Program-made: the position numbers and the translations under genes
Shown here: positions 1 to 64,000 of the stretch, piece by piece
How the letters are laid out: each line of letters begins with the position of its first letter
Position numbering within the stretch: position 1 is the stretch's first letter
The notes under the pieces: model-generated
What the model was told of the DNA's origin: nothing
Database searches by the model: none
The model's input: only the letters and a program-made list of their open reading frames with translations
Virus record (IMG/VR): IMGVR_UViG_3300022700_000208
Coordinates: 17,646 to 81,645 of that record
Direction: 5' to 3' (one strand)
Length of the DNA: 64,000 nucleotides
DNA from: a virus

Positions 1-8
1 ATGGGATA

Positions 9-1082
9 GTGAAGGGGAAGTACATCTTGAGAGGAAACAACATGGAGATAAACAACAGGATTGGCATTTTCACGGACCAGCATTTAAGAAGCACTGGATC
101 ATTTCCACCTTTCAATAAGCTTTCCGAGTCAGGTCTTTCCAAGGAACTCGATAACATCATCAGAGGTTTTTACTTTGTTGCTGACCAAATAAGATCTTAT
201 AAGCCCAGGGCTGTATTCTCTTTGGGGGATGCCTTTCACAACCCTGAGGTGATAGATGTCCCAACTCTTGAGGGAGCTTCAAGGGCCTTTGGGGTTGTTA
301 AGAAGGCTTGTGATGAAGTAGGGGCTGATTTTTACATACTGGTTGGCAACCATGATGTGGTCTCAGAGAATCCAACTCTTATCACTTCTGTTTCAGTTCT
401 TGAGGGGTTTGGGCAAGTAATTAAAGAGCCCTACTTTATCGACATTGATGAGTTTACTGTCTCAATGGTTCCTTATTCATCTAATCCCTCAAAGATGTAT
501 TCTCAGCTCAAGGAAGCTGAGGTTCAGTCAGATCTTATATTAACTCATATTGATGTAGCTGGATGCAGGTATGAAAACAATCATCTTTCTGAATCAGAGA
601 TAGATCCCACTTTTAAGGTGCCTGTTATTTCGGGGGATATTCACTTTAGTCAGCATGTAGGAAGCGTTATATATCCAGGCTCTCTTGTACAAAACAAATT
701 CACTAGATCTGATCTCAGTGGGATTGGTGGGGCTGCTTTCTATGATCTTGAAACAAAGGAATATCAGCTTGAGAGAAATATTTATTCAAAGCATTATGTC
801 AAAGCCCATTCCATAGAGGAAGCCAAGAAGCATGATCCCAATCAAGTTATTATTCAACTTGTTACAGATGTTCCCAAGGAAGAGGCAGAAATTGAGCTTG
901 AAGACTATGAATTTAATTATCTTCCTGCTCCAAAAGTTGATGATAATCTTGAAGTTGAGTATGAGAATGTTGGGATTGAATCTCCCGAAGTAGTCTTGAG
1001 AACTTATATCAATCAAGACCGTCCTAGTGCCCTTAAAAATTTTGATGAGACTTTGAAAAGTAGGAGTGAATCTAATGCATAA
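9..1082 (+). CDS. Mre11/SbcD-like metallophosphoesterase nuclease (T4 gp47-like)
   Basis: Motifs TDQH, LGDAFH, VGNHD, LTH, SGDIH, YPGS; upstream of a Rad50-like gene. The true start is probably ATG at 42. Confidence 0.9.
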   Translation: MKGKYILRGNNMEINNRIGIFTDQHLRSTGSFPPFNKLSESGLSKELDNIIRGFYFVADQIRSYKPRAVFSLGDAFHNPEVIDVPTLEGASRAFGVVKKACDEVGADFYILVGNHDVVSENPTLITSVSVLEGFGQVIKEPYFIDIDEFTVSMVPYSSNPSKMYSQLKEAEVQSDLILTHIDVAGCRYENNHLSESEIDPTFKVPVISGDIHFSQHVGSVIYPGSLVQNKFTRSDLSGIGGAAFYDLETKEYQLERNIYSKHYVKAHSIEEAKKHDPNQVIIQLVTDVPKEEAEIELEDYEFNYLPAPKVDDNLEVEYENVGIESPEVVLRTYINQDRPSALKNFDETLKSRSESNA

Positions 1083-1524
1083 GAGCTTGTTGATACAGAC
1101 TGTTTATTCTTCCCAGCAAAGGTTGGTTTTCTTTCCTTCAAGCCAGGTAGTGAATAAATTTATAAACCGCATAAAATCTTCAGAAATGGATGAGGACTTT
1201 GCTGACATTTATTTTGAAGATGAAAAATTCACGACAAAGTACAAAAATGTGAAAAGCATTGTTCATCCAGCTAATAAATTAAGGGGGGCTGAAGATTCAC
1301 CTCTTTTTGATATAGAGGTTATTTTTGAGAATGGTTTTTCTATTAATATCCCTGCTTCGGGTAGAAAAAGAGCTGATTATTCATTCAAAAAACTTAAAAA
1401 TCTTCAAAATGTTGATCCAACTGATTCTTATATACAAATCAAGCAGGATCTTAAATTTTTGGCCACTATAAGATGGGAATCCAGAATTGCTGAGATTTAT
1501 TGTACTGAAAAAGAGGAAGTATAA
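1066..1524 (+). CDS. hypothetical protein between nuclease subunits
   Basis: ORF overlaps both neighbours (translational coupling). Confidence 0.6.
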   Translation: MNLMHKSLLIQTVYSSQQRLVFFPSSQVVNKFINRIKSSEMDEDFADIYFEDEKFTTKYKNVKSIVHPANKLRGAEDSPLFDIEVIFENGFSINIPASGRKRADYSFKKLKNLQNVDPTDSYIQIKQDLKFLATIRWESRIAEIYCTEKEEV

Positions 1525-3287
1525 TGAGTAGTGGTATCAAATACAAAAGTTTTTGGGCTGAAAATTTTAGAAGTTTTGAGAAGCTTAATTTTACTATTGA
1601 GCCTGGTAAGCATCTTGTAGTGGGTGAGAACCAGGATTCGAGTTCAGCCACAAGTAATGGATCTGGAAAAAGCAATACCTTTCTTGCTCCTGTGTTTGCT
1701 CAGTTTAAAAAGTTAAGAAAAATCAAAGATCCATCTTTTAAGCATGGCGGGGGTGTTAAAACAGGAGTTGAGTTTGAAAGAGATGGCGTCAATTATGTGA
1801 TTGAGCGCCACTATAAGCATAAGAGCGGTAAAAATTCTCTAAATCTTTATATTGATGGTGAGGATGTCAGCAAAAGGCTCAAAAAAGGCTCTGAAGAAGA
1901 GATAAAAAATATCATTGGAATGTCTTTTGATCTTTTTACTTCTACCATAATTATTGAGCAAGGTCTTCCCACTAATTTTAGTCAACTTACTGAGGTAGGA
2001 AGGAAATCAGTTGTAGAAGAGCTTCTTGGTTTTTCTGTTTTTACTGAGTATTATAAGCCTTTGTTTGATAACAGCAAGAAAAGGATTCAGCAGGACCAGG
2101 AGAGGGTAAAAGAGAAATATAATGAGTCCAGAGATGAGATGGTTAGGCTTAATTCAAAGATTGAGGCTCAGGAGAGCGCTGAAGAATCCAAAAAAGCTGA
2201 AATAAGATCCCAGGTAAAAGAAGTTAAGAAGAAAATTAAAGATCTTGAAGACAATATTCAGTCCAAGATGGATGAGAAGAAAAGAATTCTTGATGGTCAA
2301 GACAGCCAACATCTTCAGGCTTCCCTCAATAAGATGTCTAACACTCTTACTACTTTAAGAAATAGGAAGTCTGATCTTGACCAGATAGTTCAGCAGCAAC
2401 ATTGCCCTACTTGTGGTCAATCTTTTCCAGAGGAAAAAATTTCTAACGCTCAGGATGAGTTATCTAAAATTCAGAATAAAATTCCAAAAATAGAGTCCAT
2501 GTATCAGGATATTGGAAACAAGCTCAACCAAATAAATAGTATATCCCAGGAAGTTCTCAACTCTGAAGGGCAGAAAAATAGTTTTCAGTATCAGCTTGAT
2601 AGTTTATTTGCTCAATTAAAGTCTGATAGTTCTAATGTGGATTTAGATAATCTCAAAGAGAAATTGGATGAAGTTGCAGATCAAGTTAATGCTTTAAATG
2701 AGGAACTCAATTCTATAAATGAAGATGTGGATAATCTGGAGTACATTTCCAAGCTTTTGTTACCCTCTTCCCCTTTCAGATCTTTTGTTCTTGAGAGATA
2801 TCTTATTCATATAAACAAGATCATTTCTCATATTTCTCCTCTTTTGTTTGAAGAAGTAAAGGTTGAATTGAGTGTTACTGAAAACAATAAGGGCATTCAA
2901 ATTAACATTGAGAAAAATGGTGAGGTTTATGATTATGATGAGCTTTCTGGGGGAGAGAAAAAACGATTAGATATAATTTTTATTTTGGCTTTCCAAAGAT
3001 TTCTTATAGAGTCCAGTGGAATTAGATCTAATCTTCTTGTTTTTGATGAGATTTTTGATTCTTTGGATGATAGGGGTATTGAACTTGTCCTTAGCTGCAT
3101 AGATTCTTTGTTTCCAGAAAGTTCTTCTATCTACATAATAACCCATAATAAGTCTGTTAAATCCATGTTCAATTCGGTCAAGAAAGTTATTAAGAAAAAT
3201 GGAGTTTCTGTTCTTGAAGGATCAAAAGAGCATGAAGAATTGGCTAACTCTGAGGAGGTTGTAGAGCAAGTAGTAGCCATGGATTAA
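1524..3287 (+). CDS. Rad50/SbcC-like ABC ATPase (T4 gp46-like)
   Basis: Walker A NGSGKS, coiled coil with CPTC zinc hook, signature LSGGE, Walker B VFDE, H-loop IITH. Confidence 0.93.
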   Translation: MSSGIKYKSFWAENFRSFEKLNFTIEPGKHLVVGENQDSSSATSNGSGKSNTFLAPVFAQFKKLRKIKDPSFKHGGGVKTGVEFERDGVNYVIERHYKHKSGKNSLNLYIDGEDVSKRLKKGSEEEIKNIIGMSFDLFTSTIIIEQGLPTNFSQLTEVGRKSVVEELLGFSVFTEYYKPLFDNSKKRIQQDQERVKEKYNESRDEMVRLNSKIEAQESAEESKKAEIRSQVKEVKKKIKDLEDNIQSKMDEKKRILDGQDSQHLQASLNKMSNTLTTLRNRKSDLDQIVQQQHCPTCGQSFPEEKISNAQDELSKIQNKIPKIESMYQDIGNKLNQINSISQEVLNSEGQKNSFQYQLDSLFAQLKSDSSNVDLDNLKEKLDEVADQVNALNEELNSINEDVDNLEYISKLLLPSSPFRSFVLERYLIHINKIISHISPLLFEEVKVELSVTENNKGIQINIEKNGEVYDYDELSGGEKKRLDIIFILAFQRFLIESSGIRSNLLVFDEIFDSLDDRGIELVLSCIDSLFPESSSIYIITHNKSVKSMFNSVKKVIKKNGVSVLEGSKEHEELANSEEVVEQVVAMD

Positions 3288-3311
3288 AGCAACAGGGGAA
3301 AGACATCATAG

Positions 3312-3848
3312 ATGAATATTGCAGAATTGATACTCAAAACAATGGATGAAAGTGGGGCCGAAGACACAGGGATGGTTGGCCAGCAGATGCTTAATAAAGC
3401 TAAAAAGGCCCTACTGCCTGAAGAAGATGAGGACATGGATGATGAGCTTAAGCAAAAGATTCAGGAGCTTAAGCAATATGAAGCCAATGAAGATCTTGGC
3501 TGGATGGATTTTGCTTCCTGGAGATCTCTAAAAACCCCTGTACATACAGTCTTTTCTAAAGAATTGGAGCCTCTTTTTTGGAGTGGTGTTTATTTTAGTT
3601 ATTCTCAGTTTATGGAGAAAAAAGAAATCATCTTAAAGGATATGGATGTTGGGACTACAATCAATATACAAAAGCATGGATCTAATTTTCAGTTTATTTG
3701 TCTTAACTCCCGATCCAGTATTTATGATTATTTTGGTTCTGTTGAACTTGAAAAGTTAAAGAAGTGGTATGTGTCCACAAGATATAAGTCCATAGGAAAG
3801 ACAATCACACAGGGACTAATAGTTAAAGATTTCAAGGAGGACAAATGA
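3312..3848 (+). CDS. hypothetical protein
   Basis: ORF in a tightly packed operon. Confidence 0.6.
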   Translation: MNIAELILKTMDESGAEDTGMVGQQMLNKAKKALLPEEDEDMDDELKQKIQELKQYEANEDLGWMDFASWRSLKTPVHTVFSKELEPLFWSGVYFSYSQFMEKKEIILKDMDVGTTINIQKHGSNFQFICLNSRSSIYDYFGSVELEKLKKWYVSTRYKSIGKTITQGLIVKDFKEDK

Positions 3849-4111
3849 GTAAAAAGGAAGAAGTGAAAAGAGTTGTTCACCCTCAGGAACTATTTGCCAT
3901 GCTCAATATTAAGGATTTTGATTCAGCAAGAAAAGCCTTAATAACTGGATTTGATTTCTTGATTTATATGAACCCTGGGGATCAATTGGTGATGAATAAT
4001 GCTACATTCCACAAGCTAGATAATGATCTTTTTCAAGTTGAAAGCAATATCAATTCTGAGAATGTAGTTGATTCTCTAGAGAAAAGAAAAATAGTGAGGA
4101 TTCCAGGATAA
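3845..4111 (+). CDS. hypothetical protein
   Basis: AAGGAGG SD; ATGA overlap with previous gene. Confidence 0.6.
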   Translation: MSKKEEVKRVVHPQELFAMLNIKDFDSARKALITGFDFLIYMNPGDQLVMNNATFHKLDNDLFQVESNINSENVVDSLEKRKIVRIPG

Positions 4112-4112
4112 T

Positions 4113-5336
4113 ATGGCTAGTAAAAAATCCTTTGATCTCAAAAAATTAGAAACTCAGGCTCTTGATTCCTATGATAGGTGGAAGTCAGAGGATTGCACTG
4201 AAACAAGAACTGATCTTTTTTATAAAGTGAGAGACTTGGCTCATGCAATTCTTAGTGTTGGGGATTGGGAGAAATACAATATAGATATAGAAGAAACTGC
4301 TTATGATTATGCTATCTATCTTTTTGAGAGAATATTAACTGGATTTAGGCTTGAGCCAAAAGAGAATGGAACAAGATTCCCTCTTCAGCATTATATGAAC
4401 CTCAATATTAGGCACGTTATTATAACTCTGGGGGATGATGAGCTTTTCAAAAGTCTGGTTGAGGACATGGAATATTTACTGGATACTACTGAATCGAGTG
4501 AGATTGAAGAGGAAATCCAGCTTGAGAACCAATTTGAACTTAAAGATCTTAAACTCACCCTCTATAAGTCTCTCAGGGTATTTTATTCTGAGGAGGAAAT
4601 AAGAAGGCTTTTGCCCATAAGCTTGGAATTTATATCAGAGGTAAGCAGGAAGAATATACCTAATACAGCTCCTGATGATGTTGCTGATTTCAGTTTAGTT
4701 CTTATTGCTTTAGCTAAAAGAGTTATCAAGGACAATAATGTTACTTATCCCTACAATGGATCAAAAACAGAGCTTAGGCAGATTTTAAATTCTTCTGTTA
4801 GAAGTTCTGTGTTTTTGGCTTCGGTAGTTAATACAGATTTTTTCCCCAAGGAACTTTTATTGTCAGTGGATACAGATTCCCTTAGTCGTATTGTTAGTCT
4901 TATGGGTGGAAAGACAGTAAGAATACCCACACAAAGAGAGCTTGATACTTTGCTTGGGACAGTTATAACTCTTTCCAAAAATATAATTGAGGGAAAAACT
5001 ACTAAAAAGGCTTTGGCTGAATCCAAGTCTGATTTTGATCTTGTTTTTTGTAATCAAATAAACATACAGAACTTTGTGTCTAAGTCCATGGAAAGTTATA
5101 AGTATTTTGGGAAAGATCAGGAGACTAAGCCCTTAATACATGCTTTGCTGAGTTCTATAAAGTCCATTGAGTCTATGATAGATGATTTGGTTAAAGAGAA
5201 TAAGGAAAACATATCTGAAGAGGAAATAGAAACTTATTCAGAACTTAGTAAGAAATTTTCTCATTTTGCTGAGTCTTTGGATTCGATGATTAAACCCAAA
5301 AAGGATTGGAGGAATTATGAAGACCTATACAGTTAA
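4113..5336 (+). CDS. putative transcription factor (sigma region-2-like N-terminus, Mor-like GGxTVRIP segment)
   Basis: DIEETAYD..FPLQHYMNLNIRHVI loosely resembles sigma region 2; LMGGKTVRIP resembles the Mor motif; near gp46/47 like T4 gp55. Confidence 0.35.
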   Translation: MASKKSFDLKKLETQALDSYDRWKSEDCTETRTDLFYKVRDLAHAILSVGDWEKYNIDIEETAYDYAIYLFERILTGFRLEPKENGTRFPLQHYMNLNIRHVIITLGDDELFKSLVEDMEYLLDTTESSEIEEEIQLENQFELKDLKLTLYKSLRVFYSEEEIRRLLPISLEFISEVSRKNIPNTAPDDVADFSLVLIALAKRVIKDNNVTYPYNGSKTELRQILNSSVRSSVFLASVVNTDFFPKELLLSVDTDSLSRIVSLMGGKTVRIPTQRELDTLLGTVITLSKNIIEGKTTKKALAESKSDFDLVFCNQINIQNFVSKSMESYKYFGKDQETKPLIHALLSSIKSIESMIDDLVKENKENISEEEIETYSELSKKFSHFAESLDSMIKPKKDWRNYEDLYS

Positions 5337-5523
5337 GGTTTGGCTAACTGAGGGAGGGGAAAAGACCTATTCCAATGTTATGGAGTATAGGAATCAGGAT
5401 AATATTTTGGTTCTTACTCTTAGGGATGGATCAACTGTCAAATATGAACCCCAGGATTATAGTCAGTCTGAAGTATCAGAGAATAAAATGGATGAACAGA
5501 AGTTAGGAGAAATGAATGAGTAG
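5317..5523 (+). CDS. hypothetical protein
   Basis: GGAGG SD; compact ORF. Confidence 0.55.
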   Translation: MKTYTVKVWLTEGGEKTYSNVMEYRNQDNILVLTLRDGSTVKYEPQDYSQSEVSENKMDEQKLGEMNE

Positions 5524-5532
5524 GAGTTTGGA

Positions 5533-5739
5533 ATGTTAGTAAAAGATCTTTTTGGGGTGGATGAGGAGGAGATTGAAGAAAAGGCAGAGAATGAAGAAAG
5601 GGGTGATTTTTGGACTAATTCCCTTTCTTTTTACAATCAGGTCAAAGACCGCGATATTCAAACATTAAGTAAAAAACAAACCAATTGGTTGGAAAAAATA
5701 GATGATCTAATACAACAGGAGGAAAACAATGGAGACTGA
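5533..5739 (+). CDS. hypothetical protein
   Basis: AGGAG SD; compact ORF. Confidence 0.55.
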   Translation: MLVKDLFGVDEEEIEEKAENEERGDFWTNSLSFYNQVKDRDIQTLSKKQTNWLEKIDDLIQQEENNGD

Positions 5740-6184
5740 AGTCAACACAGAAAACAACGTAACCAATATGAAAAAAGAGAGTGAAAAGGAAACTCTCACT
5801 CTTACTGCTTGGGAGGCTATAAATATTGAAAGAATTATAGCTTCCCAATCTTCAAAAGGTTCTGGAATTAAAGACCTTAGAATGATTAAGAGGGTTAGAG
5901 ACAAACTCAATTCAAAAATTCCTGAAAGGCCCACTCAGCAAAAACCTGAGTATAAAGATCCTCAAAATCCTACAGAAGAGGAAAAGAAAAGGACTGTAGA
6001 GCTTCAACAGCAATTCCAAAAGGATGTTGAAGAGTATATCAATCAGGAGTTTGAGTTTGATTTTTCTTGGCAAGAAATGGCTCTTATCAAAGAGAGGCTT
6101 AAAAATTTCAATGGGTATCCTGAAGATTCTCAAAATGTGGATAGGTTTGTTCAGCTTTTTGATAAATTAGGGATTGAGGGATAA
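5729..6184 (+). CDS. hypothetical protein
   Basis: AGGAGG SD. Confidence 0.6.
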   Translation: METEVNTENNVTNMKKESEKETLTLTAWEAINIERIIASQSSKGSGIKDLRMIKRVRDKLNSKIPERPTQQKPEYKDPQNPTEEEKKRTVELQQQFQKDVEEYINQEFEFDFSWQEMALIKERLKNFNGYPEDSQNVDRFVQLFDKLGIEG

Positions 6185-6186
6185 TT

Positions 6187-6408
6187 ATGGCTGTAAGAGC
6201 AAGCAGAAAGAATTTTCCTGATAGAGTGAAAGCAAGAAGAGAGTCAGCCAAAAAACGTCTTGAGGAGCGGCTGGCTCTCTCAGACTCTGATCTCATATCT
6301 AGCTCTAAGAGATTTAAAGGTAAAAAAGAATTCCCTGCTGAAGAGGTTAATGAGTTCAGGTCTGAGCTGAAGGAACAATTATCAATTCTTGAGGAAAGGA
6401 TTAAGTGA
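6187..6408 (+). CDS. small basic hypothetical protein
   Basis: Compact ORF in operon. Confidence 0.5.
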   Translation: MAVRASRKNFPDRVKARRESAKKRLEERLALSDSDLISSSKRFKGKKEFPAEEVNEFRSELKEQLSILEERIK

Positions 6409-6575
6409 TGGAATGGGAATGGGGCTTTAAATTTAAGATTGGAAATATAGCTCTTTTGAGAAAGAAAGATAAATATGGTGGGGCCAAATGGGCTATTGGA
6501 CTATATACAGATTCTTTAGGAGATGGTGACAAGTCTTGGAAAGTGACCAGATTTGAATGGGGTTCAATAAAATGA
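6408..6575 (+). CDS. 55-aa hypothetical protein (not in ORF track)
   Basis: MEWEWGFKFKIG...WGSIK*; TGATG coupling with previous stop. Confidence 0.5.
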   Translation: MEWEWGFKFKIGNIALLRKKDKYGGAKWAIGLYTDSLGDGDKSWKVTRFEWGSIK

Positions 6576-6730
6576 AAGAAGGAGATCCTCAAGGTCCATT
6601 AGGAGCTTTTTTTGGATTTGTCTTTTTTATGATTCTCCTGGGAGTTTTCATGTGGATAACTCTCTGGTCTCTTCAGACCTCCTGTGATGTCCTCCCTTGG
6701 GTTCCAGAAATATGTGGGGTTTCTCAATGA
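6572..6730 (+). CDS. 52-aa single-pass membrane protein (not in ORF track)
   Basis: MKEGDPQGPLGAFFGFVFFMILLGVFMWITLW...; ATGA overlaps at both ends. Confidence 0.55.
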   Translation: MKEGDPQGPLGAFFGFVFFMILLGVFMWITLWSLQTSCDVLPWVPEICGVSQ

Positions 6731-6999
6731 GTGAGAAAAGGCTCATAATTTATGGAAATCCCATTTTATTTAGTGAGTGGATGGAATGTAAGAAAAAGGC
6801 TGAATCTTTGGGACATCAAGTACAGAACATGGCTTCTATTATTCAGAATGAGATGAATATTCCAAAGAGCCAACTTACCGAATATAAGAAGCAATTGATG
6901 GATTTTCACTCTGACCTTGATCAGTTGAGAAAAGATGTTGATAATTTGTTTTCAAAGACACTTGAGGAAATAGTTTATTCTAATGAGTTCCCGTTTTGA
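6727..6999 (+). CDS. hypothetical coiled-coil protein
   Basis: ATG at 6727 overlaps the previous stop codon. Confidence 0.55.
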   Translation: MSEKRLIIYGNPILFSEWMECKKKAESLGHQVQNMASIIQNEMNIPKSQLTEYKKQLMDFHSDLDQLRKDVDNLFSKTLEEIVYSNEFPF

Positions 7000-7298
7000 G
7001 CAAGAAGCAAGAGGTATTGTACAGAATTCAGTTTCGTCACGACAAGCTTGGCATTATCCAGTTTTTTGCCAAGAGTCTGGACCTGTATTCAATACCCCTT
7101 ATTCATGCTGAGGAAATTTGCCAAGATCCAACGGTGATCTCTAAATTTTTAAGAAAGGGTGAGTCTGTGAGGTTTAGCAATTTCTCAGGAACAAAAAAAG
7201 TGACTTTCCCTTATTATCAGCTTGTTTTGGCTGAGGAGCTTGAGCCTGTTCCCAATAATAATCTCAAGCCTATCAAGAAAGAAGAGGAGAATGGGTAG
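6996..7298 (+). CDS. hypothetical protein
   Basis: TTGA overlap with previous gene. Confidence 0.5.
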   Translation: MSKKQEVLYRIQFRHDKLGIIQFFAKSLDLYSIPLIHAEEICQDPTVISKFLRKGESVRFSNFSGTKKVTFPYYQLVLAEELEPVPNNNLKPIKKEEENG

Positions 7299-7481
7299 AT
7301 GGATATAAGCCAATACATCTTTATTTTTGTTCTTAGTGTTTCGGGGCTTTATCTTATTTGCCTTCCTATAAAACATCGTTTAGGACTAATACCTAGTCCA
7401 GAATCCTTCCTTACCTTTCTGTTTCTCCTGCTCATCTTTTTTCTGTCAGCTCTTTTGCTTTTTCCGATCCGTAAAATTTAA
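7299..7481 (+). CDS. small two-TM membrane protein
   Basis: Two hydrophobic stretches. Confidence 0.5.
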   Translation: MDISQYIFIFVLSVSGLYLICLPIKHRLGLIPSPESFLTFLFLLLIFFLSALLLFPIRKI

Positions 7482-7504
7482 AATTTCCGTTTTCCTAGTA
7501 GAGG
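7471..7504 (+). promoter_or_regulatory. candidate late promoter motif, copy 1
   Basis: GTAAAATTTAAAATTTCCGTTTTCCTAGTAGAGG; recurs at 31819 and 47703 with the same spacing. Confidence 0.55.
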
Positions 7505-7562
7505 GACTTTTCATATAAAGTCAGATTTTCTTGATATTATAATGCACTGCATAGGAATTGAT

Positions 7563-7793
7563 ATGAAAGCACCGAGTCTAAAAAACCTTGTTTTGGAGGC
7601 CAAGATCCCTGAGGAGGATTTAGATCAGATCCATACTATGGCTCAGGACGGTGCCGATCCTTCAGGAGCTATATCTCACCTTGGCAAGAAATTTAAAGTA
7701 AACCCACAGGAAGTTGAGAGCGCTTTTAAGAAGCGTTTTGGGAAGTCCCCTGGGGATATGGCCAAGGAAAACCAACCAGACGGTGATGATTGA
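7563..7793 (+). CDS. leader-bearing small protein (MKAPSLKNLVLE|AK)
   Basis: ATG at 7563; variant of the shared leader. Confidence 0.55.
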   Translation: MKAPSLKNLVLEAKIPEEDLDQIHTMAQDGADPSGAISHLGKKFKVNPQEVESAFKKRFGKSPGDMAKENQPDGDD

Positions 7794-7864
7794 TTTTGAA
7801 GGGCTCATCCCTTGCTGAAGGTCAGTTGCTGCTGCCCCATTCTGAGGGCGCTGAGCCCTTTAAA
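7794..7864 (+). other. multi-branched RNA stem-loop
   Basis: TTTGAAGGGCTCA / TGAGCCCTTTAAA closing stem with internal hairpins CCTT-GCTG-AAGG and GCCC-CATTCTGA-GGGC. Confidence 0.45.
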
Positions 7865-7892
7865 TTATGCCTAGCGTTATTAGGAGTTGTTA

Positions 7893-8045
7893 GTGTCAGA
7901 CGCTAATAAGTCAGAACAATCTGTTAATGCCTTGGGGGCCATCCCCAAGGCAGGAATAGCTGTAGTTAAGGCAAAAAATGTCCAAAGGTCTCGAAGAAGG
8001 GCCAAGGAACTCCTTAAAAAGATGAGGAATGTAGGGGTTGAATGA
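7893..8045 (+). CDS. 50-aa protein (not in ORF track)
   Basis: AGGAG SD at 7882-7886, GTG start: MSDANKSEQSVNALGAIPKAGIAVVKAKNVQRSRRRAKELLKKMRNVGVE*. Confidence 0.55.
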   Translation: MSDANKSEQSVNALGAIPKAGIAVVKAKNVQRSRRRAKELLKKMRNVGVE

Positions 8046-8313
8046 ATGCCAGGTATCAGGCTGCCATGAACATGGAGATTATTTCCCCGTACTTTTACTC
8101 AGAGAACTCGACGATGATCCCAATTCTAAGCATGTTGAAGAAACTGTCCTCTTTCAATTCTATTGCGTTCACCATATTAAAGACCTGACCTGGGAAGACA
8201 TAGTAGATCCCCTGGTTTGGGAGGATATAAACAATGAAAGGCTCAGACACGACCTTGAGGTTTTCGACTCTAGCATTTGTGATTTTCAGTGGCGTAGTTC
8301 TCTTGATGAGTAG
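8038..8313 (+). CDS. hypothetical Cys/His protein
   Basis: CxxxxC..CxxH pattern. Confidence 0.5.
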   Translation: MNECQVSGCHEHGDYFPVLLLRELDDDPNSKHVEETVLFQFYCVHHIKDLTWEDIVDPLVWEDINNERLRHDLEVFDSSICDFQWRSSLDE

Positions 8314-9439
8314 CGGGTGCGCATCAAAAAGGTTTGTGGTGGAGCCTATAGATGCCAAAATTCCTGAACTTAAGTTTGAGTATTGGAAGGATGGTTCCTG
8401 GCATCCAGCTCATGGCCATGCTGGGGCCTATTTCTCGGAATCTGATAAGAAAAAATTCCGAATTAAAACCCACAAAGAGGGTGGGGATTGCCAATTTGTC
8501 TATGTAGATGGGGATACCCATTTCACTAGGGAATGTGATGAAAAGAGTGAAATAACCCTGAATTTGGGCAAGTACAGGCAAAACAGTCCTGAGGTTATTG
8601 GTTTTTCAGTGACTATGGAAAATTCAGGAACTCAGCAGGGATACTTTTATCCTCTGATGAGAAATCAATATGAGCCCTTGCCAGTTAGTTTTAAATGCCC
8701 TTATTCTAAGAAAAATGGATCAATATCGGTATGTAGCAGACCTGCAACATATCGGTTTCTTTTTGATGTTAGTATAAAGTCTCAGGGGGAGGGGGATCTT
8801 CTCTTTACCAGGAAATGCAATGGTGAGGAGAAGATTTCTGAAACCCTTAATGTGAGTGGTCCAGAAACAAAAACCCTTTCCATTTCTTCAGATAAAGCTA
8901 ATTTTTGTGTAGTTGGGCTGGCTTTAAGGCAAGGATCAACCCGAAAATCACAAAGGATCTATGTAAGATTTTATGATCCTGAGTACATTCCTCTTTCATC
9001 TCCAGAGATAACCAAGAAGGATGATGGGTTTAAGATATGCGCACCTGAGGATTATGAGCTTCTTAGTATTAACGGAAAGGATTATTCCAATTCTTTCTTT
9101 TCAGATTCTTGCAAGACAGTAGAGAGCAGCCATGTTGAGGTTCTTGTTTGGGATGATGTAGGGCGGCTCAGTCGGGTTGTGTCTTCCTTGAATGGCCGTA
9201 AAACTTCCTTGTACCTGAGCCGCATAAATAAGAATAGCACAACCAACTATTTCACTAAGTCCAGATATAGTTGGGGTTTTTATGAGGACTTATACAAATG
9301 GGGTTATCCTAAGCTGAGGGATTATTGTCCTAAAGAAAAGACGGAATGCATGAGAGATAAAGCTAAAGCTCTCATGGATAGTCCCACGGTTATTTCAGCC
9401 GTTGAGAGTTGGGATGGCTCCCTTTTAAAGGGGGACTAA
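8234..9439 (+). CDS. putative Cys-rich lipoprotein
   Basis: Hydrophobic signal followed by lipobox-like SSG-C; multiple cysteines. Confidence 0.6.
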   Translation: MKGSDTTLRFSTLAFVIFSGVVLLMSSGCASKRFVVEPIDAKIPELKFEYWKDGSWHPAHGHAGAYFSESDKKKFRIKTHKEGGDCQFVYVDGDTHFTRECDEKSEITLNLGKYRQNSPEVIGFSVTMENSGTQQGYFYPLMRNQYEPLPVSFKCPYSKKNGSISVCSRPATYRFLFDVSIKSQGEGDLLFTRKCNGEEKISETLNVSGPETKTLSISSDKANFCVVGLALRQGSTRKSQRIYVRFYDPEYIPLSSPEITKKDDGFKICAPEDYELLSINGKDYSNSFFSDSCKTVESSHVEVLVWDDVGRLSRVVSSLNGRKTSLYLSRINKNSTTNYFTKSRYSWGFYEDLYKWGYPKLRDYCPKEKTECMRDKAKALMDSPTVISAVESWDGSLLKGD

Positions 9440-9440
9440 A

Positions 9441-9770
9441 ATGGAAATAAGAAATCTTGCAAGTCACTTAGCTTCCTACGGAGTAACTGTACGGGAGGCT
9501 GAAATTATTTTGGAGGTATCCAAGGGATTCACTAACAAGGAAGTTGCAAGCAAGCTTTTTGTCACAGAAAAAACCATCAAATTCCATCTGACAAATATAT
9601 TTAAGAAGCTCTCTGTAAAAAGCAGAAGCCAATTGATTGTGGCTGTGAATCCTTTAATAAATAAGATTCAACAGTCTCAACCCCAGGAAAAAGAGGAAAA
9701 ACCCAAAGAAGATCCAAGTTTTCCTTCAAACGTGCCAACTCTTCCAGGAGGGCATGAGGTTGATGTTTAG
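9441..9770 (+). CDS. stand-alone LuxR/GerE-type HTH regulator
   Basis: REAEIILEVSKGFTNKEVASKLFVTEKTIKFHLTNIFKKLSVKSR. Confidence 0.9.
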   Translation: MEIRNLASHLASYGVTVREAEIILEVSKGFTNKEVASKLFVTEKTIKFHLTNIFKKLSVKSRSQLIVAVNPLINKIQQSQPQEKEEKPKEDPSFPSNVPTLPGGHEVDV

Positions 9771-9779
9771 GGAGCCATT

Positions 9780-10064
9780 ATGGGTGAAGCATTTTCTGAG
9801 ATTATCAAAGAGCATGGGGTGGACATTGTTACATTTGGTGGGAACATACACCCTTATCTGGGGGCAGCTTTGGCTGTTTTACTTAGTATCGCTCTTGCTT
9901 ATCTTGGCATTAGGGCCAAAAATAATAAGTTAAGAAAAGACATGGCCAAGGCAGCTAAGGATGTTCAAAAACAGACCTCAAAGGACCAGGACACGGCCAA
10001 TTCAGTCAATAATGAGGTCGATAATTTCCTAGAAAAAGAGGAGAAAAATAAAAATGGACAGTAG
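9780..10064 (+). CDS. single-pass membrane protein
   Basis: TM YLGAALAVLLSIALAYLGI followed by a charged tail. Confidence 0.6.
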   Translation: MGEAFSEIIKEHGVDIVTFGGNIHPYLGAALAVLLSIALAYLGIRAKNNKLRKDMAKAAKDVQKQTSKDQDTANSVNNEVDNFLEKEEKNKNGQ

Positions 10065-10302
10065 GAAATGTCCTGTCTGTGGTGTCCTTGAGCGCCATGC
10101 CAGCAATTGCAGGCTTAAAAAAGCAATAGAATCTCATCAAGGAAAGCCACGGGAGCAAAGAAAACAAGCTCATTATCAGAGAGTTTTATCTTCCACGGGA
10201 AAGAACAAAAGAAAGAATACGCTCAAACAATTAAAAATCCAAAAGGAAAAGGAGAAGCGAAATGAACTCAAAGGCGAGCAACCTACTCAGCAAGATCAGT
10301 GA
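10054..10302 (+). CDS. small basic Zn-finger-like protein
   Basis: CPVC..H..C. Confidence 0.45.
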   Translation: MDSRKCPVCGVLERHASNCRLKKAIESHQGKPREQRKQAHYQRVLSSTGKNKRKNTLKQLKIQKEKEKRNELKGEQPTQQDQ

Positions 10303-10522
10303 TTCCAAGAATGAGCAAGATGAGCCCCCAGAGGTCACTCAACTGGCCAAGGATCTGATTGATACTCCCAGCTCGGACAGCAATGATGATCAGGGCCAAT
10401 TTGTCCAGCTCTTAAAGGGCATGGCTTTTTCCAAAGATTCTAATTCTGATGAATTTATGAAGCGTCTCATGGACATGGTAAACCAGAAGAACTTTGGAGA
10501 CCTTACTAAGAAGAGTCAATGA
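10262..10522 (+). CDS. leader-bearing small protein (MNSKASNLLSKI)
   Basis: AAGGAG SD; shared leader. Confidence 0.6.
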   Translation: MNSKASNLLSKISDSKNEQDEPPEVTQLAKDLIDTPSSDSNDDQGQFVQLLKGMAFSKDSNSDEFMKRLMDMVNQKNFGDLTKKSQ

Positions 10523-10722
10523 GGTATAGCTGCCCAAATTGCAAGGCTCTCAGGAAAGAGGAGAAGTTCCATAAGGAGATCAAAGTTCGGGATGTGATTT
10601 ACGAGTGTGGGACTTACCTTAGGCTCTTTCTTTGGGAGAACAATCGCTACAAATGGAATATCAATTGCCAACCAATAGGAGAGGAAAATGAAAGCAAAAG
10701 ATCTAAAAAACCTGGTCGATGA
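10519..10722 (+). CDS. small Zn-ribbon-like protein
   Basis: CPNC...C..C. Confidence 0.4.
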   Translation: MRYSCPNCKALRKEEKFHKEIKVRDVIYECGTYLRLFLWENNRYKWNINCQPIGEENESKRSKKPGR

Positions 10723-10900
10723 AGTCAAAACAGATGAGCAAGAATCTGGAGATATCATGAAGTTTAAGCAGGGAACTGAGTTTGAAGGCTTGGTTGCTCG
10801 TGTCTTGAAACGCAATGAAGACGGCACTGTGGATGTGTACGTAGGAAGCTCCTACAGGCAGGGTGTGTCTGCTGATGATCTTGAGCCAGCTAATGATTAA
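10688..10900 (+). CDS. leader-bearing small protein (MKAKDLKNLVDE), SH3-like beta cargo
   Basis: GAGG SD; shared leader; GDIMKF..ARVL..DGTVDV. Confidence 0.55.
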   Translation: MKAKDLKNLVDEVKTDEQESGDIMKFKQGTEFEGLVARVLKRNEDGTVDVYVGSSYRQGVSADDLEPAND

Positions 10901-10910
10901 TCTCCTGGAT

Positions 10911-11032
10911 GGCCGAAATCACTCAGGAATTTTAAAAGTTAAAGCCCATTTTTGTTAACTTATGGGCTTTTTCTGTGGACTTGAAGGCTAGAAATAGGGA
11001 CTTTTCTAGCAGGCCGAAATTACTCAGGAATT
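10911..11032. repeat. two 21-bp direct repeats flanking two hairpins
   Basis: GGCCGAAATCACTCAGGAATT (10911-10931) and GGCCGAAATTACTCAGGAATT (11012-11032). Confidence 0.8.
10941..10972 (+). terminator. putative intrinsic terminator
   Basis: AAAGCCCAT-loop-ATGGGCTTT followed by TT. Confidence 0.45.
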
Positions 11033-11046
11033 GAGGAGATCCAGGG

Positions 11047-11418
11047 ATGGGATCAAAATCAAAGAGAATTCTGGAGATTCTGTCAGACAGAATTAAAGGG
11101 AAAGCTCCTAAGGGGGCTAGAAGGCATAAGGATTGGAAAAAGGTTAAAAAGAAGCATCTTAAGGAAAATCCTGAATGCGTTGTATGTGCTTCCAGGAAAA
11201 AGCTAACGGTTCATCACATAGTTCCTTTTCATTTGGCTCCAGACTTAGAATTAGAACCTTCCAATCTTATAACTCTTTGTGAGAAGGGACGTTATGGTTC
11301 TAGAAACTGTCACCTTCTTTGGGGACACAGAGGAGCTTGGCAAAGAACTAATCATACAGTAAGAGAAGATGTTTATCTTTGGAGGAGAAGGTTACAAGGA
11401 TGGGAAGACCAAGATTAG
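11047..11418 (+). CDS. HNH endonuclease
   Basis: CVVC..TVHHIVP..SNLITLC..CH. Confidence 0.88.
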   Translation: MGSKSKRILEILSDRIKGKAPKGARRHKDWKKVKKKHLKENPECVVCASRKKLTVHHIVPFHLAPDLELEPSNLITLCEKGRYGSRNCHLLWGHRGAWQRTNHTVREDVYLWRRRLQGWEDQD

Positions 11419-12065
11419 ATCTTAAAGGTAAAAAATTTAACAAGCTGATTGTTTTGGAATTTTCTCATTATAAGAACCGTTCTGCTTATTGGGATTGTTT
11501 ATGTGATTGTGGAAATAAGAAAAAATTAAGAGGTGACAGAGTTAAAAAAGGGGAGGTCAAATCATGTGGCTGCCTTCCTTATGAATCATTTAAGCATGGA
11601 CATGCAAAAAGGTCTTTAAAGAATAAATCATCCAGAACCTATTTATCCTGGTTACACATGAGAAGACGATGTTTGTCGAAAAATAATCCAGCTTTCGGTC
11701 AGTATGGGGGTCGTGGAATAAAAATCTGTGATCGCTGGAACAGTTTTGAGAATTTTGTGGAAGATATGGGTGAATGTCCTCCAGGAAAAACTCTTGATAG
11801 AATTGACACTAATAGTGATTACAAACCGTTGAATTGTCGATGGGCAACATCTAATCAGCAAGCAAGGAATAGACGTGGAAAAATTAAATCGACTTCTAGA
11901 TTCAAGGGAGTAGTCAGGTGCAATGATAAATGGCGCTCCAGGATTAGAGTTAATAATAAGGAAATTCATCTTGGAGTCTATTCTGATGAGGTTCAGGCAG
12001 CCCGAGTTTATAATGAGAAGGCTTTTGAGGTTTGGGGGGAAGATGCCTATCAAAATCCAGTTTAA
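11400..12065 (+). CDS. HNH homing endonuclease with C-terminal AP2 domain
   Basis: WDCLCDCG, KSCGC, YGGRGIKICDRW, TLDRIDTNSDYKPLNCRWAT; AP2 motif SRFKGV..KWRSRI..IHLG..AARVYN. Confidence 0.88.
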   Translation: MGRPRLDLKGKKFNKLIVLEFSHYKNRSAYWDCLCDCGNKKKLRGDRVKKGEVKSCGCLPYESFKHGHAKRSLKNKSSRTYLSWLHMRRRCLSKNNPAFGQYGGRGIKICDRWNSFENFVEDMGECPPGKTLDRIDTNSDYKPLNCRWATSNQQARNRRGKIKSTSRFKGVVRCNDKWRSRIRVNNKEIHLGVYSDEVQAARVYNEKAFEVWGEDAYQNPV

Positions 12066-12080
12066 AAGGCTCAAGGATAA

Positions 12081-12269
12081 ATGGAAACACAAGAACAAAG
12101 ACAGTTAAGCAATACTTATAGAAAGTTAAAGACAATTTTCAAACAGGAAGAAAGGGAGTTTTGCCAACCACACTCCCTTCAAACGGATACAAACCACAAC
12201 TGGCATCCCACGGAAACCGCATTCATAGAGGAATGCACTGATTGCAAAAGAAGAAGGTTTATTGACTAA
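12081..12269 (+). CDS. small hypothetical protein
   Basis: AAGGA SD; CxxC near C-terminus. Confidence 0.45.
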   Translation: METQEQRQLSNTYRKLKTIFKQEEREFCQPHSLQTDTNHNWHPTETAFIEECTDCKRRRFID

Positions 12270-13213
12270 TGGCAAAGAAGAAACAACTCACTCCAGAACA
12301 GATAAGACCTCATCTTCCTGACTGTAGGGAATGCGGGGAGAATGAGTGGAATATCCAGGGTAAGAAAGCCTTTAAAATCACCTGTGAGTGGTGTGAGTAT
12401 AAGCTCACCCAGCATGAAAGAAATAAGATCTATAAGGCCATAGAGGACCATGAGGAGTTCCAAGATCCAAACCCCAAGTCGCCTCAGGAAACCAAGGAAA
12501 AAGAGCAGGAAAGGGGCCTAGAGAACTCACAAGGCCCTGATCAGTCCACAGAAGAGGACACAGATAAAGAAAATCCCCATGATCTTGCTGATGAGGTGGA
12601 AAAGAAAATTAAGGGAAATTTCTTCAATACCCAAGCAACAGGAGAGATACCTGAAGAGGAGGATGAGGAGAAATTCCAGAACCTGTCCGAAAAGCAAAAA
12701 ATGTTCTGCCAGGAGTACATCAAGGATTTCAACGGAACCAGGGCAGCCAAGGAAGCAGGATATTCAGAAGATACAGCGCGTCAGACAGCCTCAGAGAACC
12801 TGACAAAACCTGACATTATTCTCTACCTCCAGCACCTCAAAGAACAAAGAATGAATAGGCTCCAGCTTGAGCAAGATGATGTGATCCGTGATCTCCAAAT
12901 CGTAAAGAACCGATCCATGCAAGCCTATCCTGTAAGAGATAGAGAGGGAGTCCCCACTGGACTGTGGACCTATGATGCCAATGCAGCCATCAAGGCAACA
13001 GAACTACTCGGAAAACACCTTGGGATGTTCATAACAAACAAGGTGGAGCATTCTGGAGAGAATGGTAAGCCCATCAGCATAACCAGTGATATTGAGGTTG
13101 AGGCATTATCCACCCAGCAATTGGAATCCCTCAAGGATATCCTGGAGACCTCGGAAAAATATCGTAAAGAGCAGGAAGAAAAAGAAGAAGATGAGAACAC
13201 ACCACTTCAGTAA
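12269..13213 (+). CDS. terS: terminase small subunit with N-terminal Zn ribbon
   Basis: LSEKQKMFCQEYIKDFNGTRAAKEAGYS..ASENLTKPDI and KATELLGKHLGMF (Terminase_2 type); N-terminal CRECG..CEWC. Confidence 0.88.
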   Translation: MAKKKQLTPEQIRPHLPDCRECGENEWNIQGKKAFKITCEWCEYKLTQHERNKIYKAIEDHEEFQDPNPKSPQETKEKEQERGLENSQGPDQSTEEDTDKENPHDLADEVEKKIKGNFFNTQATGEIPEEEDEEKFQNLSEKQKMFCQEYIKDFNGTRAAKEAGYSEDTARQTASENLTKPDIILYLQHLKEQRMNRLQLEQDDVIRDLQIVKNRSMQAYPVRDREGVPTGLWTYDANAAIKATELLGKHLGMFITNKVEHSGENGKPISITSDIEVEALSTQQLESLKDILETSEKYRKEQEEKEEDENTPLQ

Positions 13214-13225
13214 GGGAGAAGAGCA

Positions 13226-13612
13226 ATGCGTGTAAGGATAGCTAACAAATACAGGCAGGAAGTAAGAGACGTTCTTTCAGGGAACATGGATGATACCATT
13301 ACCCGAGTAAAAAGAGATGGCCAGGGCCGTCCCCTCAAGGAAGAAAGTGGAAAGCCTATTGGGGAAAAAGTATCCCTGAACAATGGTCTAGGTTTTACTG
13401 AGGGCAAGGATTATTCCCTGGTTGAGCCTAAAGAAGAAGATGGCAATCACTTCTATCTCGATCTCCATAATGAGAGCATGTATAACGTCAAAGAGGTTTA
13501 TGATCTCATTCGTCGGGGATCACGTGAGGCTAATGTGAGTGTTCAGTCCAGAAAGGACAGGGCTAAGGAGCAATTGGCTCAGCAACGCAAAGAAATGGGC
13601 ATTGAGGAATAA
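13226..13612 (+). CDS. hypothetical protein
   Basis: GGGAG SD; possible paralog of the next gene. Confidence 0.6.
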   Translation: MRVRIANKYRQEVRDVLSGNMDDTITRVKRDGQGRPLKEESGKPIGEKVSLNNGLGFTEGKDYSLVEPKEEDGNHFYLDLHNESMYNVKEVYDLIRRGSREANVSVQSRKDRAKEQLAQQRKEMGIEE

Positions 13613-13629
13613 CAACCTAGGAGGAAAGC

Positions 13630-14016
13630 ATGAGTGAGGAAGAATTGGAAGGCGAGCTTCAGGGCCAAGCTGAGGATCAGGATCTGGAAGAGGAGTCCCA
13701 GGATCAGCAAGAGTTAGAACAAGAGCAGGAGTCTCAGGAAGAAAATAAGGCTCCTCATTCTCGTGGTAAGAAGGATCAGTGCCTTGTTTACCTGGTCCCT
13801 AAATCCTACCTCCCCCAGATGAGGCATTGGAATGATCTTGGTGTTACCCATGAGGACATGGAACTCCAAGAAAAGGAAGATCACTATAAGGTGAGCCTGT
13901 ACAACATGGGCCTTCTCCATGTTCATCAGATTGGGGACATCCTTCAGCGTGGTCACTCTCAGCAACTTGAGCAGGAAGCACGTAAGGAGCGTGAGGCAGA
14001 GAGAAAGAAGAAGTAG
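13630..14016 (+). CDS. hypothetical protein with acidic N-terminus
   Basis: AGGAGG SD. Confidence 0.6.
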   Translation: MSEEELEGELQGQAEDQDLEEESQDQQELEQEQESQEENKAPHSRGKKDQCLVYLVPKSYLPQMRHWNDLGVTHEDMELQEKEDHYKVSLYNMGLLHVHQIGDILQRGHSQQLEQEARKEREAERKKK

Positions 14017-14021
14017 TGTGG

Positions 14022-14043
14022 TAGGGGAGTATATACTCCCCTA
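14022..14043 (+). terminator. palindromic hairpin, probable terminator
   Basis: TAGGGGAGTATATACTCCCCTA directly after a stop codon, followed by a T-rich tract. Confidence 0.55.
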
Positions 14044-14158
14044 TTCTCATTTTACCTCTTATGTATGAATAATCTATTCTCTTTCTGGACGTAAGTATCT
14101 GAAATCAGGAGGGGAATGGAATATACATACACAACCAGATGTATAGAATAAGATATAC

Positions 14159-14419
14159 ATGTCTAAGAATACGTGCAGAAAATGTAAGCATTTTAGAAAA
14201 CACCGATTATCCTCTATGGATGGGTTCTGTCTGAACAGTGTGGGCAATAAACCAGTGAATTATTCTTTTTACTGTCCAATGTTCACTCATACTTTAGGTG
14301 CTACCGAAGGGAAGAAACATGGGAAGAGCCAAAAACCTAGTGCAGGAAATAAGTGGCAAGACCTCGATTTCCCAGATAATCCTGGACTTCCGAAAGGCTA
14401 TCAAAGGGAAATTCAATAA
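14159..14419 (+). CDS. small Cys-rich protein
   Basis: CRKCKHF..C..C. Confidence 0.45.
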   Translation: MSKNTCRKCKHFRKHRLSSMDGFCLNSVGNKPVNYSFYCPMFTHTLGATEGKKHGKSQKPSAGNKWQDLDFPDNPGLPKGYQREIQ

Positions 14420-14528
14420 GAGAACATCCAAGACAAATTTCACTGCTAAGGGTGCTGTTTTTGAATTTGATTATGAGGATGGTGTTCGCTACCGAGTAAC
14501 TGTGGAGTCCCTGGAGAAAAAGAAATGA
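14319..14528 (+). CDS. leader-bearing small protein (MGRAKNLVQE|I)
   Basis: Internal ATG at 14319 gives the shared leader. Confidence 0.55.
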   Translation: MGRAKNLVQEISGKTSISQIILDFRKAIKGKFNKRTSKTNFTAKGAVFEFDYEDGVRYRVTVESLEKKK

Positions 14529-14767
14529 GTGATAAGTCAGATAATGTAAGACATCTCCCCTCTCTAGGAGATAATCCTAAAGGACTCATCCATAATGTCC
14601 AGCAGGAAGTGGATGATCTTGATGATGTGTTGGTGATTGGAAGGAAAAAGGATGGTGGGGTTAGTGTCTGGTCTACCCGTTCAGAGGCTTATTATTTTGG
14701 GGCCTGTCAGGCCATAATCCAAGACCTGACCTTGGCATCCTTTAATGGGGATATCGTCGATGAGTAA
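14525..14767 (+). CDS. hypothetical protein
   Basis: ATGA overlap with previous gene. Confidence 0.55.
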   Translation: MSDKSDNVRHLPSLGDNPKGLIHNVQQEVDDLDDVLVIGRKKDGGVSVWSTRSEAYYFGACQAIIQDLTLASFNGDIVDE

Positions 14768-15014
14768 GGCTGACAGGCTTCTACAGCTTTGTGAGGTCCT
14801 AAGCCAGGAGGAGGTTGAGGACCAGGCTCAGGTTCTCATTTCCCTGCTCCGCAAAAGTGAGGACAAACTGGAGACAGCGGCTGAGTGGCTTAACTCCAAG
14901 GATTTCCAGGACAAGGACCGAAAGAAGATTGGCCAGGAGTATAAGAGTCTGGCCAAAAATCTTAGAGATCTGCCCAGTTGGGAAGACATTTTGAAAGAGG
15001 TAGCTAAGAAATGA
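14760..15014 (+). CDS. leader-bearing small protein (MSKADRLLQLCE|V)
   Basis: ATG at 14760; shared leader. Confidence 0.6.
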   Translation: MSKADRLLQLCEVLSQEEVEDQAQVLISLLRKSEDKLETAAEWLNSKDFQDKDRKKIGQEYKSLAKNLRDLPSWEDILKEVAKK

Positions 15015-15478
15015 AAAAGGCAGAAAAACTTTTAGGTCTGGTCAATGAATTGGCTGACAAGACTCTCCAGGATATAGCTAGCAAGGCTGGGGTATCTGTT
15101 GATCAAGTAAAGGACAAGGCTGATGAAATTGAAAAGGGCCTAAAGAAGAATATTGATCCAGATTCTGAGCCAAGGAAATTCTTTGCCATTCTCACATCTA
15201 CTCTCAAGAAAGCCTTTAATGTGGGGGAATCTTTCTCTGAGGCTTATGGTTCTTATGAAGAGTTCAAAATGATTGAGGTCTCAGAGGGTGTTTTTCTCTC
15301 AGAAAAGGATCTAAGGAAAAAAGTCACTAAGGCAGTCAGGAATCTTAAGCTCAAAGCAGATCTTGGTGTTGTCAGACTCACAGAGATTATAACCAAAGAG
15401 CTTGGAATTAAAAAGCCAGCAGCCGAGAGAGCGGTGAAGATTATAATAGGGCAGCTTATACAACAAGGAGTATTGTAA
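15011..15478 (+). CDS. leader-bearing protein (MKKAEKLLGLVNE|L)
   Basis: Shared leader; GAGGT SD. Confidence 0.65.
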   Translation: MKKAEKLLGLVNELADKTLQDIASKAGVSVDQVKDKADEIEKGLKKNIDPDSEPRKFFAILTSTLKKAFNVGESFSEAYGSYEEFKMIEVSEGVFLSEKDLRKKVTKAVRNLKLKADLGVVRLTEIITKELGIKKPAAERAVKIIIGQLIQQGVL

Positions 15479-15802
15479 ATGAATAAGGCGCAGAAACTTA
15501 AGAGTTTGGTTAAAGAAAGATTCAAACATATAAAAGGGAAGTTTCCTGGAATGAGAAAGGAAGTTGAGTGGACCATTACTCCTGTCTCTAATACGGAAGA
15601 TCATATAGTTACAATTCAGTCTGATAAAAGAATTGCTCGAATTGATTTAAAGAGTGGCAAGGCTATGCTTTCTAAAAGCGGAAGAACTACTTTTGTAGAT
15701 TTGAACCCTGCCAGGGGAGCTAAGGAAGTCGATGTTCCCAAAGATATGATCAAAGAACTAGAAAAGATAGGTCCTCAAAAAGGCCCTACGAGACTTGTCT
15801 AA
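15479..15802 (+). CDS. leader-bearing protein (MNKAQKLKSLVKE|R)
   Basis: Shared leader; AAGGAG SD. Confidence 0.65.
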   Translation: MNKAQKLKSLVKERFKHIKGKFPGMRKEVEWTITPVSNTEDHIVTIQSDKRIARIDLKSGKAMLSKSGRTTFVDLNPARGAKEVDVPKDMIKELEKIGPQKGPTRLV

Positions 15803-15814
15803 GGAGGTAATAAA

Positions 15815-16087
15815 ATGAATAAGGCCAGTGTTCTAAAGGAAAAAGTCAATAAATTATCTGAGGCAAAGAAATTTGAGTTCTACGTGAACAAGGATGAGCG
15901 TGGAGAGTTTGAAGCAGATGTTCGCGATCAAAAAGGAAAAACAGTATGGGAAGGTGATACTGAGATGTTCAATGAGCTTATTGAAGATGGATTCATGAAA
16001 AATAAGGAGGATCTTGATGGTCTTGCTGAATATCTTATAGATAATAAGATCCTTCCCAAAGGTGCAGAATTAGTAAAAGCAAATTAA
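15815..16087 (+). CDS. leader-bearing protein (MNKASVLKEKVNKLSE|A)
   Basis: Shared leader; TAAGGAGGT SD. Confidence 0.65.
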   Translation: MNKASVLKEKVNKLSEAKKFEFYVNKDERGEFEADVRDQKGKTVWEGDTEMFNELIEDGFMKNKEDLDGLAEYLIDNKILPKGAELVKAN

Positions 16088-16097
16088 GGAGAACATT

Positions 16098-16316
16098 ATG
16101 AGCAAGGCAAAACAATTGACAGAAAAGTTGGATGTGGATGAGAAGGTCAAAGAAGGTGATACTTTTAAAAAAGGGAATATGGAACTGTCTGTCCAGGAAG
16201 TATCAGCCAGTGGAGTGACCTTTGTGATCACGCAAGGCAAGACAACATCAAAGCCTCTTCAAATGGACAGTATTAAAGATTTTCAGGCTTTCCTTAAAGC
16301 CAATGATTTTAAGTAA
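16098..16316 (+). CDS. leader-bearing protein (MSKAKQLTEKLDVDE|K)
   Basis: Shared leader; TAAGGAG SD. Confidence 0.65.
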   Translation: MSKAKQLTEKLDVDEKVKEGDTFKKGNMELSVQEVSASGVTFVITQGKTTSKPLQMDSIKDFQAFLKANDFK

Positions 16317-16329
16317 TCATTATTAACTT

Positions 16330-18897
16330 TTGGCATCTAAGAGTAACTGGCAATGGCAAAAAATGGAAAAACGAGATTCGTTCGATATAATAAGGAAGTC
16401 TCTAGCCAAGAGAAGGCTATTAGATTTTACCCAGCACACAAAGCCAAATTACAAAGCAAATTGGCACCATAAACTGATATGTGACAAGCTTGATAAGTTT
16501 ATAGAAGGTAAGATCAAAAGACTGATGATCCTAATGCCTCCTAGGCACGGTAAACAAGTTTCTTTTGATACTCCTGTTTTTACTCCTTCGGGTTGGACAA
16601 TCCATGGAGATCTTCAAGTTGGTGATGAGGTGTTTGGCCCTGATGGGAATCCTACTAAAGTGATAGCTTTAAGTGAGGAGTCTTATCAAGATATTGAGGT
16701 AGAATTATCTAATGGTCAGATTATTGAGTGCCATGAAAATCATGAGTGGTCCTTTTATGATAGGTCTCGTAGGGTTTGGAGAACTAAAGAGACAAATTGG
16801 TTTTTAAATAGGAAAGTTGTAAGTTCAGGAAGATGTATATTTCAACTTCCTAATATCAATCCTCTTTATTTTGCTGAAAAAAATCTTGAGGTTGATCCTT
16901 ATTTTCTTGGAGTGTGGTTAGGAGATGGAACATCAATTAAGCCTACTCTGAATTTGTGCTCTGATGATGAGGGTTATATATTATCTGGAATCCCCTATAA
17001 TTTTAGCTCTAGGGCTGTCCATAAAGATACAAAGGTCCCAAGTATAAATTATTATGGGGAAGTCAAAGATAATATTGAAAAATTAGGTCTTTTCGGGAAT
17101 AAGCATATTCCAAAAGATTATTTATACTCATCTTTAGAACAGAGAGTTCAACTTTTGGCAGGTCTTATTGATTCAGATGGGCATGTTGAAAAAGAAGGAA
17201 GAGTTAGGTTTGTTAATACAAATAAGGATTTGATTGATGGAGTTTATGAGCTTCTCAGAACACTCGGACAAAGACCTTATCTTACTTCTCAGGAAGCTCA
17301 TAGCAGTACAACTCTTCCTATAAATTCTGACAAAAAATGTTATGCAGTAGGTTTTCAGCCTACAATTGATATACCTACTAGGGTTCCAAGAAAAAAGATA
17401 AAGAGGATTGTAACTCAGAGAAGAGTTGGGATTAAAGATGTAAGGAGAGTTGATAAAAAGACTAAAGGAAATTGCATTCAAGTTGATAGGGAGGATGGTC
17501 TTTATTTAGTTGGGGAGAGTCTTATCCCCACACACAATTCAGAATTAGTTAGTAGGAGACTTCCTGCTTACATATTTGGGAAAAATCCAGATGCTCAGGT
17601 GATCTCAGCCACGTATGGAGCTGAGCTATCACAGAGATTGAATAGGGATGTTCAGAGGATTATTGATTCTGATCCTTATAGAGATTTGTTCCCAGAAACA
17701 CAGCTTTCTTCCAAGAATGTAAAGACAACCTCAAAGATGAGTTATTTAAGAAACTCAGATATCTTTGAGATAGTAGGAAGAAAGGGAGTTTATCAGTGCG
17801 CTGGAGTTGGAGGCGCATTGACTGGTATGGGAGCCAATTATGTGTTGATTGATGATCCCTTTAAGAACCAGGAAGAGGCAGACTCCCCGACGATAAGAGA
17901 AAAAGTTTGGGATTTTTATTCCTCTGTTCTTTATACCAGGCTTGAAACCCAGCTCAGTGATGGAAGCGTAGTCAATAGTGATGGGGGAATTCTTCTTACT
18001 ACAACCAGATGGCATGAGGATGATTTAGCTGGAAGGCTAATCACTCAAATGCATGAAGATCCTGAGAATGCTGATCAATGGGAGATCATCAATCTCCCAG
18101 CAATTATTGAAACTCAGGAGGAGGAAGAAAATTCTATTGATCCCAGGGTAATGGGAGAGGCTCTTTGGCCTGATAAATTTGATGAGAAAAAGCTTCACGT
18201 TATTAAGTCCACTCTTGGTTCCAGAAAGTGGGCTGCTCTTTATGAGGGAAGACCTGCTCCTGATAAGGGAGACATTGTAGAAAGAGAGTGGTGGCAATAC
18301 TATACAGATCTTCCTGAAGAGCTTGATTTCAAGCTTATTTCTGTGGACTGTGCTTTTAAGGGAACCAAGAAATCAGACTTTGTAGCTATACAGGTCTGGG
18401 GCAAAAAAGGAGTTCACAAATATCTGATCCATCAGGTTCGAGCCAAGATGGGTTTCAATGCAACTGTGGAGGCTATCAGGCAAGTTAAATACAAATATCC
18501 TGATGCTATGGAAGTTCTTATTGAGGAAAAAGCCAACGGGGCGGCTGTTATAGAAAGTCTTAAGAGTGAGATTGAGGGAGTAACTGCCTTCAATCCTAAA
18601 GATTCTAAAGAGTCCAGGGCCAAGGCTAATGCTGTGGCTCCCCAGATTGAGGCTGGAAATGTTCATATTCCCGATCCCTCAGTTGCTTCTTGGGTTGGTG
18701 ATTATGTTGAAGAGTGGGCTGTGTTCCCGAACAGTCAGAATGATGATCAGGTGGATGCCACATCTCAAGCTCTTATCAAGATGCATCAGACAGCCTATGA
18801 ATGGGTTGATGTGGTTGATCATCTTGAGCAGGGAAAAGGCATTGAAGGTCTTCCTCCAGAAGTGGCTGAGCAACTTTGGCCTAATCATGCTGGATAA
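16330..18897 (+). CDS. terL: terminase large subunit (intein-containing)
   Basis: Walker A MPPRHGK|S, Walker B VLIDDP, TRWHEDDLAG, nuclease SVDCAF, IEEKANG, NDDQVDATSQ. Confidence 0.93.
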   Translation: MASKSNWQWQKMEKRDSFDIIRKSLAKRRLLDFTQHTKPNYKANWHHKLICDKLDKFIEGKIKRLMILMPPRHGKQVSFDTPVFTPSGWTIHGDLQVGDEVFGPDGNPTKVIALSEESYQDIEVELSNGQIIECHENHEWSFYDRSRRVWRTKETNWFLNRKVVSSGRCIFQLPNINPLYFAEKNLEVDPYFLGVWLGDGTSIKPTLNLCSDDEGYILSGIPYNFSSRAVHKDTKVPSINYYGEVKDNIEKLGLFGNKHIPKDYLYSSLEQRVQLLAGLIDSDGHVEKEGRVRFVNTNKDLIDGVYELLRTLGQRPYLTSQEAHSSTTLPINSDKKCYAVGFQPTIDIPTRVPRKKIKRIVTQRRVGIKDVRRVDKKTKGNCIQVDREDGLYLVGESLIPTHNSELVSRRLPAYIFGKNPDAQVISATYGAELSQRLNRDVQRIIDSDPYRDLFPETQLSSKNVKTTSKMSYLRNSDIFEIVGRKGVYQCAGVGGALTGMGANYVLIDDPFKNQEEADSPTIREKVWDFYSSVLYTRLETQLSDGSVVNSDGGILLTTTRWHEDDLAGRLITQMHEDPENADQWEIINLPAIIETQEEEENSIDPRVMGEALWPDKFDEKKLHVIKSTLGSRKWAALYEGRPAPDKGDIVEREWWQYYTDLPEELDFKLISVDCAFKGTKKSDFVAIQVWGKKGVHKYLIHQVRAKMGFNATVEAIRQVKYKYPDAMEVLIEEKANGAAVIESLKSEIEGVTAFNPKDSKESRAKANAVAPQIEAGNVHIPDPSVASWVGDYVEEWAVFPNSQNDDQVDATSQALIKMHQTAYEWVDVVDHLEQGKGIEGLPPEVAEQLWPNHAG
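16555..17538 (+). mobile_element. class-3-type intein with LAGLIDADG endonuclease in TerL (328 aa)
   Basis: Begins QVSFDTPV, ends LIPTHN|S; HENHEW (W), GNCIQV (C), PTHN (T) form the WCT motif; LLAGLIDSDG. Confidence 0.88.
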
Positions 18898-18899
18898 TC

Positions 18900-19121
18900 A
18901 TGAGCAATACTAGGTTTGAGCCGACAAATAAACTCAGAGTAGCTAAGTGGACAGAGCGGGTGAAAAGCAATGTTGATCCCATGAAACATCCAGTTGGCAA
19001 ACCTATTCCTACAAAAATTGTGGAAAGACAGGCCATTCAGCAACTCTGGTATTGTGTGAAAACAGGCAAAGAAGAGTGGAGATTCCTGGAAGAAGTTAAT
19101 CTAGAGGCATCAGAGGTTTGA
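18900..19121 (+). CDS. hypothetical protein
   Basis: Compact ORF with IQQLW..EEWR motif. Confidence 0.55.
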   Translation: MSNTRFEPTNKLRVAKWTERVKSNVDPMKHPVGKPIPTKIVERQAIQQLWYCVKTGKEEWRFLEEVNLEASEV

Positions 19122-19307
19122 ATGAAGGTAAGAGTGGGAAACGAGATATATGATTCTGAGTACACGTATATTGCTATTCTCCTAAGTGATAAGGACAAAG
19201 ATAATATATCAAGAATGCCTGAGGAAAATAATGTCTATTCTTCATTTCCAGAGGACATGGACTTGGATGAGGTAAGAAAGAGAAATAAAGAGCTGAAGAA
19301 TGAATAG
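19122..19307 (+). CDS. hypothetical protein
   Basis: Compact ORF. Confidence 0.55.
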   Translation: MKVRVGNEIYDSEYTYIAILLSDKDKDNISRMPEENNVYSSFPEDMDLDEVRKRNKELKNE

Positions 19308-20052
19308 AGATTCCTATGGAATTATAGGCCAGATCAAAGGCCCCAATAATCCAATAGAGGTAGAAGGTGGAGATTCCGTCAATTGGGAAGGTCACTGGAT
19401 CTATCTCAATAATGGCCGAGATCCAGGAGGTAAAATAGTCAAGACTACTTCCAGGTATGTGAGTTTTTTTGAGGTGGGCTTTGGGGCTTATGCAAGGCAT
19501 CCCAAGAAAAGCCAAACCAAGCATGGTTTTGGGGCCTATTATAAAAATCCATGGCAGGGATGTATCTCCAGGGACCAGCTAAGAGGAATTCTGGCTGCCC
19601 TTATCTCAGGTGGGGAGTATTTGGCTATGCTGAGGCTTATTCTTCACCATGCCCTGAGAGGCTTCATATTTGCCTACAACACGATTGAAAATGGGGATGA
19701 TCCCGACACAGCCCCCTGGAAGCTACCAGATCTCACAGGGCCTGACATTTGGGCTATGGAGCTACGGGGGTTTGGCCTGGCCAGTTGGCTCTTCTGGCCG
19801 ATACTGTGTCTGCTCGATATCTACATGCTTTTTAATGCAGTGTTCCATAATCATAAGGAAACCCAGCATGTGATCAGTTTTTCTATCACCCTGCTTGTTT
19901 GTGTTGAGAATGTTCCCACCCCCACGAGCTTATTGGCTAAATATGTGATCGACAGGGATGAGCTATTATCAGAGCTTTATAAGTATTGGTGCAATTGGAG
20001 AGAAAGCTGTGAAATCTATCATGCTTATGAAAAGAGGTTGAATGCCCTATGA
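19300..20052 (+). CDS. hypothetical membrane-associated protein, possibly an enzyme
   Basis: EGGDS and SRDQL motifs; hydrophobic C-terminal helices. Confidence 0.55.
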   Translation: MNRDSYGIIGQIKGPNNPIEVEGGDSVNWEGHWIYLNNGRDPGGKIVKTTSRYVSFFEVGFGAYARHPKKSQTKHGFGAYYKNPWQGCISRDQLRGILAALISGGEYLAMLRLILHHALRGFIFAYNTIENGDDPDTAPWKLPDLTGPDIWAMELRGFGLASWLFWPILCLLDIYMLFNAVFHNHKETQHVISFSITLLVCVENVPTPTSLLAKYVIDRDELLSELYKYWCNWRESCEIYHAYEKRLNAL

Positions 20053-20342
20053 GCAAAGCTAATGATCTTAAGAACAAGGTAAAAGACATCAAGATGAAAG
20101 AAAAATCCACTGGGACCACTGGGGTTGGTGGATCGGAAGTCTCCCATACCCATGGGTATGTGATTGATGAAAATGGTAATGGGAAGACCACATCTACCTC
20201 AGAGGGAGAGGATCATATTCATCAGATCACTGAGTATGAGGTTCAGCCTGCACCTCCAGGCAATCATGTTCATCCTTTGGAGAAAAAGGATGATAATGGG
20301 GATGCAGGAAAGCCTATAAATCAGAGAGGTAAAAAGAAATGA
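20049..20342 (+). CDS. leader-bearing His-motif protein (HTH/HIH/HVH)
   Basis: MSKANDLKNKV leader; three HxH motifs. Confidence 0.6.
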   Translation: MSKANDLKNKVKDIKMKEKSTGTTGVGGSEVSHTHGYVIDENGNGKTTSTSEGEDHIHQITEYEVQPAPPGNHVHPLEKKDDNGDAGKPINQRGKKK

Positions 20343-20548
20343 TCTCCCCGTGGTATCTTAGCATGGGCATTGCCACTCTTATGCTTGTGATGATGGATGC
20401 CTACACAAAGAAAAGTCCTGATGTGACAAATATTAGAGATCCATTTACTTTGATGAGGCTTGTTCCTTTTGCTCTTATCCTTGCCATTCTTGGTTGGCCT
20501 CTTATTTTAATGGAGATGGTAGTCAAGCATGTTGTCAGAAAACATTAA
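20339..20548 (+). CDS. small two-TM membrane protein
   Basis: Two hydrophobic segments. Confidence 0.5.
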   Translation: MISPWYLSMGIATLMLVMMDAYTKKSPDVTNIRDPFTLMRLVPFALILAILGWPLILMEMVVKHVVRKH

Positions 20549-20957
20549 GACAGAAGAGGAAGACACATTCTATGATGTGGATGGCAAACTGGCCAAGAAA
20601 TTGGATGGTCCCCCTAAGAATATGAAAAAATCCAAGGAGAAAAAGTTTGCCATGATCATTGGGGGAGATACAGCCGTTGTATTCACCTCCCCTTCGGATA
20701 AGGAAGCCAAGCAGGACACCAAGAATAGAGTTGAAAAGGATGATCTCAAGAATGCTGTCCTGGCTAGAAAGGTGGGAGATCTTCCTGATAGTGGTGAGGA
20801 GATTTTCCAAGCATTTATTTCTTTTGCAGATAAAGACAAAGAGGAAACCAAATCAGCTAAGCTAAAGAACCTAGTTCAAAACACAAGGAATCCTCTTCAG
20901 AATACTCCTTATCCATTTGATAAGAAGAAAAAGAGGAAGCGTTATGAAGAAAGCTAA
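20529..20957 (+). CDS. hypothetical protein
   Basis: Paralogous in part to 29801-30367 (acidic, A..A.V.RKVG); internal KSAKLKNLV. Confidence 0.5.
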   Translation: MLSENIKTEEEDTFYDVDGKLAKKLDGPPKNMKKSKEKKFAMIIGGDTAVVFTSPSDKEAKQDTKNRVEKDDLKNAVLARKVGDLPDSGEEIFQAFISFADKDKEETKSAKLKNLVQNTRNPLQNTPYPFDKKKKRKRYEES

Positions 20958-21234
20958 AAAGCTCAAACAATCAGTTGAGAAAGCCTATGGGCCTGATTTT
21001 GATAATCTTAAGAAAAATCGTGTTGATCTCACCAATGCTGAGAGGGAAAAGATTATGAGATCTCATGCTTATTGGCATCACGGTAGAAAAGGAAGGGCAA
21101 CTCCAGCTATATTCAAAGCAATGATTGGTGGGTGTCCCTATTATGTTCCCCATACTCACAGGGCTTACAGATGCCTTAGAACCTTAGATGGGGCTATCAA
21201 CCAATTCCACAAATACATTAAACAGACAGCATAG
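20944..21234 (+). CDS. leader-bearing basic protein (MKKAKKLKQSVE|K)
   Basis: ATG at 20944 after GAGG SD. Confidence 0.6.
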   Translation: MKKAKKLKQSVEKAYGPDFDNLKKNRVDLTNAEREKIMRSHAYWHHGRKGRATPAIFKAMIGGCPYYVPHTHRAYRCLRTLDGAINQFHKYIKQTA

Positions 21235-21242
21235 GGATTGAT

Positions 21243-21512
21243 ATGATCTCTGAATACCATGAATATGCATTCAGTTACATTGAAAAGACAGCTCAATTGT
21301 ACCCTCAAGTGAATTCTATTACTCTTTTGGACAGAGTTAGAAAGGCAGCCAAATGGGCTAATAAAAAGCATGGGGAAAGAAGAACTCCCTGTAGTGAGTG
21401 TGGAAAGAAAAAATACACTATAAGTGATCGGGTGGATCATCATATCTGTTTCGATTGCTATGTGGGACATGATACCCAGGAAATTATGATGCAAAATTGG
21501 GGAAGTCGGTAA
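21243..21512 (+). CDS. small Zn-finger protein
   Basis: CSEC..CFDC. Confidence 0.5.
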   Translation: MISEYHEYAFSYIEKTAQLYPQVNSITLLDRVRKAAKWANKKHGERRTPCSECGKKKYTISDRVDHHICFDCYVGHDTQEIMMQNWGSR

Positions 21513-21542
21513 ATTTAAAATACAAACAAAAGGAGAATTAAA

Positions 21543-22226
21543 ATGAGCCGAGCTGAGAAGCTTTTAAATGAAATGAAAATGGTTGAAAAGAAGTTAAAGG
21601 ACAAGGATTTTCGCAATCCTCGTGATGCAGTTGAGATGGATGATTTCCAGAAGTTTGCCAAAGACAAGCTCAAGGATAAGCCTGAGGATCTTATCAGGAA
21701 AGGATTCTTTGAGAAAACCAAAGATGGTGAAATCATTCCTTCTAAGAAACTTGCTAAGGAAATGGCTAGTACAGGCAATTCTTTTGATGAGAAGGAAATT
21801 GATGGTTTGACTGATCAGTTAGAGTCAATGATCAGGGATGTTGCTAATAGTGTTATTAAGAAAGTTGCCAAGAAAAGAAATGTCAAACCTAAGGGGATAG
21901 AGGCTGAGGTCAAATTAAATGTTGATCCCAATTCCTTCCAGTCTCCTGCCAAAGTTGAGATTTATTATAAAGGGGAGGAAGAAGAGGTAGAAATTGGATT
22001 TGGTGCTCCTCCTTCTATGGATTTTGATGCAAAGGTTGATGAGTTTGAGGATATGGAATGGACTCTTCTTCTTGATTTTGAATCCCCATGGCATGAATCT
22101 GACGTGAGAGACAATTGGGAGCAGGTTGAGTTACTGAGAACATTGAATGAGCTTGGGGTTGATGATGATTCTGAAGAAAAGCTCAAGAAAGCTGTTAATG
22201 AGCTGATTGATTCTGCTGAGGAGTAA
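21543..22226 (+). CDS. leader-bearing protein (MSRAEKLLNEMKMVE|K)
   Basis: Shared leader; AAGGAG SD. Confidence 0.65.
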   Translation: MSRAEKLLNEMKMVEKKLKDKDFRNPRDAVEMDDFQKFAKDKLKDKPEDLIRKGFFEKTKDGEIIPSKKLAKEMASTGNSFDEKEIDGLTDQLESMIRDVANSVIKKVAKKRNVKPKGIEAEVKLNVDPNSFQSPAKVEIYYKGEEEEVEIGFGAPPSMDFDAKVDEFEDMEWTLLLDFESPWHESDVRDNWEQVELLRTLNELGVDDDSEEKLKKAVNELIDSAEE

Positions 22227-22228
22227 TC

Positions 22229-22531
22229 ATGAGCAAAGCAAAAAGAATTCTTTCAGAAATGGACATGGTGGAGCAGAGGCTGGAGAAGGAACTTCAGCCT
22301 CTCTTTGATGAGCTTGAGAATCAAAGCTTTGTTAAAGACATTGATAAGACTGATGGGACAGAGCTTGATGTGACTGTTGTCGATAAGCGGGGTAAAGCTG
22401 ATGTTCTTACTCTGGCCTGGGATGATAAGAACAATGAATATGTCTGGTCAGATTTCAGCAAGGATACTCCTATCGGTAAGAAACCTGAAGATGCCATCAA
22501 GTGGCTCAAGAAAAAATTGAAGGTTAGGTAA
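22229..22531 (+). CDS. leader-bearing protein (MSKAKRILSEMDMVE|Q)
   Basis: Shared leader. Confidence 0.65.
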   Translation: MSKAKRILSEMDMVEQRLEKELQPLFDELENQSFVKDIDKTDGTELDVTVVDKRGKADVLTLAWDDKNNEYVWSDFSKDTPIGKKPEDAIKWLKKKLKVR

Positions 22532-22786
22532 ATGTCTAAGGCAAAGAAGCTATTGGACAAAGTGGAAAACAATAATGAGGCTGTGGTCAAGGATGCTCTC
22601 AAAGTTATTAAGAAAGCCACTCCTGAGGAGCTTCTCCAGATCATGAGCCAATTAGAAAGAAGATTTGAGGATGATAAGGAACTTAATGGCCTTTCCAAGG
22701 TTATGAGTCAGATAATCAAAAAAGTTTCTAAGGCCAAGTTTGGATCAGTCAAGAAAGTATCGAATAAGTCCCTCATGGTTAAGTAA
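22532..22786 (+). CDS. leader-bearing protein (MSKAKKLLDKVENNNE|A)
   Basis: Shared leader. Confidence 0.65.
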   Translation: MSKAKKLLDKVENNNEAVVKDALKVIKKATPEELLQIMSQLERRFEDDKELNGLSKVMSQIIKKVSKAKFGSVKKVSNKSLMVK

Positions 22787-22796
22787 GGAGAGTGAA

Positions 22797-23117
22797 ATGA
22801 GCAAAGCGAAAAGATTAATTGAGAAACTGGATATTGGTGAAAAGAAGCTTAAGGATTTTGTCAGTGATCTTGAGAAAAACATCAGAGATGTTAAAGAGTT
22901 TATCCCTCCTACAGAAGGTAAAAGAAAAGATGCCATCAGGTCCTTATCCAAATTGGCTGTAGATTCTGTTTTTGTTTTAGCTGAGGAATCGAATAAGTTG
23001 AGAAGTGATGATTTGGGAGATGATTCAGATAGATTTTTGGATAATCTGGAGGATTCTTTAAAGAGTATGGAATCCCAAATGAAACGAGTCAGAAGTAACT
23101 TGAAAAAGTTAAAGTAA
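22797..23117 (+). CDS. leader-bearing protein (MSKAKRLIEKLDIGE|K)
   Basis: ATG at 22797 after TAAGGAG. Confidence 0.65.
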   Translation: MSKAKRLIEKLDIGEKKLKDFVSDLEKNIRDVKEFIPPTEGKRKDAIRSLSKLAVDSVFVLAEESNKLRSDDLGDDSDRFLDNLEDSLKSMESQMKRVRSNLKKLK

Positions 23118-23127
23118 GGAGAGTGAA

Positions 23128-23487
23128 ATGAATAAAGCTAGACAAGTTTTGGAAAAAGCAAAGAAGTTTTCTGAGGCTGTGGATAAGCAAGCGGTCAAAG
23201 AACTCATTCTGTATGCAGATAATGATGGGGATCTTCATAAAAGACAGTTTGTTCCCATTCTTAAAAATCTCAAGAAGAAATGGGATAAAGGCCAATTTGA
23301 TGAGAAGAAAGCAGTCAAAGCCTTTTTGAATTTTGCGGATGAGGCAGCCAAGAAATATGTCAAGGAACATGGTGCTCCTGGGGACAAGGTAAAAGATATC
23401 TTCCCCAAGAAGGTAAGAGAGGCTGCTGCTGAGGAATGGGCAGAGCGTTTTAAAGAACAAGTTGAAAACGACGATCTTCCTCTTTGA
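23128..23487 (+). CDS. leader-bearing protein (MNKARQVLEKAKKFSE|A) with ELILYADNDGDL cargo
   Basis: Shared leader; helical cargo domain. Confidence 0.65.
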   Translation: MNKARQVLEKAKKFSEAVDKQAVKELILYADNDGDLHKRQFVPILKNLKKKWDKGQFDEKKAVKAFLNFADEAAKKYVKEHGAPGDKVKDIFPKKVREAAAEEWAERFKEQVENDDLPL

Positions 23488-23759
23488 GGTCAGGCATGAA
23501 TTTTAAAAAGATAACTCCAGATTTCATTCTTATTGGGGTAGCCATTCTGGCTCTTGTGATCACTGTATATGATCTCATGGCTCTTAATAATGGAGGGACA
23601 GAGGCTACCATTAGCCATGTGATTATGGTGTGGTCTTACAAATATCCTTTATTCACTTGGTTTGCTGGATTCATTCCAGGTGTATTGGTGGGGCATTTGT
23701 TTTGGAGAATTAGGGATAGTAAGAAAACAGACAAGTTAGGAAGGGAGATTCCGAAATGA
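23484..23759 (+). CDS. two-TM membrane protein (holin-like topology)
   Basis: Two TM helices and a basic C-terminus. Confidence 0.4.
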   Translation: MRSGMNFKKITPDFILIGVAILALVITVYDLMALNNGGTEATISHVIMVWSYKYPLFTWFAGFIPGVLVGHLFWRIRDSKKTDKLGREIPK

Positions 23760-24103
23760 GTAAGGCAAAGAAATTCCTTGAGAAAGTCAGTACAAACAAA
23801 TCTGTCAATGAGGGTTCAATCCTTGAGTTCCCAGACATGGCTAAGGAAAATAAAGAGTTTAAGAAGCTCTTTAAAAAAGAAGAGGAAATTCAGAAAAAGA
23901 GAGAAGAGATATCTGACTCTCTTTTAAAAATGGAAGATCTTCTCAATGATGCCCAGAAGCAAGCAAATAAAATGAAAGAATCTGATTTTCCAGAAGGGCC
24001 TAAATCCGCTGAAGGTAAAGAGGGTTATATAGACAGAATTAAGTTTAAACTGAGAGACCTGGACAAAGCTATGGATTATCTCAGAGAGCAAGGATTGATG
24101 TAA
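23756..24103 (+). CDS. leader-bearing protein (MSKAKKFLEKVSTNKSVNE|G)
   Basis: Shared leader. Confidence 0.65.
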   Translation: MSKAKKFLEKVSTNKSVNEGSILEFPDMAKENKEFKKLFKKEEEIQKKREEISDSLLKMEDLLNDAQKQANKMKESDFPEGPKSAEGKEGYIDRIKFKLRDLDKAMDYLREQGLM

Positions 24104-24134
24104 GCAAACTCCAAAATAAGTTAAAGGATAAACA

Positions 24135-25928
24135 ATGGCAAACACCGAAGAGCAAACTCAAAATCAATCATCAGGAGAGCAGGGAAATAGGATAGCTCTC
24201 AATGAAGAGCAGTTAAGGGTTCTTGAGCGTGTATTCCCTGGATTCTCTAATGATGATGCTAATGCTGACAGTATCCTGGAGAATCTTATTGTCGGCTTTA
24301 ATGATCCCAACACTCTTTCTAATATGAGTGCTTCCAGTAGGAATTTTGATTCCTATCAGGTAGCGGCTGCCTATGCTGCTATCTACACCAAGTCTACTCG
24401 CTCTCGTTATGAGCTTATAAGGAAGGTGGAAGAGGCTAGAGATTTCTATTTGGTTGAGACCATTACTCAGCAATTCACTGAGGATGCTCTGAACCCAGAG
24501 ACAGGAACTGGCAATATTCTCAATGTCAGTTCTAAAAATAAAAAGATTCAGCAGGAAATTGATCTGTTGGATGAGCGCTTTGATTTTGATCAGATGGCCC
24601 AGACCATCACTCCTGATATGATCCTTTACGGAGAGTACACTCTCAAGACTGAGGTCAACACTTATGATAAGGACAAGGGATCAGTAAAAAATAATCAGGA
24701 TGGTCAGGAAAGAAAGCTCAGTGAAAAAAGCATTCATGAGCAGCAGATAGATAAGCTTAATAAGCAAAAGTCTGTTGATGAAAAAGAAGAGTCTAATGCT
24801 GGCCTGGTTAATATTCTTGATAATGTTGAGCAGGGATCAGTTATTGCTCTTGAAAAGGATGGCGGTATTGATGGTTATCTTGTGATCAATCATAAGGGAA
24901 GGCTTCAAAAAGCTGAGCCTGCTGATTTCATCAAGTTTGCTCTTCCCAGGACCAGAATACGTATTGATCTTCAGAATGAGGTCAGTGGTGTTGTTAGACA
25001 TTTTGGGGGAAATCCTCAAAGAGAGTCTGTCAAAAAAGAACTTGCTAATGTCCCAAGATTTATTCGGGTTGGACGTTCTATTATTGCTCCCTTTCTATCT
25101 AAGATTAAAGAGCTTCAACTTCTAGAATCTCTTATCCCAGCAACCAAGATATCCAAGTTATCCAATGGAAATATAGTTGGTGTACAGCTTCCTGAGAATA
25201 CTAAAGTTGAACAGGGGATGAATGTTGCCAATCGCCTTGAGCAGGTGATCAATAAAAAAGTCGGTGTTGATAAGGAAAAGGGTGAGCTTAATATTGAAAA
25301 TATTATGGCAACTTCAGGCAGGACTAAATGTATTCCCATGTTTGGGGAGAAGGGCCGCCTTGAGAAACTCGATTTCAAATCTGAGGAGCCTGATGATCTG
25401 TTGAATGCTGTCAAGGAAATGAGAGAGACCATTCTTGACAGTGCAGGTATTCCTCATGAATTGGTTTTTAAATCTGAGGGGGATACTAAGAGTGAGATCC
25501 TTAAGCGTTATGCCAGATATCTAAGAAGGCTCAAGCAAATCCAAAAAGGTATTTGTGATGGTATCAAGCAAATGATCTATATCCACCTGGCCAATAAGGG
25601 AATTGAATTTGATCCAGAAGAAATCAGTGTTGAGTTTGAGAATAAGATTGTCGAGATCGACAACCTGGACACTCTTGAGTTCATGGATACCACGGTGGGA
25701 ATGCTTGATAATCTCAAGAATTTCCTTGGGGAACTCAATGAGGAAGGATCTCCCTTAGAGGGCCGAGTGAATTCTGAATCCTTGGCTGATTTCCTTGAAG
25801 AGCAGCTTAGAATTGTGGGGCTCAATAAAGTTATTCTTCCCAGACAAAAACAAAAGGAAAATCCTCCTGATTATGAACCAGAATCCAAAAAAGAAAATGA
25901 TCCATTAGGTCCAGAACCTGAAATATAA
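24135..25928 (+). CDS. portal protein (T4 gp20-like)
   Basis: Size; position between TerL and protease/MCP; motifs DMILYGEY, GRSII, SAGIP, RYARYLRRLKQIQ. Confidence 0.8.
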   Translation: MANTEEQTQNQSSGEQGNRIALNEEQLRVLERVFPGFSNDDANADSILENLIVGFNDPNTLSNMSASSRNFDSYQVAAAYAAIYTKSTRSRYELIRKVEEARDFYLVETITQQFTEDALNPETGTGNILNVSSKNKKIQQEIDLLDERFDFDQMAQTITPDMILYGEYTLKTEVNTYDKDKGSVKNNQDGQERKLSEKSIHEQQIDKLNKQKSVDEKEESNAGLVNILDNVEQGSVIALEKDGGIDGYLVINHKGRLQKAEPADFIKFALPRTRIRIDLQNEVSGVVRHFGGNPQRESVKKELANVPRFIRVGRSIIAPFLSKIKELQLLESLIPATKISKLSNGNIVGVQLPENTKVEQGMNVANRLEQVINKKVGVDKEKGELNIENIMATSGRTKCIPMFGEKGRLEKLDFKSEEPDDLLNAVKEMRETILDSAGIPHELVFKSEGDTKSEILKRYARYLRRLKQIQKGICDGIKQMIYIHLANKGIEFDPEEISVEFENKIVEIDNLDTLEFMDTTVGMLDNLKNFLGELNEEGSPLEGRVNSESLADFLEEQLRIVGLNKVILPRQKQKENPPDYEPESKKENDPLGPEPEI

Positions 25929-25938
25929 GGAGAGTAAA

Positions 25939-28785
25939 ATGAGTCGAGCAAAGTCACTCCTGAATACATTCAATGAAGCCAGAATTGGTGACGATAAAAC
26001 TCAGCATAATGATCGGTTTGCTGTCCTTGGGGGAGGTAATGCCTATCTTCCAACAGGAAAAAGGCAGACAGCCGAGAAGTTAACTGCTGGGGCTTACGTT
26101 CCTAAAATGAGCCCTCAAGGTGTTGTGTTTGAAAAGGCTCAGATCAACACTGATGAGATCCTTCGCTTTGAGGATGAAAGACAAAAGAAGGTTGTCAAAA
26201 GAGTAGAGAAGTTTTGGGAGCAGGGCCAACGCTATAATCAGTTTGGCTTTACTCATTCCTTCGGTCTTCTCATGGAAGGTCCCCCAGGCAGTGGAAAATG
26301 TCTGGGTAGAGGGACTCCTGTTCTCATGTACGATGGATCTACCAAGAAAGTAGAGGATGTAGTTGTAGGGGATAAATTGATGGGAGATGATTCTACTCCT
26401 AGAACTGTTAAATCAACTACTAGTGGATATGAGCAGATGTACAGGGTTGTTCCTGTAAAAGGTGATCCTTATGTAGTTAATGAATCTCATATCCTTAGCC
26501 TTAAGATGTCCTGCGCAGCAGGAGGAAAAGAAAAAGGTGAGAAGGTAGATATCTCTGTAAGAGAGTATATGGAAAGAAGTAATCATTTTAAGCATTATGC
26601 TAAAGGATATCGAGTAGGAGTCGACTTTGAAGAAAAAGAGGTTCCTCTAGATCCTTATTATCTTGGGATATGGCTAGGAGATGGAAACAATAAGGATCAG
26701 AGTATTTCCAACCCAGAGGAAGAAATTCTTGAGTATCTTTATTCTTTGGGTGAAGAAAGAGGGCTTCATGTATATGCTGATACTCAAGAAGGAAAATGTC
26801 CTTTAATAAAGCTAGTGAAAAAAGAAGGATTATATAATAACCTTCTTGATTCTTTGAGAGAACTTGAGCTTATTAACAATAAGCATATCCCCCATATTTA
26901 TAAAGCCAATTCAAAAGAGAATAGACTTCAGCTTTTGGCTGGTTTATTGGACACAGATGGTTATTATTGTAATGGTTATTATGAAATAATGAGCAATAAC
27001 TCAGTCTTGAAGGATGATATTCTTTATCTTGCAAAATCTCTTGGTTTTGCTGCCTACTATAAAGAAAAAGAGGCTAAGTTAGAAAATTGGGATGAGCCAA
27101 GGACCTATTATAGGATATCTATTTCAGGGCATGTTGATGAGATTCCATGTAAAGTGGAAAGGAAGCAAGCAGAGCCAAGAAAACAAAAGAAAGATGTTCT
27201 TTCTACGGGAATCACTTTAGAGAAGTTGGAAGTTGATGAGTATTTTGGTTTTGAGATTGATGGTAATAGGAGATTTCTCCTGGGGGATTTTACTGTTACT
27301 CACAATACCGTGATAGTAAAACAAGTTCTTGAGGATGCTATCAATCAAGATCATATTGCTCTCATTTGCAGGAATGTGGATGATTTGGCTGAAGGTCTTA
27401 ATGCTCTAAGAGAGGTTGAGCCTGATCGCAAGATCCTTTGTGTGATGGAAGATATTGAAAACCTCATCAAGTTTGGGGATCAATCTCTCATTCAGCTCAT
27501 GGATGGGGACAATAAGCAAGAGGGTGTGTTCTACCTGGGAACTACAAACCATCCTGAGAAGATCCATCCCCGTGTTAAAAGAAAAGGCAGGTTCTCAGAG
27601 ACCATTCATGTTCCGTTTCCTCCCAAAGAGGGAAGACAAGCCTATCTCAAGAAAAAGCTTGGCCAGCATGAGGATGCCAAGGAAATCAATCGCATTGTGA
27701 AAGCCACAGAGGGCCTTAGTTTTGCCCACCTCAGGGACTACATCATTGGGACCTATTGTGAGGAGAGAAACTCGGATGAGGTTCTCAGCGAAATTAAGGA
27801 CGTGTCAGTGGAGGAGCTTAAATCCCAGGGCCTTACCTATGATGAGTTTAAAGAAAAGCTTGAGGAGGCTCTTGGAGTCCAGAGCACCGCTTCATATAAC
27901 CAGTCCTTGAATGAGGATACAGTCCGTACTCCTAGCGATAAAGCCAAGAGCAAATCTCAGCGCCGCCGAATGGAGAGAATGAAGAGCAAATATAAGAAGC
28001 AAAAGAGCGAGTCCAGGGCTTCTAAGCTCTTAGAGGAGATGGATGATTCTGGGTTCAGTCTGATTGATCCTGAAGAGATCAAAAAGGAATTCAGGCAGAA
28101 GATCAAGAACTTTGGCATTGAGGGAGTCAATGTTGAGGATGTCACTGTAGACATGGAAAATGATATCATTGTCAATTTCTCTGATGATGAGGGAGATGAA
28201 CTCCTGGCCATTTTCCAACACAATGAAGAGGAAGCCTGGGTTCTTATTGTCGATGATGAGGAGGAAGCTGAAAATGAAGAGGGAGAAGCCATTATTGTGG
28301 ATCTTAGTCCTCTTCCATTTGCCCTTAGGGATACCCCAATCGGTAAATATTTAGAGCTTGCCACTCTTGAATGGATGAATAAGTCCACTCTTGTTTCCAT
28401 CCTAAGAGCTGGGGAGATCGGATATGATAAGCAGATCAAAGACTATAGCAATAGCTATGATGCTTATGGGAACCGAGTTGTAGCTCCAGCCGAAGCCAAA
28501 GTCAGTGAGGAAGATCTTAAGAAACATCTTCAGGAAAGTGGTGTTGATGAGCTTAAGAGAACAGTTGTCAGAGGAGGAAAGAGAGTCAAACTCCCTGTGG
28601 TGATAAAGAAGAAAAAGAAAAAGCTCACTGGTAAACAAAAGGCAGGCATCAGAAAAGGTGCAAGGAAAAGAAAAGCCAAGAAGGCTCAGATCCAGAGGAA
28701 GAGAAAGAAATCCCTGAAGAAAAGAAAGCAAATGGGCCTTAAAAAGGGAGGTCTTGGGACTCGAAGAAAGCTCAAAGGAAGATAA
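25939..28785 (+). CDS. leader + AAA+ ATPase (with intein) + gp68-like prohead core fusion
   Basis: GPPGSGK|T, VMEDIE, GTTNHP, RKGRF; C-terminal IQRKRKKSLKKRKQMGL. Confidence 0.8.
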   Translation: MSRAKSLLNTFNEARIGDDKTQHNDRFAVLGGGNAYLPTGKRQTAEKLTAGAYVPKMSPQGVVFEKAQINTDEILRFEDERQKKVVKRVEKFWEQGQRYNQFGFTHSFGLLMEGPPGSGKCLGRGTPVLMYDGSTKKVEDVVVGDKLMGDDSTPRTVKSTTSGYEQMYRVVPVKGDPYVVNESHILSLKMSCAAGGKEKGEKVDISVREYMERSNHFKHYAKGYRVGVDFEEKEVPLDPYYLGIWLGDGNNKDQSISNPEEEILEYLYSLGEERGLHVYADTQEGKCPLIKLVKKEGLYNNLLDSLRELELINNKHIPHIYKANSKENRLQLLAGLLDTDGYYCNGYYEIMSNNSVLKDDILYLAKSLGFAAYYKEKEAKLENWDEPRTYYRISISGHVDEIPCKVERKQAEPRKQKKDVLSTGITLEKLEVDEYFGFEIDGNRRFLLGDFTVTHNTVIVKQVLEDAINQDHIALICRNVDDLAEGLNALREVEPDRKILCVMEDIENLIKFGDQSLIQLMDGDNKQEGVFYLGTTNHPEKIHPRVKRKGRFSETIHVPFPPKEGRQAYLKKKLGQHEDAKEINRIVKATEGLSFAHLRDYIIGTYCEERNSDEVLSEIKDVSVEELKSQGLTYDEFKEKLEEALGVQSTASYNQSLNEDTVRTPSDKAKSKSQRRRMERMKSKYKKQKSESRASKLLEEMDDSGFSLIDPEEIKKEFRQKIKNFGIEGVNVEDVTVDMENDIIVNFSDDEGDELLAIFQHNEEEAWVLIVDDEEEAENEEGEAIIVDLSPLPFALRDTPIGKYLELATLEWMNKSTLVSILRAGEIGYDKQIKDYSNSYDAYGNRVVAPAEAKVSEEDLKKHLQESGVDELKRTVVRGGKRVKLPVVIKKKKKKLTGKQKAGIRKGARKRKAKKAQIQRKRKKSLKKRKQMGLKKGGLGTRRKLKGR
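26299..27306 (+). mobile_element. class 1 intein with LAGLIDADG endonuclease (336 aa)
   Basis: CLGRGTPVLMYDG..VNESHIL..LLAGLLDTDG..FTVTHN|T. Confidence 0.92.
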
Positions 28786-28882
28786 TATGAATTATGGCAA
28801 GTGGTATGCCCAGGAAATGGACCGATTGGGTGATGAAATTGAGGATCAAGAAAACCATCGTAAGGATAGAGAGGAGACAGAC

Positions 28883-29221
28883 ATGAGTAAAGCCAAGGAA
28901 CTGACAGAGAAATTCAATAAGGTAGATGAGAAGGACTTAAAGTCTGAGGATCTCAAGGAATTTGCTGATGCTATCAGTGAAACTATAGGCAAAGTTCAGA
29001 ATTTTGTCGATGGGTATCAAAGAGTCAGAAAGAGACTCAATAAGGATATGCAGAAGGCAAAAGACAATGTTGATAATCTTGGCTCTGGAGAGTCTGATGA
29101 GAGTGTTCAGGAAGAGCTTCATGTTCTTGCCGATATGATGCAAGATTTCCTTGAAAGTATGGAGGAGCTTGCGAATGATAACAAAAAAGAAATGGAAAAC
29201 GCTGTAAAGAAACTTAAATAG
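28883..29221 (+). CDS. leader-bearing protein (MSKAKELTEKFNKVDE|K)
   Basis: GAGGAG SD before ATG at 28883; an in-frame upstream ATG at 28787 is also possible. Confidence 0.6.
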   Translation: MSKAKELTEKFNKVDEKDLKSEDLKEFADAISETIGKVQNFVDGYQRVRKRLNKDMQKAKDNVDNLGSGESDESVQEELHVLADMMQDFLESMEELANDNKKEMENAVKKLK

Positions 29222-29236
29222 ATAGGAGTTTGTACT

Positions 29237-29569
29237 ATGTCAAAAGCAAAAGAATTGAAAGAGAAATTCGATAAAACCAAACAAGGTCAGTCTGTATCTG
29301 AGCAAGGGACCAGCCCTAATAATGTTGCTAAGACAAGAGATCAAGTTGCAAAGAGATTAGGTGCAGCTCAGAAAATTATGTCTAAGCCTGATCCTGAAAA
29401 TTTAAAACAGATTGTACAGGGACATCTAGATGCTTTGGATGCTGTTAGGTCAGGTCTTGTTTCCATGTTTAAAAAAGAAGGAAATAAAGACATGCAAAAG
29501 GTAATAGATAAAGTTTCTGACTCAGAAAAAGAACTAAGAGACTTGGTTAAAAAAGAGGATTTTTTCTAA
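29237..29569 (+). CDS. leader-bearing protein (MSKAKELKEKFDK..VSE|Q)
   Basis: Shared leader. Confidence 0.65.
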   Translation: MSKAKELKEKFDKTKQGQSVSEQGTSPNNVAKTRDQVAKRLGAAQKIMSKPDPENLKQIVQGHLDALDAVRSGLVSMFKKEGNKDMQKVIDKVSDSEKELRDLVKKEDFF

Positions 29570-29570
29570 T

Positions 29571-29801
29571 ATGTCCAAGGCAAAAAACTTGCTTACTTTG
29601 GTCTCAGAGGCCAGTAAGCCAAAAATTGAAAAGCTCAAGTCCATTTGGGAGGGCTTAAGCTCTAGACAGAAAAAAGAGTTAATGGCCCTTTATGCTTTCT
29701 CCGAGTTCAATGAAGAGTTTGATCACCTATCTTCTTATCAGAAGGAAGTGATGATCAATAACCTAGAAGTAGCAGAATCATTTTCATCGAAGGAACACTA
29801 A
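29571..29801 (+). CDS. leader-bearing protein (MSKAKNLLTLVSE|A)
   Basis: Shared leader. Confidence 0.65.
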   Translation: MSKAKNLLTLVSEASKPKIEKLKSIWEGLSSRQKKELMALYAFSEFNEEFDHLSSYQKEVMINNLEVAESFSSKEH

Positions 29802-30367
29802 TGCTTATCACTGAAGACTCAGACCGTTGTTTTGTGATCAAAGATGGAAAGGCCATAGCCATATCCGAGACTCCAGAAGGTCTTGATAATGGGGGCCGTG
29901 ATGATGTCTATGCCTATGTGGTGGATGATGAGGAAGAAACCTATGCTCGGATGTTTGAGGCAGATTCAGATGATCATGCCATAACAAAAGCCAAGCTCAG
30001 CATGTATGAGAATGGCAATCATCGAGCGTATGTTGGAAAATTCCTAGGTAAGACAGAAGCAGGACCTATATTCAGGGATATGAACCTGATATATGCTGAC
30101 ATGGATGAGGGAGTGAATGAAGAGCTTAAAGAGTCCACTTCCAGAAGGCTAGTTAGGCAGTCTGTCAGATATGGAACTCAGTTCATCACAGCCAATGAGC
30201 AAGAAAGACAAAATCTTATGGGGGCCATCACTCTCCTCAACCAAGCTCAGTCAGCTAATGAGGATTCTCAAGCCAAAAAGCTTCTCACTCTTTCCCGCCG
30301 CGTGGCCAAGGGATCAATTGATGAAAAATCTCTTAGGAAAATCACTGGGGAAAGTAAGGAGGAGTAG
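29801..30367 (+). CDS. hypothetical head-region protein
   Basis: Acidic; lies between portal and protease genes. Confidence 0.55.
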   Translation: MLITEDSDRCFVIKDGKAIAISETPEGLDNGGRDDVYAYVVDDEEETYARMFEADSDDHAITKAKLSMYENGNHRAYVGKFLGKTEAGPIFRDMNLIYADMDEGVNEELKESTSRRLVRQSVRYGTQFITANEQERQNLMGAITLLNQAQSANEDSQAKKLLTLSRRVAKGSIDEKSLRKITGESKEE

Positions 30368-30913
30368 TTGGATTTATCCCTTGAGATGCTTTTCACAGTT
30401 TTGGCCCTATTTGTAGGGTTAGCTGGTCTTATTTGGAAGATGGTTGACTCCCTTATCCAGAGACAGGAGTCTGCTAAAAAGCGGATTATTGAATCTGAAA
30501 AGCAATCTAAAAAGGAAGCCTTGGATAGGGAACTTGATGCCAATAAGAGACTTGAGGAAGAAAAGGCCCAGATCCAAAAGGAACTTGAAAAGCAAAAGCA
30601 GCGCCATGTTGATCAGCTCATTCAGGGAATAAGGGAAGAAATATCCAAGCTGGACAAGAAACTAAGTCGTGTTCATGAGTCCTATATAGAGCTTAACACT
30701 AAGTTTGAGAGCAATGAGGACAAATATAATCAGGTCCTTACAGAGGTTCATGAGTTTTTTAAAACCACTAAAGCCAGATTCGACATGCTGGAAAAACAAG
30801 CCAGTAATCATGAGGCATCTATTGAAGACATAAAAACCAGGCTTATGGATATTGGAAATGATTTAGTGATTGTGAAAGATGCAGCCGATAAAGTGAGGTC
30901 AAGCAAAGGATGA
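30368..30913 (+). CDS. N-terminal TM + coiled-coil protein
   Basis: TM LFTVLALFVGLAGLIW followed by heptad repeats. Confidence 0.55.
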   Translation: MDLSLEMLFTVLALFVGLAGLIWKMVDSLIQRQESAKKRIIESEKQSKKEALDRELDANKRLEEEKAQIQKELEKQKQRHVDQLIQGIREEISKLDKKLSRVHESYIELNTKFESNEDKYNQVLTEVHEFFKTTKARFDMLEKQASNHEASIEDIKTRLMDIGNDLVIVKDAADKVRSSKG

Positions 30914-31782
30914 AGTTTCACACCCTAGAAGATAAAAAAATGTTTCTCATTGAATGTGGGAGGTCCGACCTCCTGGATAAGATTAATGAGTCCTACGAGC
31001 CCTCCCAGGAACTTCAGGAACTATTCCTTAAGAAAAGAAGAAAGAAGATCCCCACTCTTAAGAACTTCAAAAAGTCTCAAGCCACATCCCAGCAGTGGAG
31101 GAAGAAACGCTTTAAGATGATGCGTGGCATTAAAGACTTTCATAAATCCACGTCGGGAAAGAGGTTTCACCGCGCCTTAGGTAGGTTCATTGCAACCAGG
31201 GATTTCAGAAGCAAGAGGTTTACCAGGGAGAACTATAATCTAGGAGAGGTGTGTGAGGTCCTCAAAGCCCTCTCAAGCGCTAAAACTCAATCCTACATAA
31301 CCCTGGAGTATTATAAGCCAGCGGACAAACAAGCCGATTTTGAGCTTTTCATAGAGGAGATTGTTCCGATTATCGAACAGATTGAGAAAAGTCTAGTGGT
31401 CGGAAAGGAAATCAGTGAGGAGGAGCTTGATCTGCTGGTCAGGATAACTGATGAGAAGGTGATCCTAGACTACCTGGACAATAGTCAAGGAAGGTTCAAT
31501 GCTCTTCATAGTTTCTGGGCTCACATGAATGAGATTGGTGATCCCAGTGAAATTGGTTTTTATCTTGATACTCTCAATTGCACCAAGCATTTGAATGAAG
31601 AGGGCAGGATTATATCCACGATTGCAGAAAGGACAGGCCACTCTTATCAGGAAGTGGAACGCTCTCATAACAGACATAAGGCCAATTTGGTTAAAGAGGG
31701 GATCAAAAAATACGAAAGTACGAATAATTCGTATTTTCCCCGATTATTTGACGGGATCAAAAAGGACCTTAAACTAGACTAA
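30910..31782 (+). CDS. putative prohead core/head protein
   Basis: Basic segment; position just upstream of the prohead protease. Confidence 0.4.
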   Translation: MKFHTLEDKKMFLIECGRSDLLDKINESYEPSQELQELFLKKRRKKIPTLKNFKKSQATSQQWRKKRFKMMRGIKDFHKSTSGKRFHRALGRFIATRDFRSKRFTRENYNLGEVCEVLKALSSAKTQSYITLEYYKPADKQADFELFIEEIVPIIEQIEKSLVVGKEISEEELDLLVRITDEKVILDYLDNSQGRFNALHSFWAHMNEIGDPSEIGFYLDTLNCTKHLNEEGRIISTIAERTGHSYQEVERSHNRHKANLVKEGIKKYESTNNSYFPRLFDGIKKDLKLD

Positions 31783-31818
31783 ATTCCCGTTTAACTGTCT
31801 CAAAAATAGATTCAACTC

Positions 31819-31852
31819 GTAAAAATTTTTATTTCCGTTTTCCTAATAGAGG
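31819..31852 (+). promoter_or_regulatory. candidate late promoter motif, copy 2
   Basis: GTAAAAATTTTTATTTCCGTTTTCCTAATAGAGG, intergenic, upstream of protease/MCP. Confidence 0.55.
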
Positions 31853-31895
31853 CATCTGTCTTTTTTATTCGAGCAAGGTCTAAGGAGAAAAGCGC

Positions 31896-33380
31896 ATGGG
31901 TGATCCAGCTCAAGATTTAGGTCCTAATTCCAATGAGGTTTTGGGAGTATTTGAACCTGATGCTGGCTTCAGACTTGAAGAAGCAAATGGTGAAGTTGGG
32001 GGAAAGCATGTCTTAGGTCGAGTTAAGGGAACTTTCTTTGTTCCAGAAGGGGTTTCCCGCAATAACCGATACTACCCCAAGGAGTTATGGGAGAGGGTTG
32101 TCCAAGATCCCATGATCAAAAAGCGTCTTGAGGAAAGGCGCATGTTTGGGACCATCAGCCATGAGCAACCCTTGGATGATAAAGCTCTCCTTGATGGAAA
32201 GATCAGCCATATTATCACTGATCTTCAGATCAAGGAAGGAAAGCAGGGATACGGGGAAGCCTTAATACTCGACACCCCTGCTGGGAATATTCTCTATCGA
32301 GTTCTCCAGGCAGGAGCCAAGTTATTTGTCTCCTCTAGGGCCAATGGCCAATTCAAGGGAGAAGAAAGGGGAATACCTAAAGTTGATCCAGAAACATTTC
32401 AACTGAATACTTTTGATTTCGTTATGGACCCTGGTTTTGTTCAGGCTAATCCACAGATGGAAAGTCTTCAGGAAGCGTTGAATAAACTAAAGAAACTTGA
32501 GGAGACTATGGGACAGCAAAATAATAATCAACCAAATCAAGAAAACAATAAATCACAAGGAGATGAGCAAATGGGCCAACAGAATAATCAGGATCTTTTA
32601 GAAAAGCTCTCCAAGCAAAACAGTGACCTGGAGCAGCAACTCGACACTGCCACAAAAGAGGTTGAGCGTCTTAAGGAAGAGAACACCACTCTTACGGATG
32701 AGAACAATAACCTCAAAGAGGAAATGAAAAACCACAAGCAACTTACAGAGGAAGTTGAAAAATATCGAAAGCTTGGAACTCCTGAAGAGATTGAAGAGGC
32801 TTTTGAGTCCGCTGAAAAACTCCATGAGGATAATAAAAAGATCACTGAGGAACTTGGCTCTGCTGAGGAAATTGAGGAATCAATTGATGCAGCTACAAGC
32901 CTCATCGAAGAATACAAAGAGCTTGGCTCTCCCAGTGAGGTCAGTGAAGCTCTTGATGCAGCAGAAAAGACAATTGATGAGTATGCTGAATATGGAACTC
33001 CTGATGAAATCGGTCAGGTCTTTGAACGTGCTGAAAGCATGGTTGAAGAGAAAAAGCAAGAGAAGGAATCCAAAGAGGTTGCTCAGCTTGCTTCTGAAAT
33101 TGGAGTTTCGGAAGAAAAAGTCCGAACTCTTTATGGAAAAGTCTCCAATGAAGAAATCAAGAAAGTTCTTGGGGAAGGCAAGAAAGACTCAGAGAAACCA
33201 GGAAAATCTGAGTCTCTTACTGAGCGCTTCAAGAAAAAAGGAACAAGTGAAAACAAAGATTCCAGTGAAGGTGAAGATGAAGGTGAAAAGAAAACTCCCT
33301 TCAATGAATCTGGAGTCAATCGCTTGTTAAAACGAACAGGTCCTGTCCGCAAGGAAGATCCTGTTGAGAGTCCTCGATAA
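31896..33380 (+). CDS. prohead protease (gp21-like) fused to scaffold (gp22-like)
   Basis: SRNNRYYP, GTISH, ISHII, LDTPAG, VSSRANG, FDFVMDPG; C-terminal acidic coiled coil. Confidence 0.9.
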   Translation: MGDPAQDLGPNSNEVLGVFEPDAGFRLEEANGEVGGKHVLGRVKGTFFVPEGVSRNNRYYPKELWERVVQDPMIKKRLEERRMFGTISHEQPLDDKALLDGKISHIITDLQIKEGKQGYGEALILDTPAGNILYRVLQAGAKLFVSSRANGQFKGEERGIPKVDPETFQLNTFDFVMDPGFVQANPQMESLQEALNKLKKLEETMGQQNNNQPNQENNKSQGDEQMGQQNNQDLLEKLSKQNSDLEQQLDTATKEVERLKEENTTLTDENNNLKEEMKNHKQLTEEVEKYRKLGTPEEIEEAFESAEKLHEDNKKITEELGSAEEIEESIDAATSLIEEYKELGSPSEVSEALDAAEKTIDEYAEYGTPDEIGQVFERAESMVEEKKQEKESKEVAQLASEIGVSEEKVRTLYGKVSNEEIKKVLGEGKKDSEKPGKSESLTERFKKKGTSENKDSSEGEDEGEKKTPFNESGVNRLLKRTGPVRKEDPVESPR

Positions 33381-33469
33381 AGGATTTCTTAGTTAGTTTG
33401 TGGTCTGGACTTCAGGGGCAAACTACGGGGAAACAAAAACAAACCAAACTGACTAAGGAGATTGCGAAA

Positions 33470-34903
33470 ATGCAAGGTCAAATGAATGAAGATTCAAAAT
33501 TACAGGCCATTGATAAAATGGCAGAACAATATTATGAGCGCTATCGAAACAACATGGACGCTCTTGAGCAGTCCTTGAACTGCTCCATCAAAAAAGATGG
33601 CCTCGATGCAAATGATGTTTTTGCATTGGGAAGCCAGCTCGAAAAGTTTGAAAACTTTGTCGAGATGTGTGAGGAAGTCGGTAACACAAACCTTCTTGGC
33701 ACCCTTCCCAAAATCGGTATGGACGTGATCACAGCAGTACATGGTTCTTCCATTATTCCTGTTGTGGCTTCTGTTCAGCCTATTGAGGAAGAGTCTGGCT
33801 TGGTTTGGTTCAAGACTGTTCGCAGTGAAAACACTCGTGGTTCTCAGACAGCAGGCGATGTTGTCCGTGATCCTCGAACAGGCACTGTCTATCCTCAAGG
33901 CTATGCTTCGGGCCGAATTCAGAATGAGCAGGAAGCTACATCAGGTGCTCAGTTCACCTATAGTTTCACTCTCAGTTTTCCTCCGATCCGAAGTGAAAGT
34001 CTCCGTCTTGAGCTTTCTCAAAACTCAGATGTTTTTGCTCGTGATGTTGGCCCTCAGGGTGCTGACAAAAACATCGGGACATTGCTTGGAGCAGGTGTCA
34101 GCGGTACAGTGAATTACACAACTGGCCAAGTTGATGTTGAGTTCACTAGCGATCCTGGCGCTGGCAATATGGTTATGGAATATCAACAGAACTTTGAGCG
34201 TTCTTCTGATATTCCTCAGATCCAGAACTTCTTTGACTCAAAGCAAGTTCGCGCTCATCCGTACACATTGAAAGCCACATTCGGCATGATCCAAGACTTC
34301 ACTATGAGAAAGCGTTTTGGCTTTTCTGCCCAAGACAGCTTGTCAGAAGATCTTGTCACTGAAATCAATAAGGAAGTTGGTGGAGATCTTATCCGCTTGA
34401 TCGACGCGGTTAAGCTTGGCTCTGAGAACTTTGATGCCAGCGCACCTTCTGGTGTTTCCTTTTTCGAGCATAAGCAAACGTACAAAGACGTTCTTGCTCG
34501 GGCCACTACAAACCTCATTAACAATGCAGGTCGTGGTCAGATTTCAGTGCTCATTGCAGGCTTGGATCACACAGCCATTATCCAGACACTTCCTGGCTTC
34601 CAGCGTGTGTCTGATGGTTCTGCTCTTGGAACTCAAGTGATCGGAACCTTGGATGGTATGACAGTGGTTCAGGTGAAGGATACTAACCTTCTTGCAACCA
34701 ATCGCGCATTGGCCATTTGGAAAGGTCCGACACCTTTTGAAGCACCTGCTGTCTGGTCTCCGTTTATGCCTCTTGCCACTACAGGAACTCTTCCTGAGTC
34801 TCCTAACCCGTTAGTTAGCATGAAAGCTGGAGCTGTTGTGGGTGCCGTTGAATCACTGGTTCCTCAGTTTGCCACTGAGATCACTATCAGTAACGCACCT
34901 TAA
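33470..34903 (+). CDS. major capsid protein (T4 gp23-like)
   Basis: SVQPIEEESGLVWF, EDLVTEINKE, AVWSPFMPL; TAAGGAG SD before ATG at 33470; followed by a terminator. Confidence 0.9.
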   Translation: MQGQMNEDSKLQAIDKMAEQYYERYRNNMDALEQSLNCSIKKDGLDANDVFALGSQLEKFENFVEMCEEVGNTNLLGTLPKIGMDVITAVHGSSIIPVVASVQPIEEESGLVWFKTVRSENTRGSQTAGDVVRDPRTGTVYPQGYASGRIQNEQEATSGAQFTYSFTLSFPPIRSESLRLELSQNSDVFARDVGPQGADKNIGTLLGAGVSGTVNYTTGQVDVEFTSDPGAGNMVMEYQQNFERSSDIPQIQNFFDSKQVRAHPYTLKATFGMIQDFTMRKRFGFSAQDSLSEDLVTEINKEVGGDLIRLIDAVKLGSENFDASAPSGVSFFEHKQTYKDVLARATTNLINNAGRGQISVLIAGLDHTAIIQTLPGFQRVSDGSALGTQVIGTLDGMTVVQVKDTNLLATNRALAIWKGPTPFEAPAVWSPFMPLATTGTLPESPNPLVSMKAGAVVGAVESLVPQFATEITISNAP

Positions 34904-34928
34904 GGCATTCTTAGTATAAACCAATAAT

Positions 34929-34961
34929 AATGGAGGGGAGATATCTCCCCTCCATTTCTTT
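34929..34961 (+). terminator. intrinsic terminator after MCP
   Basis: Perfect palindrome AATGGAGGGGAGATATCTCCCCTCCATT followed by TCTTT. Confidence 0.75.
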
Positions 34962-34994
34962 GACTGAGCATCTAATAAACCTGGAGATTTTATT

Positions 34995-35780
34995 ATGGCT
35001 TTTGAAATTATCAATAATTTTAAAGGAAGAAAGACAATCAAGGTAAGAAACCAAGAACCTCTTGTTTTCCCAAATCCTGGGGATTCCCTCAAATTCAACT
35101 CTTTTAGTGAATATTTACCCTATCGTGACATGATCATTGCCGAGATTCAGAGGAATCATCTGAAGTGGAAAGGTGAGCCTTTTGAAGAGGATACTCTTCC
35201 ACCCAAGCAAGGCAAAATTAACAGCAAGGATGAAATATCCCCTAAAGGGGTTGAGTACAATTGGACATCTGTCCAAGAGACTCAAAAAGGAGAGGCTACA
35301 GTTCAAGAGCTTAATGGAGAGCAAAGAACTCTTATGGAGGAAGATTCTCCTCAATCTCAGGAGCAGCAGCCACAACCTTCTGAGGCCATTCAGAAATTGG
35401 CTAATGCTCAGCCTAGTGAGGATGATGAGGTGGATACAACTCCTGTTCATGAAAAAGTGAAAGAGCTTACTGAAGAAGAGAAATCTTCTCAGCCTTCTGG
35501 AGAGGAAAAGGAAGCTAGTCAACCCCAGACAAAGAAGAAAAAGAAAAAGAAAGCAAAGGCATCCAAAAAGGCTTCTAAAAAGAAAACAGCTAAGAAAAAA
35601 GCCTCCACTAAACAATCATCGGATGAGGCTTCCTCTGGAGATTTAGGGGCTAAAAAAGAACAGTTGGCTCAATTGACTGAAAAGCTCAAGACCACTCCCA
35701 GAGATCAGATGGAAAGAAGGACAAAGCTTAAGAGCCAAATGAAAGAGATCAAAAAGGAAATTGCTCAGTTAGAAGGCTAA
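34995..35780 (+). CDS. hypothetical protein with Lys/Ala-rich H1-like tract
   Basis: KKKKKKKAKASKKASKKKTAKKKAS. Confidence 0.6.
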   Translation: MAFEIINNFKGRKTIKVRNQEPLVFPNPGDSLKFNSFSEYLPYRDMIIAEIQRNHLKWKGEPFEEDTLPPKQGKINSKDEISPKGVEYNWTSVQETQKGEATVQELNGEQRTLMEEDSPQSQEQQPQPSEAIQKLANAQPSEDDEVDTTPVHEKVKELTEEEKSSQPSGEEKEASQPQTKKKKKKKAKASKKASKKKTAKKKASTKQSSDEASSGDLGAKKEQLAQLTEKLKTTPRDQMERRTKLKSQMKEIKKEIAQLEG

Positions 35781-35783
35781 TTC

Positions 35784-36476
35784 ATGGACATTAGGGAAAT
35801 GTTTCAAAAGGTTCTGATCCAGTCAGGTCAGTTCCTTTTTACGACTGAAAACATTGAAATGAAGCCAGAGCAATTTGCTCATCTTGTAAGGCAGTGTGTT
35901 GCTACATACAATCGGTACAGTCCAGAAGTAAGAAAGCTATGGATTCCTCAGTTGGAATTGTCCAGGCAATACACCTTTCAGGATGCTCCAAGAAATGCTG
36001 ATGGAACTCTTCAAAGTCTGGATGATCTTGGGGTTCCTGATTGGATCTCAGATGCAACACCTGTCAAATTCAGTGGGACGCTTCCTTTTCTTTTGAGGGA
36101 AGAATATCAAGTTAATCCTGAGCTTCAGATTAAGGAAACTCTTCCCTTTCAATACAGGAAGCCCACACTCACTGTGTCTGTGTCGGCCAAGTATGAGGTC
36201 ACTGCTGTTTATTATCATAAGGTTCTTAAGATCTCATCCACACAGACAACCCATGAGAAGTATGTGGTGGAGACTATTGATGATTCTGACGAGTTCTTTT
36301 TTGATCTCCTCACTGCCAGGTTTATGAAATCTACTGGAAGGTCCAGAAGAGCCTTCACGATTGAGGATCTTCCCATATCTGTTGAGGGTGATCTTTTTAT
36401 TCAAGAGGGCAAAGACATGGAGGAGCAGGCTCTCATTGGAATGCAGGAGAACGCATCCATAGAACTTGCAATGTAG
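35784..36476 (+). CDS. putative neck/head-tail adaptor (gp13-like)
   Basis: Position; C-terminal GRSRRAF..SVEGDLFIQEG resembles neck proteins. Confidence 0.55.
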   Translation: MDIREMFQKVLIQSGQFLFTTENIEMKPEQFAHLVRQCVATYNRYSPEVRKLWIPQLELSRQYTFQDAPRNADGTLQSLDDLGVPDWISDATPVKFSGTLPFLLREEYQVNPELQIKETLPFQYRKPTLTVSVSAKYEVTAVYYHKVLKISSTQTTHEKYVVETIDDSDEFFFDLLTARFMKSTGRSRRAFTIEDLPISVEGDLFIQEGKDMEEQALIGMQENASIELAM

Positions 36477-36483
36477 GTGATAA

Positions 36484-37026
36484 ATGCCAGTAAAACAGGG
36501 CTTAGTTTTAAGAGAACTCAAAAGATTCAGAAAGGGTGCCCCTGGCAAGTATCCCTCCAAGCTCAAACTTTCCAAATTTGAGGAGAGTAATGCCAGAGGT
36601 ATTAACTCTGTCACCTTCAGAGGAGTTGTAACAGGAGAGGAAGCCAGAGAAGCAGGAGGCGGGGGAAAGAGAAAGCAAAAATACCGCGTTGCTGTTCAAT
36701 TTTTTGAGGTCAAGTTTAGTGAATCCAAGTCTAAGTTCTTTTCTGTTCCAGCTAGGATTCAGGGAAATCTTTTTTACAGACAGGTTCCTGACCTCAAAGA
36801 AAATTCTGTGAAAATGAAGTGCAGTTGTCCAGATTTTAGGTTCCGCTTTGAAAAAGAACTATTTGATAATAAAGGATTAATTGGAAGATTCAGGAAATAC
36901 ACAAGAAAAACACCGCCTCCTCCAGAGGGTTTTCCTTATGCTAACCCAGAGGAACTTATGGGTTATTGTAAACACATTCACTCTTTTTTAACTAGGCTTA
37001 AGAACACAAAACGAATTAAGGGATAG
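36484..37026 (+). CDS. SWIM zinc-finger protein
   Basis: CSCPDF...CKHI. Confidence 0.75.
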   Translation: MPVKQGLVLRELKRFRKGAPGKYPSKLKLSKFEESNARGINSVTFRGVVTGEEAREAGGGGKRKQKYRVAVQFFEVKFSESKSKFFSVPARIQGNLFYRQVPDLKENSVKMKCSCPDFRFRFEKELFDNKGLIGRFRKYTRKTPPPPEGFPYANPEELMGYCKHIHSFLTRLKNTKRIKG

Positions 37027-37038
37027 GGAGGAAACAAA

Positions 37039-37329
37039 ATGAGCCGAGCCAAACAATTATGCGAAAAGCTTTCTGGAAAAGATGAAAGTCAGAATACTCT
37101 TGATGAGGGAATGCGCGAGACTATTAAGACCATGAATTCCAAGCAAATGGCTGAAGCTTCAAGAGTAATGCAAGAGCGCATTGATGAAATTCTTGATCCT
37201 AAGGGACAACCTCCTTTTCCTGCTGGTCCCAAGTCAGTAGAGAAGATGCAAACAGCTAAAGAAAAGCTGGACTATGCTGACAAAATGCTTCGCAAAGTCC
37301 GTGAAAGATACGACGGTAAGAAGAAATAA
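37039..37329 (+). CDS. leader-bearing protein (MSRAKQLCEKL..LDE|G)
   Basis: Shared leader; GGAGG SD. Confidence 0.65.
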   Translation: MSRAKQLCEKLSGKDESQNTLDEGMRETIKTMNSKQMAEASRVMQERIDEILDPKGQPPFPAGPKSVEKMQTAKEKLDYADKMLRKVRERYDGKKK

Positions 37330-37331
37330 TT

Positions 37332-37757
37332 ATGTCTCGATCAATCCTGGAAGTATTTGAAAAACAAGAACAAGATAATAATCGTCGTTATCTTGAATAT
37401 TTGATGGCCTACTATTCTTCCAGGATTATGGTCTTCCAGAGGATTCAAAACCGAAACAGCAAGGTTTATGGTGATGCTTCTGGATCAGTTTCTAGGGAGC
37501 CTCTTGAGGAGATAGAGGGTATTGTTCTTTCAGATGATATGGTCCCTGTTTCCACATTTTCGGCTGGTACATTTGAGGGAGGAGTAATCCTTACCAGGAA
37601 TGAGCAGCCAAACTTAGTTGGGAATGATATTCAGATCATAAGGGATGATTCCAAAGAACGCTTTTTCCATGTTCATTCTAGAGAGGCTCATGGATTTACC
37701 ACTGAAACTTTTGTGAAATACAGGATTGCTTCAACGGAACCACATGAAGGCTCGTAA
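37332..37757 (+). CDS. putative head closure/neck protein
   Basis: Position, size and beta-rich sequence. Confidence 0.35.
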   Translation: MSRSILEVFEKQEQDNNRRYLEYLMAYYSSRIMVFQRIQNRNSKVYGDASGSVSREPLEEIEGIVLSDDMVPVSTFSAGTFEGGVILTRNEQPNLVGNDIQIIRDDSKERFFHVHSREAHGFTTETFVKYRIASTEPHEGS

Positions 37758-38016
37758 ACTAAAAGAAACAGTGAAACAGGCAAGAAAAGCTCTTGATGAA
37801 ATGAATCTTCAAGATGCAGCCGAAGTTATTAGTAGACAGATTAATAATTCTGGTAAATATGAGTCTATTGCCAGGAAGTCGAGAGTTTATCTTTCTATGC
37901 CTGTGGATACTAAAATGAGAGCCTTCATTAAGGAAATAGCTATGGATGTTGGTGTTGAGGTTGAATACCTGGACAAGGGGAAGATCATCGAAGTGAAACC
38001 TCCAGAGATCGCTTAA
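37744..38016 (+). CDS. leader-bearing protein (MKARKLKETVKQARKALDE|M)
   Basis: ATG at 37744; leader variant. Confidence 0.5.
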   Translation: MKARKLKETVKQARKALDEMNLQDAAEVISRQINNSGKYESIARKSRVYLSMPVDTKMRAFIKEIAMDVGVEVEYLDKGKIIEVKPPEIA

Positions 38017-38017
38017 T

Positions 38018-38689
38018 ATGCCTGAGAATATTGCAGGGAGTCTCAAACAAGTTAAATCCTCCGCTGTTTTTCCTCTGGAAATTCTTATGGAGGAATTTAA
38101 GAATGAGATTCCCTATGTACGTGTTGTCTATGATGAACAGCTTGAATATGAGTCTGTGATCACAAAACTGAGAAATGATGAGGCATTCACTACTCAAGGT
38201 CTCAGTCAGATTCCTGTAGTGGCATACAATCGGAGTGTTCTCAGACATGCCCAAGATGCAGGGCCAGGAAGAAGGGCAGGAAGAATTCTGTCTAAAGGTC
38301 CAAAGCAGGGAGATCCCAATTCTCAGCTTATATATAGGTGGGTTCATGGGGAGTTTGATCTTAATTTTCGGTTTTTTACAACCAACATGGATCAATTGGA
38401 AAACTTTGAGATCTCTTATTTGGGTGAGGAAGGAATATCGGGGATTAGAAATTTAGACGTTAATATCCCAGATATTGGAGATTTTACTTGGTTTGTTCAT
38501 CCCAGGGAATTGACAGAGAAAGTTATCCAAATTGAACAGGCTTACCATAAGGTAGTTGAGGGTAGCCTGGTTGTTAGAGGCAACTACTTTATTCTTAGGA
38601 ATGAGGCTAAAAAGATTCTCACTGTTAATGCCAAGATTAACAATGAAGGTGGGACAGTTACTCATTCTGATTTACAAGTAAATGCATAA
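38018..38689 (+). CDS. putative tail completion/terminator protein
   Basis: Position upstream of the sheath gene; size. Confidence 0.4.
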   Translation: MPENIAGSLKQVKSSAVFPLEILMEEFKNEIPYVRVVYDEQLEYESVITKLRNDEAFTTQGLSQIPVVAYNRSVLRHAQDAGPGRRAGRILSKGPKQGDPNSQLIYRWVHGEFDLNFRFFTTNMDQLENFEISYLGEEGISGIRNLDVNIPDIGDFTWFVHPRELTEKVIQIEQAYHKVVEGSLVVRGNYFILRNEAKKILTVNAKINNEGGTVTHSDLQVNA

Positions 38690-38708
38690 TATCCAAGGAG
38701 GCATTGAC

Positions 38709-38987
38709 ATGGCTAAAAACAAACGAATCAAAACCTATGAGCCAAAAGGTGAAAGAGTTGAGGTAAAAGACAGCAGACATCAATATGTTCAGTACAGTGG
38801 TGAGATGCCTAAGGTGGAAGAAAAGAGAAACCCAGCCACTGTTATTAACAGATTTCCACATCCAATGACTCTTAGTTATGAGGGAAATGCAATGATCTTG
38901 CCTCCTAGAAGCCGAAATAAAATTGCCGATTCAGAGAAATTAGGACACATCCCCAAGGGAATTATGCTTGTAAGGGACAAAAAGTAA
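38709..38987 (+). CDS. hypothetical protein
   Basis: AAGGAGG SD before ATG at 38709. Confidence 0.5.
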   Translation: MAKNKRIKTYEPKGERVEVKDSRHQYVQYSGEMPKVEEKRNPATVINRFPHPMTLSYEGNAMILPPRSRNKIADSEKLGHIPKGIMLVRDKK

Positions 38988-39019
38988 TCAAACTTCAAAC
39001 TTAATTTAAGGAGATCATT

Positions 39020-41017
39020 ATGCCATCAGCAAACGCTAGTATTTCTGAAATTGATCTGTCCACAAGAGTTCCCTCATTTCCTGGGGCTTTTGGTGGAATC
39101 GTTATCCCAGCGGTTAAAGGACCAGTCAATCAACCTGTACTCGTGACAAGTCAATCTCAGCTATTATCCATTTTCACTCCTGATGAAAAAGTGGAAGTTG
39201 GATTTGATTTGGCCTATTTCTCAGCTATGGCTTATTTGGAAAAGTCAGATAAGCTTTGGGCTGTACGAGCAGCCAAGGATGCCATCTTTGGTGGAGCCCT
39301 CATAAGGGAAGAAGGATCATCCAATGATAATAGCCCTCTTCCCTCAAGTGCAGATCTCACTGATCCTGAAGGGTTTACCTTTGACAGCTTACCTGATCAG
39401 CCAGGAGTTGCAGAGGTCACTGAGTATGATTGGACTGGTCTTTCTGGATCAGATTTCGATGTTTCTGGGAGCGGCCTATCATTCCAGTTTTGGGATGGTG
39501 GAGATAATCCGCATTATATCTGGGTGAATGTTACAGATGGTGCCAATTCACAGAGTGATCCAGGTCTCTCAGGTACAGCTCATCAGCTAGATGTACTGGC
39601 TGCTGATGCCGCTACGGATCTTGCATCCAAGCATCAGGCATTGGTTGATGGTCTTACTGAGTTCAGTGCATCAGTATCTTCTACAGTGGTTACAGTCACT
39701 AATGCCACTGAAGGTGATGCCACAGATGCTACTGATGTGGACTCTGGAGTTTCTATCACCATCACCACTCAGGGACAGGATGAGATTGATAACCAAGACG
39801 AACTCATCCTTATCCATGGAAGCTCTCCTGGGGCTTTTGCCAATGATATCAGAATCACTATCACTAATTTCACCGATGATGAAACCAGGGTTGCTATTGA
39901 GGGATCATTCATCATTGATGTGTATAAGGCAAGCAACACCAATGATCCAATTGAGTCCCACAGGGTGAGCCGTATTCCTGGCCTACAGGATGGCCGTGGA
40001 AGAAATCTTTACATTGAGGATGTTCTCCAGGCATCTAATTACATCAGGGCTCAGGATAATCAGGCTGTTGATGAGAATGTTCTTCCTCAATCACAGCAAA
40101 CTCCTCTGGCTTTGGCTGACGGGGACAATGGAACGGCTGTTACAGATGCTGAATTCATCACAGCAGCTCAGGCTCTCAGCAATCCTGATGATATCTTTAC
40201 CACTCTTCTTATGGATGGTGGACATGCTACATCAGCCTACGCATTGGAGTTGACCTCCATTGCAGAGAACAGGAAAGATTCTGTAGCTCTTCTTTCCACT
40301 CCATTTGCTGCTGAGGCATCATCTTCATACATCACTGACCTTTTGGAATACAGAAACACTGATCTTAATATCAATTCATCCTATGCGGCTCTTTATACTC
40401 CGCACGTTAGGATTTTTGACCGCTTCAATAGCAGGAACTTGTTTGTTTCTCCAGAAGGTTATGCAGCAGGGGTTATCTCTGAAACAGCAGCTAATGAGGA
40501 GATCTGGTTTCCTCCCGCAGGATTCAAGAGAGGAATCCTCAATGTCCTGGATCTTAAGCGTAGGTTCACTAAGGGAGAAATGGACACGCTTTATGATAAT
40601 GGCATCAACCCTCTCAGGTTTGCTCCTGGCCGTGGAATTGCCATTTGGGGACAGAAAACGCTTCTTTCTAGGCCCTCAGCATTGGATAGGCTTAATGTTC
40701 GCTTGATGCTTATCACAGTGGAGCCAGCCATTAAGGAAGCTATGGAAGATTTCCTTTTTGAGCTGAATGATTCTGCAACCAGAGGGCTTGCTGTAGCTGT
40801 TATTAGCGGTGCTTTGGATCGAATCCAAGCAAGACGTGGAATCACTGAGTATCGGGTTGTGTCTGATGCTTCTAACAACTCTCCTCAGGATATTGATAAT
40901 CACATTATGAATGTGGATGTATTTGTAAGGCCAACACCTTCACTTGAGTTCATCCCAGTCAGAATGATTATCACTCCTCAAAGTCTTAGCTTTGAGCTTG
41001 CTGCTCAAGCTGTTTAA
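39020..41017 (+). CDS. contractile tail sheath protein (gp18-like)
   Basis: EIDLSTRV, KGPVNQP, WFPPAGFKRG, LYDNGINP, IWGQKTL, LDRLNVR. Confidence 0.95.
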   Translation: MPSANASISEIDLSTRVPSFPGAFGGIVIPAVKGPVNQPVLVTSQSQLLSIFTPDEKVEVGFDLAYFSAMAYLEKSDKLWAVRAAKDAIFGGALIREEGSSNDNSPLPSSADLTDPEGFTFDSLPDQPGVAEVTEYDWTGLSGSDFDVSGSGLSFQFWDGGDNPHYIWVNVTDGANSQSDPGLSGTAHQLDVLAADAATDLASKHQALVDGLTEFSASVSSTVVTVTNATEGDATDATDVDSGVSITITTQGQDEIDNQDELILIHGSSPGAFANDIRITITNFTDDETRVAIEGSFIIDVYKASNTNDPIESHRVSRIPGLQDGRGRNLYIEDVLQASNYIRAQDNQAVDENVLPQSQQTPLALADGDNGTAVTDAEFITAAQALSNPDDIFTTLLMDGGHATSAYALELTSIAENRKDSVALLSTPFAAEASSSYITDLLEYRNTDLNINSSYAALYTPHVRIFDRFNSRNLFVSPEGYAAGVISETAANEEIWFPPAGFKRGILNVLDLKRRFTKGEMDTLYDNGINPLRFAPGRGIAIWGQKTLLSRPSALDRLNVRLMLITVEPAIKEAMEDFLFELNDSATRGLAVAVISGALDRIQARRGITEYRVVSDASNNSPQDIDNHIMNVDVFVRPTPSLEFIPVRMIITPQSLSFELAAQAV

Positions 41018-41045
41018 TTGAACTGAATTTTAAGGGAGGAAAATA

Positions 41046-41579
41046 ATGCCAAAGCCTACGTTGGATCAGATTAGGGGAGTTGGGGACTTTCAACAGGTAC
41101 ACAGATGGAATTTGAGGTTTGCCTCATTTCCCGTTCTCGGGTTTGGGGCAGCCCCCATTGCTGAGGCCCTGAATGTTAGATGTGAGTCAGCCACTGTCCC
41201 CAAGCAAACAGTCCAGTCAATTGAGATTGATATCAGGGGCCATAAGGTCAAACAGCCAGGAATTTCCAATTATGATAATACCTGGACTTTAACTTTTGTC
41301 GAAACTGTCGATACACTGGTAAGAACCTTCTTTAAGGGATGGAGAGAATCCATCTGGCAGACCAGAACAGGCATATCGGCAAACAAAGAAGACCTGGAAG
41401 CTACAGTAATCCTGGAGCAGCTCAATAATCAAGATGATGCTATTTGGCAGTACACTGTATTTGGTGTCTATCTTGAGGATTCAGACTTTGGGACATTGGA
41501 TGGGGCAACATCAGACGCTCAAAGGCCCTCATTTACCCTAAGTTATGATTTCTTTGATGATGTTCCTTTAGGAGCTTAA
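41046..41579 (+). CDS. tail tube protein (gp19-like)
   Basis: Follows sheath; CESATVP..RGHKVKQPG..WTLTF. Confidence 0.85.
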   Translation: MPKPTLDQIRGVGDFQQVHRWNLRFASFPVLGFGAAPIAEALNVRCESATVPKQTVQSIEIDIRGHKVKQPGISNYDNTWTLTFVETVDTLVRTFFKGWRESIWQTRTGISANKEDLEATVILEQLNNQDDAIWQYTVFGVYLEDSDFGTLDGATSDAQRPSFTLSYDFFDDVPLGA

Positions 41580-42248
41580 TTGGCTAAGTTTCTCGACCTG
41601 GACAGCACAATAGATAAGGCTCTTGGCCTTGATGAGTTTGGCATTGGCCAGCTCAGATCTATTGAATTTGGTAAAAAGTATCTGTGGGATATTAGGTTCA
41701 ACACTGATGATCTTCCTGAGAGGATCAATCATAATCTGCCTAAAAAATTCCAGGGATTTTTTCCTGCTTCCGATGTTGAGGAAAATAGAGCCAATCTTGA
41801 AAACTTCTCTTTTGAGGTTTTTATGAATTCCTACCAGGTTCCTAGAAAGAGCCAGGCTAAGGAAATAACAATCACTTTCTTTGATGATATTAAAAATGGT
41901 CTCCTTCAGTGGTTTGATGATTGGATTAATGTCCATATATTAAATAATGGGCAGTTCCTTTCCCCACTGGAGGATTGTGTAAGACTGGTAGACATACGCA
42001 AACTTAATAACAGACGCGAAATACAAACAAGAAACTCATACTGGGTTATCCCTCAAGGGCCAGTAACCTATGCAGGAACAAGTAGTTCCGAAGCTCAATC
42101 ATATTCCCTCAGCTTTGTAGTTGTGGGAGAAGTAGATCAGGAAGGTCAGGGTAATAATACCCGTGATCAACTAATAAAATCCTTTGGAAGACAAGCCATA
42201 TCTGGAGGTGTGGGAACAGTCTTTAGGGGAGTTTCTTCAAATATTTGA
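41580..42248 (+). CDS. tube-like baseplate/tail initiator (gp54/gp48-like)
   Basis: ITITFFDD..QWFDDW tube-fold pattern; position. Confidence 0.55.
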   Translation: MAKFLDLDSTIDKALGLDEFGIGQLRSIEFGKKYLWDIRFNTDDLPERINHNLPKKFQGFFPASDVEENRANLENFSFEVFMNSYQVPRKSQAKEITITFFDDIKNGLLQWFDDWINVHILNNGQFLSPLEDCVRLVDIRKLNNRREIQTRNSYWVIPQGPVTYAGTSSSEAQSYSLSFVVVGEVDQEGQGNNTRDQLIKSFGRQAISGGVGTVFRGVSSNI

Positions 42249-42272
42249 TGTGTCTGTTATTAAGGAGAGGCA

Positions 42273-43124
42273 ATGGCATTTTCACCTGAACAAGAGCAGT
42301 TAGAAAAAAACATACCTGATTATACCCCTCAAAAAACTGATCAAGAAAGCAAGACTTCCCAATTCTCAGGATTCCTTCCTGAAATTTCCATGAAAATGGA
42401 AAACTTGCCTTCCCAGGGGAAAGCATATCCTCAGGGAGCTACGGTCAAATACCGTCCTTACCAGTACGGGGAAGTCAAAAAGATCAATCAATCCAACCTT
42501 ACTCCCATTGAACAGTTTAAAGTGATCCTGGAAGGGATAGAGACAAATTTTGATAAGTATCAATTGTCTCTTGAGGACGCAATGTACATTGCCATCCTAC
42601 GCAAGATATCCACTATTAATGATTCCAAAGTTCTTATTAAGTACAGATGCAATCATTGTGATAAGGTTGGAGAATTTGAGATGCCCACAAAGGAGATTGA
42701 ATTCTATGATCTCCAGGTTCCTTCTCTTCCTATGAAAGCTAACTTTAGTTTTGGACAGTTGGATTTCTCACTATTTACTGTACAGGATTTTATAGATCTA
42801 CAGGAAATGGGTGATGATTATGATAAGGACATGGCCTACATGGCAAAATGCTGTGTGAATAAGTCCTTTGATGCAGCCTACAATCTTATATATAAGATGC
42901 AGCAAAGACAGGACATAGCAATTCTTGAAAAAATTGATTCTTATCTTAGGCATGGGATCAAGCCTGTAGAGCATACTTGTCAGAATAAGTACACCGATAA
43001 GAAAGGTGAGGAAAAGACCTGTGGAAGAAAGGTCAGTGTTGGGCTTGATGGAGGGCAAGCCATCATACTTCCCTTTCGTAAAGATCAAGTCGATGTTGAA
43101 AGCAATATCAGCTTTGGCAATTAA
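42273..43124 (+). CDS. baseplate hub assembly/tail chaperone (gp26-like)
   Basis: LPSQGKAY, VKYRPY, CNHC and a second Cys pair. Confidence 0.7.
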   Translation: MAFSPEQEQLEKNIPDYTPQKTDQESKTSQFSGFLPEISMKMENLPSQGKAYPQGATVKYRPYQYGEVKKINQSNLTPIEQFKVILEGIETNFDKYQLSLEDAMYIAILRKISTINDSKVLIKYRCNHCDKVGEFEMPTKEIEFYDLQVPSLPMKANFSFGQLDFSLFTVQDFIDLQEMGDDYDKDMAYMAKCCVNKSFDAAYNLIYKMQQRQDIAILEKIDSYLRHGIKPVEHTCQNKYTDKKGEEKTCGRKVSVGLDGGQAIILPFRKDQVDVESNISFGN

Positions 43125-43254
43125 AGGTGTTGTCGATGCATGGAATGTCAATTTCATGGATTTTGCTGAAGTCAAGATGATTATTGATGAGTATGAAAAT
43201 TATGTTCAAAAAGCTCAGGAACAAGCTCAAAGAAATAGGATGAAAAAGAACTAA
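43093..43254 (+). CDS. small tail assembly protein (gp51-like, or frameshift extension of the previous gene)
   Basis: +1-frame ORF overlapping the gp26-like end and abutting the tape measure start. Confidence 0.5.
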   Translation: MLKAISALAIKGVVDAWNVNFMDFAEVKMIIDEYENYVQKAQEQAQRNRMKKN

Positions 43255-45401
43255 TGGCCAATGGAAGAGCCCAGCTAAACAATTCACAGTCACTTAGGCA
43301 AAGAGCCTCTGGCTTCATAGGGGCAGGCAATCCCCATGGAGGAATGGATACCAGTGAATTGACTGATCAGCTATCCACTACCAGTACGCAATTGAAATTC
43401 CAGAGGAAGCTCATTAGCCAAAATACTGAGGCTTTGAAGTCTCTAGCTAATAGTAACTCTGAGGTTTCTGAAGCTATTAAGGAAAATCTCAATGAGGAAA
43501 CCTTTTCTCAGCTATCTAATGTAGCTGATAAGATTGTGGCTGGTCAGAGGGTGACTGCTGAGCAGGGAGAATTCTTTGTTAATAACATCAAAGAAGTAAC
43601 CAGCGCTCTTCAAAACAGTGGTGTGGAATTTGAAGCCAATCTCAGTGATGTTGTCGGCTCATTTAAGGAGATGATGAACAATGAGCAGGCAAGTCTTGAG
43701 ACAAGAAATGAGGCCCTTCAGTCTCTAGTGTCAGGCTTAGATCAGCAATTTGCCGATGGAGAGCAGCCAGAGGTTTTACAAGACCTCAAATCCCTTTCTG
43801 AAAAGGAATTGGAGTTCTCAGACAGGCAAACAGACAGACTTAACCAACTTCTTGATGATCTGGCCGACAACACAACAGATGTAAAACTCTTAGGGACTCT
43901 CCAAAGACTGGAGAACCAGTTTGATATGCTGGTTACGACAAATCAGGAAATCGAGAGAGCCCTTGAATCCCAGGCAGGACCAGGCGGGGAAGAATTAGGG
44001 GAAAAGCTTCAAGAGGGCCTTGAGGAAGCTGTAGATCCAGGATTCTTTGAGACTATGCTTGGTGGGGGAACTCTTCTCGGAGGACTCCTTGGAAGAGGAC
44101 GTGGTGCAGGAGCAGCCGCTGGAACTGCTGCTAGAGCTGCTGGGGCTGCCCGTGGTGGAGGACTTCTCGGAGGACTCGGCGGGGCAGCCAGAACCCTTGG
44201 AAGGGGGGCCAAAATTGCAGGAAAGGCCAGTGGTGTTTTAGCCCTTGTTATGGGGGCTATTGATTTTGTCCAGGGATTTTCCAATGCAGCCGAGATTGCA
44301 GGAATTGAAGATCCCGATGATCTCAAGCTCAGTGACAAGATACAGGCTGGCTTTGCTTCAGCTATCTCAGGTCTTACTTTTGGGTTGGTTGATTCTCAGA
44401 CAGTTTTTGAACAGATAGATAGGGGTATCAATTTTCTCTTTGGAGAAGGAGATGGACTTCTTCCTAATAGTGCAGAGGCTCTCCAGAAAATACTCTCAGC
44501 CAATCCTATTGGATTTGTTATATCGAATTTTGACCGTCTTAAGGAGATGTTCTCTAAACTTTTTGGTGGAGAGGGAAGTTTTACTGAAAGACTTGGGACT
44601 TTTGCTGAAGATTTTGGTGTTCTTGTAGGAGAAGCCATTAAAGATTTATTTGAAGGTCTTCAGACACTCACCCAGGACTTATCTGATCTTGCTCCCAAAG
44701 TTGGACAGGCTCTTGGAAAAGGCATTCAAATGCTTGGAAGTCTTCTTATTGAGGGAGTTCAGAATCTTTTCACTGTGGAAAATATCAAGGCAGCTATAAG
44801 TGGGGTTCTCAGTATTGGTGACCTCATAACAGACATAGGATCAATTTTTACCAGATTCCTTAGTGGTGTTTTTGAGGGAATACTGGGAGAAGGAAATATG
44901 GCTTCCATGGTTCTTGATATGCTTGCCAATGCCCAAGACAAAATATTTGAAGGTCTTCAGGCAAGCGTTGAAGATTTCAGTCTTGATAAAGCCAGAAAGG
45001 CCATGATTGGTGGATTGAAAGATGTAGTTCGGGGAGTTGTCCCTTCAATGGGGATAGGTCTTGAAGACAAAGTTGTTAATGCCCTCTTTGGAGAAGAAAC
45101 AGGAAGTGAGGGGGAGACAGTCCCTGGGGAAGAACAGCAAACTCCAACTCCTGTAGCAGGTGGGGCAGCAGGAGAAGCTACAGGAATTGGGGAATTAATA
45201 CCTAATCTTTTTCAGCAGGAGACAACAGCCCAGACTGAGGCCACACAAAATCAAGCTGAGGGTGGAGGTCAGCAGCAACAGCCTGTAGCCATCCCCATGG
45301 CAGGCGGAGGACAGCAAAAACAAAAGACACCTCCAGCATCAAGAGAAACCAATGTGGATGATCTCTCCTTGTCTCTTCTTAACGTAGGAGCATTGGATTA
45401 A
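43254..45401 (+). CDS. tape measure protein
   Basis: Helical, Gly/Ala-rich hydrophobic segments; position. Confidence 0.8.
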   Translation: MANGRAQLNNSQSLRQRASGFIGAGNPHGGMDTSELTDQLSTTSTQLKFQRKLISQNTEALKSLANSNSEVSEAIKENLNEETFSQLSNVADKIVAGQRVTAEQGEFFVNNIKEVTSALQNSGVEFEANLSDVVGSFKEMMNNEQASLETRNEALQSLVSGLDQQFADGEQPEVLQDLKSLSEKELEFSDRQTDRLNQLLDDLADNTTDVKLLGTLQRLENQFDMLVTTNQEIERALESQAGPGGEELGEKLQEGLEEAVDPGFFETMLGGGTLLGGLLGRGRGAGAAAGTAARAAGAARGGGLLGGLGGAARTLGRGAKIAGKASGVLALVMGAIDFVQGFSNAAEIAGIEDPDDLKLSDKIQAGFASAISGLTFGLVDSQTVFEQIDRGINFLFGEGDGLLPNSAEALQKILSANPIGFVISNFDRLKEMFSKLFGGEGSFTERLGTFAEDFGVLVGEAIKDLFEGLQTLTQDLSDLAPKVGQALGKGIQMLGSLLIEGVQNLFTVENIKAAISGVLSIGDLITDIGSIFTRFLSGVFEGILGEGNMASMVLDMLANAQDKIFEGLQASVEDFSLDKARKAMIGGLKDVVRGVVPSMGIGLEDKVVNALFGEETGSEGETVPGEEQQTPTPVAGGAAGEATGIGELIPNLFQQETTAQTEATQNQAEGGGQQQQPVAIPMAGGGQQKQKTPPASRETNVDDLSLSLLNVGALD

Positions 45402-46204
45402 TGGGTAAGATTGATTTTGAGCAACTAATAAATAATCAAAATGCAAGAGTTGTTATTGATATTGGCAGAGGAGGAGGAAGACCTATTGTAGGCTTCATGC
45501 AAAGTGAAATCTCTGTTAATGGAAGCAATGAGTTTAATACCTTATTTGATACTTCCACCCAGGAATCCATAACAACTCTTACAAATAAGGCAAGACAGAT
45601 TGCCCAGTCTGGAAGAGTTCAGCAATTTATTCAGGACAGCCCTGCTCAGGTTGAAGACTTAAGAAACGTATCTCTTATTAACGTGGCTCAGACAATTCAG
45701 GAATGGACAGCCAGCACTAGGCCAACATTTAGCATAAATATTTTATTCATAGCTATAAGAAATGGGGATGATGTAAGGGTTCCTGCTACAAAACTTCTAA
45801 GTACAGTTTATCCAAACAAAACAACAGGTGGGTTTCTCTCGGCTCCCAATAATTTAACTCCCACGGCTCCAAACAGACCTGGAGTAGGAGCCGTTGAGAT
45901 AGGAAAATGGTTCAGAGCCCCTGGGATCATATTTAAAGAAGTCAATAATACCTTCTCTAATCAAGTTATAAGACTAGATTCTGAGGGATCTGATACAGCT
46001 CCTCTTTATTGTATATCAACTATTCAATTTCAGCCGTTCAGGCAACCAACATTCTCTGAGATTTCCAAATACCTTAAACAAACTCCTTCTAATGTATTTG
46101 GGAACAGTCTTTATGAAAAAGACAAGACAGGAGAAACAAGGGCTCAAAGGGCTGTCAATCAGGAAGCTGGTTCTGGTTCAGTTTCAGGAAACTTGACGGG
46201 ATAA
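45401..46204 (+). CDS. putative baseplate/tube-associated protein
   Basis: Position between tape measure and gp53-like genes. Confidence 0.45.
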   Translation: MGKIDFEQLINNQNARVVIDIGRGGGRPIVGFMQSEISVNGSNEFNTLFDTSTQESITTLTNKARQIAQSGRVQQFIQDSPAQVEDLRNVSLINVAQTIQEWTASTRPTFSINILFIAIRNGDDVRVPATKLLSTVYPNKTTGGFLSAPNNLTPTAPNRPGVGAVEIGKWFRAPGIIFKEVNNTFSNQVIRLDSEGSDTAPLYCISTIQFQPFRQPTFSEISKYLKQTPSNVFGNSLYEKDKTGETRAQRAVNQEAGSGSVSGNLTG

Positions 46205-46207
46205 ATT

Positions 46208-46564
46208 ATGTCTCAGTTTTTTATCAATACAGACATTGATACAGAAAAAAGATATGATCCAGCCAAGTTCATGAGGTTTGAGTTTAATGCGTATGATCCT
46301 CTTTCCTCAAATTTGTTTTTAGTTATAAAGAGTGTTCAGAAGAATGGAGAAATTGTCGTACAAGGTGAGGAAGGAAGGCCCGATCTTTTAGCTAATAGGG
46401 CCTACAATGATACCCAGTATTGGTGGGTAATTATGATCTATAACGACATATTCAACGTCAATGATATTGTGGAAGGAATGAAATTGGATCTGGTCAATAG
46501 ATCAGAGCTTGAAGATCTTTATTTCTCTCTTAAATCAAAGCAGGTAGCGAGTGAAAACGGATGA
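46208..46564 (+). CDS. baseplate wedge protein (gp53/LysM-like)
   Basis: RPDLLANRAYNDTQYWWVIMIYNDI. Confidence 0.85.
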   Translation: MSQFFINTDIDTEKRYDPAKFMRFEFNAYDPLSSNLFLVIKSVQKNGEIVVQGEEGRPDLLANRAYNDTQYWWVIMIYNDIFNVNDIVEGMKLDLVNRSELEDLYFSLKSKQVASENG

Positions 46565-47706
46565 TAGGAACTGAGAATAAGTATGTCTTCAGGTTCAGCT
46601 TGGGAGAGGATCAAGATTTCATTGATGAGCCTGATCTTGGAAAATTCACAATGATTGAGGAGTCGGGAAATATACTTCCTACTTTTCATCTCACATTCAT
46701 GACTAGGAATGAAAAAATAGTTCCAAGGCTCAATGAGGGATTTCCCCTTGAAGTTTCCTACGGGAAGGATTCACAGAATTTGATTGATGTTTCCCTGGCT
46801 CCTACACGAGTTCAAAGCTTTAGAAAGGGAGAAGGCAGAAGACAGGTTGGTGTGACAGGTCTAATGAGCGCTAATCCTTATGTGATGGAAAGTGATATAT
46901 TTATCAGCCAGGAAAAGTCAGCCCTAGAGGTTATGAGAGATCAGATCCAGGGGATTTTTACTCCAGACTTCAATAGACAAAGGTCTAATGATTCTCAGAT
47001 CTGGATTCGCCATAACCAGACAAAGAAGAAATTTGTTAATCAACTGTGGACTCATGCGGATTTGGGAAATTCTTTTCCAGCCGTAGCTATTTCAGCAGAT
47101 GGTCGGTTTATTATGCGTGATGTTATACAGGCATTGAATGAGGATTTTAAGTGGAGGTTTGTTCCAGATCCTGACAATAACAATCCCCAGGACATTTACT
47201 ATAATGCCAATTACGACACAGACAACATGAGCGGCTTTATAAACGGCTGGTTTGGTTATGGTAGGGAAAAGTCCGTGTTCGACATGGAAGAGGGCTCACA
47301 CAGCTTTCAGGCCAGTGAGGTGGAGCCTATACTAGCTACCACAGGCAAGCTTGCTAAAAGAGCTGATATCGAGAAGAGATTTTCCAATACAGGAGCGGTG
47401 AGTCAAAACACTCACCCCAACTACTGGCAATCTGCACTGCATAATATCTCTAATCTGGTCACAATGGGAGCGGTCAAGCTTGTACTGACCACAGAGAATA
47501 TCTTTTTCAACATACGTCCTCTGGATCTTGTGATGTTCAGGGATACTACAGTGGACCGTGAGAATGTGGGAGAAGGTAACTCTTCGGAATTCAACTCAGG
47601 TCTGTATTTGACAGGCAAAGTCGTAAGAACAGTGGAAAACAGACAATTTTTAACCACAGTTGAGATCATGAGAGAGTCTTTCAATAATGTCCAGACTCAG
47701 GTGTAA
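46561..47706 (+). CDS. baseplate hub protein (gp27-like)
   Basis: Position; C-terminal SGLYLTGKVVRT..TVEIMRES. Confidence 0.6.
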   Translation: MIGTENKYVFRFSLGEDQDFIDEPDLGKFTMIEESGNILPTFHLTFMTRNEKIVPRLNEGFPLEVSYGKDSQNLIDVSLAPTRVQSFRKGEGRRQVGVTGLMSANPYVMESDIFISQEKSALEVMRDQIQGIFTPDFNRQRSNDSQIWIRHNQTKKKFVNQLWTHADLGNSFPAVAISADGRFIMRDVIQALNEDFKWRFVPDPDNNNPQDIYYNANYDTDNMSGFINGWFGYGREKSVFDMEEGSHSFQASEVEPILATTGKLAKRADIEKRFSNTGAVSQNTHPNYWQSALHNISNLVTMGAVKLVLTTENIFFNIRPLDLVMFRDTTVDRENVGEGNSSEFNSGLYLTGKVVRTVENRQFLTTVEIMRESFNNVQTQV

Positions 47707-47737
47707 ATCTTAAATTTTCCGTTTTCCTATTGGGAGG
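47703..47737 (+). promoter_or_regulatory. candidate late promoter motif, copy 3 (overlaps spike SD)
   Basis: GTAAATCTTAAATTTTCCGTTTTCCTATTGGGAGG. Confidence 0.5.
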
Positions 47738-47744
47738 TTGAGTT

Positions 47745-48512
47745 ATTTTTGTCAAACCTGCTGAATTCATAGAAAAGTCCAAACACTTCAAGTCAAGTTG
47801 GAAAGGTGAGGTTGTCGATAACCAAGATCCTGAAAAACTTGGCCGAGTGAAGTGCAATATACCTGGACTAATAGAGGGTTCAAAGGAACAACTTCCCTGG
47901 GTATTTAGAAGATCCAATAGTCTTCTTGGAGGAACAGGTAAAGATGGGGGCTTTGCGGTCCCCAAAATGGGAAGTGAGCTTGAAGTTATATTCCCTTTTG
48001 AAGATCCCTACACACCTGTTTATGTAGGTTACTGGGAATCTCGGGCCACTCATCCAACAGCTTTTGATGAGGACTATCCCAATATTCTTGGCTATGCTGA
48101 TGAGGAGGGAAACTCCTTTAGTCTCAACAGAAAGAGTCAAGAGGTAAAAGTCACTCACAGTTCAGGAACTTTTGTTTTGGTTGATAAGGATGGAAATCTC
48201 AATCTTGAGGGAGTGGCTAAGCTTGTATCGACGATTAAAGATGAAATCAATTTGACTGGGGAAAAAGGTCTTACGGCTGTTCTTCAGGCAGCCTTGTCTC
48301 TTGAAGCTGGAGAGGAGGCCACAATAACAGCACCCAAAGTTGAAATGGGAAGTGAGTCTGTTGGGGTTTTGGATAATAGGGTGAAACAGGATCAAGCATT
48401 GGCAAAAATCACTGTTCAAACTCCTGTGGGGCCAGCGGCTCCAGTATCAGCGGCTCCTCAATTTTCCCAGCTTCAGAAAAACACTCAGGATTTGAATGGA
48501 ATTAAGGCTTAA
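47745..48512 (+). CDS. baseplate spike (gp5/gpV OB-fold), probable ATT start
   Basis: Frame is open upstream of GTG at 47847 through WKGEVVDNQDPEKLGRVK; GGGAGG SD lies 7 nt before ATT at 47745. Confidence 0.8.
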   Translation: MFVKPAEFIEKSKHFKSSWKGEVVDNQDPEKLGRVKCNIPGLIEGSKEQLPWVFRRSNSLLGGTGKDGGFAVPKMGSELEVIFPFEDPYTPVYVGYWESRATHPTAFDEDYPNILGYADEEGNSFSLNRKSQEVKVTHSSGTFVLVDKDGNLNLEGVAKLVSTIKDEINLTGEKGLTAVLQAALSLEAGEEATITAPKVEMGSESVGVLDNRVKQDQALAKITVQTPVGPAAPVSAAPQFSQLQKNTQDLNGIKA

Positions 48513-48515
48513 TAG

Positions 48516-49085
48516 ATGCTTGATCCACTTCCTGATTGGGTAGACAGATTAAAACAAATGCCCAGTGTGGGTACATCCCAGGAAGGGGCAGAAAATCTTG
48601 CGAACTTTTACGGGGATCTTGCTGATAAGGTAACGGCTGAGGGATCTCCTCCTCTTTTTACTTTTAATAGGCAAGTATTTGCTTCCACTCTTCTTTCTCA
48701 AGGATTTGGCCCAACAGGAGGAACTGAGTGGGTACAGAAAATAGGGACAGCTTTTGAGGCAGGAGTGGCCCAAGGAACAATCACTCCAGCCCTTAAAGCA
48801 GATCCTAGGTGGACGGCTTCAGGATCGGATGTTCAAACACCTTCTACGGGAGCATCCGTTATTCTGACTTTGAGTATAGCAAGATCCACTCTTGAGTCAG
48901 GATTAATTTCAGCCACTCAAGGATTTTCACAAACTGAGAATTCAGATCAGGCAGATAGTTCTCAGGAAAAGTTTGCTCAGGCATGGAGAGATGCAACTCT
49001 TGAGTTTCAATTCACATTGATTGGACTTATTGTAGTTCCTCCATCAGGGACAGCTCCTCTGCCTCTTACTTTTAATGCTCAATAG
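48516..49085 (+). CDS. hypothetical spike-associated protein
   Basis: Position between spike and gp25-like genes. Confidence 0.45.
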   Translation: MLDPLPDWVDRLKQMPSVGTSQEGAENLANFYGDLADKVTAEGSPPLFTFNRQVFASTLLSQGFGPTGGTEWVQKIGTAFEAGVAQGTITPALKADPRWTASGSDVQTPSTGASVILTLSIARSTLESGLISATQGFSQTENSDQADSSQEKFAQAWRDATLEFQFTLIGLIVVPPSGTAPLPLTFNAQ

Positions 49086-49094
49086 GAGATTAGA

Positions 49095-49331
49095 ATGAAT
49101 AAATCAGAGCAACTTCTCAAACTAATTGAACAAACATCAGACAAAGAAACGAGTAAAAGCAAAAAAGACAAACGAAAAGAGGGTGAGAGGCAAGATCCCA
49201 ATCACCCTCAAACTACTTTCCATCAATATAAAAAAGAAGAACCTGATTCCTATGGATTAGATGGTGAGGGAGAAAAAGAAAACGATAAAGATAGTAAGGA
49301 TAGTTCTCACCACAATAAAAAGGATAAGTAA
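49095..49331 (+). CDS. leader-bearing disordered protein (MNKSEQLLKLIE|Q)
   Basis: Leader variant; AGGAG SD. Confidence 0.5.
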   Translation: MNKSEQLLKLIEQTSDKETSKSKKDKRKEGERQDPNHPQTTFHQYKKEEPDSYGLDGEGEKENDKDSKDSSHHNKKDK

Positions 49332-49708
49332 TGCCAGTATTTTCTGACCTTAATTCCTTTAATCCAAAAATTAGGCCCCGTATTGAGGATGTAAGCTCTA
49401 TTTTTCAGTCTTTATTTAATATCCTTAATACAAAACCAGGAGAGAGATTATTCAGACCTGATTTTGGAATCGACATTGAAGAGGAATTATTTGGCCTGAT
49501 TGATGATATATCAGCCGTGGCTGTTTTGAGTAGAATTACAAACACCATAGAAGTTTTTGAGGACAGAATAGAAATTGACTTTGAAAACACACAAGTCACT
49601 CCCAATCCAGAAGAAAACAGGTATGATGTTGATCTTGTTTTCACTATCCCAAGCATTGAGGGAGAGACAAAATTTCAATTTTCAGGACAACTAGGTAGAT
49701 CCGCATGA
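49331..49708 (+). CDS. baseplate wedge protein (gp25-like)
   Basis: NILNTKPGERLFRPDFG..FEDRI. Confidence 0.92.
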   Translation: MPVFSDLNSFNPKIRPRIEDVSSIFQSLFNILNTKPGERLFRPDFGIDIEEELFGLIDDISAVAVLSRITNTIEVFEDRIEIDFENTQVTPNPEENRYDVDLVFTIPSIEGETKFQFSGQLGRSA

Positions 49709-52700
49709 GTTTTGTTATTGATCCAAATTCAGTCTCAAGAGACCAGATAAAGGCAGATCTGGAACAGTTTCTTGCAACCAGACCTGATGCTTCCTCTTGG
49801 AATACTTTCTTTTCAAGTGGCACGGGGCAGACTGTTGTAGAAGCAATGGCAGGCATGAGTTCCTTTCTCAAGTTCACTGCCATATCTTCTAGAAGAGAAG
49901 CTTTTCTCATGTATGCCCAGAGCAGATCCTCTGTTATTGGAAGTGCTGAAGGTAAAGGTTATTCAGCTTTCAGGGGACGGAATGCTCATCTCAACCTTAC
50001 ATTCACTCCAAACACCACAGGGGTTCTTCCCAAATTCTCTGTTATTGGAATGGTTGCTGGAGTGGATCTCATACTGGCTGAGGAAACTGTAGTTAATGCA
50101 GGGACTCAGGTAACAGTTGAGGCTATTGTAGGAAATCTTCAACAGGAGACATTGACTGCTGAAAGTGATGCACCCTCCCTTTTCAGGTTCACTCAGCCTA
50201 ATGTTTCTGAGGATGCTATTCTTTCCCTGGAGGGACAGAATGTTCCTACTTCAGATAAAATCATTGATCTTATAAATGAGAATTTCTCCACTCTTTCCAA
50301 TCCTCTTGGATCAGTTGATGTGTTTTACACAAATGATCCTGCTTTTGCTACAAGATATTCAAGTGGAGACCAGCTAACTCTTCAATGGGTTCAACTTCAA
50401 GATGTTGATTTTGATCTTTCCGATGTCAGTTTGGATGATGGAACTATTAATGATCTTTCAGTTAATACAGCCTTCCAGACTCCAGAGACAATAGAATCCA
50501 TTAGACTTAATGCCCCTCTACAAAATGAGACTCAATTTGTTATTAGGGGTAGAAACGATTATGAAAAGCTTTTTGTTTTAAACAATCCCAACATTATTGA
50601 TGCTAGAGGAAGAGATATAAGTCCTGCTGTTATTGAAGTCACGTATCTTAAGGATGATTTAACCAATTTAAGTCCTCAGGAAAAGGATGATTTAGTTGAC
50701 TCTGTAGCATCCAACAGAATGTTTGGGTTGCTTCCTCCTCTTATTGGAGATCCTATACAGATTCCTCTTAGAATAGATGTGGATGTTATATCCAGTGGTG
50801 TTGTGGGAAGCGTTGTCACCCAGATTGAAAATCTCCTGAGAGGACAAAGCTCAATAAATGTTGATGGGACTGAAGTTACCTTAGAAATTGAAAAAGTCCT
50901 TGGGGCAGATATATCTTTTGAAGACCTTGAGGCAGCCATTGAAGCATTAAATACAGTTAAGATTGCTAGGCTCACTGTTGGAGCTGTTGACTGGTCTCAG
51001 CAAACACAATATCAGCTTGGTGATACAGTATATGATCCTGGAGCTAACCAAGAGTTTGTTTATCAGGTCTCAGACATTCTTTATTTTTCTGGAGGAAGTG
51101 AGCCCTCTTTCCCTGCCACAGAAGGTGCTCAGGTTGTGGATAATGATCTTGTTTGGGAAGCTCAGTTTCTTCCAACATCTCCCCCATTTCCAAATGCCTG
51201 GCAAGCTAATACGGCTTATGAGATCGGAGATTTGGTTCAGCCAACCTCCTCCAATGGATTTCAATATGTGGTTGTGAGCCAGAGAAATACTTCTGCAACT
51301 TCCAATGAGGTACAAGAAATTCTTTTTGATTCCGTTCCTGATAGCGGAACCTGGAGAATTGAATTTGATGGTGAGGAAACAGTCAATCTTACTCCATCAG
51401 CTACAGCAACAGATGTAGAAAATGCCATGAATGCTCTTAATACCCTATCTGATGTGAGAGTTACAGGGGACTTTTCTACAGGATTCACAGTTTTCTTTGA
51501 GGGAGCTGATGGCAACCAGCCTCAGCCTCTCATCACTTTTGATGATCCAGGGAACAATGAAATACAAGACCTTATTTTTGAGCTTGAACCTGATGCTGGA
51601 GATTTCACTCTTGAATTTGATGGGCAGACAACAGGAAGCATTCCTCACACAGCCGACAATTTGGATGTTCAAGCAGCTCTTGAGTCACTTTCTAATATAG
51701 CTGTTGGGGAGGTTCAGGTTACTGGGGATTTTGCCAATGGATTCGCTGTAGAATTCCTTGGAACATACACTAATTTGGATGTTCCCAATCTTATTCCAAC
51801 TTCTAACTTAACGGCTGGAACTGTTGTAACCCCAACATTTAGCACTGTCCAAGAAGGAAGACCATCTGATCCTGGGCAAAACCAAATTCAGCTTATTGAA
51901 TTCAATTTGGTTCCAGATACAGGACAATGGAGTATAACTTTTGATGGAGAGACAACCACTCTTCTCAATTTTGATGCTACAGCCACAGATGTCCAGAATG
52001 CCCTTGAGAATTTAAGCAATATTGGGGCAGGAAATGTTTCTGTGTCTGGGGATTATTCCAGTGACTTTTCTGTTGAATTCATAAATGCTTTGTCCAATAC
52101 AAATTTTGATTTGATGACTCTTAATTTCAACACTCTTGAGTCAGGTGGGCAGAGTGTAGTTGTCACGTTCTCCGAAGCCCAGGAAGCTACATCTTCTGAT
52201 CCTGGAGCTAATGAAATACAAAGACTTGAATTTGACTTTCTCCCTGATTCAGGAACTTTCAATGTGGATTTTGATGGGGAGGTCACAACCAACCTTACTT
52301 TTGGTGTAACATCAGGAGTTTTAGAAAGTGCTCTTGAGTCTTTATCTAATCTTTCAGATGTGGATGTCTCTGGCAGTGTGGCTCAGGGATTCGATATTGA
52401 GTTTATCAATGCTGATGGTTTGACTGATCAGCCACAAATGCAAGTAGTTAATAACTCTCTTGCTGCTTCTTCAGCTCAGATTGGAATAACAGTAAATGAA
52501 GATCCTAAGGGTAAAAAGCCAGCTTCTAATCTCTTTGACAGTGGAAGTCCTGTTGGAATCTCTGTAGGAGTTGTTTCAGATGCTCAAGATCCTGAACCTG
52601 TATGGCCTACAACTATCGGGGAAACGATTAAAGACAATGATATTCTTTGGATCACGCGGGCGCGTGAGGGATCTCCATCTGAATGGTCTCCAGGAACAGT

Positions 52701-52941
52701 CTATGATAAAGGAGATGTCGTAAAACCTCTTAATAATACTTCGGGAAGGGAAAATTTGATGTTTCAGGCAATTGCATTCCTTGGAACTTCAGCCAATGTT
52801 CAGCCCACGTTCCCAACCTCGGAGGACTCCACAGTTATAGACAATAACATTGAGTGGTTGGCCAGACTTCCTGATAGTGATCCTGTAAATATTAATGAAC
52901 AAAGATATTATCTACTAAACATTAACGTGAATCTTCAATAA
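49705..52941 (+). CDS. baseplate wedge protein (gp6/J-like) with C-terminal decoration domains
   Basis: REAFLMYAQSRSSV..AEGKGY, ETIESIRLNAP, NDYE; repeats in the C-terminal half. Confidence 0.85.
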   Translation: MSFVIDPNSVSRDQIKADLEQFLATRPDASSWNTFFSSGTGQTVVEAMAGMSSFLKFTAISSRREAFLMYAQSRSSVIGSAEGKGYSAFRGRNAHLNLTFTPNTTGVLPKFSVIGMVAGVDLILAEETVVNAGTQVTVEAIVGNLQQETLTAESDAPSLFRFTQPNVSEDAILSLEGQNVPTSDKIIDLINENFSTLSNPLGSVDVFYTNDPAFATRYSSGDQLTLQWVQLQDVDFDLSDVSLDDGTINDLSVNTAFQTPETIESIRLNAPLQNETQFVIRGRNDYEKLFVLNNPNIIDARGRDISPAVIEVTYLKDDLTNLSPQEKDDLVDSVASNRMFGLLPPLIGDPIQIPLRIDVDVISSGVVGSVVTQIENLLRGQSSINVDGTEVTLEIEKVLGADISFEDLEAAIEALNTVKIARLTVGAVDWSQQTQYQLGDTVYDPGANQEFVYQVSDILYFSGGSEPSFPATEGAQVVDNDLVWEAQFLPTSPPFPNAWQANTAYEIGDLVQPTSSNGFQYVVVSQRNTSATSNEVQEILFDSVPDSGTWRIEFDGEETVNLTPSATATDVENAMNALNTLSDVRVTGDFSTGFTVFFEGADGNQPQPLITFDDPGNNEIQDLIFELEPDAGDFTLEFDGQTTGSIPHTADNLDVQAALESLSNIAVGEVQVTGDFANGFAVEFLGTYTNLDVPNLIPTSNLTAGTVVTPTFSTVQEGRPSDPGQNQIQLIEFNLVPDTGQWSITFDGETTTLLNFDATATDVQNALENLSNIGAGNVSVSGDYSSDFSVEFINALSNTNFDLMTLNFNTLESGGQSVVVTFSEAQEATSSDPGANEIQRLEFDFLPDSGTFNVDFDGEVTTNLTFGVTSGVLESALESLSNLSDVDVSGSVAQGFDIEFINADGLTDQPQMQVVNNSLAASSAQIGITVNEDPKGKKPASNLFDSGSPVGISVGVVSDAQDPEPVWPTTIGETIKDNDILWITRAREGSPSEWSPGTVYDKGDVVKPLNNTSGRENLMFQAIAFLGTSANVQPTFPTSEDSTVIDNNIEWLARLPDSDPVNINEQRYYLLNINVNLQ

Positions 52942-53561
52942 TGGCTCAGAGTCAAAGCTTTAATACAAACAATTCGATAACAGCTTTTCCGCCTGATGTC
53001 AGGCAGCAGGATATCTATCCCAAAGTTTCTGAGATGATGGATTTTATAATCAGTAACTTTGAGAGTGAGATAACTGACACTAAATTCAAGTGGACAGGTC
53101 CCAATCAGTTAAGTGAGGATACTATTAAGGAGATCATAACAGAGCTTGGATTTGGATATATTAGGGGAGTGATGGATACCATCACCAATTTTGAGTTCAA
53201 TACCCTGGTTAGCTTTGTCAGTCTTCTTAATCTTTTGAAGGGGCAAAGAGAAGGATTTGAGCTTGTATTAAGGCTTTTGGGGTTTGATTCCATTATCATT
53301 GAGTGGTGGGAAGCAAGTCCTGAACAAGCTCCATGGACATTTGAGCTTGTGGTTATTATGGATACTACTTTAGTTCCTAATGTTTTTGAGACCTTGCAGA
53401 GAATTCAGACTTTTGCAAGGCATTATGTGTTTCCCAAAATAAGCAATGTGGATTTTAGATTTAGCCTGGATAGTTTTGCTGAAAGAGCAGTTATCATGTC
53501 AGGCTTTGTGAAACAGACAAGATCAACATCGTTTCCAATATTTAGAAGAGCTAATATCTAG
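52941..53561 (+). CDS. baseplate/tail protein (P2 I/gp7-like)
   Basis: LKGQREGFELVLRLLG..IIEWWE..PWTF. Confidence 0.75.
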   Translation: MAQSQSFNTNNSITAFPPDVRQQDIYPKVSEMMDFIISNFESEITDTKFKWTGPNQLSEDTIKEIITELGFGYIRGVMDTITNFEFNTLVSFVSLLNLLKGQREGFELVLRLLGFDSIIIEWWEASPEQAPWTFELVVIMDTTLVPNVFETLQRIQTFARHYVFPKISNVDFRFSLDSFAERAVIMSGFVKQTRSTSFPIFRRANI

Positions 53562-53575
53562 GTAAGGAATAAAAT

Positions 53576-56500
53576 ATGGCGATCCAAGGGGTTATTACAG
53601 ACGTAGGAGTACAAAAGTCAATAGATGCTGCCAATAATGAGGGCTTTAATATAAGGCCCAAATCATTTTCGGTCAGCAATATTGCAGGTGCTCTTAGCGT
53701 ATCAAGAACATCTGACAACAGTGGAGTATTCTTTTCATCTCCCATATCAAGCTTTGTTGTTATTGATGAGAACACCATAAAATTTATTTGTACAGTTACT
53801 CCTGGTCAGATTCCAAGCGGTACAACCAGAAATATTTCAGAAATTGCTTTATTTGCTGAGGATCAAAATAATAATGAATTTCTTTTTGCTCTTGGACAGC
53901 CTCAGCCAGCTATCACGTATGAGCCTTCTGGATCAGTAACCCTTGAATTAGAAGTATCAATTGTTAATATTGATCTTTCTGATCAGTTTGTCTTTGAATT
54001 CACTCAGGCAACTGAACTTGGAGAGCATGAGGACTCTTTCACTCCTCACTTACCTCTCCAGGCAGAGATGGCAAGGGCAGGTCAGTTTGTTCCTGGAGGG
54101 CCTTTCTCTTTTGAATACACAGGTCAGGATTTTGATAAGGACGTTATATTTGATGGAGTCAAGGCATCAGCAACTTATGGTGGAATCACCTTTACAGCTA
54201 AATTCCCAGGACCAGAGGGAAATAACATCACACTTGTCTTTGATGGACAGGACACCGTGGATGAGGTCGTGCTGGCATGGAATAATGCTAATCCTTATAA
54301 TCCTGTCGAGCATAATGGCCTCGGGACCGAAGTTCTAACAGCCAATCCAGGTCTTGTCCTGTCAAGTGGATCACTCAATGTAGACCAGAATGATGTGGTC
54401 TATAAGGACACAGATAGTGTTTATAAGCAAGCTTTGGCCGATGGAACAATAAGAGCCAAGGCAGCAGGTGTTGCTGATATTGATCCCGACAGAACAGGAA
54501 GAAGAGTTATATCCAGTGGCTTTATTGGAATAACTACTGGATTTGATATTGGAAGTGAGCTATTCCTGTCTGACACTAACCCAGGGAAGATCACTGATTC
54601 AGCCACAGCGGTTAAGGTAGGGCTTCAAACAGACACTGATTTCATTTTGTTTTCAGCCTTTGGAGGAGGAACTCCAGGTGGAGCCCAAACTTTTGATGCT
54701 GTTGTAACTGATATTGGTGGGTTTGGTTTTTACCCTACAACCCAACAGGCTATTGATGCTGTATCAGATGGTGCCTTTATCCTGGTTGATAAGCTGGAGC
54801 AGATAAAATCCCAGCTCAGTCTCAATGGAAAGAGCCTACGATTTGTCTTCAATGGCTTCCAGACAGGATGGGAGAAATTTCCTGGAATTGGTGAGCAGCA
54901 GCTCATTGAATTTTCGTCTGTTCCTGATGCAGGAACATGGCGTATTGAATTTGATGGACAAGAGGGACCTGATCTTACTCATAATGCTACAGCAGCAGAT
55001 GTTGAAAACGTATTCCAAAATGATTTTGGAGTTAATGCTTCTGTTTCGGGCAACTTTAGCATGGGATTCACTGTTACGTTTCCCTTGTTTCAAGATTTTC
55101 CTCAACCTACTTTCCAAGATCCTGGTCTCAATGAAATTCAGAGGTTTACTTTTTCCAATGAGCCAGATGATGGAACAGTTACTTTTGAATTCAATGGTGA
55201 GCAGACACTAAACTTTCCTTGGGATGATAATGCCTCAGATCTTGAGATTGCATTTGAGGATCTTTCCAATATTGAAAATGTCACAGTGACAGGTGGGTTT
55301 TCTCAAGGATTTTTCCAGATTGAATTTTCTGGGAATGATGGGCTTGAGCCAAAGAATCTCATACAGGTTGTCCAAAATGATCTTGAACTCAATGGAAGTC
55401 CGACCATCATCAATGAGGATCTGGATACTCAAACTATTGAGTCACTCACTTCAGATGATTTCATTGATGTGGGATCTGGATTTACAGATGTAGGGCAGAC
55501 CTTTACTACTACACCTATTGCCTTTGATCTTGAAAAAATCTATTTTGATATATTTAATCCCTCTGGGGCTACAGGGGAGATTAGATTTGATGTTTTTGAA
55601 ACTTCTGGGGGAGAGCCTACAGGATCATCCATTGCCACGACTGGCAACATTGATGTAACAACCCTTCCAAGCTCTCAAAGCGGTCTTCAAGAATTTGCCC
55701 TTCAAAGTGCTGTAGCTCTTAGTTCAACCACTCAATACGCTGTTGTGGCAACTAATGTTTCCAGCAATGCAGGAATCAGATTTGCCATTGACACAACAGA
55801 TCCCTATGGCGGGGGAGCCTTGGTTGATTCTACGGACAATCAATCCACATGGTCTATCAACAGTGGATCTGATATGGTCTTTAGAGTTACAGGTACAGGT
55901 GGAAATCCAAGCATCCCAATTGATGCCATTGAGGTTCAAAACGGAAAATATCCTGCAAGCAACCTTTCCAGCAGTGGATCTGATGTTACTATATCTGTTT
56001 CCACAACATCAGAAGGTGAGCCTCAGGGACCATCCAATCTCTTAGTTATTGATTCCGACAAAAATGTATTTGAGGGACTTGGTGTTATCCAGAATTTTGA
56101 TGGTTTTGCTATTGATCTTAATGGGCATGTAGACACCAAAATTGAGATGTTCTTTAACAATAATGGAGTCAATCTCATAACAGAGGATCTGACTCCTGGA
56201 GTTGACTACTCTGTGGTTGGCTCAATTGGATATGCCGATGATATCAATGGCCAATTAAGGCTAAAAGAGCACCCCTCCAATAAGAGCCGTGTGGTTGTAA
56301 CAGGAGTTGACAGAGAAACTCTCGATGGCACCACTAAAGCCTTCACTCTCCAAAATCAGCTTCTTGATTTTGAGGGGGCTGAGATTGATTTCTCCACAGG
56401 GGAGGTATTTGCTCCAGATGGTGTCACTCCTCTTGGGCTCAATTTCACTCCCCCATCTATTCAAGAACAGCAATGGAGATGGTTTTCTGTCAGTGTAGTT

Positions 56501-59140
56501 CCTGAACTTGTAACCAGTGACCAGGAAACCAAAGGACAGATCCTTGTTCTTCCAGCCACTTCTGATGGGGCCAGTAAACAAGCGGCCAATAAGCCTCCCC
56601 TTGGATCAGGTATCCAGCTTGGTGCTATAGCTGTACAGCAGCAGCAAAATGCCATCTTGGTTGAAAGAACAATTGATAATAATAGTCTTGAATTCCAAGG
56701 ACCTGGAACCTATCAAGCTATTGGAACAATATTTACGGCTGATTCCAATCCTGTGGCTGAATTGGCTGCTGAGTTGAGAAGAGTTGGAACTCCAGGTGGG
56801 GAGATCTTTTTCAAGATTTATCCCGATGATGGAGGAGGAAATCCAGATACCTCTACAGTTCTTTTTGAAAATGATCCCATTAACAATCCCCTGGATATTA
56901 ACACTCTTATTGGAACCTCAGACACAGAAGTTTTAGTTAAGGTTCCTAACCTCAATCTTACAAATGGCAATGATTATCACTTTGTTATTGAAACGAATCA
57001 GGAATACAAAAATAACCAGGATGGATCAAATTATATTGAGTGGAAGGTTAATGATGCTGCTCCCACAACAGATGTGAGAGTATTTGATGGCTCCTGGTCA
57101 AGCATTAATTTTCACCGTGCTGTTTTCAGAATTGAAACCAAGACAGCCCTTGAGGACATTGTTCAAGGAAATATCAGACAAAATACCCTCGGTGGGGGTT
57201 CTGGAGGTGGAATTGGTGATGTTCTGGACACTACTAACCGCTTCCAGATTTACCTTGATGATTCTGATTTTGAATTAGGTCAGATTAACTCCTTTAAGAA
57301 CTCTGATCCTCTTCTCTTAGTTGATGAGGGAAATTCAACAGGAAGCTTTGGAATTGTATCAGGGACGTATGATCTTGGCATTTCTGAGATTATGCGCTCT
57401 GTTCAGTTAGTTGATTTTGATGAGTTGGAAGATCAGGCTGGAGTTTCCAATATTGCTGTTCATTCTTATTGGCAGATTGGAAACCTGGATGAGTCAGCTA
57501 TTCACCGAGTATCCCGAATGGGCGGTCTGGCTGGCACCTTCCAGCAGGTCAATATGGTAAGAAATGGCCTCACTGATGTTCTTGAGGGAGAGCATGAGTT
57601 CAGTGAGGAAAAATCCTTCTCTGATTTCATCGACCAGCCAAATGGGGCTTCCTCTGTTGACCTGGATGATGGAACAAACAGACAGGTTGTCTCCCAGCCA
57701 ATTGTTCTTTCTCAGACGCGGGATGTCAGTAAAGTCACTCTCTATCTGACTAGGGCAGGCTCCCCCTCAGGGAAATTCAATCTGGCCCTGGTTCAGGATG
57801 ATGGATCAGGAAACCCTGATCTGAGCGCTGTATTGGCCCAGAGGGGCTTTTTCTCGGTGGTTGATATTGGCACCTCGGAAGAGGCCAAAGACATTCCTGT
57901 GGATCTACAGTTGGCTGCAACTACTTACCATGCTGTGGTTATCACGGACTCAGCCTATAAAAGCTCTTATTCCGATGGGGTGGATGAGATTGCTCTCAGC
58001 TATGATTCTGATGCGGGGCTTTCAAATTACCAGACCTATGATGGCTCCACATTCACCACAGCGGGTGGAGATGCCACGCTCAAGCATCAGGTCACAGAAC
58101 AAACACTCATTCTCCAAACCTTAGAGGAAAATGCTTTTGCCAATGCCGATGGTTCTCTGGAGCTAACGGACGGGGCAGGCTCCCAGGATGCTTTGGCCCA
58201 GCCCTTTACGGTATCGGGCAATAGGAACACCTTTAAGAAACTCACTTTTGAGTATGATAAGACAGGAAACCCCCAAGGATTCCTTACTATCAAATTGGTT
58301 AACTTGGATGGAAGTGGCAACCCTGATCCTTCTTCTGTGATTTCTTCAAGATCTGAGGATATAACTCAGCTTTCTTCAGGAGTTAATCAACTAAGCTTTT
58401 TAGTTCCTGAGAACACAGTGACTTCAGGTGATTATGCTATCCTTTTTGAAACGGATCAGGATTATAAAGACAACTTTTCTACAGGAGTTGATGCTCTTGC
58501 TATTAGGGCTGATACTTCAGCTCCTCTTGATCTTGGAATTCTGGAAGCCAAAAGCTTTGATGGAACTTCCTGGTCAGATGTTACAGACACAGCCTTTGTG
58601 TTTCTTATTGAGGGAAGGCAGCTTGAGCTTATCCTAGAGATTGAGTCCACCATCTCTGATGCCCGAATGAAAGGCTTTGGGGTTGCCTATGGACAGAAGA
58701 CAGGAAAAGTTGTAGCAGACTCTCTTCCTATTGCTTACACAACAGTTCAGCCAACTACTCAGGAAGTAAGAGTTAATTTATCTGCCCTTGCTCCCCTGGA
58801 TAATAATTATCTCAAAGCATTCATTCAGGATGGATCGGGACAGGTTTACATGCATCCTGAATTTGAGATTGATGGGGATGAGGTTGTCTTTCCTGCTGGA
58901 GTGTTTGATGTTCCAAATGCTGTTCCTATAAGATTTGAACAGTTCACTCCAGGTCTCAAGGAGGTCAATCCATCACTTATCAATACGATGAAAGAAAACT
59001 TCCTTGGATCATCAATCTCAGGTCTTGATTTTTCCTTCCCTGGAAGAGGGGTAAAACTGAGAGCTGATGATGGAACATTGGTTGAGCTTCAAGTGACAGA
59101 GGGGCCAACTCGAACTATTAGAATCGTGGATCAGGAGTAA
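53576..59140 (+). CDS. giant tail fibre protein
   Basis: N-terminus VITDVG..ISEIALFA (P2 H-like baseplate attachment) followed by repeated beta-sandwich modules. Confidence 0.8.
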   Translation: MAIQGVITDVGVQKSIDAANNEGFNIRPKSFSVSNIAGALSVSRTSDNSGVFFSSPISSFVVIDENTIKFICTVTPGQIPSGTTRNISEIALFAEDQNNNEFLFALGQPQPAITYEPSGSVTLELEVSIVNIDLSDQFVFEFTQATELGEHEDSFTPHLPLQAEMARAGQFVPGGPFSFEYTGQDFDKDVIFDGVKASATYGGITFTAKFPGPEGNNITLVFDGQDTVDEVVLAWNNANPYNPVEHNGLGTEVLTANPGLVLSSGSLNVDQNDVVYKDTDSVYKQALADGTIRAKAAGVADIDPDRTGRRVISSGFIGITTGFDIGSELFLSDTNPGKITDSATAVKVGLQTDTDFILFSAFGGGTPGGAQTFDAVVTDIGGFGFYPTTQQAIDAVSDGAFILVDKLEQIKSQLSLNGKSLRFVFNGFQTGWEKFPGIGEQQLIEFSSVPDAGTWRIEFDGQEGPDLTHNATAADVENVFQNDFGVNASVSGNFSMGFTVTFPLFQDFPQPTFQDPGLNEIQRFTFSNEPDDGTVTFEFNGEQTLNFPWDDNASDLEIAFEDLSNIENVTVTGGFSQGFFQIEFSGNDGLEPKNLIQVVQNDLELNGSPTIINEDLDTQTIESLTSDDFIDVGSGFTDVGQTFTTTPIAFDLEKIYFDIFNPSGATGEIRFDVFETSGGEPTGSSIATTGNIDVTTLPSSQSGLQEFALQSAVALSSTTQYAVVATNVSSNAGIRFAIDTTDPYGGGALVDSTDNQSTWSINSGSDMVFRVTGTGGNPSIPIDAIEVQNGKYPASNLSSSGSDVTISVSTTSEGEPQGPSNLLVIDSDKNVFEGLGVIQNFDGFAIDLNGHVDTKIEMFFNNNGVNLITEDLTPGVDYSVVGSIGYADDINGQLRLKEHPSNKSRVVVTGVDRETLDGTTKAFTLQNQLLDFEGAEIDFSTGEVFAPDGVTPLGLNFTPPSIQEQQWRWFSVSVVPELVTSDQETKGQILVLPATSDGASKQAANKPPLGSGIQLGAIAVQQQQNAILVERTIDNNSLEFQGPGTYQAIGTIFTADSNPVAELAAELRRVGTPGGEIFFKIYPDDGGGNPDTSTVLFENDPINNPLDINTLIGTSDTEVLVKVPNLNLTNGNDYHFVIETNQEYKNNQDGSNYIEWKVNDAAPTTDVRVFDGSWSSINFHRAVFRIETKTALEDIVQGNIRQNTLGGGSGGGIGDVLDTTNRFQIYLDDSDFELGQINSFKNSDPLLLVDEGNSTGSFGIVSGTYDLGISEIMRSVQLVDFDELEDQAGVSNIAVHSYWQIGNLDESAIHRVSRMGGLAGTFQQVNMVRNGLTDVLEGEHEFSEEKSFSDFIDQPNGASSVDLDDGTNRQVVSQPIVLSQTRDVSKVTLYLTRAGSPSGKFNLALVQDDGSGNPDLSAVLAQRGFFSVVDIGTSEEAKDIPVDLQLAATTYHAVVITDSAYKSSYSDGVDEIALSYDSDAGLSNYQTYDGSTFTTAGGDATLKHQVTEQTLILQTLEENAFANADGSLELTDGAGSQDALAQPFTVSGNRNTFKKLTFEYDKTGNPQGFLTIKLVNLDGSGNPDPSSVISSRSEDITQLSSGVNQLSFLVPENTVTSGDYAILFETDQDYKDNFSTGVDALAIRADTSAPLDLGILEAKSFDGTSWSDVTDTAFVFLIEGRQLELILEIESTISDARMKGFGVAYGQKTGKVVADSLPIAYTTVQPTTQEVRVNLSALAPLDNNYLKAFIQDGSGQVYMHPEFEIDGDEVVFPAGVFDVPNAVPIRFEQFTPGLKEVNPSLINTMKENFLGSSISGLDFSFPGRGVKLRADDGTLVELQVTEGPTRTIRIVDQE

Positions 59141-59143
59141 AAT

Positions 59144-60184
59144 ATGAAAGGTGATCAATCACTTTTACTGGCAACCAATGAGGTGACAAACCTCTTTTCC
59201 AATTCTGACTTGACTTATTTTCAGTATGGGGAAAGTGCATCTTTGTTAGAAGCTAATCCTGAGTCTTATCATGGTCCTGACAGATTTACTTTAGTAAGGA
59301 CTGGAACTGGAAGAGCTGGGGATGCTTTTATACAATCCACAGATGTACCTGATCCTCAATTTGATTTTTCTGTTGACGCTACAAGAGAACATGGAGCGTC
59401 AGATGAGCATCTGAATATTTATCAGAAGATTGAGTCTATATTTTCAAGCAGACTTACAATAGAAGGGAGAGCATCATTTAGCTTTTTTGTAAAGCCTCTT
59501 CAAGATATTGCATCAATAAATATTGATTTTTTCTATCCAAGTTCAAAAGATAATTGGCCAGGTGGATCAACTCTTTTTCATAGCGTATCTTTAACTGCTG
59601 GAGTTGATTTTAATATAGGCGAGTGGTTCCAGCCAAAAGTTGAAAACGTACCTATGCCAACTCAGGTATCTAATGGACTGATGGTTAGAATAAGAACAAA
59701 TGCTTTAGAGTCTTCCTTCCCTGAGTTTACTCAAATAAAAACAACAGGATGGCAGTGTAATGAAGGAAGAAAAGTCCTTCCCTGGAGATTGATGCTGGAA
59801 AATCGTTTTGAAGAGCTTGGAATACTACAAAGATATGCTGAGATCGGATTTACTACTTATGCGAATATAAATTTTGAAGAATCCTCAACCAATAATAGGT
59901 TAGCTATTCTTGGGGGAAAGTTTTCTACAATAAAAAGATCAGGACCTACTGTAACTTTTTATGGAACAGGGGATATAACAAATTCAAGAGGTCTTCCTGG
60001 TTTAAATGGAATGGGAAATGCAAATTCTGTGAGACTTTACAATGCAGGTAAGTTCTGGGGTGTTGATACAATAGGGGGAATATTAAGCCGTTCTTATATT
60101 GGCTTATATCTTATATTGAATGCAAATACAGATTCAGGAGAGGCTTATTATTTCTCTTTTTGGATGGCCAAAGCTGAACTATAA
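59144..60184 (+). CDS. tail fibre/receptor-binding-like module
   Basis: NLFSNSD..PDRF..QKIE..EELGILQRY..AEL; paralog of 62782. Confidence 0.6.
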   Translation: MKGDQSLLLATNEVTNLFSNSDLTYFQYGESASLLEANPESYHGPDRFTLVRTGTGRAGDAFIQSTDVPDPQFDFSVDATREHGASDEHLNIYQKIESIFSSRLTIEGRASFSFFVKPLQDIASINIDFFYPSSKDNWPGGSTLFHSVSLTAGVDFNIGEWFQPKVENVPMPTQVSNGLMVRIRTNALESSFPEFTQIKTTGWQCNEGRKVLPWRLMLENRFEELGILQRYAEIGFTTYANINFEESSTNNRLAILGGKFSTIKRSGPTVTFYGTGDITNSRGLPGLNGMGNANSVRLYNAGKFWGVDTIGGILSRSYIGLYLILNANTDSGEAYYFSFWMAKAEL

Positions 60185-60195
60185 AGGATTGATTT

Positions 60196-60978
60196 ATGAG
60201 AATTTTGAGATCACAAGATAAAATAGGTAATCCTATACTTTCTGGATCGAATATTGAAATCCCAGCAAGCAGAATAACTATAGGAGGAAGACAGTTTAGA
60301 CCTTCTGGGGGGTTATTATCAGTTTCTGTTCCAAGTCTCACGGCGAACAACCTCTATTTCATCTATGCAGTTCAATCAGGCGGCGCTGTCTCTTTGGTGA
60401 TAAATCAAAATGTGAATAGCGTTGGTCCAAGCGGCCATGTTGCTTGGAAATTGGTGGGTGCGTTTTATGCCGATGGACTATCAACTGTTGGATTCGGTAG
60501 CTTTGTCACTATAGAAGGTAGACCTAGCACAGAAAATATTAAGATGGATGGGCCAGTAACCAATATAACATCGAATGTAGACACTGAAGGTGCAAATTGG
60601 TGGCGGCGAGGCTCACACATAATACTTAATGGTGGATTGAAATTAAATGGTGACATAACGCCAAGTTCAGTTGGTGCTAATCTTCCGAGTAACTTATTAG
60701 CTAATGCAAATGCCCTTGACATCGGTTTAACAGGCGGGACAGGTGACCACATGGTGGTTGGATTTTGGCGTTTTGTGGACGCAAATTCATTTAGTGAAAA
60801 TACTGGTGGGGATGTTGCTTACGACATTAGTTCATCATTTCTAGTTTTTAGAGTTAATGGAAGTGGTAATCTTAGACCTGACCTGGATTCCCCTAATATG
60901 AATAGCAATGATGCTTTAAAATGGCAATTTGAAGTTCCCATACAGGGTTGGACAAATACACCTCTAAAAGACTTATAA
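60196..60978 (+). CDS. tail fibre accessory protein
   Basis: LTANNLYFIYAV, WWRRGS, EVPIQGW; position. Confidence 0.55.
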   Translation: MRILRSQDKIGNPILSGSNIEIPASRITIGGRQFRPSGGLLSVSVPSLTANNLYFIYAVQSGGAVSLVINQNVNSVGPSGHVAWKLVGAFYADGLSTVGFGSFVTIEGRPSTENIKMDGPVTNITSNVDTEGANWWRRGSHIILNGGLKLNGDITPSSVGANLPSNLLANANALDIGLTGGTGDHMVVGFWRFVDANSFSENTGGDVAYDISSSFLVFRVNGSGNLRPDLDSPNMNSNDALKWQFEVPIQGWTNTPLKDL

Positions 60979-60989
60979 GGAAATAGGCT

Positions 60990-61073
60990 ATGAGTAGTAT
61001 TGGAAAAAACGTTAAGTCGAGAAGAAAGAAGGGCTCACCAAGCGACAGACAGCTTGCTGTTGATTTTGAATAA
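60990..61073 (+). pseudogene. 27-aa mini-ORF, possible remnant of a fibre gene
   Basis: MSSIGKN.. resembles the start of the next gene (MSNGSIGKN). Confidence 0.35.
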
Positions 61074-61084
61074 AGGAATAAAAT

Positions 61085-62305
61085 ATGAGCAATGGTTCAA
61101 TTGGAAAAAATTCAACACAGATAAGATCAAATAAGGTCAACCCTACTGGCTTTGAGAAAGTCCCTTTTGCTCATCAAGCAAGCCAGGGAGACACAGGCAT
61201 TGATATGCTAAATCTCAATGCCCCTGAGGGGTATGTTAACCGCTCCCCCAATATAATAAATGAAGCTCTTGGGAGACAAACTCAGGGCAATATCCTTCTC
61301 TCCAATGGGGAAGGAAAAGTGATGGGTGAAGGTGTGGATTTTATCCGCACAGGAACCCGTATTGAATTCACAGGTGGATTCACGGCTCAAGATGGTGAGA
61401 TCTTTTATGGACAGATAGACAATTCTCCTCAGAGAGGAAGGGTGGACCTTCTTGATGGCCATCAGATCTCCCCAAGAAATACTCTTGAGGTAGGACAGAC
61501 CTCATTCAACCTTGGAAGGACAGTCAAGATTCCCCAGGGAAATGAAGCTGATCCTATCATGGTGATGAGAAACAGACAGCAGTCCCTTAGGGGGGATGAT
61601 TGGGTATATGTGGATAATGGATCAGGGTATGCCCAGCTCATTGAATTCAATCGTCCAGGAGAGCTTCTATCGGGTGGAAATAAAGAAGAGGTACAGGTCT
61701 TTTCCAATGGATTTGTGGTTGAACAAAACCCAACTAACCAAAGAAGAGAGATTGAAAAGATAAGAGGTCAGGTTGAAAGAATAACTCAAGCTCTTGAGAC
61801 AAACCTTGGACTTGATCAGATCCTCTTTCTTCTTGGATCTCCTACCCAGGATGATCTTAAGGCATTTGGTGATACTGTCCTTGATCTTTTGAATAGAATG
61901 CAGACACAAGAAAATGTAGCTATAAGAAAAAACAGATCTCAAACAAAAACAAGTGTTGTAAATTATTCGTCCCCCCAAAATGTTTCTGAGATAAGCTTTA
62001 ATAATTTAGTGATTGGGCGCAGATATAGAATTGTATGTCGTGTAAACTGGAGAACACGAAATGGAGGAACTCCAATATTTAGATATGAGGATTCTTTGGG
62101 TAATGCTTTAACAAGTAGAGTTGATGCAGAAGACAATGATAGTAGTTTTAGCACGGAAGAGGGATTATCTATTGGGGAATTTACAGCTCAAGATACTCAA
62201 GCAATTGCTGTTATTCTTGATGCTAATGCTGATGGTGTATTCAATGCAGCCACATCTATTTTAACTGAGCTAAACGACACTGAAGAAACATCTGACTTTA
62301 CTTAA
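61085..62305 (+). CDS. tail fibre accessory protein with variable C-terminal module
   Basis: Position; C-terminus paralogous to 62319. Confidence 0.55.
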   Translation: MSNGSIGKNSTQIRSNKVNPTGFEKVPFAHQASQGDTGIDMLNLNAPEGYVNRSPNIINEALGRQTQGNILLSNGEGKVMGEGVDFIRTGTRIEFTGGFTAQDGEIFYGQIDNSPQRGRVDLLDGHQISPRNTLEVGQTSFNLGRTVKIPQGNEADPIMVMRNRQQSLRGDDWVYVDNGSGYAQLIEFNRPGELLSGGNKEEVQVFSNGFVVEQNPTNQRREIEKIRGQVERITQALETNLGLDQILFLLGSPTQDDLKAFGDTVLDLLNRMQTQENVAIRKNRSQTKTSVVNYSSPQNVSEISFNNLVIGRRYRIVCRVNWRTRNGGTPIFRYEDSLGNALTSRVDAEDNDSSFSTEEGLSIGEFTAQDTQAIAVILDANADGVFNAATSILTELNDTEETSDFT

Positions 62306-62318
62306 TAAGGACTGACTT

Positions 62319-62771
62319 ATGATCAATCTGTTGCAGAAAATAATTAGAAGAATTGATGATCGAACTAATAAAGTACAAACCAAAATTCTTAGCTCTGACA
62401 CAATTTCTACGGGTGTGATATTAACTTTTAATAATTTAGTTCCTGGACGTATGTACGATGTGAAAGGACCAATAAAATGGGACTTAGATGGAAATAATAT
62501 TGATACAGCTAGGGGTGTGGTTCAAATCAAAGATGGGTCAATCATAGTCTCTACTACTCATTGGAGATGGAGAAGAAACGATGATGAGGAAATGGATGAC
62601 TTTTGGGGAACTGACCATTTAAATTTTTCCTTTAAGGCCACGAACTCAACTATGACTGTGGAAATAGCTGGATTGTTGAATATGATAGTATTGGGAAGCA
62701 ATAATAGAAGTAACACATACGTACAGCTAGAAGAAAGAAATGATTTGGTTGAAACAACGGACTTCACTTAA
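62319..62771 (+). CDS. stand-alone copy of the C-terminal fibre module
   Basis: QTK..FNNLVxGRxY..ETxDFT shared with 61085. Confidence 0.55.
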   Translation: MINLLQKIIRRIDDRTNKVQTKILSSDTISTGVILTFNNLVPGRMYDVKGPIKWDLDGNNIDTARGVVQIKDGSIIVSTTHWRWRRNDDEEMDDFWGTDHLNFSFKATNSTMTVEIAGLLNMIVLGSNNRSNTYVQLEERNDLVETTDFT

Positions 62772-62781
62772 GGGTTAACTT

Positions 62782-63828
62782 ATGAGTCAATTTTTATCAT
62801 CTAGGATAAACCAGCTTTTCAGAAATCTTCTCATAAATGGAGATCAATCTATTGCTCAAAGAATAGGAGATCTTGGATCAAGAAATATTTCTGGAACAGC
62901 TCAGTTTGCAGCAGACAGATTCAAGGTAACTCACTTTGGTATGTCTGGTTCTATTGACGTATCCCACATTTCTTCATCTCCAGGAAGAGTTTTGACTGGG
63001 TATGAAGGAAACAGGGCAGTCAGAATAGATGTAAATACGGCTGATTCCTCTCTTGGAACAGGTTCTTCCTGTGGAATAGTTCAGCCTGTTGAAGGGAAAA
63101 CTTTTCAATCTTTCAGTGCCAAAGGAAAAGAGCTATTTGTTCTTTTCTTTGCCAGGGCTAACCAGCAATTCAATTTATCCCATGCTCTAAGAAATAATGA
63201 TACTGGGAGTGGATCTCCAGATTATGCCTATGTAACTCCAGTGACCATCGGAACTGATTGGACTAGAGTGGCAATAAAGGTTCCTCCTCATTTAAGCTCT
63301 CCCACTCACATAGGTACAGGAACTGCCTTAGAGTCTCAACTAACTTTAGCTGCTGGATCTAATCCATCAACTTCCAATCTCAATGTATGGACTCCAGAGA
63401 ATGTGGTTGGATCTGACACCCAGGACAATTTCCTTGCATCAACATCCAATTGGATTGAGTTCACTCAGGCAGGTCTTTATGTGGCTGATTCCTTCAATAC
63501 AGACATGATCAATAATTTCGATTTTCTTCCTCACTCTTTTCTTATTGGAGAGGAAAGAAGAGCTATGCAACGATATTTTCAAATTTTCAATTTTGCAACT
63601 TCGGGTAGTTCAGATGGATCTATCAATAATCATAAATTCCATAAAACTTTGCCTGTTGAAATGAGAACAAGTCCTACACTAATTAGAACAAACATCATTG
63701 AAACAGATAATATACAAAGTGAAGCAGTTGTGGTTGAAACAGGAACATCGGGACTTATGTTTTTTCTAGGTACACTTAGTACAGATTATAGAAGAAGATC
63801 AGAATGGACAGCCGAAGCAGAACTTTAA
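62782..63828 (+). CDS. tail fibre/receptor-binding-like module
   Basis: RNLLINGDQSIAQR..ADRF..MQRYF..EMRTSPT..AEAEL. Confidence 0.6.
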   Translation: MSQFLSSRINQLFRNLLINGDQSIAQRIGDLGSRNISGTAQFAADRFKVTHFGMSGSIDVSHISSSPGRVLTGYEGNRAVRIDVNTADSSLGTGSSCGIVQPVEGKTFQSFSAKGKELFVLFFARANQQFNLSHALRNNDTGSGSPDYAYVTPVTIGTDWTRVAIKVPPHLSSPTHIGTGTALESQLTLAAGSNPSTSNLNVWTPENVVGSDTQDNFLASTSNWIEFTQAGLYVADSFNTDMINNFDFLPHSFLIGEERRAMQRYFQIFNFATSGSSDGSINNHKFHKTLPVEMRTSPTLIRTNIIETDNIQSEAVVVETGTSGLMFFLGTLSTDYRRRSEWTAEAEL

Positions 63829-63841
63829 TTAGGAGAAATAT

Positions 63842-64000
63842 ATGTTTCCTGAATTTGGACCTTTTTCTTTAAACAATTTACTTATCAATTCGGATATGTC
63901 TATAGCCCAAAGGATTGGATTTGGAGGAACCAAGTCTCAATTCTTTCCTGGTTATGCTCTTGATAGGTGGAAAGCCTTAACTATCCGAACAGATATTGCA
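63842..64000 (+). CDS. partial paralog of 62782 (truncated by window edge)
   Basis: MFPEFGPFSLNNLLINSDMSIAQRIG..LDRWK. Confidence 0.6.
   Translation, partial: MFPEFGPFSLNNLLINSDMSIAQRIGFGGTKSQFFPGYALDRWKALTIRTDIA

Follow-up and report, generated by a model that had tools for sequence, protein, structure and literature searches.

A shared N-terminal tag heads some two dozen small, otherwise unrelated proteins of an uncultured T4-like phage

INTRODUCTION

The capsid targeting sequence (CTS) of bacteriophage T4 consists of IPIII residues 1 to 10, of which 4 and 7 act in targeting and 8 and 10 in processing (PMC9026906). The internal proteins of T-even phages are described as diverse, the CTS alone being conserved (PMC3012670). 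In one account of S77-type proteases, those of T4, phiKZ, 201phi2-1, and SPN3US all cleave after Glu, T4 head propeptides are 10 to 20 residues long, and the SPN3US paralogues gp53 and gp54 are identical over their first 15 residues, which contain cleavage motifs (PMC5694885).

A 64,000-nucleotide stretch of an uncultured T4-like phage (positions 17,646 to 81,645 of the 81.6-kb record IMGVR_UViG_3300022700_000208; here, the window) was analyzed. Some two dozen of its small proteins, unrelated in other respects, begin with a shared tag of 12 to 13 residues (consensus M-S-K/R-A-K-x-L-L-x-x-phi-x-E, where phi is hydrophobic), in which residues 4, 7, 8, and 11 lie on the same face of a helix. The initial annotation listed 24 such genes; all 24 start with ATG, their ORFs span 69 to 948 aa, and most starts have a Shine-Dalgarno sequence.

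RESULTS

A strict tag pattern (^M[SNKG][KR]A..[LIFVM][LIKTVQSEC]) matched 19 ATG starts on the plus strand of the whole record, all of them listed starts, and once on the minus strand, in a 58-aa antisense ORF within the ATPase gene; none of the minus-strand genes in the first 14.8 kb matched. A position-specific scoring matrix (PSSM) derived from the window placed the 19 tagged genes at 16.2 to 27.2 and the next best of 643 ATG-initiated ORFs at 8.8, a separation that is circular by construction. When a PSSM trained solely on 103 proteins from other phages (the family PSSM, from the acidic/basic head-module family described below) was applied to 100 plus-strand genes (those of the window plus a few lying upstream of it in the record), the top 19 were all listed genes (Mann-Whitney, P = 1e-12). 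Unbiased all-against-all comparison of 91 proteins gave 62 similar pairs at residues 2 to 13 versus 1 pair at residues 32 to 43. The shared leader noted in the initial annotation is real.

All genes described here are on the plus strand. ORFans matching the strict pattern were those of 69 aa (14319..14528; MGRAKNLVQE/I, proposed cut before I; family PSSM, 6.2), 84 aa (14760..15014; MSKADRLLQLCE then V), 107 aa (15479..15802; family PSSM, 5.0), 90 aa (15815..16087), 72 aa (16098..16316), 97 aa (20049..20342), 96 aa (20944..21234), 100 aa (22229..22531), 84 aa (22532..22786), 106 aa (22797..23117), 119 aa (23128..23487), 115 aa (23756..24103), 110 aa (29237..29569), and 76 aa (29571..29801; MSKAKNLLTLVSE then A). 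Further such ORFans were those of 155 aa (15011..15478; MKKAEKLLGLVNE then L), with a weak, sub-threshold helix-turn-helix-like match behind the tag; 227 aa (21543..22226; net charge, -19); 112 aa (28883..29221; start picked for its strong ribosome-binding site [RBS]); and 96 aa in the neck region (37039..37329), for which relatives have syntenic tagged genes. The strict pattern further matched a 948-aa fusion (25939..28785), described below.

Three of the five looser variants were supported given a one-residue register shift: an 86-aa protein with a tag one residue longer (10262..10522; MNSKASNLLSKI; 13.7 at a +1 shift), a 70-aa protein whose tag is without residue 2 (10688..10900; MKAKDLKNLVDE then V; 10.1 at a -1 shift), and a 78-aa protein (49095..49331; MNKSEQLLKLIE then Q; 11.5 with a register shift). 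The proposal of a leader common to 24 genes therefore stands for the 19 strict and 3 shifted members, and the other two are marginal, with scores within background (76 aa, 7563..7793, MKAPSLKNLVLE then A, 3.7; 90 aa, 37744..38016, MKARKLKETVKQ, weak RBS, 1.9). Two candidate genes outside the list scored on a par with the supported variants, one starting at 11047 (12.0), which encodes an HNH endonuclease, and one at 4113 (10.5).

At conserved tag positions, codons varied freely. All four GCN codons are in use at Ala4, both AGY and TCN at Ser2, and six codons at Leu7, and identical tag residues in the window shared the same codon at a frequency of 0.34, versus 0.37 expected from codon usage. The DNA upstream of the tagged genes has nothing in common except the Shine-Dalgarno sequence. 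The conservation is thus at the peptide level and not that of a DNA repeat, and the computation supports a tag that is selected as a peptide and is portable between proteins.

The tag is lineage-wide. By the independent PSSM, tagged genes made up 19/100 in the window, 44/227 in related loci L040 to L046, and 5/413 in distant T4-like loci (Fisher's exact test against the distant loci, P = 1e-10 and 3e-16, respectively). With all 22 to 24 members counted, roughly one in four of the window's 92 called genes is tagged. The set described initially as unusually large is so relative to T4 but typical within the lineage. Tags were more similar within genomes (14.3) than between genomes (8.9; 0/5000 permutations), each related phage having its own dialect, common to its own ORFans. 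In a distant T4-like locus (L020), three neighboring genes share a tag peculiar to that locus, which ends in LNE. Genome-specific dialects argue for a common phage-encoded partner (receptor) and do not indicate its identity.

Behind the tag, the proteins share nothing recognizable. With the first 16 residues removed, all-against-all BLASTP yielded no pair below an E value of 0.04, in agreement with the initial description of unrelated bodies. None of 23 small tagged proteins matched PHROG below an E value of 1e-3, BLASTP found no orthologue of the small tagged genes in eight relatives that keep portal, protease, and major capsid protein (using a gene set that missed three tagged genes), and the 227-aa protein had no relative among 5.8 billion proteins. 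The bodies are hypervariable. No recognizable function was found among them; a role as antidefense or host takeover effectors would be speculation.

A phi-x-E motif with Glu at residues 10 to 16 was present in 16/24 tagged proteins, compared with 10/76 other N termini and with 62/348 windows taken from inside the tagged proteins (Fisher's exact test, P of about 1e-6), with 8/24 window tags having none in this range. With Glu at residues 10 to 23, the counts were 21/24 and 19/76, so that most leaders do contain the hydrophobic-x-Glu noted at the outset. In relatives, the motif occurred in 37/54 tagged proteins versus 57/262 others, peaking at residues 12 and 13, where the PSSM that selected these tags already favors Glu, and was not enriched at residues 14 to 20. 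The motif may simply be part of the helix motif.

As predicted initially, a T4 gp21-type prohead protease is encoded (31896..33380; PF03420, 38.8 bits with a cutoff of 27; phrog_207, E = 3e-32). Peptidase_S77 forms its N-terminal half, and the C-terminal half is long, acidic, and, by eye, apparently coiled-coil-like. The major capsid protein (33470..34903; PF07068, Gp23 family) has Kleczkowskaviridae-like relatives, and its family has a conserved phi-C-E-E-x-G-N (residues 66 to 72 here) about 35 residues before VQPI. A literature search found no N-terminomics for the nearest isolates.

The 948-aa fusion runs from the tag through a classical AAA ATPase, interrupted by an intein, and a linker to a second, internal tag copy, which is followed by an acidic domain and a basic tail. 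The ATPase is of the classical clade (best PDB matches, Cdc48/p97, NSF, and FtsH-type; E = 3e-19). The internal copy (28012..28044; residues 692 to 702, SRASKLLEEMD) is the only one in the proteome and is conserved in an orthologue (L035). A phmmer search with the module downstream of this copy produced a family of 125 representatives, composed of an acidic domain and a lysine/arginine tail and spanning at least 105 clusters at 50% identity. Among 105 stand-alone members, 27 fit a strict-like pattern and 39 reached a PSSM score of 6 (internal control position, 0/105). An extra ATPase-sized N-terminal part precedes the module in 20/125 representatives. The family gene lies downstream of the portal gene, directly or after a few genes, in 6/7 loci (L040 to L045; the portal gene is off the fragment in L046), and the family protein carries the dialect of its own genome. 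The tag is therefore the usual, ancestral N terminus of a conserved head-module family. In 50,697 phage records, tblastn gave no match to the family and hence no isolate carrier.

Tagged genes are concentrated in the packaging/head/neck module (14.05 to 38.02 kb), where 20/24 of them start, compared to 39/92 genes overall (Fisher's exact test, P = 2.8e-6). The majority lie between the genes for the small terminase subunit (TerS; 12269..13213; PF03592, E = 1.5e-25), the large terminase subunit (TerL; 16363..18897; phrog_38, E = 2e-110), the portal protein (24135..25928; 31% identical by BLASTP, E = 3e-80, to the protein annotated as portal in Rhizobium phage RHph_TM30), and the protease, the clustering that the initial annotation had pointed out. 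Its further statement that core genes lack the leader is correct with one exception, the 948-aa tagged protein being an AAA ATPase. A conserved protein encoded between portal and protease (30910..31782), present in 6/8 relatives compared and in 7/7 loci L040 to L046, is a candidate tag receptor or core protein. Gene order suggests late expression of the tagged genes; the T4 late-promoter motif was not enriched (3 found versus 2 expected).

DISCUSSION

The reading we favor, at slightly better than even odds (about 0.55), is that the tag acts as a propeptide for capsid targeting, an analogue of the T4 CTS that differs in sequence and serves a much larger set of cargo proteins. Some component of the growing prohead, encoded by the phage, would recognize the tag as a portable address and recruit tagged proteins into the prohead core. 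There, cleavage by the gp21-type (S77) protease behind the Glu of the terminal phi-x-E would release the mature proteins within the head, like T4 CTS cargo. The cargo would comprise the portal-adjacent acidic/basic protein, some 20 fast-changing ORFans per genome and, in some phages, a Cdc48-like AAA ATPase. Core binding, cleavage, virion retention, ejection, and any function of the cargo are steps that we infer. A tagged AAA ATPase would be an odd internal cargo and counts against this reading, as do the four tagged genes outside the head module and the unlikeness of the tag to the T4 CTS in sequence.

The tag could instead be a docking peptide for another structure or assembly factor (neck or portal exterior, baseplate, decoration site, or chaperone), and tagged proteins could serve as interchangeable accessories of the virion or as assembly clients, with no need for tag removal. 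In the window, L004, L037, L041, L044, L045, and RHph_TM30, tagged genes occupy conserved places in the neck region, following homologues of p35784/p36484. One of the four genes outside the head module, at 49095, is in the baseplate module and precedes a gp25-like baseplate gene; its place is conserved in G003, where the syntenic gene begins MSKAKDLLEEL. The dialects, which point to a shared partner of whatever kind, are in keeping with docking. We nevertheless regard docking as rather doubtful: most tagged genes sit between those for TerS, TerL, the portal, and the protease; a portal-adjacent family at the position of T4's prohead core genes carries the tag natively and has a tail that aligns weakly with that of gp68; and the tag ends in the type of motif that S77 proteases cut.

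It is less probable still that the tag is a signal read by the phage Cdc48-like ATPase, a host AAA+ protease (as a degron), or a modifying enzyme and governs turnover, unfolding, or modification. The ATPase gene does adjoin tagged genes, and the ATPase-sized part found in 20/125 family representatives would suit such a role, but the ATPase in these fusions is often itself tagged. Many tagged genes but no phage AAA gene were found in G003 (an incomplete 54-kb contig, TerL to baseplate) and in the head regions (20 kb each, incomplete contigs) of L041, L043, and L044. Among 29 window proteins or protein parts scanned with Pfam, none proved to be a radical-SAM or other modifying enzyme, and phage-specific dialects are not expected of a host-read degron.

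That the tag is a functionless by-product of gene birth or shuffling (copied RBS and first codons) or of favored A-rich early codons is very improbable, for although MSK/MNK starts are common among phage genes, codon sharing is raised in some relatives (0.76 versus 0.52 in G002; 0.60 versus 0.43 in L040), and two L041 genes are identical over their first 16 residues, codon sharing in the window is at expectation with only the Shine-Dalgarno sequence common upstream, residues 7, 8, 11, and 13 are conserved past any initiation effect, the peptide recurs across the acidic/basic family and internally in fusions, and only 5/413 distant-phage genes score as tagged.

Among known systems, encapsulin cargo-loading peptides resemble the proposed propeptide in that a short terminal peptide steers diverse cargo into an HK97-fold shell; they differ in being usually C-terminal and uncleaved and in binding the shell protein directly. 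In phiKZ, 201phi2-1, and SPN3US, as in our favored reading, an S77-type protease processes many proteins of the head interior behind a Glu, but in the account cited most propeptides exceed 100 residues, no common tag is described, and the motif is A/S/G-x-E rather than hydrophobic-x-E (PMC5694885); these phages also belong to another lineage.

The tagged family is treated as a positional analogue of T4 gp68, with no claim of homology. Gene 68 and the family gene are both portal-adjacent and upstream of the protease, and both tails are Lys/Arg-rich, of the type RKRKK-x-LK-x-RK-x-GL. The profile match was not significant (3.8 bits with a compositional bias of 15.5; E = 0.013 against only 10 sequences), no link was found in Pfam or PHROG, and gp68 has no counterpart of the acidic domain.

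The closest parallel is the T4 CTS system (IPI, IPII, and IPIII, with the gp24 and Alt propeptides, removed by gp21), in which, as here, a short N-terminal peptide heads unrelated fast-evolving proteins. N termini taken from the T4 record are laid out in the same way (MKTYQEFIAE/A, MAKINELLRE/S, and MELITELFDE/D, with the slash marking the cut), and both systems combine key hydrophobic residues at positions 4 and 7 to 8, a hydrophobic-x-Glu end, a Peptidase_S77 protease, and a Gp23-type capsid. The sequences differ, as the initial annotation held, T4 N termini falling below the tag threshold (best, gp24 at 4.3). The T4 peptide has 10 residues, compared to 12 to 13 here, and heads 3 to 5 genes at separate loci, compared to about 22 to 24 genes interleaved with head genes here. 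Genome-specific dialects and a tagged AAA ATPase further distinguish the tag set described here.

A shared N-terminal peptide on window genes

All 24 listed genes, 23 encoding small proteins and one encoding a 948-aa ATPase, started with ATG and formed ORFs of 69 to 948 aa, and the claim of the initial annotation that about 24 genes have a common N-terminal leader was borne out. This leader, or tag, had the consensus M-S-K/R-A-K-x-L-L-x-x-phi-x-E. A strict regular expression applied to the plus strand of the whole record returned 19 matches, every one a listed start, and elsewhere matched one spurious antisense ORF. Model-free comparison of residues 2 to 13 of 91 proteins gave 62 similar pairs, compared to 1 pair at residues 32 to 43; when a one-residue shift was allowed, the looser variants starting at 10262, 10688, and 49095 were also supported. 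The starts at 7563 and 37744 were inseparable from background, and two unlisted genes (11047, encoding an HNH endonuclease, and 4113) scored like the supported variants, so that a fair count is 22 solid members, 2 marginal members, and 2 extra candidates. The conserved block comprised residues 1 to 13 at the extreme N terminus, in keeping with the short (10- to 20-residue) N-terminal peptide of a capsid targeting sequence (CTS), the signal of T4 internal proteins that is cut by the gp21 (S77) protease.

The HNH endonuclease gene (11047-11418, plus strand; PF01844), located upstream of the gene for the small terminase subunit (TerS), begins with MGSKSKRILEILSD, a shifted tag with a score of 12.0, and its orthologues in three compared phage loci (L035, L004, and L043) start differently. 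The ORF at 4113-5336 (407 aa; start, MASKKSFDLKKLETQ; shifted-tag score, 10.5) lies outside the head module and had no match in Pfam.

Genomic setting

The window corresponds to positions 17646 to 81645 of a source record 81.6 kb in length (52% complete by CheckV), and all window genes, predicted with a simple ORF/RBS caller, are on the plus strand. These included genes for an SbcCD-like nuclease, TerS, a portal protein with 31% identity to its annotated counterpart in Rhizobium phage RHph_TM30 (E = 3e-80), a prohead protease of the Peptidase_S77 family (PF03420, 38.8 bits; cutoff, 27), a Gp23-family major capsid protein (MCP; PF07068, 47.8 bits; cutoff, 24.4), sheath and tube proteins, and baseplate-type genes matching annotated RHph_TM30 baseplate genes. 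The closest isolates were Rhizobium phages of the Kleczkowskaviridae (MCP identity, 43%), at least 120 uncultured MCP relatives were found, and the portal-ATPase region had no megablast match in the phage collection. The large terminase gene (16363-18897; 844 aa; phrog_38, E = 2e-110) had PHROG matches split into two separated stretches as well as matches to primase/DnaC-type families, the latter probably reflecting an intein; the terminase ORF of a related 54-kb contig (G003) encodes 1710 aa. Directly 3' of the MCP gene, a 261-aa protein (34995-35780) carries a run of lysines (KKKKKKKAKASKKASKKK) after a long acidic stretch, with neither a family match nor an orthologue in the relatives.

Tagged genes were concentrated in the head module. 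Twenty of the 24 begin within the interval from 14.05 to 38.02 kb, in gaps among the TerS, large terminase, portal, protease, MCP, and neck genes, where 20 of 39 genes were tagged (Fisher test, P = 2.8e-6). The others start upstream (7563, 10262, and 10688) or before a gp25-like baseplate gene (49095), a place at which G003 also has a tagged gene. Matches to the T4 late promoter TATAAATA numbered 3, versus 2.0 expected, and scans for sigma-70 promoters and terminators did not exceed shuffled sequence, apart from a strong terminator-like hairpin (14020-14045; 11-bp stem and T-rich tail) between TerS and the first tagged-gene cluster.

Unrelated protein bodies and conservation at the peptide level

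When the first 16 residues were removed, BLASTP among the 24 proteins yielded no pair below an E value of 0.04; as in a CTS system, a common leader precedes otherwise unrelated protein bodies. Descent of the tagged genes from one diverged paralogue family was rejected at this level of comparison, and very remote paralogy of small helical proteins may still lie below it. No cargo function was recognized for the small tagged proteins in PHROGs (0 of 23 with a match below an E value of 1e-3), in Pfam (nothing above threshold for the 6 of 23 searched), or in the ESM Atlas (15011 and 21543, no feature hits and TM scores below 0.5 with low-confidence models), and a word-index homology search among 5.8 billion proteins with the 227-aa protein starting at 21543 returned that protein alone. 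Eight relatives keep the portal, protease, and MCP genes, along with neck and tail genes where the fragment extends there, and have other tagged genes at comparable positions. BLASTP found no orthologues of the small tagged genes in these relatives, using a two-strand gene set that lost several window genes, including the tagged genes at 20944, 22229, and 23128, and shortened that at 10688. From these sequence comparisons, the tagged bodies appear to be unrelated and short-lived.

The tag is conserved as a peptide rather than as a DNA element, because its codons vary and the DNA upstream of tagged genes has only a Shine-Dalgarno sequence in common. The invariant Ala4 was encoded by GCA (8 genes), GCT (5), GCC (4), and GCG (2), Ser2 was drawn from both codon families, and Leu7 was drawn from six codons. 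A signal acting at the RNA level was ruled out by this variation at conserved residues. A DNA repeat or recombination cassette was rejected, as the codons were randomized (codons shared at same-residue positions between tags, 34% versus 37% expected from codon usage) and only the ribosome binding site was common upstream.

A tagged AAA ATPase and a conserved tagged family

The 948-aa protein (25939-28785) contains a classical AAA domain split by an intein with Hint and homing endonuclease parts (Hom_end_hint, E = 4e-18; homing endonuclease, E = 3e-7), placed by eye at approximately residues 121 to 470 within the nucleotide-binding region. The part after the intein matched PF00004 (26.3 bits; cutoff, 21.2), and the best phmmer match in the PDB was Cdc48/p97 D2 (E = 2.7e-19), which places the protein in the classical AAA clade of Cdc48/p97, NSF, and FtsH. 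The L035 orthologue (580 aa) lacks the intein. L040 encodes the ATPase as a separate, untagged gene, and L042 as a separate, tagged one; no ATPase gene was found in G003, L041, L043, or L044, and the ATPase is therefore not a universal reader of the tag.

The sole internal tag copy in the proteome, at residue 692 of this protein, marks a gene fusion and is kept in the intein-less L035 orthologue. An exhaustive phmmer search with the protein from the internal copy onward recovered 125 representatives of a conserved family, of which 105 are stand-alone proteins of about 100 to 370 aa with the tag as the N terminus; the other 20 are fused behind an extra ATPase-sized N-terminal part, often with the tag at both places. 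Among the stand-alone members, 27 of 105 matched a strict-like regular expression and 39 of 105 scored at least 6 with the family position-specific scoring matrix (PSSM), compared to 0 of 105 at an internal control position. Family members consist of the tag, a linker, an acidic domain of ~100 residues, and a conserved Lys/Arg tail. They matched only phrog_1053, a group of unknown function (19 of 31 members); no match was found among 50,697 phage records, and no isolated relative carries the family. Thirteen viral contigs (L047 to L059) matched only the Lys/Arg tail (residues 171 to 234) and presumably encode phrog_1053-type proteins of other phages.

The PSSM (tag threshold, 6) was built independently from 103 family proteins only, and the 19 top-scoring of the 100 plus-strand genes in the window and upstream record were all listed genes (P = 1e-12). 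Scores of at least 6 were obtained for 44 of 227 genes in seven further family-bearing loci, versus 5 of 413 in distant T4-like loci after overlapping G003 loci were deduplicated by protein sequence. The tag occurs across the lineage and predates the ORFans that carry it. RHph_TM30 (L003) has one tag-like gene (37991-38308, gp285; start, MSRSSELLNKVYPNAIVE/DD; family PSSM score, 11.2) at the syntenic neck position, and its presence in an isolated phage makes it a possible experimental entry point.

Genome-specific versions of the tag

The tag differed by genome, with MGKF.DLL in L040, MSKA.EII in L043, MKLAEKIL in L044, and two versions in L041, and the conserved family protein bears the version of its own genome. 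Tag similarity was 14.3 within genomes versus 8.9 between genomes, a difference reached in 0 of 5000 label permutations, for sets (family PSSM score of at least 4, length of at least 55 aa) that admitted a few non-tag starts (e.g., MSKKEEVKRVVHP). The simplest reading of these dialects would be co-evolution with a common phage-encoded partner, since codon sharing matched expectation in the window and exceeded it no more than modestly in some relatives. Within L041 (7595-14055), MSKA.E.LEKI occurs on at least five genes beside a MITSKEMLDFL-type start on about six. Adjacent large genes of L024 (7781-10993; 311 and 721 aa) have the common start MADY.xLL. In L020, a distant T4-like phage with an MCP about 25% identical, three adjacent genes (16369-18552; 128, 189, and 402 aa), compared over the tag alone, have a different common 12-residue start, M-x-x-x-S-I-I/F-x-x-L-N-E, which suggests a wide distribution for CTS-like tags of this lineage-specific kind.

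Possible cleavage context and interpretation

The gp21 protease of T4 cleaves at a hydrophobic (L/I)-x-E motif. A phi-x-E sequence with Glu at residues 10 to 16 was present in 16 of 24 tagged proteins, with eight window tags lacking it, compared to 10 of 76 other N termini and 62 of 348 internal windows. In the relatives, phi-x-E was found in 37 of 54 tagged proteins versus 57 of 262 others and peaked at residues 12 and 13; the PSSM used for selection includes these positions, which makes the choice partly circular, and no enrichment was found in the relatives at residues 14 to 20. As in CTS-type systems, the genome encodes a protease of the S77 type together with a Gp23-type capsid protein. 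In the MCP family, phi-C-E-E-x-G-N is conserved ~35 residues before the VQPI motif, roughly where the gp23 maturation site would be expected by analogy with T4.

By analogy and from this context, capsid targeting is the best-supported reading of the tag, and we assign it a probability of roughly 55%. A broader scenario, which we consider speculative and unlikely as a whole, is a private loading code in each phage, in which a prohead-core receptor would co-evolve with the 12- to 13-residue tag and newly tagged genes would be packaged and co-injected with the DNA, giving a renewable arsenal of 10 to 25 ORFans per phage and, in some phages, delivering a Cdc48-like AAA+ unfoldase into the host. 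Should the tag prove to be a loading signal, sequence alone could reveal which proteins of a whole uncultured lineage are packaged and probably injected, providing a first functional handle on about a fifth of window genes, for which database searches return nothing, and a defined pool of ORFans to screen for anti-defense or host takeover activity. The CTS principle of T4 would then scale from three proteins to dozens, tag and receptor would co-evolve into genome-specific dialects, and foreign proteins might be loaded into T4-like capsids with the tag as a second, orthogonal handle.

Comparison with T4

A full-text literature search covering few subscription journals found no paper on this tag or on the head proteins of this lineage. 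In T4, the CTS is described as the first 10 residues of IPIII, in which targeting is determined chiefly by residues 4 and 7, and processing by residues 8 and 10; Asp in place of the cleavage Glu prevents processing and leaves targeting intact (PMC9026906). Internal proteins of T-even phages are reported to be diverse, the CTS alone being conserved (PMC3012670), and S77-type proteases studied to date are described as all cutting after Glu (PMC5694885). The suggestion that the conserved family is gp68-like held for gene position and for the composition and motif of the tail, and homology to gp68 was not supported, as a profile search against T4 head proteins aligned only the tail without significance (3.8 bits; bias, 15.5). 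N termini in the T4 record (MKTYQEFIAE/A for ipII and ipIII, MAKINELLRE/S for gp24, and MELITELFDE/D for Alt) have hydrophobic residues at positions 4, 7, and 8 and a phi-x-E end, as does the tag. In contrast, family PSSM scores were -12.1 for ipI, -4.4 for ipII, and -2.5 for ipIII, and the best, 4.3 for gp24, was below the threshold of 6. Because the layout is shared but the T4 sequences fail the tag profile, the tag system probably works like the T4 CTS without being a member of it at the sequence level.

Follow-up and report, generated by a model that had tools for sequence, protein, structure and literature searches.

An AAA+ ATPase of the Bcs1/YjoB type fused to a predicted prohead core protein in a distant T4-like phage

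The open reading frame (ORF) at positions 25939 to 28785 of the viral DNA analyzed here is, judged from its sequence and that of its relatives, a true fusion in which an AAA+ ATPase with a leader is joined to a protein, also with a leader, encoded at the prohead-core position. The ATPase is of the Bcs1/YjoB type, within the classical AAA clade, and its P-loop is interrupted by an intein. A fuller reading, to which we give about an even chance, is that this real and conserved fusion belongs to a distant T4-like phage, that the ATPase is built into the prohead core as a chaperone or remodeller, and that the polyprotein is cut by the phage's S77 protease. The sequence is taken from IMG/VR record IMGVR_UViG_3300022700_000208; the window, i.e., the whole stretch analyzed, comprises 64,000 nucleotides (record positions 17,646 to 81,645). 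A search of GenBank phages for near-identical DNA gave no match.

Results

The ORF is a single open frame on the + strand encoding 948 amino acids (aa). The initial annotation, made from the letters only, had reported this ORF, a list of motifs, and a second leader copy at 28012-28038; the frame is indeed open across 948 codons, each motif occurs exactly once in the ORF, and the position of the leader copy, SRASKLLEE, is exact. The tail had been said to end at QMGL, whereas 14 further residues (KKGGLGTRRKLKGR) follow. The features of the ORF and of the neighboring head genes are listed below.

24135-25928, + strand: portal gene (the annotated portal of Rhizobium phage RHph_Y65 is 31% identical, E value of 9e-83)
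25927-25934, + strand: ribosome-binding site AAGGAGAG, overlapping the portal stop codon (read from the sequence)
25939-25977, + strand: N-terminal leader MSRAKSLLNTFNE, residues 1-13, with a terminal ΦxE (FNE); leader common to ~20 genes
25978-26277, + strand: small beta N-domain particular to the family, followed by the initial helices of the AAA fold, residues 14-113 (conservation, AF2)
26278-26298, + strand: Walker A GPPGSGK at residues 114-120, to which splicing adds the final Thr457 (motif)
26299-27306, + strand: 336-aa intein, C121-N456, containing a LAGLIDADG homing endonuclease (Pfam, exact insertion)
27307-27825, + strand: remainder of the AAA+ module, residues 457-629, with Walker B VMED (ILCVMEDIE, 499-507), sensor-1 TTN (LGTTNHPE, 533-540), Arg-rich RVKRKGRF (RVKRKGRFSE, 545-554), and lid (Pfam AAA, phmmer to P0002, Foldseek)
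27826-28011, + strand: linker, residues 630-691, with SLNE|D (SLNED, 656-660) and a basic stretch (low confidence)
28012-28038, + strand: internal copy of the leader, SRASKLLEE, at residues 692-700 (stand-alone relatives have their N-termini here in alignments)
28039-28542, + strand: acidic alpha/beta domain of the core protein, residues 701-868 (phrog_1053, AF2 fold in P0010)
28543-28551, + strand: conserved ΦxE site VDE before the tail, residues 869-871, within GVDELKR, 868-874 (alignment position)
28564-28782, + strand: beta-hairpin VVRGGKRVKLPVV and basic helical tail, residues 876-948, gp68-tail-like, with the basic motif IQRKRKKSLKKRKQMGL at 918-934 (hhalign, P0010 model)
31896-33380, + strand: prohead protease (Peptidase_S77) encoded as its own gene, with a scaffold-like coiled-coil tail (Pfam PF03420, 8.9e-10; phrog_207, 3.2e-32)
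33398-34903, + strand: gp23-type major capsid protein (Pfam Gp23, 1.6e-12; 43% identity to Rhizobium phage capsid proteins)

The ORF had been placed directly after the portal, and the match to the RHph_Y65 portal identifies the upstream gene as such; this portal is also homologous to the ORFs preceding the core genes in contig L019. The fusion ORF lies between portal and S77 protease, the position of a gp68-like gene, and the T4 order of portal, gp67, gp68, and gp21 agrees with the statement in the initial annotation that gp68 is encoded between portal and protease. The S77 protease is presumed to be the processing enzyme of the fusion.

The element interrupting the ATPase is an intein with a LAGLIDADG homing endonuclease that must splice out and is predicted to do so. 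Pfam recognizes both its Hint and LAGLIDADG parts (Hom_end_hint, 4.4e-18; Hom_end, 2.7e-7), it is inserted precisely where intein-less homologues read GPPGSGK|T, and the hallmarks could be located, i.e., N-terminal C121, HN at 455-456, the +1 nucleophile T457, and the motifs LGIWLGDGN and LLAGLLDTDGY. That an intein occupies the P-loop points to strong constraint on the ATP site.

The AAA+ module, proposed from motifs, was substantiated by a Pfam AAA match and by structure matches to YjoB and Bcs1. With the model of P0002, an intein-less relative, all Foldseek matches at ranks 1 to 14 were YjoB or Bcs1 chains (E values from 3e-14 to 8e-12), with YjoB 7w42 at the top (3e-14), and a PDB profile search found YjoB at 5e-32, covering the profile only from position 79. 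Walker B reads ED in all relatives compared, in which Walker A, TTN, and the Arg-rich motif are likewise conserved. The ED form of Walker B is described as a hallmark of Bcs1 and YjoB that is compatible with activity (PMC9565160). An inactive ATPase was considered on account of this motif and rejected, because YjoB is reported to be active with ED (PMC9565160). In the P0002 model, a strand at residues 137-141 passes almost directly into a helix at 144-157, leaving no space for an aromatic pore loop. The usual pore loop is thus seemingly absent, and together with the chamber type of Bcs1 and YjoB, this modeled feature seems to argue against a threading "unfoldase." The N-domain region (residues 14-113), which forms strands and helices in the P0002 AF2 model, is kept in gp68-like-fused, protease-fused, and stand-alone relatives, and the counterpart of the linker in the same model has a pLDDT of <50.

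A search with a profile of the C-terminal domain yields 212 representatives. An ATPase stands N-terminal to the core domain in 17 of the 150 representatives listed, with the same architecture and intact motifs; the rest of the 150 are mostly stand-alone proteins of ~190 to 290 aa. The fusion claimed in the initial annotation is thus conserved in independent representative clusters and is not an assembly artefact. Contigs with stand-alone core proteins, which are fragments of 10 to 28% completeness, do not all show the ATPase. The gene family is common in metagenomes. A tblastn search of phages with the C-extein matched the ATPase part alone (four records), and one with two stand-alone core proteins gave no match.

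All three stand-alone core proteins that were located (L017, L018, and L019) begin with the leader. In L017 and L019, the gene order is portal, small leader genes, core gene, a conserved gene of 230 to 290 aa, S77 protease, and capsid protein; no portal was identified in the stretch of L018 examined. Of 16 fused relatives, 11 retain a leader-like motif in the linker, where 0.15 would be expected. The internal leader copy is, as the alignments have it, the former N-terminus of a stand-alone core protein.

The leader match is not due to chance, as ~20 + strand genes of the record open with the same leader. A ΦxE motif falls within residues 5 to 22 in 18 of 20 leader genes, compared with 38% of control windows; the motif is frequent in these proteins, which are rich in Glu and Lys. 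Among stand-alone relatives (n = 68), ΦxE is conserved at two places only, the leader end and the position before the tail (58 of 68 each). In fused relatives, the site before the tail is present in 12 of 16, and one in the linker is present in 10 or 11 of 16. T4-type proteases are described as cleaving after Glu, and T4 capsid-targeting propeptides are described as having 10 to 20 residues (PMC5694885). If the leader is a targeting signal, the phage has ~20 candidate packaged proteins.

A gp68-like C-terminus had also been claimed, and this holds for the basic tail but not for the domain as a whole. The tail has the basic motif RKRKKxLKxRK..GL behind a TGLS-type segment. In hhalign comparisons of the tail with gp68 alignments, probabilities were 79% in the first and 90.2% over 42 columns (score of 45.3) in a second, while 40 shuffles of the tail reached at most 30.6 and the reversed alignment reached 19.0; the real score was reached by 0/30, 0/30, and 0/40 shuffles across comparisons. 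A permissive hhalign alignment pairs the VDE site (869-871) with the invariant L-x-E of gp68. The likeness of the tails is thus supported as exceeding an effect of composition, with confidence only for the last ~40 residues of the predicted protein. The true end of T4 gp68, ...QRKRKKALKRRKALGLS, differs by one residue from that given in the initial annotation. The sole candidate from a profile search of the whole T4 genome was the 3' end of gene 68 (E value of 0.63), and BLASTP of three fused proteins against T4 gp68 gave nothing significant.

T4 gp68 itself matches phrog_1049 at 1.7e-71, whereas none of 68 stand-alone relatives matched a gp68 PHROG. The core domain matches only phrog_1053, a family of unassigned function, both in the C-terminal part of the window protein (3e-5) and in P0002 (7e-6) and P0003 (2.4e-7); 55 of the 68 stand-alone relatives also match phrog_1053. 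In the AF2 model of the stand-alone relative P0010, the acidic domain is confidently folded and the tail has a pLDDT of 91 to 97. Fold searches with the core protein gave no match at an E value of ≤0.001 in BFVD (stand-alone model) and, in a wide VIA search of the PDB, a best Z of 6.0, which is under the level that exceeds a common arrangement. The ESM Atlas gave no usable match. The VIA search also returned a weak row (Z of 5.0) for 9vz0_I, a chain of the phage P1 head.

Relatives of the ATPase are also joined to prohead proteases. Among the 22 closest relatives of the P0004 ATPase, 18 have an N-terminal protease domain (7 S77-type and 11 S78-like); such fusions of uncultured phages occur in P0004, P0278-P0297, L023, L028, and L031. 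The gene order is terminase, portal, fusion, and capsid protein in L031 and portal, fusion, and capsid protein in L023. A search for the genomic context of protease-ATPase proteins did not find P0284 in IMG/VR or P0280 among genome contigs, and a metagenome scan gave only an unrelated match. In a quick tree, the gp68-like-fused ATPases lie outside the protease-fused clade. A head-core location of the ATPase, as predicted from these sequences, gains independent support from the fusions with prohead proteases. The family is not head-specific throughout, since the neighborhoods of stand-alone ATPase relatives (L004-L007) are without recognizable head genes.

Discussion

We infer the following sequence of events. 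The core-protein half and the leaders would incorporate the fusion protein into the prohead scaffolding core. There, rings of the ATPase would use ATP to chaperone or remodel core and scaffold proteins, either in assembly or in clearance, and the separate S77 protease would then cut the polyprotein after Glu at the ΦxE sites, i.e., at the leader end, in the linker, and before the tail. Prohead entry, cleavage at ΦxE, and the role of the ATPase are all predicted from sequence features. With one ORF, a separate protease, and predicted cut sites, the window is a compact test case.

The partners of the ATPase differ (gp68-like, S77, and S78), so the conserved feature is seemingly the location in the core rather than a link to a protease, which narrows the possible mechanisms. 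A broader proposal, which we make tentatively and think somewhat less probable than its being wrong, is that Bcs1/YjoB-type rings reside in the prohead cores of several phage lineages, tethered to a protease or to a gp68-like protein, and that within the closed shell they spend ATP on handling folded proteins of the core, the scaffold, or the cargo, either for the protease or for exit. If so, head maturation would be energy dependent before DNA packaging starts. To our knowledge, scaffold removal and prohead maturation are described as ATP-free until terminase acts in all studied tailed phages, and the fusion suggests an energy-using step of head assembly not known from them. The remark of the initial annotation that no such fusion was known holds for the literature searched: on proheads that contain an AAA+ ATPase, or on such an ATPase joined to a protease of proheads or of maturation, the accessible portions of the sources yielded nothing pertinent, though virion proteomes in other papers or supplements may bear on it.

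The ATPase could instead be cargo that the leader and core half carry into the head, that the protease frees, and that is ejected with the DNA into the next host like T4 Alt and internal proteins. The leader resembles T4-type capsid-targeting propeptides, as these are described, in length and terminal ΦxE (PMC5694885), the number of small leader genes (~20) would fit with many proteins being packaged, and in the relative from Xanthomonas phage phiXF1, a protein of 1338 aa encoded amid structural genes ends with the ATPase. We nevertheless regard ejection as unlikely, because rings of six or seven folded subunits would need dismantling beforehand and because the same clade is fused to the prohead protease itself in unrelated phages, where the fusion occupies the portal-protease-capsid slot, as would suit a role in making heads. 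Rather more doubtful is a location outside the shell, where the ATPase would help core or capsid proteins to assemble as a chaperone in the cytoplasm and the fusion would serve only for coexpression or docking at the nascent core. YjoB is indeed reported to be a cytoplasmic chaperone that takes specific substrates into its chamber (PMC9565160), and stand-alone phage relatives are encoded outside head modules, but the covalent tie to a protein that has a conserved leader, a core-like acidic domain, and a tail resembling that of gp68 groups the ATPase with core components, and in relatives, it is flanked by a protease domain and a scaffold-like tail.

Given a very basic tail, modeled confidently as helical, and a gene that directly follows that of the portal, the tail might bind DNA and the ATPase might work on DNA or the packaging machinery, e.g., at the portal, rather than on proteins. 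This we hold to be quite improbable, given that the nearest relatives of this classical AAA ATPase act on proteins and that Pfam searches matched no DNA-binding family. Misassembly, a spurious frameshift, or gene decay might be suspected in a record that is a single metagenomic contig, but any of these is hardly credible for an open frame of this length behind a strong ribosome-binding site and for an architecture recurring with intact motifs in 17 of the 150 listed clusters.

Comparison with known systems

T4 gp68 (phrog_1049; Pfam PF26830) is described as a nonessential core protein of ~240 copies that is degraded by gp21 (PMC9958956). The protein of the window shares with it the site between portal and a gp21-type protease and the succession of a ΦxE, then V..RG, then a basic helical tail, L[ST].K...I.RKA ... 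RKRKK[AS]LK.RK..GL. In contrast, gp68 has 141 aa and stands alone, while the domain found here has ~260 aa, bears a leader, and is fused to an ATPase, and its acidic alpha/beta body is distinct and confidently folded. As for T4 IPI-III and Alt, which are described as having a short N-terminal propeptide that ends at a protease site and is common to many unrelated small genes near head genes (PMC5694885, PMC3012670), the leaders are likely counterparts in layout; however, the leader has another sequence and also occurs as a conserved internal copy, and a targeting role is putative here.

YjoB and Bcs1 are reported to hold folded clients in an internal chamber (PMC9565160). The phage ATPase shares with them the ED Walker B, the sensor-1 Asn, and the Arg-rich second region of homology but is without a membrane anchor and is fused to virion-assembly proteins. 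Its N-domain has only ~60 to 90 residues, compared with 159 aa for that of YjoB, and there is no sequence alignment between the two.

Lon and FtsH contain an AAA+ module and a protease within one chain. The likeness to them is one of logic only, an AAA+ ring paired with a protease in a closed compartment, since the ATPase subtype is another, the S77 and S78 folds are unrelated, and ATPase and protease are separate proteins in the window. Another parallel is offered by the protease-ATPase fusions of uncultured phages, where a component of the prohead core is tied to an ATPase of the same family, N-domain included; in the phage described here, by contrast, the partner is a gp68-like core protein, and a gene of its own, 3 kb downstream, encodes the S77 protease.

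Recurrence and anatomy of the fusion

The fusion of an AAA+ ATPase to a putative prohead core protein is real and recurrent. In the window sequence, the gene (25939-28785, + strand) is read through 948 open codons and starts 10 bases past the portal stop, with a AAGGAGAG site preceding the start. Each motif listed in the initial annotation occurs once in it, at its described place, but the tail, said to end ...QMGL, continues for 14 further residues. A word-based search recovered two full-length relatives without an intein, P0002 (621 aa, 45% identity) and P0003 (555 aa). Searching a library of 1.84 billion proteins with the last 259 residues as a profile gave 212 representatives; the same architecture, with an N-terminal ATPase, is conserved in 17 of the 150 listed, most of the others in that list being 190 to 290 aa long. 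P0105 (532 aa) has the core-protein domain at its N terminus, followed by ∼330 unexplained residues, and P0148 (2581 aa) has 10 stretches matching a 44-column piece of that domain.

In Pfam searches, the fusion ORF matched Hint (4.4e-18) and homing-endonuclease (2.7e-7) domains as well as an AAA domain, of which the C-terminal half was recovered. Intein-less homologues have T directly after GPPGSGK, and alignment with them shows C121-N456 to be inserted exactly at this junction, from which a spliced product of 612 aa with an intact P-loop would be predicted. A mechanical ORF call (28754-29221) begins at a TTG overlapping the end of the fusion gene; its true start is likely the ATG at 28883 (MSKAKELTEKF...), which has a GAGGAGA site ahead.

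Head module of the source phage

The source virus is a distant T4-like phage, represented by an 81.6-kb IMG/VR virus record with a CheckV completeness estimate of 52%. The window includes the following head genes.

31896-33380: Peptidase_S77 protease with a long coiled-coil tail
33398-34903: gp23-type capsid protein

Among cultured phages, the closest capsid proteins (43% identity) belong to Rhizobium phages in the Kleczkowskaviridae, and the ORF upstream of the fusion gene is a homologue of the portal of these phages, from which the fusion gene itself is absent. A large terminase with an inserted element is also present (16330-18897, 855 aa): terminase models match only from about residue 404 and the N-terminal part gives intein-type PHROG matches, so that this protein likewise seems to be interrupted by an intein close to its ATPase motif. 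The gene at 30910-31782, which lies after the core genes and ahead of the protease, encodes a 290-aa protein with conserved counterparts in L017, L018, L019, and Rhizobium phage RHph_Y65 (gp281, hypothetical); this head-module gene has a wider distribution than the gp68-like gene. Within the same module, 30368-30913 encodes a 181-aa protein that is hydrophobic near its N terminus, contains a long coiled coil, and weakly matches a tape-measure PHROG (2.3e-4).

Stand-alone forms of the core protein, all beginning with the leader, occur on three IMG/VR contigs (L017, L018, and L019). The order in L017 and L019 is portal, stand-alone core gene, conserved 230- to 290-aa gene, S77 protease-scaffold, and capsid protein; L018 has the same genes downstream of the core gene, and no portal was identified in the stretch of it examined. 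L019 has a separate ATPase gene upstream of the portal. Its capsid protein gene (10493-13389) is in two parts (113 and 342 aa) with a 419-aa ORF between them, which looks like an intron or homing-endonuclease insertion.

Resemblance of the core protein to gp68

The initial annotation had placed a gp68-like prohead core domain after the ATPase, a description that holds for the basic tail and the gene position but not for the acidic body. T4 gp68 ends ...TGLSKAKRRQIARKATKTK...QRKRKKALKRRKALGLS. Pairwise BLASTP of the fused proteins against T4 gp68 gave nothing significant, and the PHROG of the family is phrog_1053 rather than any of those for gp68. Against 27 close gp68 homologues, profile-profile comparison gave a probability of 79% for the final 21 columns, and a wider gp68 set (T4, RB43, and Aeromonas, Acinetobacter, and Vibrio phages) gave 90.2% over 42 columns with a score of 45.3. 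Composition-keeping controls scored far lower (reversed alignments, 21.1 and 19.0; 30, 30, and 40 column shuffles, maxima of 27.0 and 30.6). A permissive alignment sets the family ΦxE - V.RGG against the invariant gp68 L.E - VK.V..RG with low confidence. When the entire T4 genome was searched with the family profile, the 3' end of gene 68 was the single candidate (E 0.63). The acidic body has a confident predicted fold (mean pLDDT of 83.5), for which fold searches with the model found no clear structural relative. We conclude that the tail, together with the gene position, is gp68-like and that the acidic body represents a different domain.

Leader peptides and putative processing sites

The motif M-[SNK]-[KR]-A-x-x-L opens ∼20 + strand genes of the source record, in the neighborhood of its terminase, portal, and head genes.

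14319-24103, 28883-29801, 37039-37329, and 49095-49331 (+ strand): small leader genes, with the shared leader and a ΦxE within ∼20 residues

A ΦxE ends within residues 5 to 22 in 18 of 20 leader genes, against 38% of internal control windows (binomial P of 2e-6, overstated because the leader genes are paralogous). These ∼20 small genes encode candidate packaged proteins. The second leader copy proposed within the fusion ORF (28012-28038) is present and is better described as the counterpart of the stand-alone N terminus, since stand-alone forms begin with the leader. Of 16 fused relatives, 11 keep a leader-like motif in the linker, compared with a shuffle expectation of 0.15, which argues for selection on the peptide itself and not only on the DNA around start codons. 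In 68 stand-alone core proteins, only two alignment positions have a conserved ΦxE, one at the leader end and one immediately ahead of the basic tail, each in 58 of the 68. T4-type proteases (those of T4, phiKZ, and SPN3US) all cleave behind Glu, and in T4 the targeting propeptides have lengths of 10 to 20 residues (PMC5694885). From this conservation, protease specificity, and propeptide length, we infer that leader and core proteins may be processed at ΦxE sites.

Protease-ATPase fusions and the possible role of the ATPase

In P0004, the fourth homologue, the ATPase is preceded by an S77-type protease domain and followed by a scaffold-like tail. The 22 nearest relatives of the P0004 ATPase comprise 7 with the S77-type domain, 11 with an S78-like N-terminal domain (a label unevenly supported: of 10 scanned, 1 matched Pfam Peptidase_S78 and 4 matched phrog_80, "head maturation protease"), and 4 with neither. 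The gene order is terminase, portal, protease-ATPase fusion, and capsid protein in contig L031 and portal, fusion, and capsid protein in L023. In L028 (8158-12021, 1287 aa), a third protease type (phrog_18299 head maturation protease, 1.9e-31) is joined to the ATPase and ∼650 further residues. A quick tree search placed the protease-fused ATPases in one clade (26 rows, support 99) and the gp68-like-fused ATPases in the other half, alongside some stand-alone ones. The protease fusions support a link between the ATPase and head making independently of the gp68-like fusion. No description of an AAA+ ATPase fused to prohead components was found in the portions of the literature searched.

The simplest account of these sequences is that the ATPase would work in or at the prohead core, where various lineages may ensure its presence by fusion to various core components. 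The main rivals are that it is an enzyme ejected as cargo or a cytoplasmic assembly chaperone, and stand-alone relatives of the ATPase in neighborhoods without head genes do count against a core role. Fusion to differing core components favors a site in or at the core, and our best guess is that the enzyme may use ATP to handle core or scaffold proteins, either in assembly or in clearance.

Comparison with known AAA ATPases

By profile search, the ATPase is a classical-clade AAA protein (Cdc48/p97, 4e-43; YjoB, 5e-32). The same ATPase type forms the last ∼300 residues of a 1338-aa protein of the cultured Xanthomonas phage phiXF1 (L003, 5467-9483), the gene of which adjoins genes for tail fibers and virion structural proteins; no match was obtained for the N-terminal 1000 residues of the protein. 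In the AF2 model of P0002, whose nearest structures are YjoB and Bcs1, the strand after Walker A leads almost straight into the next helix, so that there seems to be no aromatic pore loop of the usual kind. This apparent absence would favor a chaperone or a translocase acting on folded proteins over an unfoldase that threads its substrates. Walker B is ED rather than DE in all relatives, an exception common to YjoB and Bcs1, and YjoB is active (PMC9565160). YjoB and Bcs1, which the phage ATPase resembles both in the model and in the ED Walker B, hold folded clients in a chamber.
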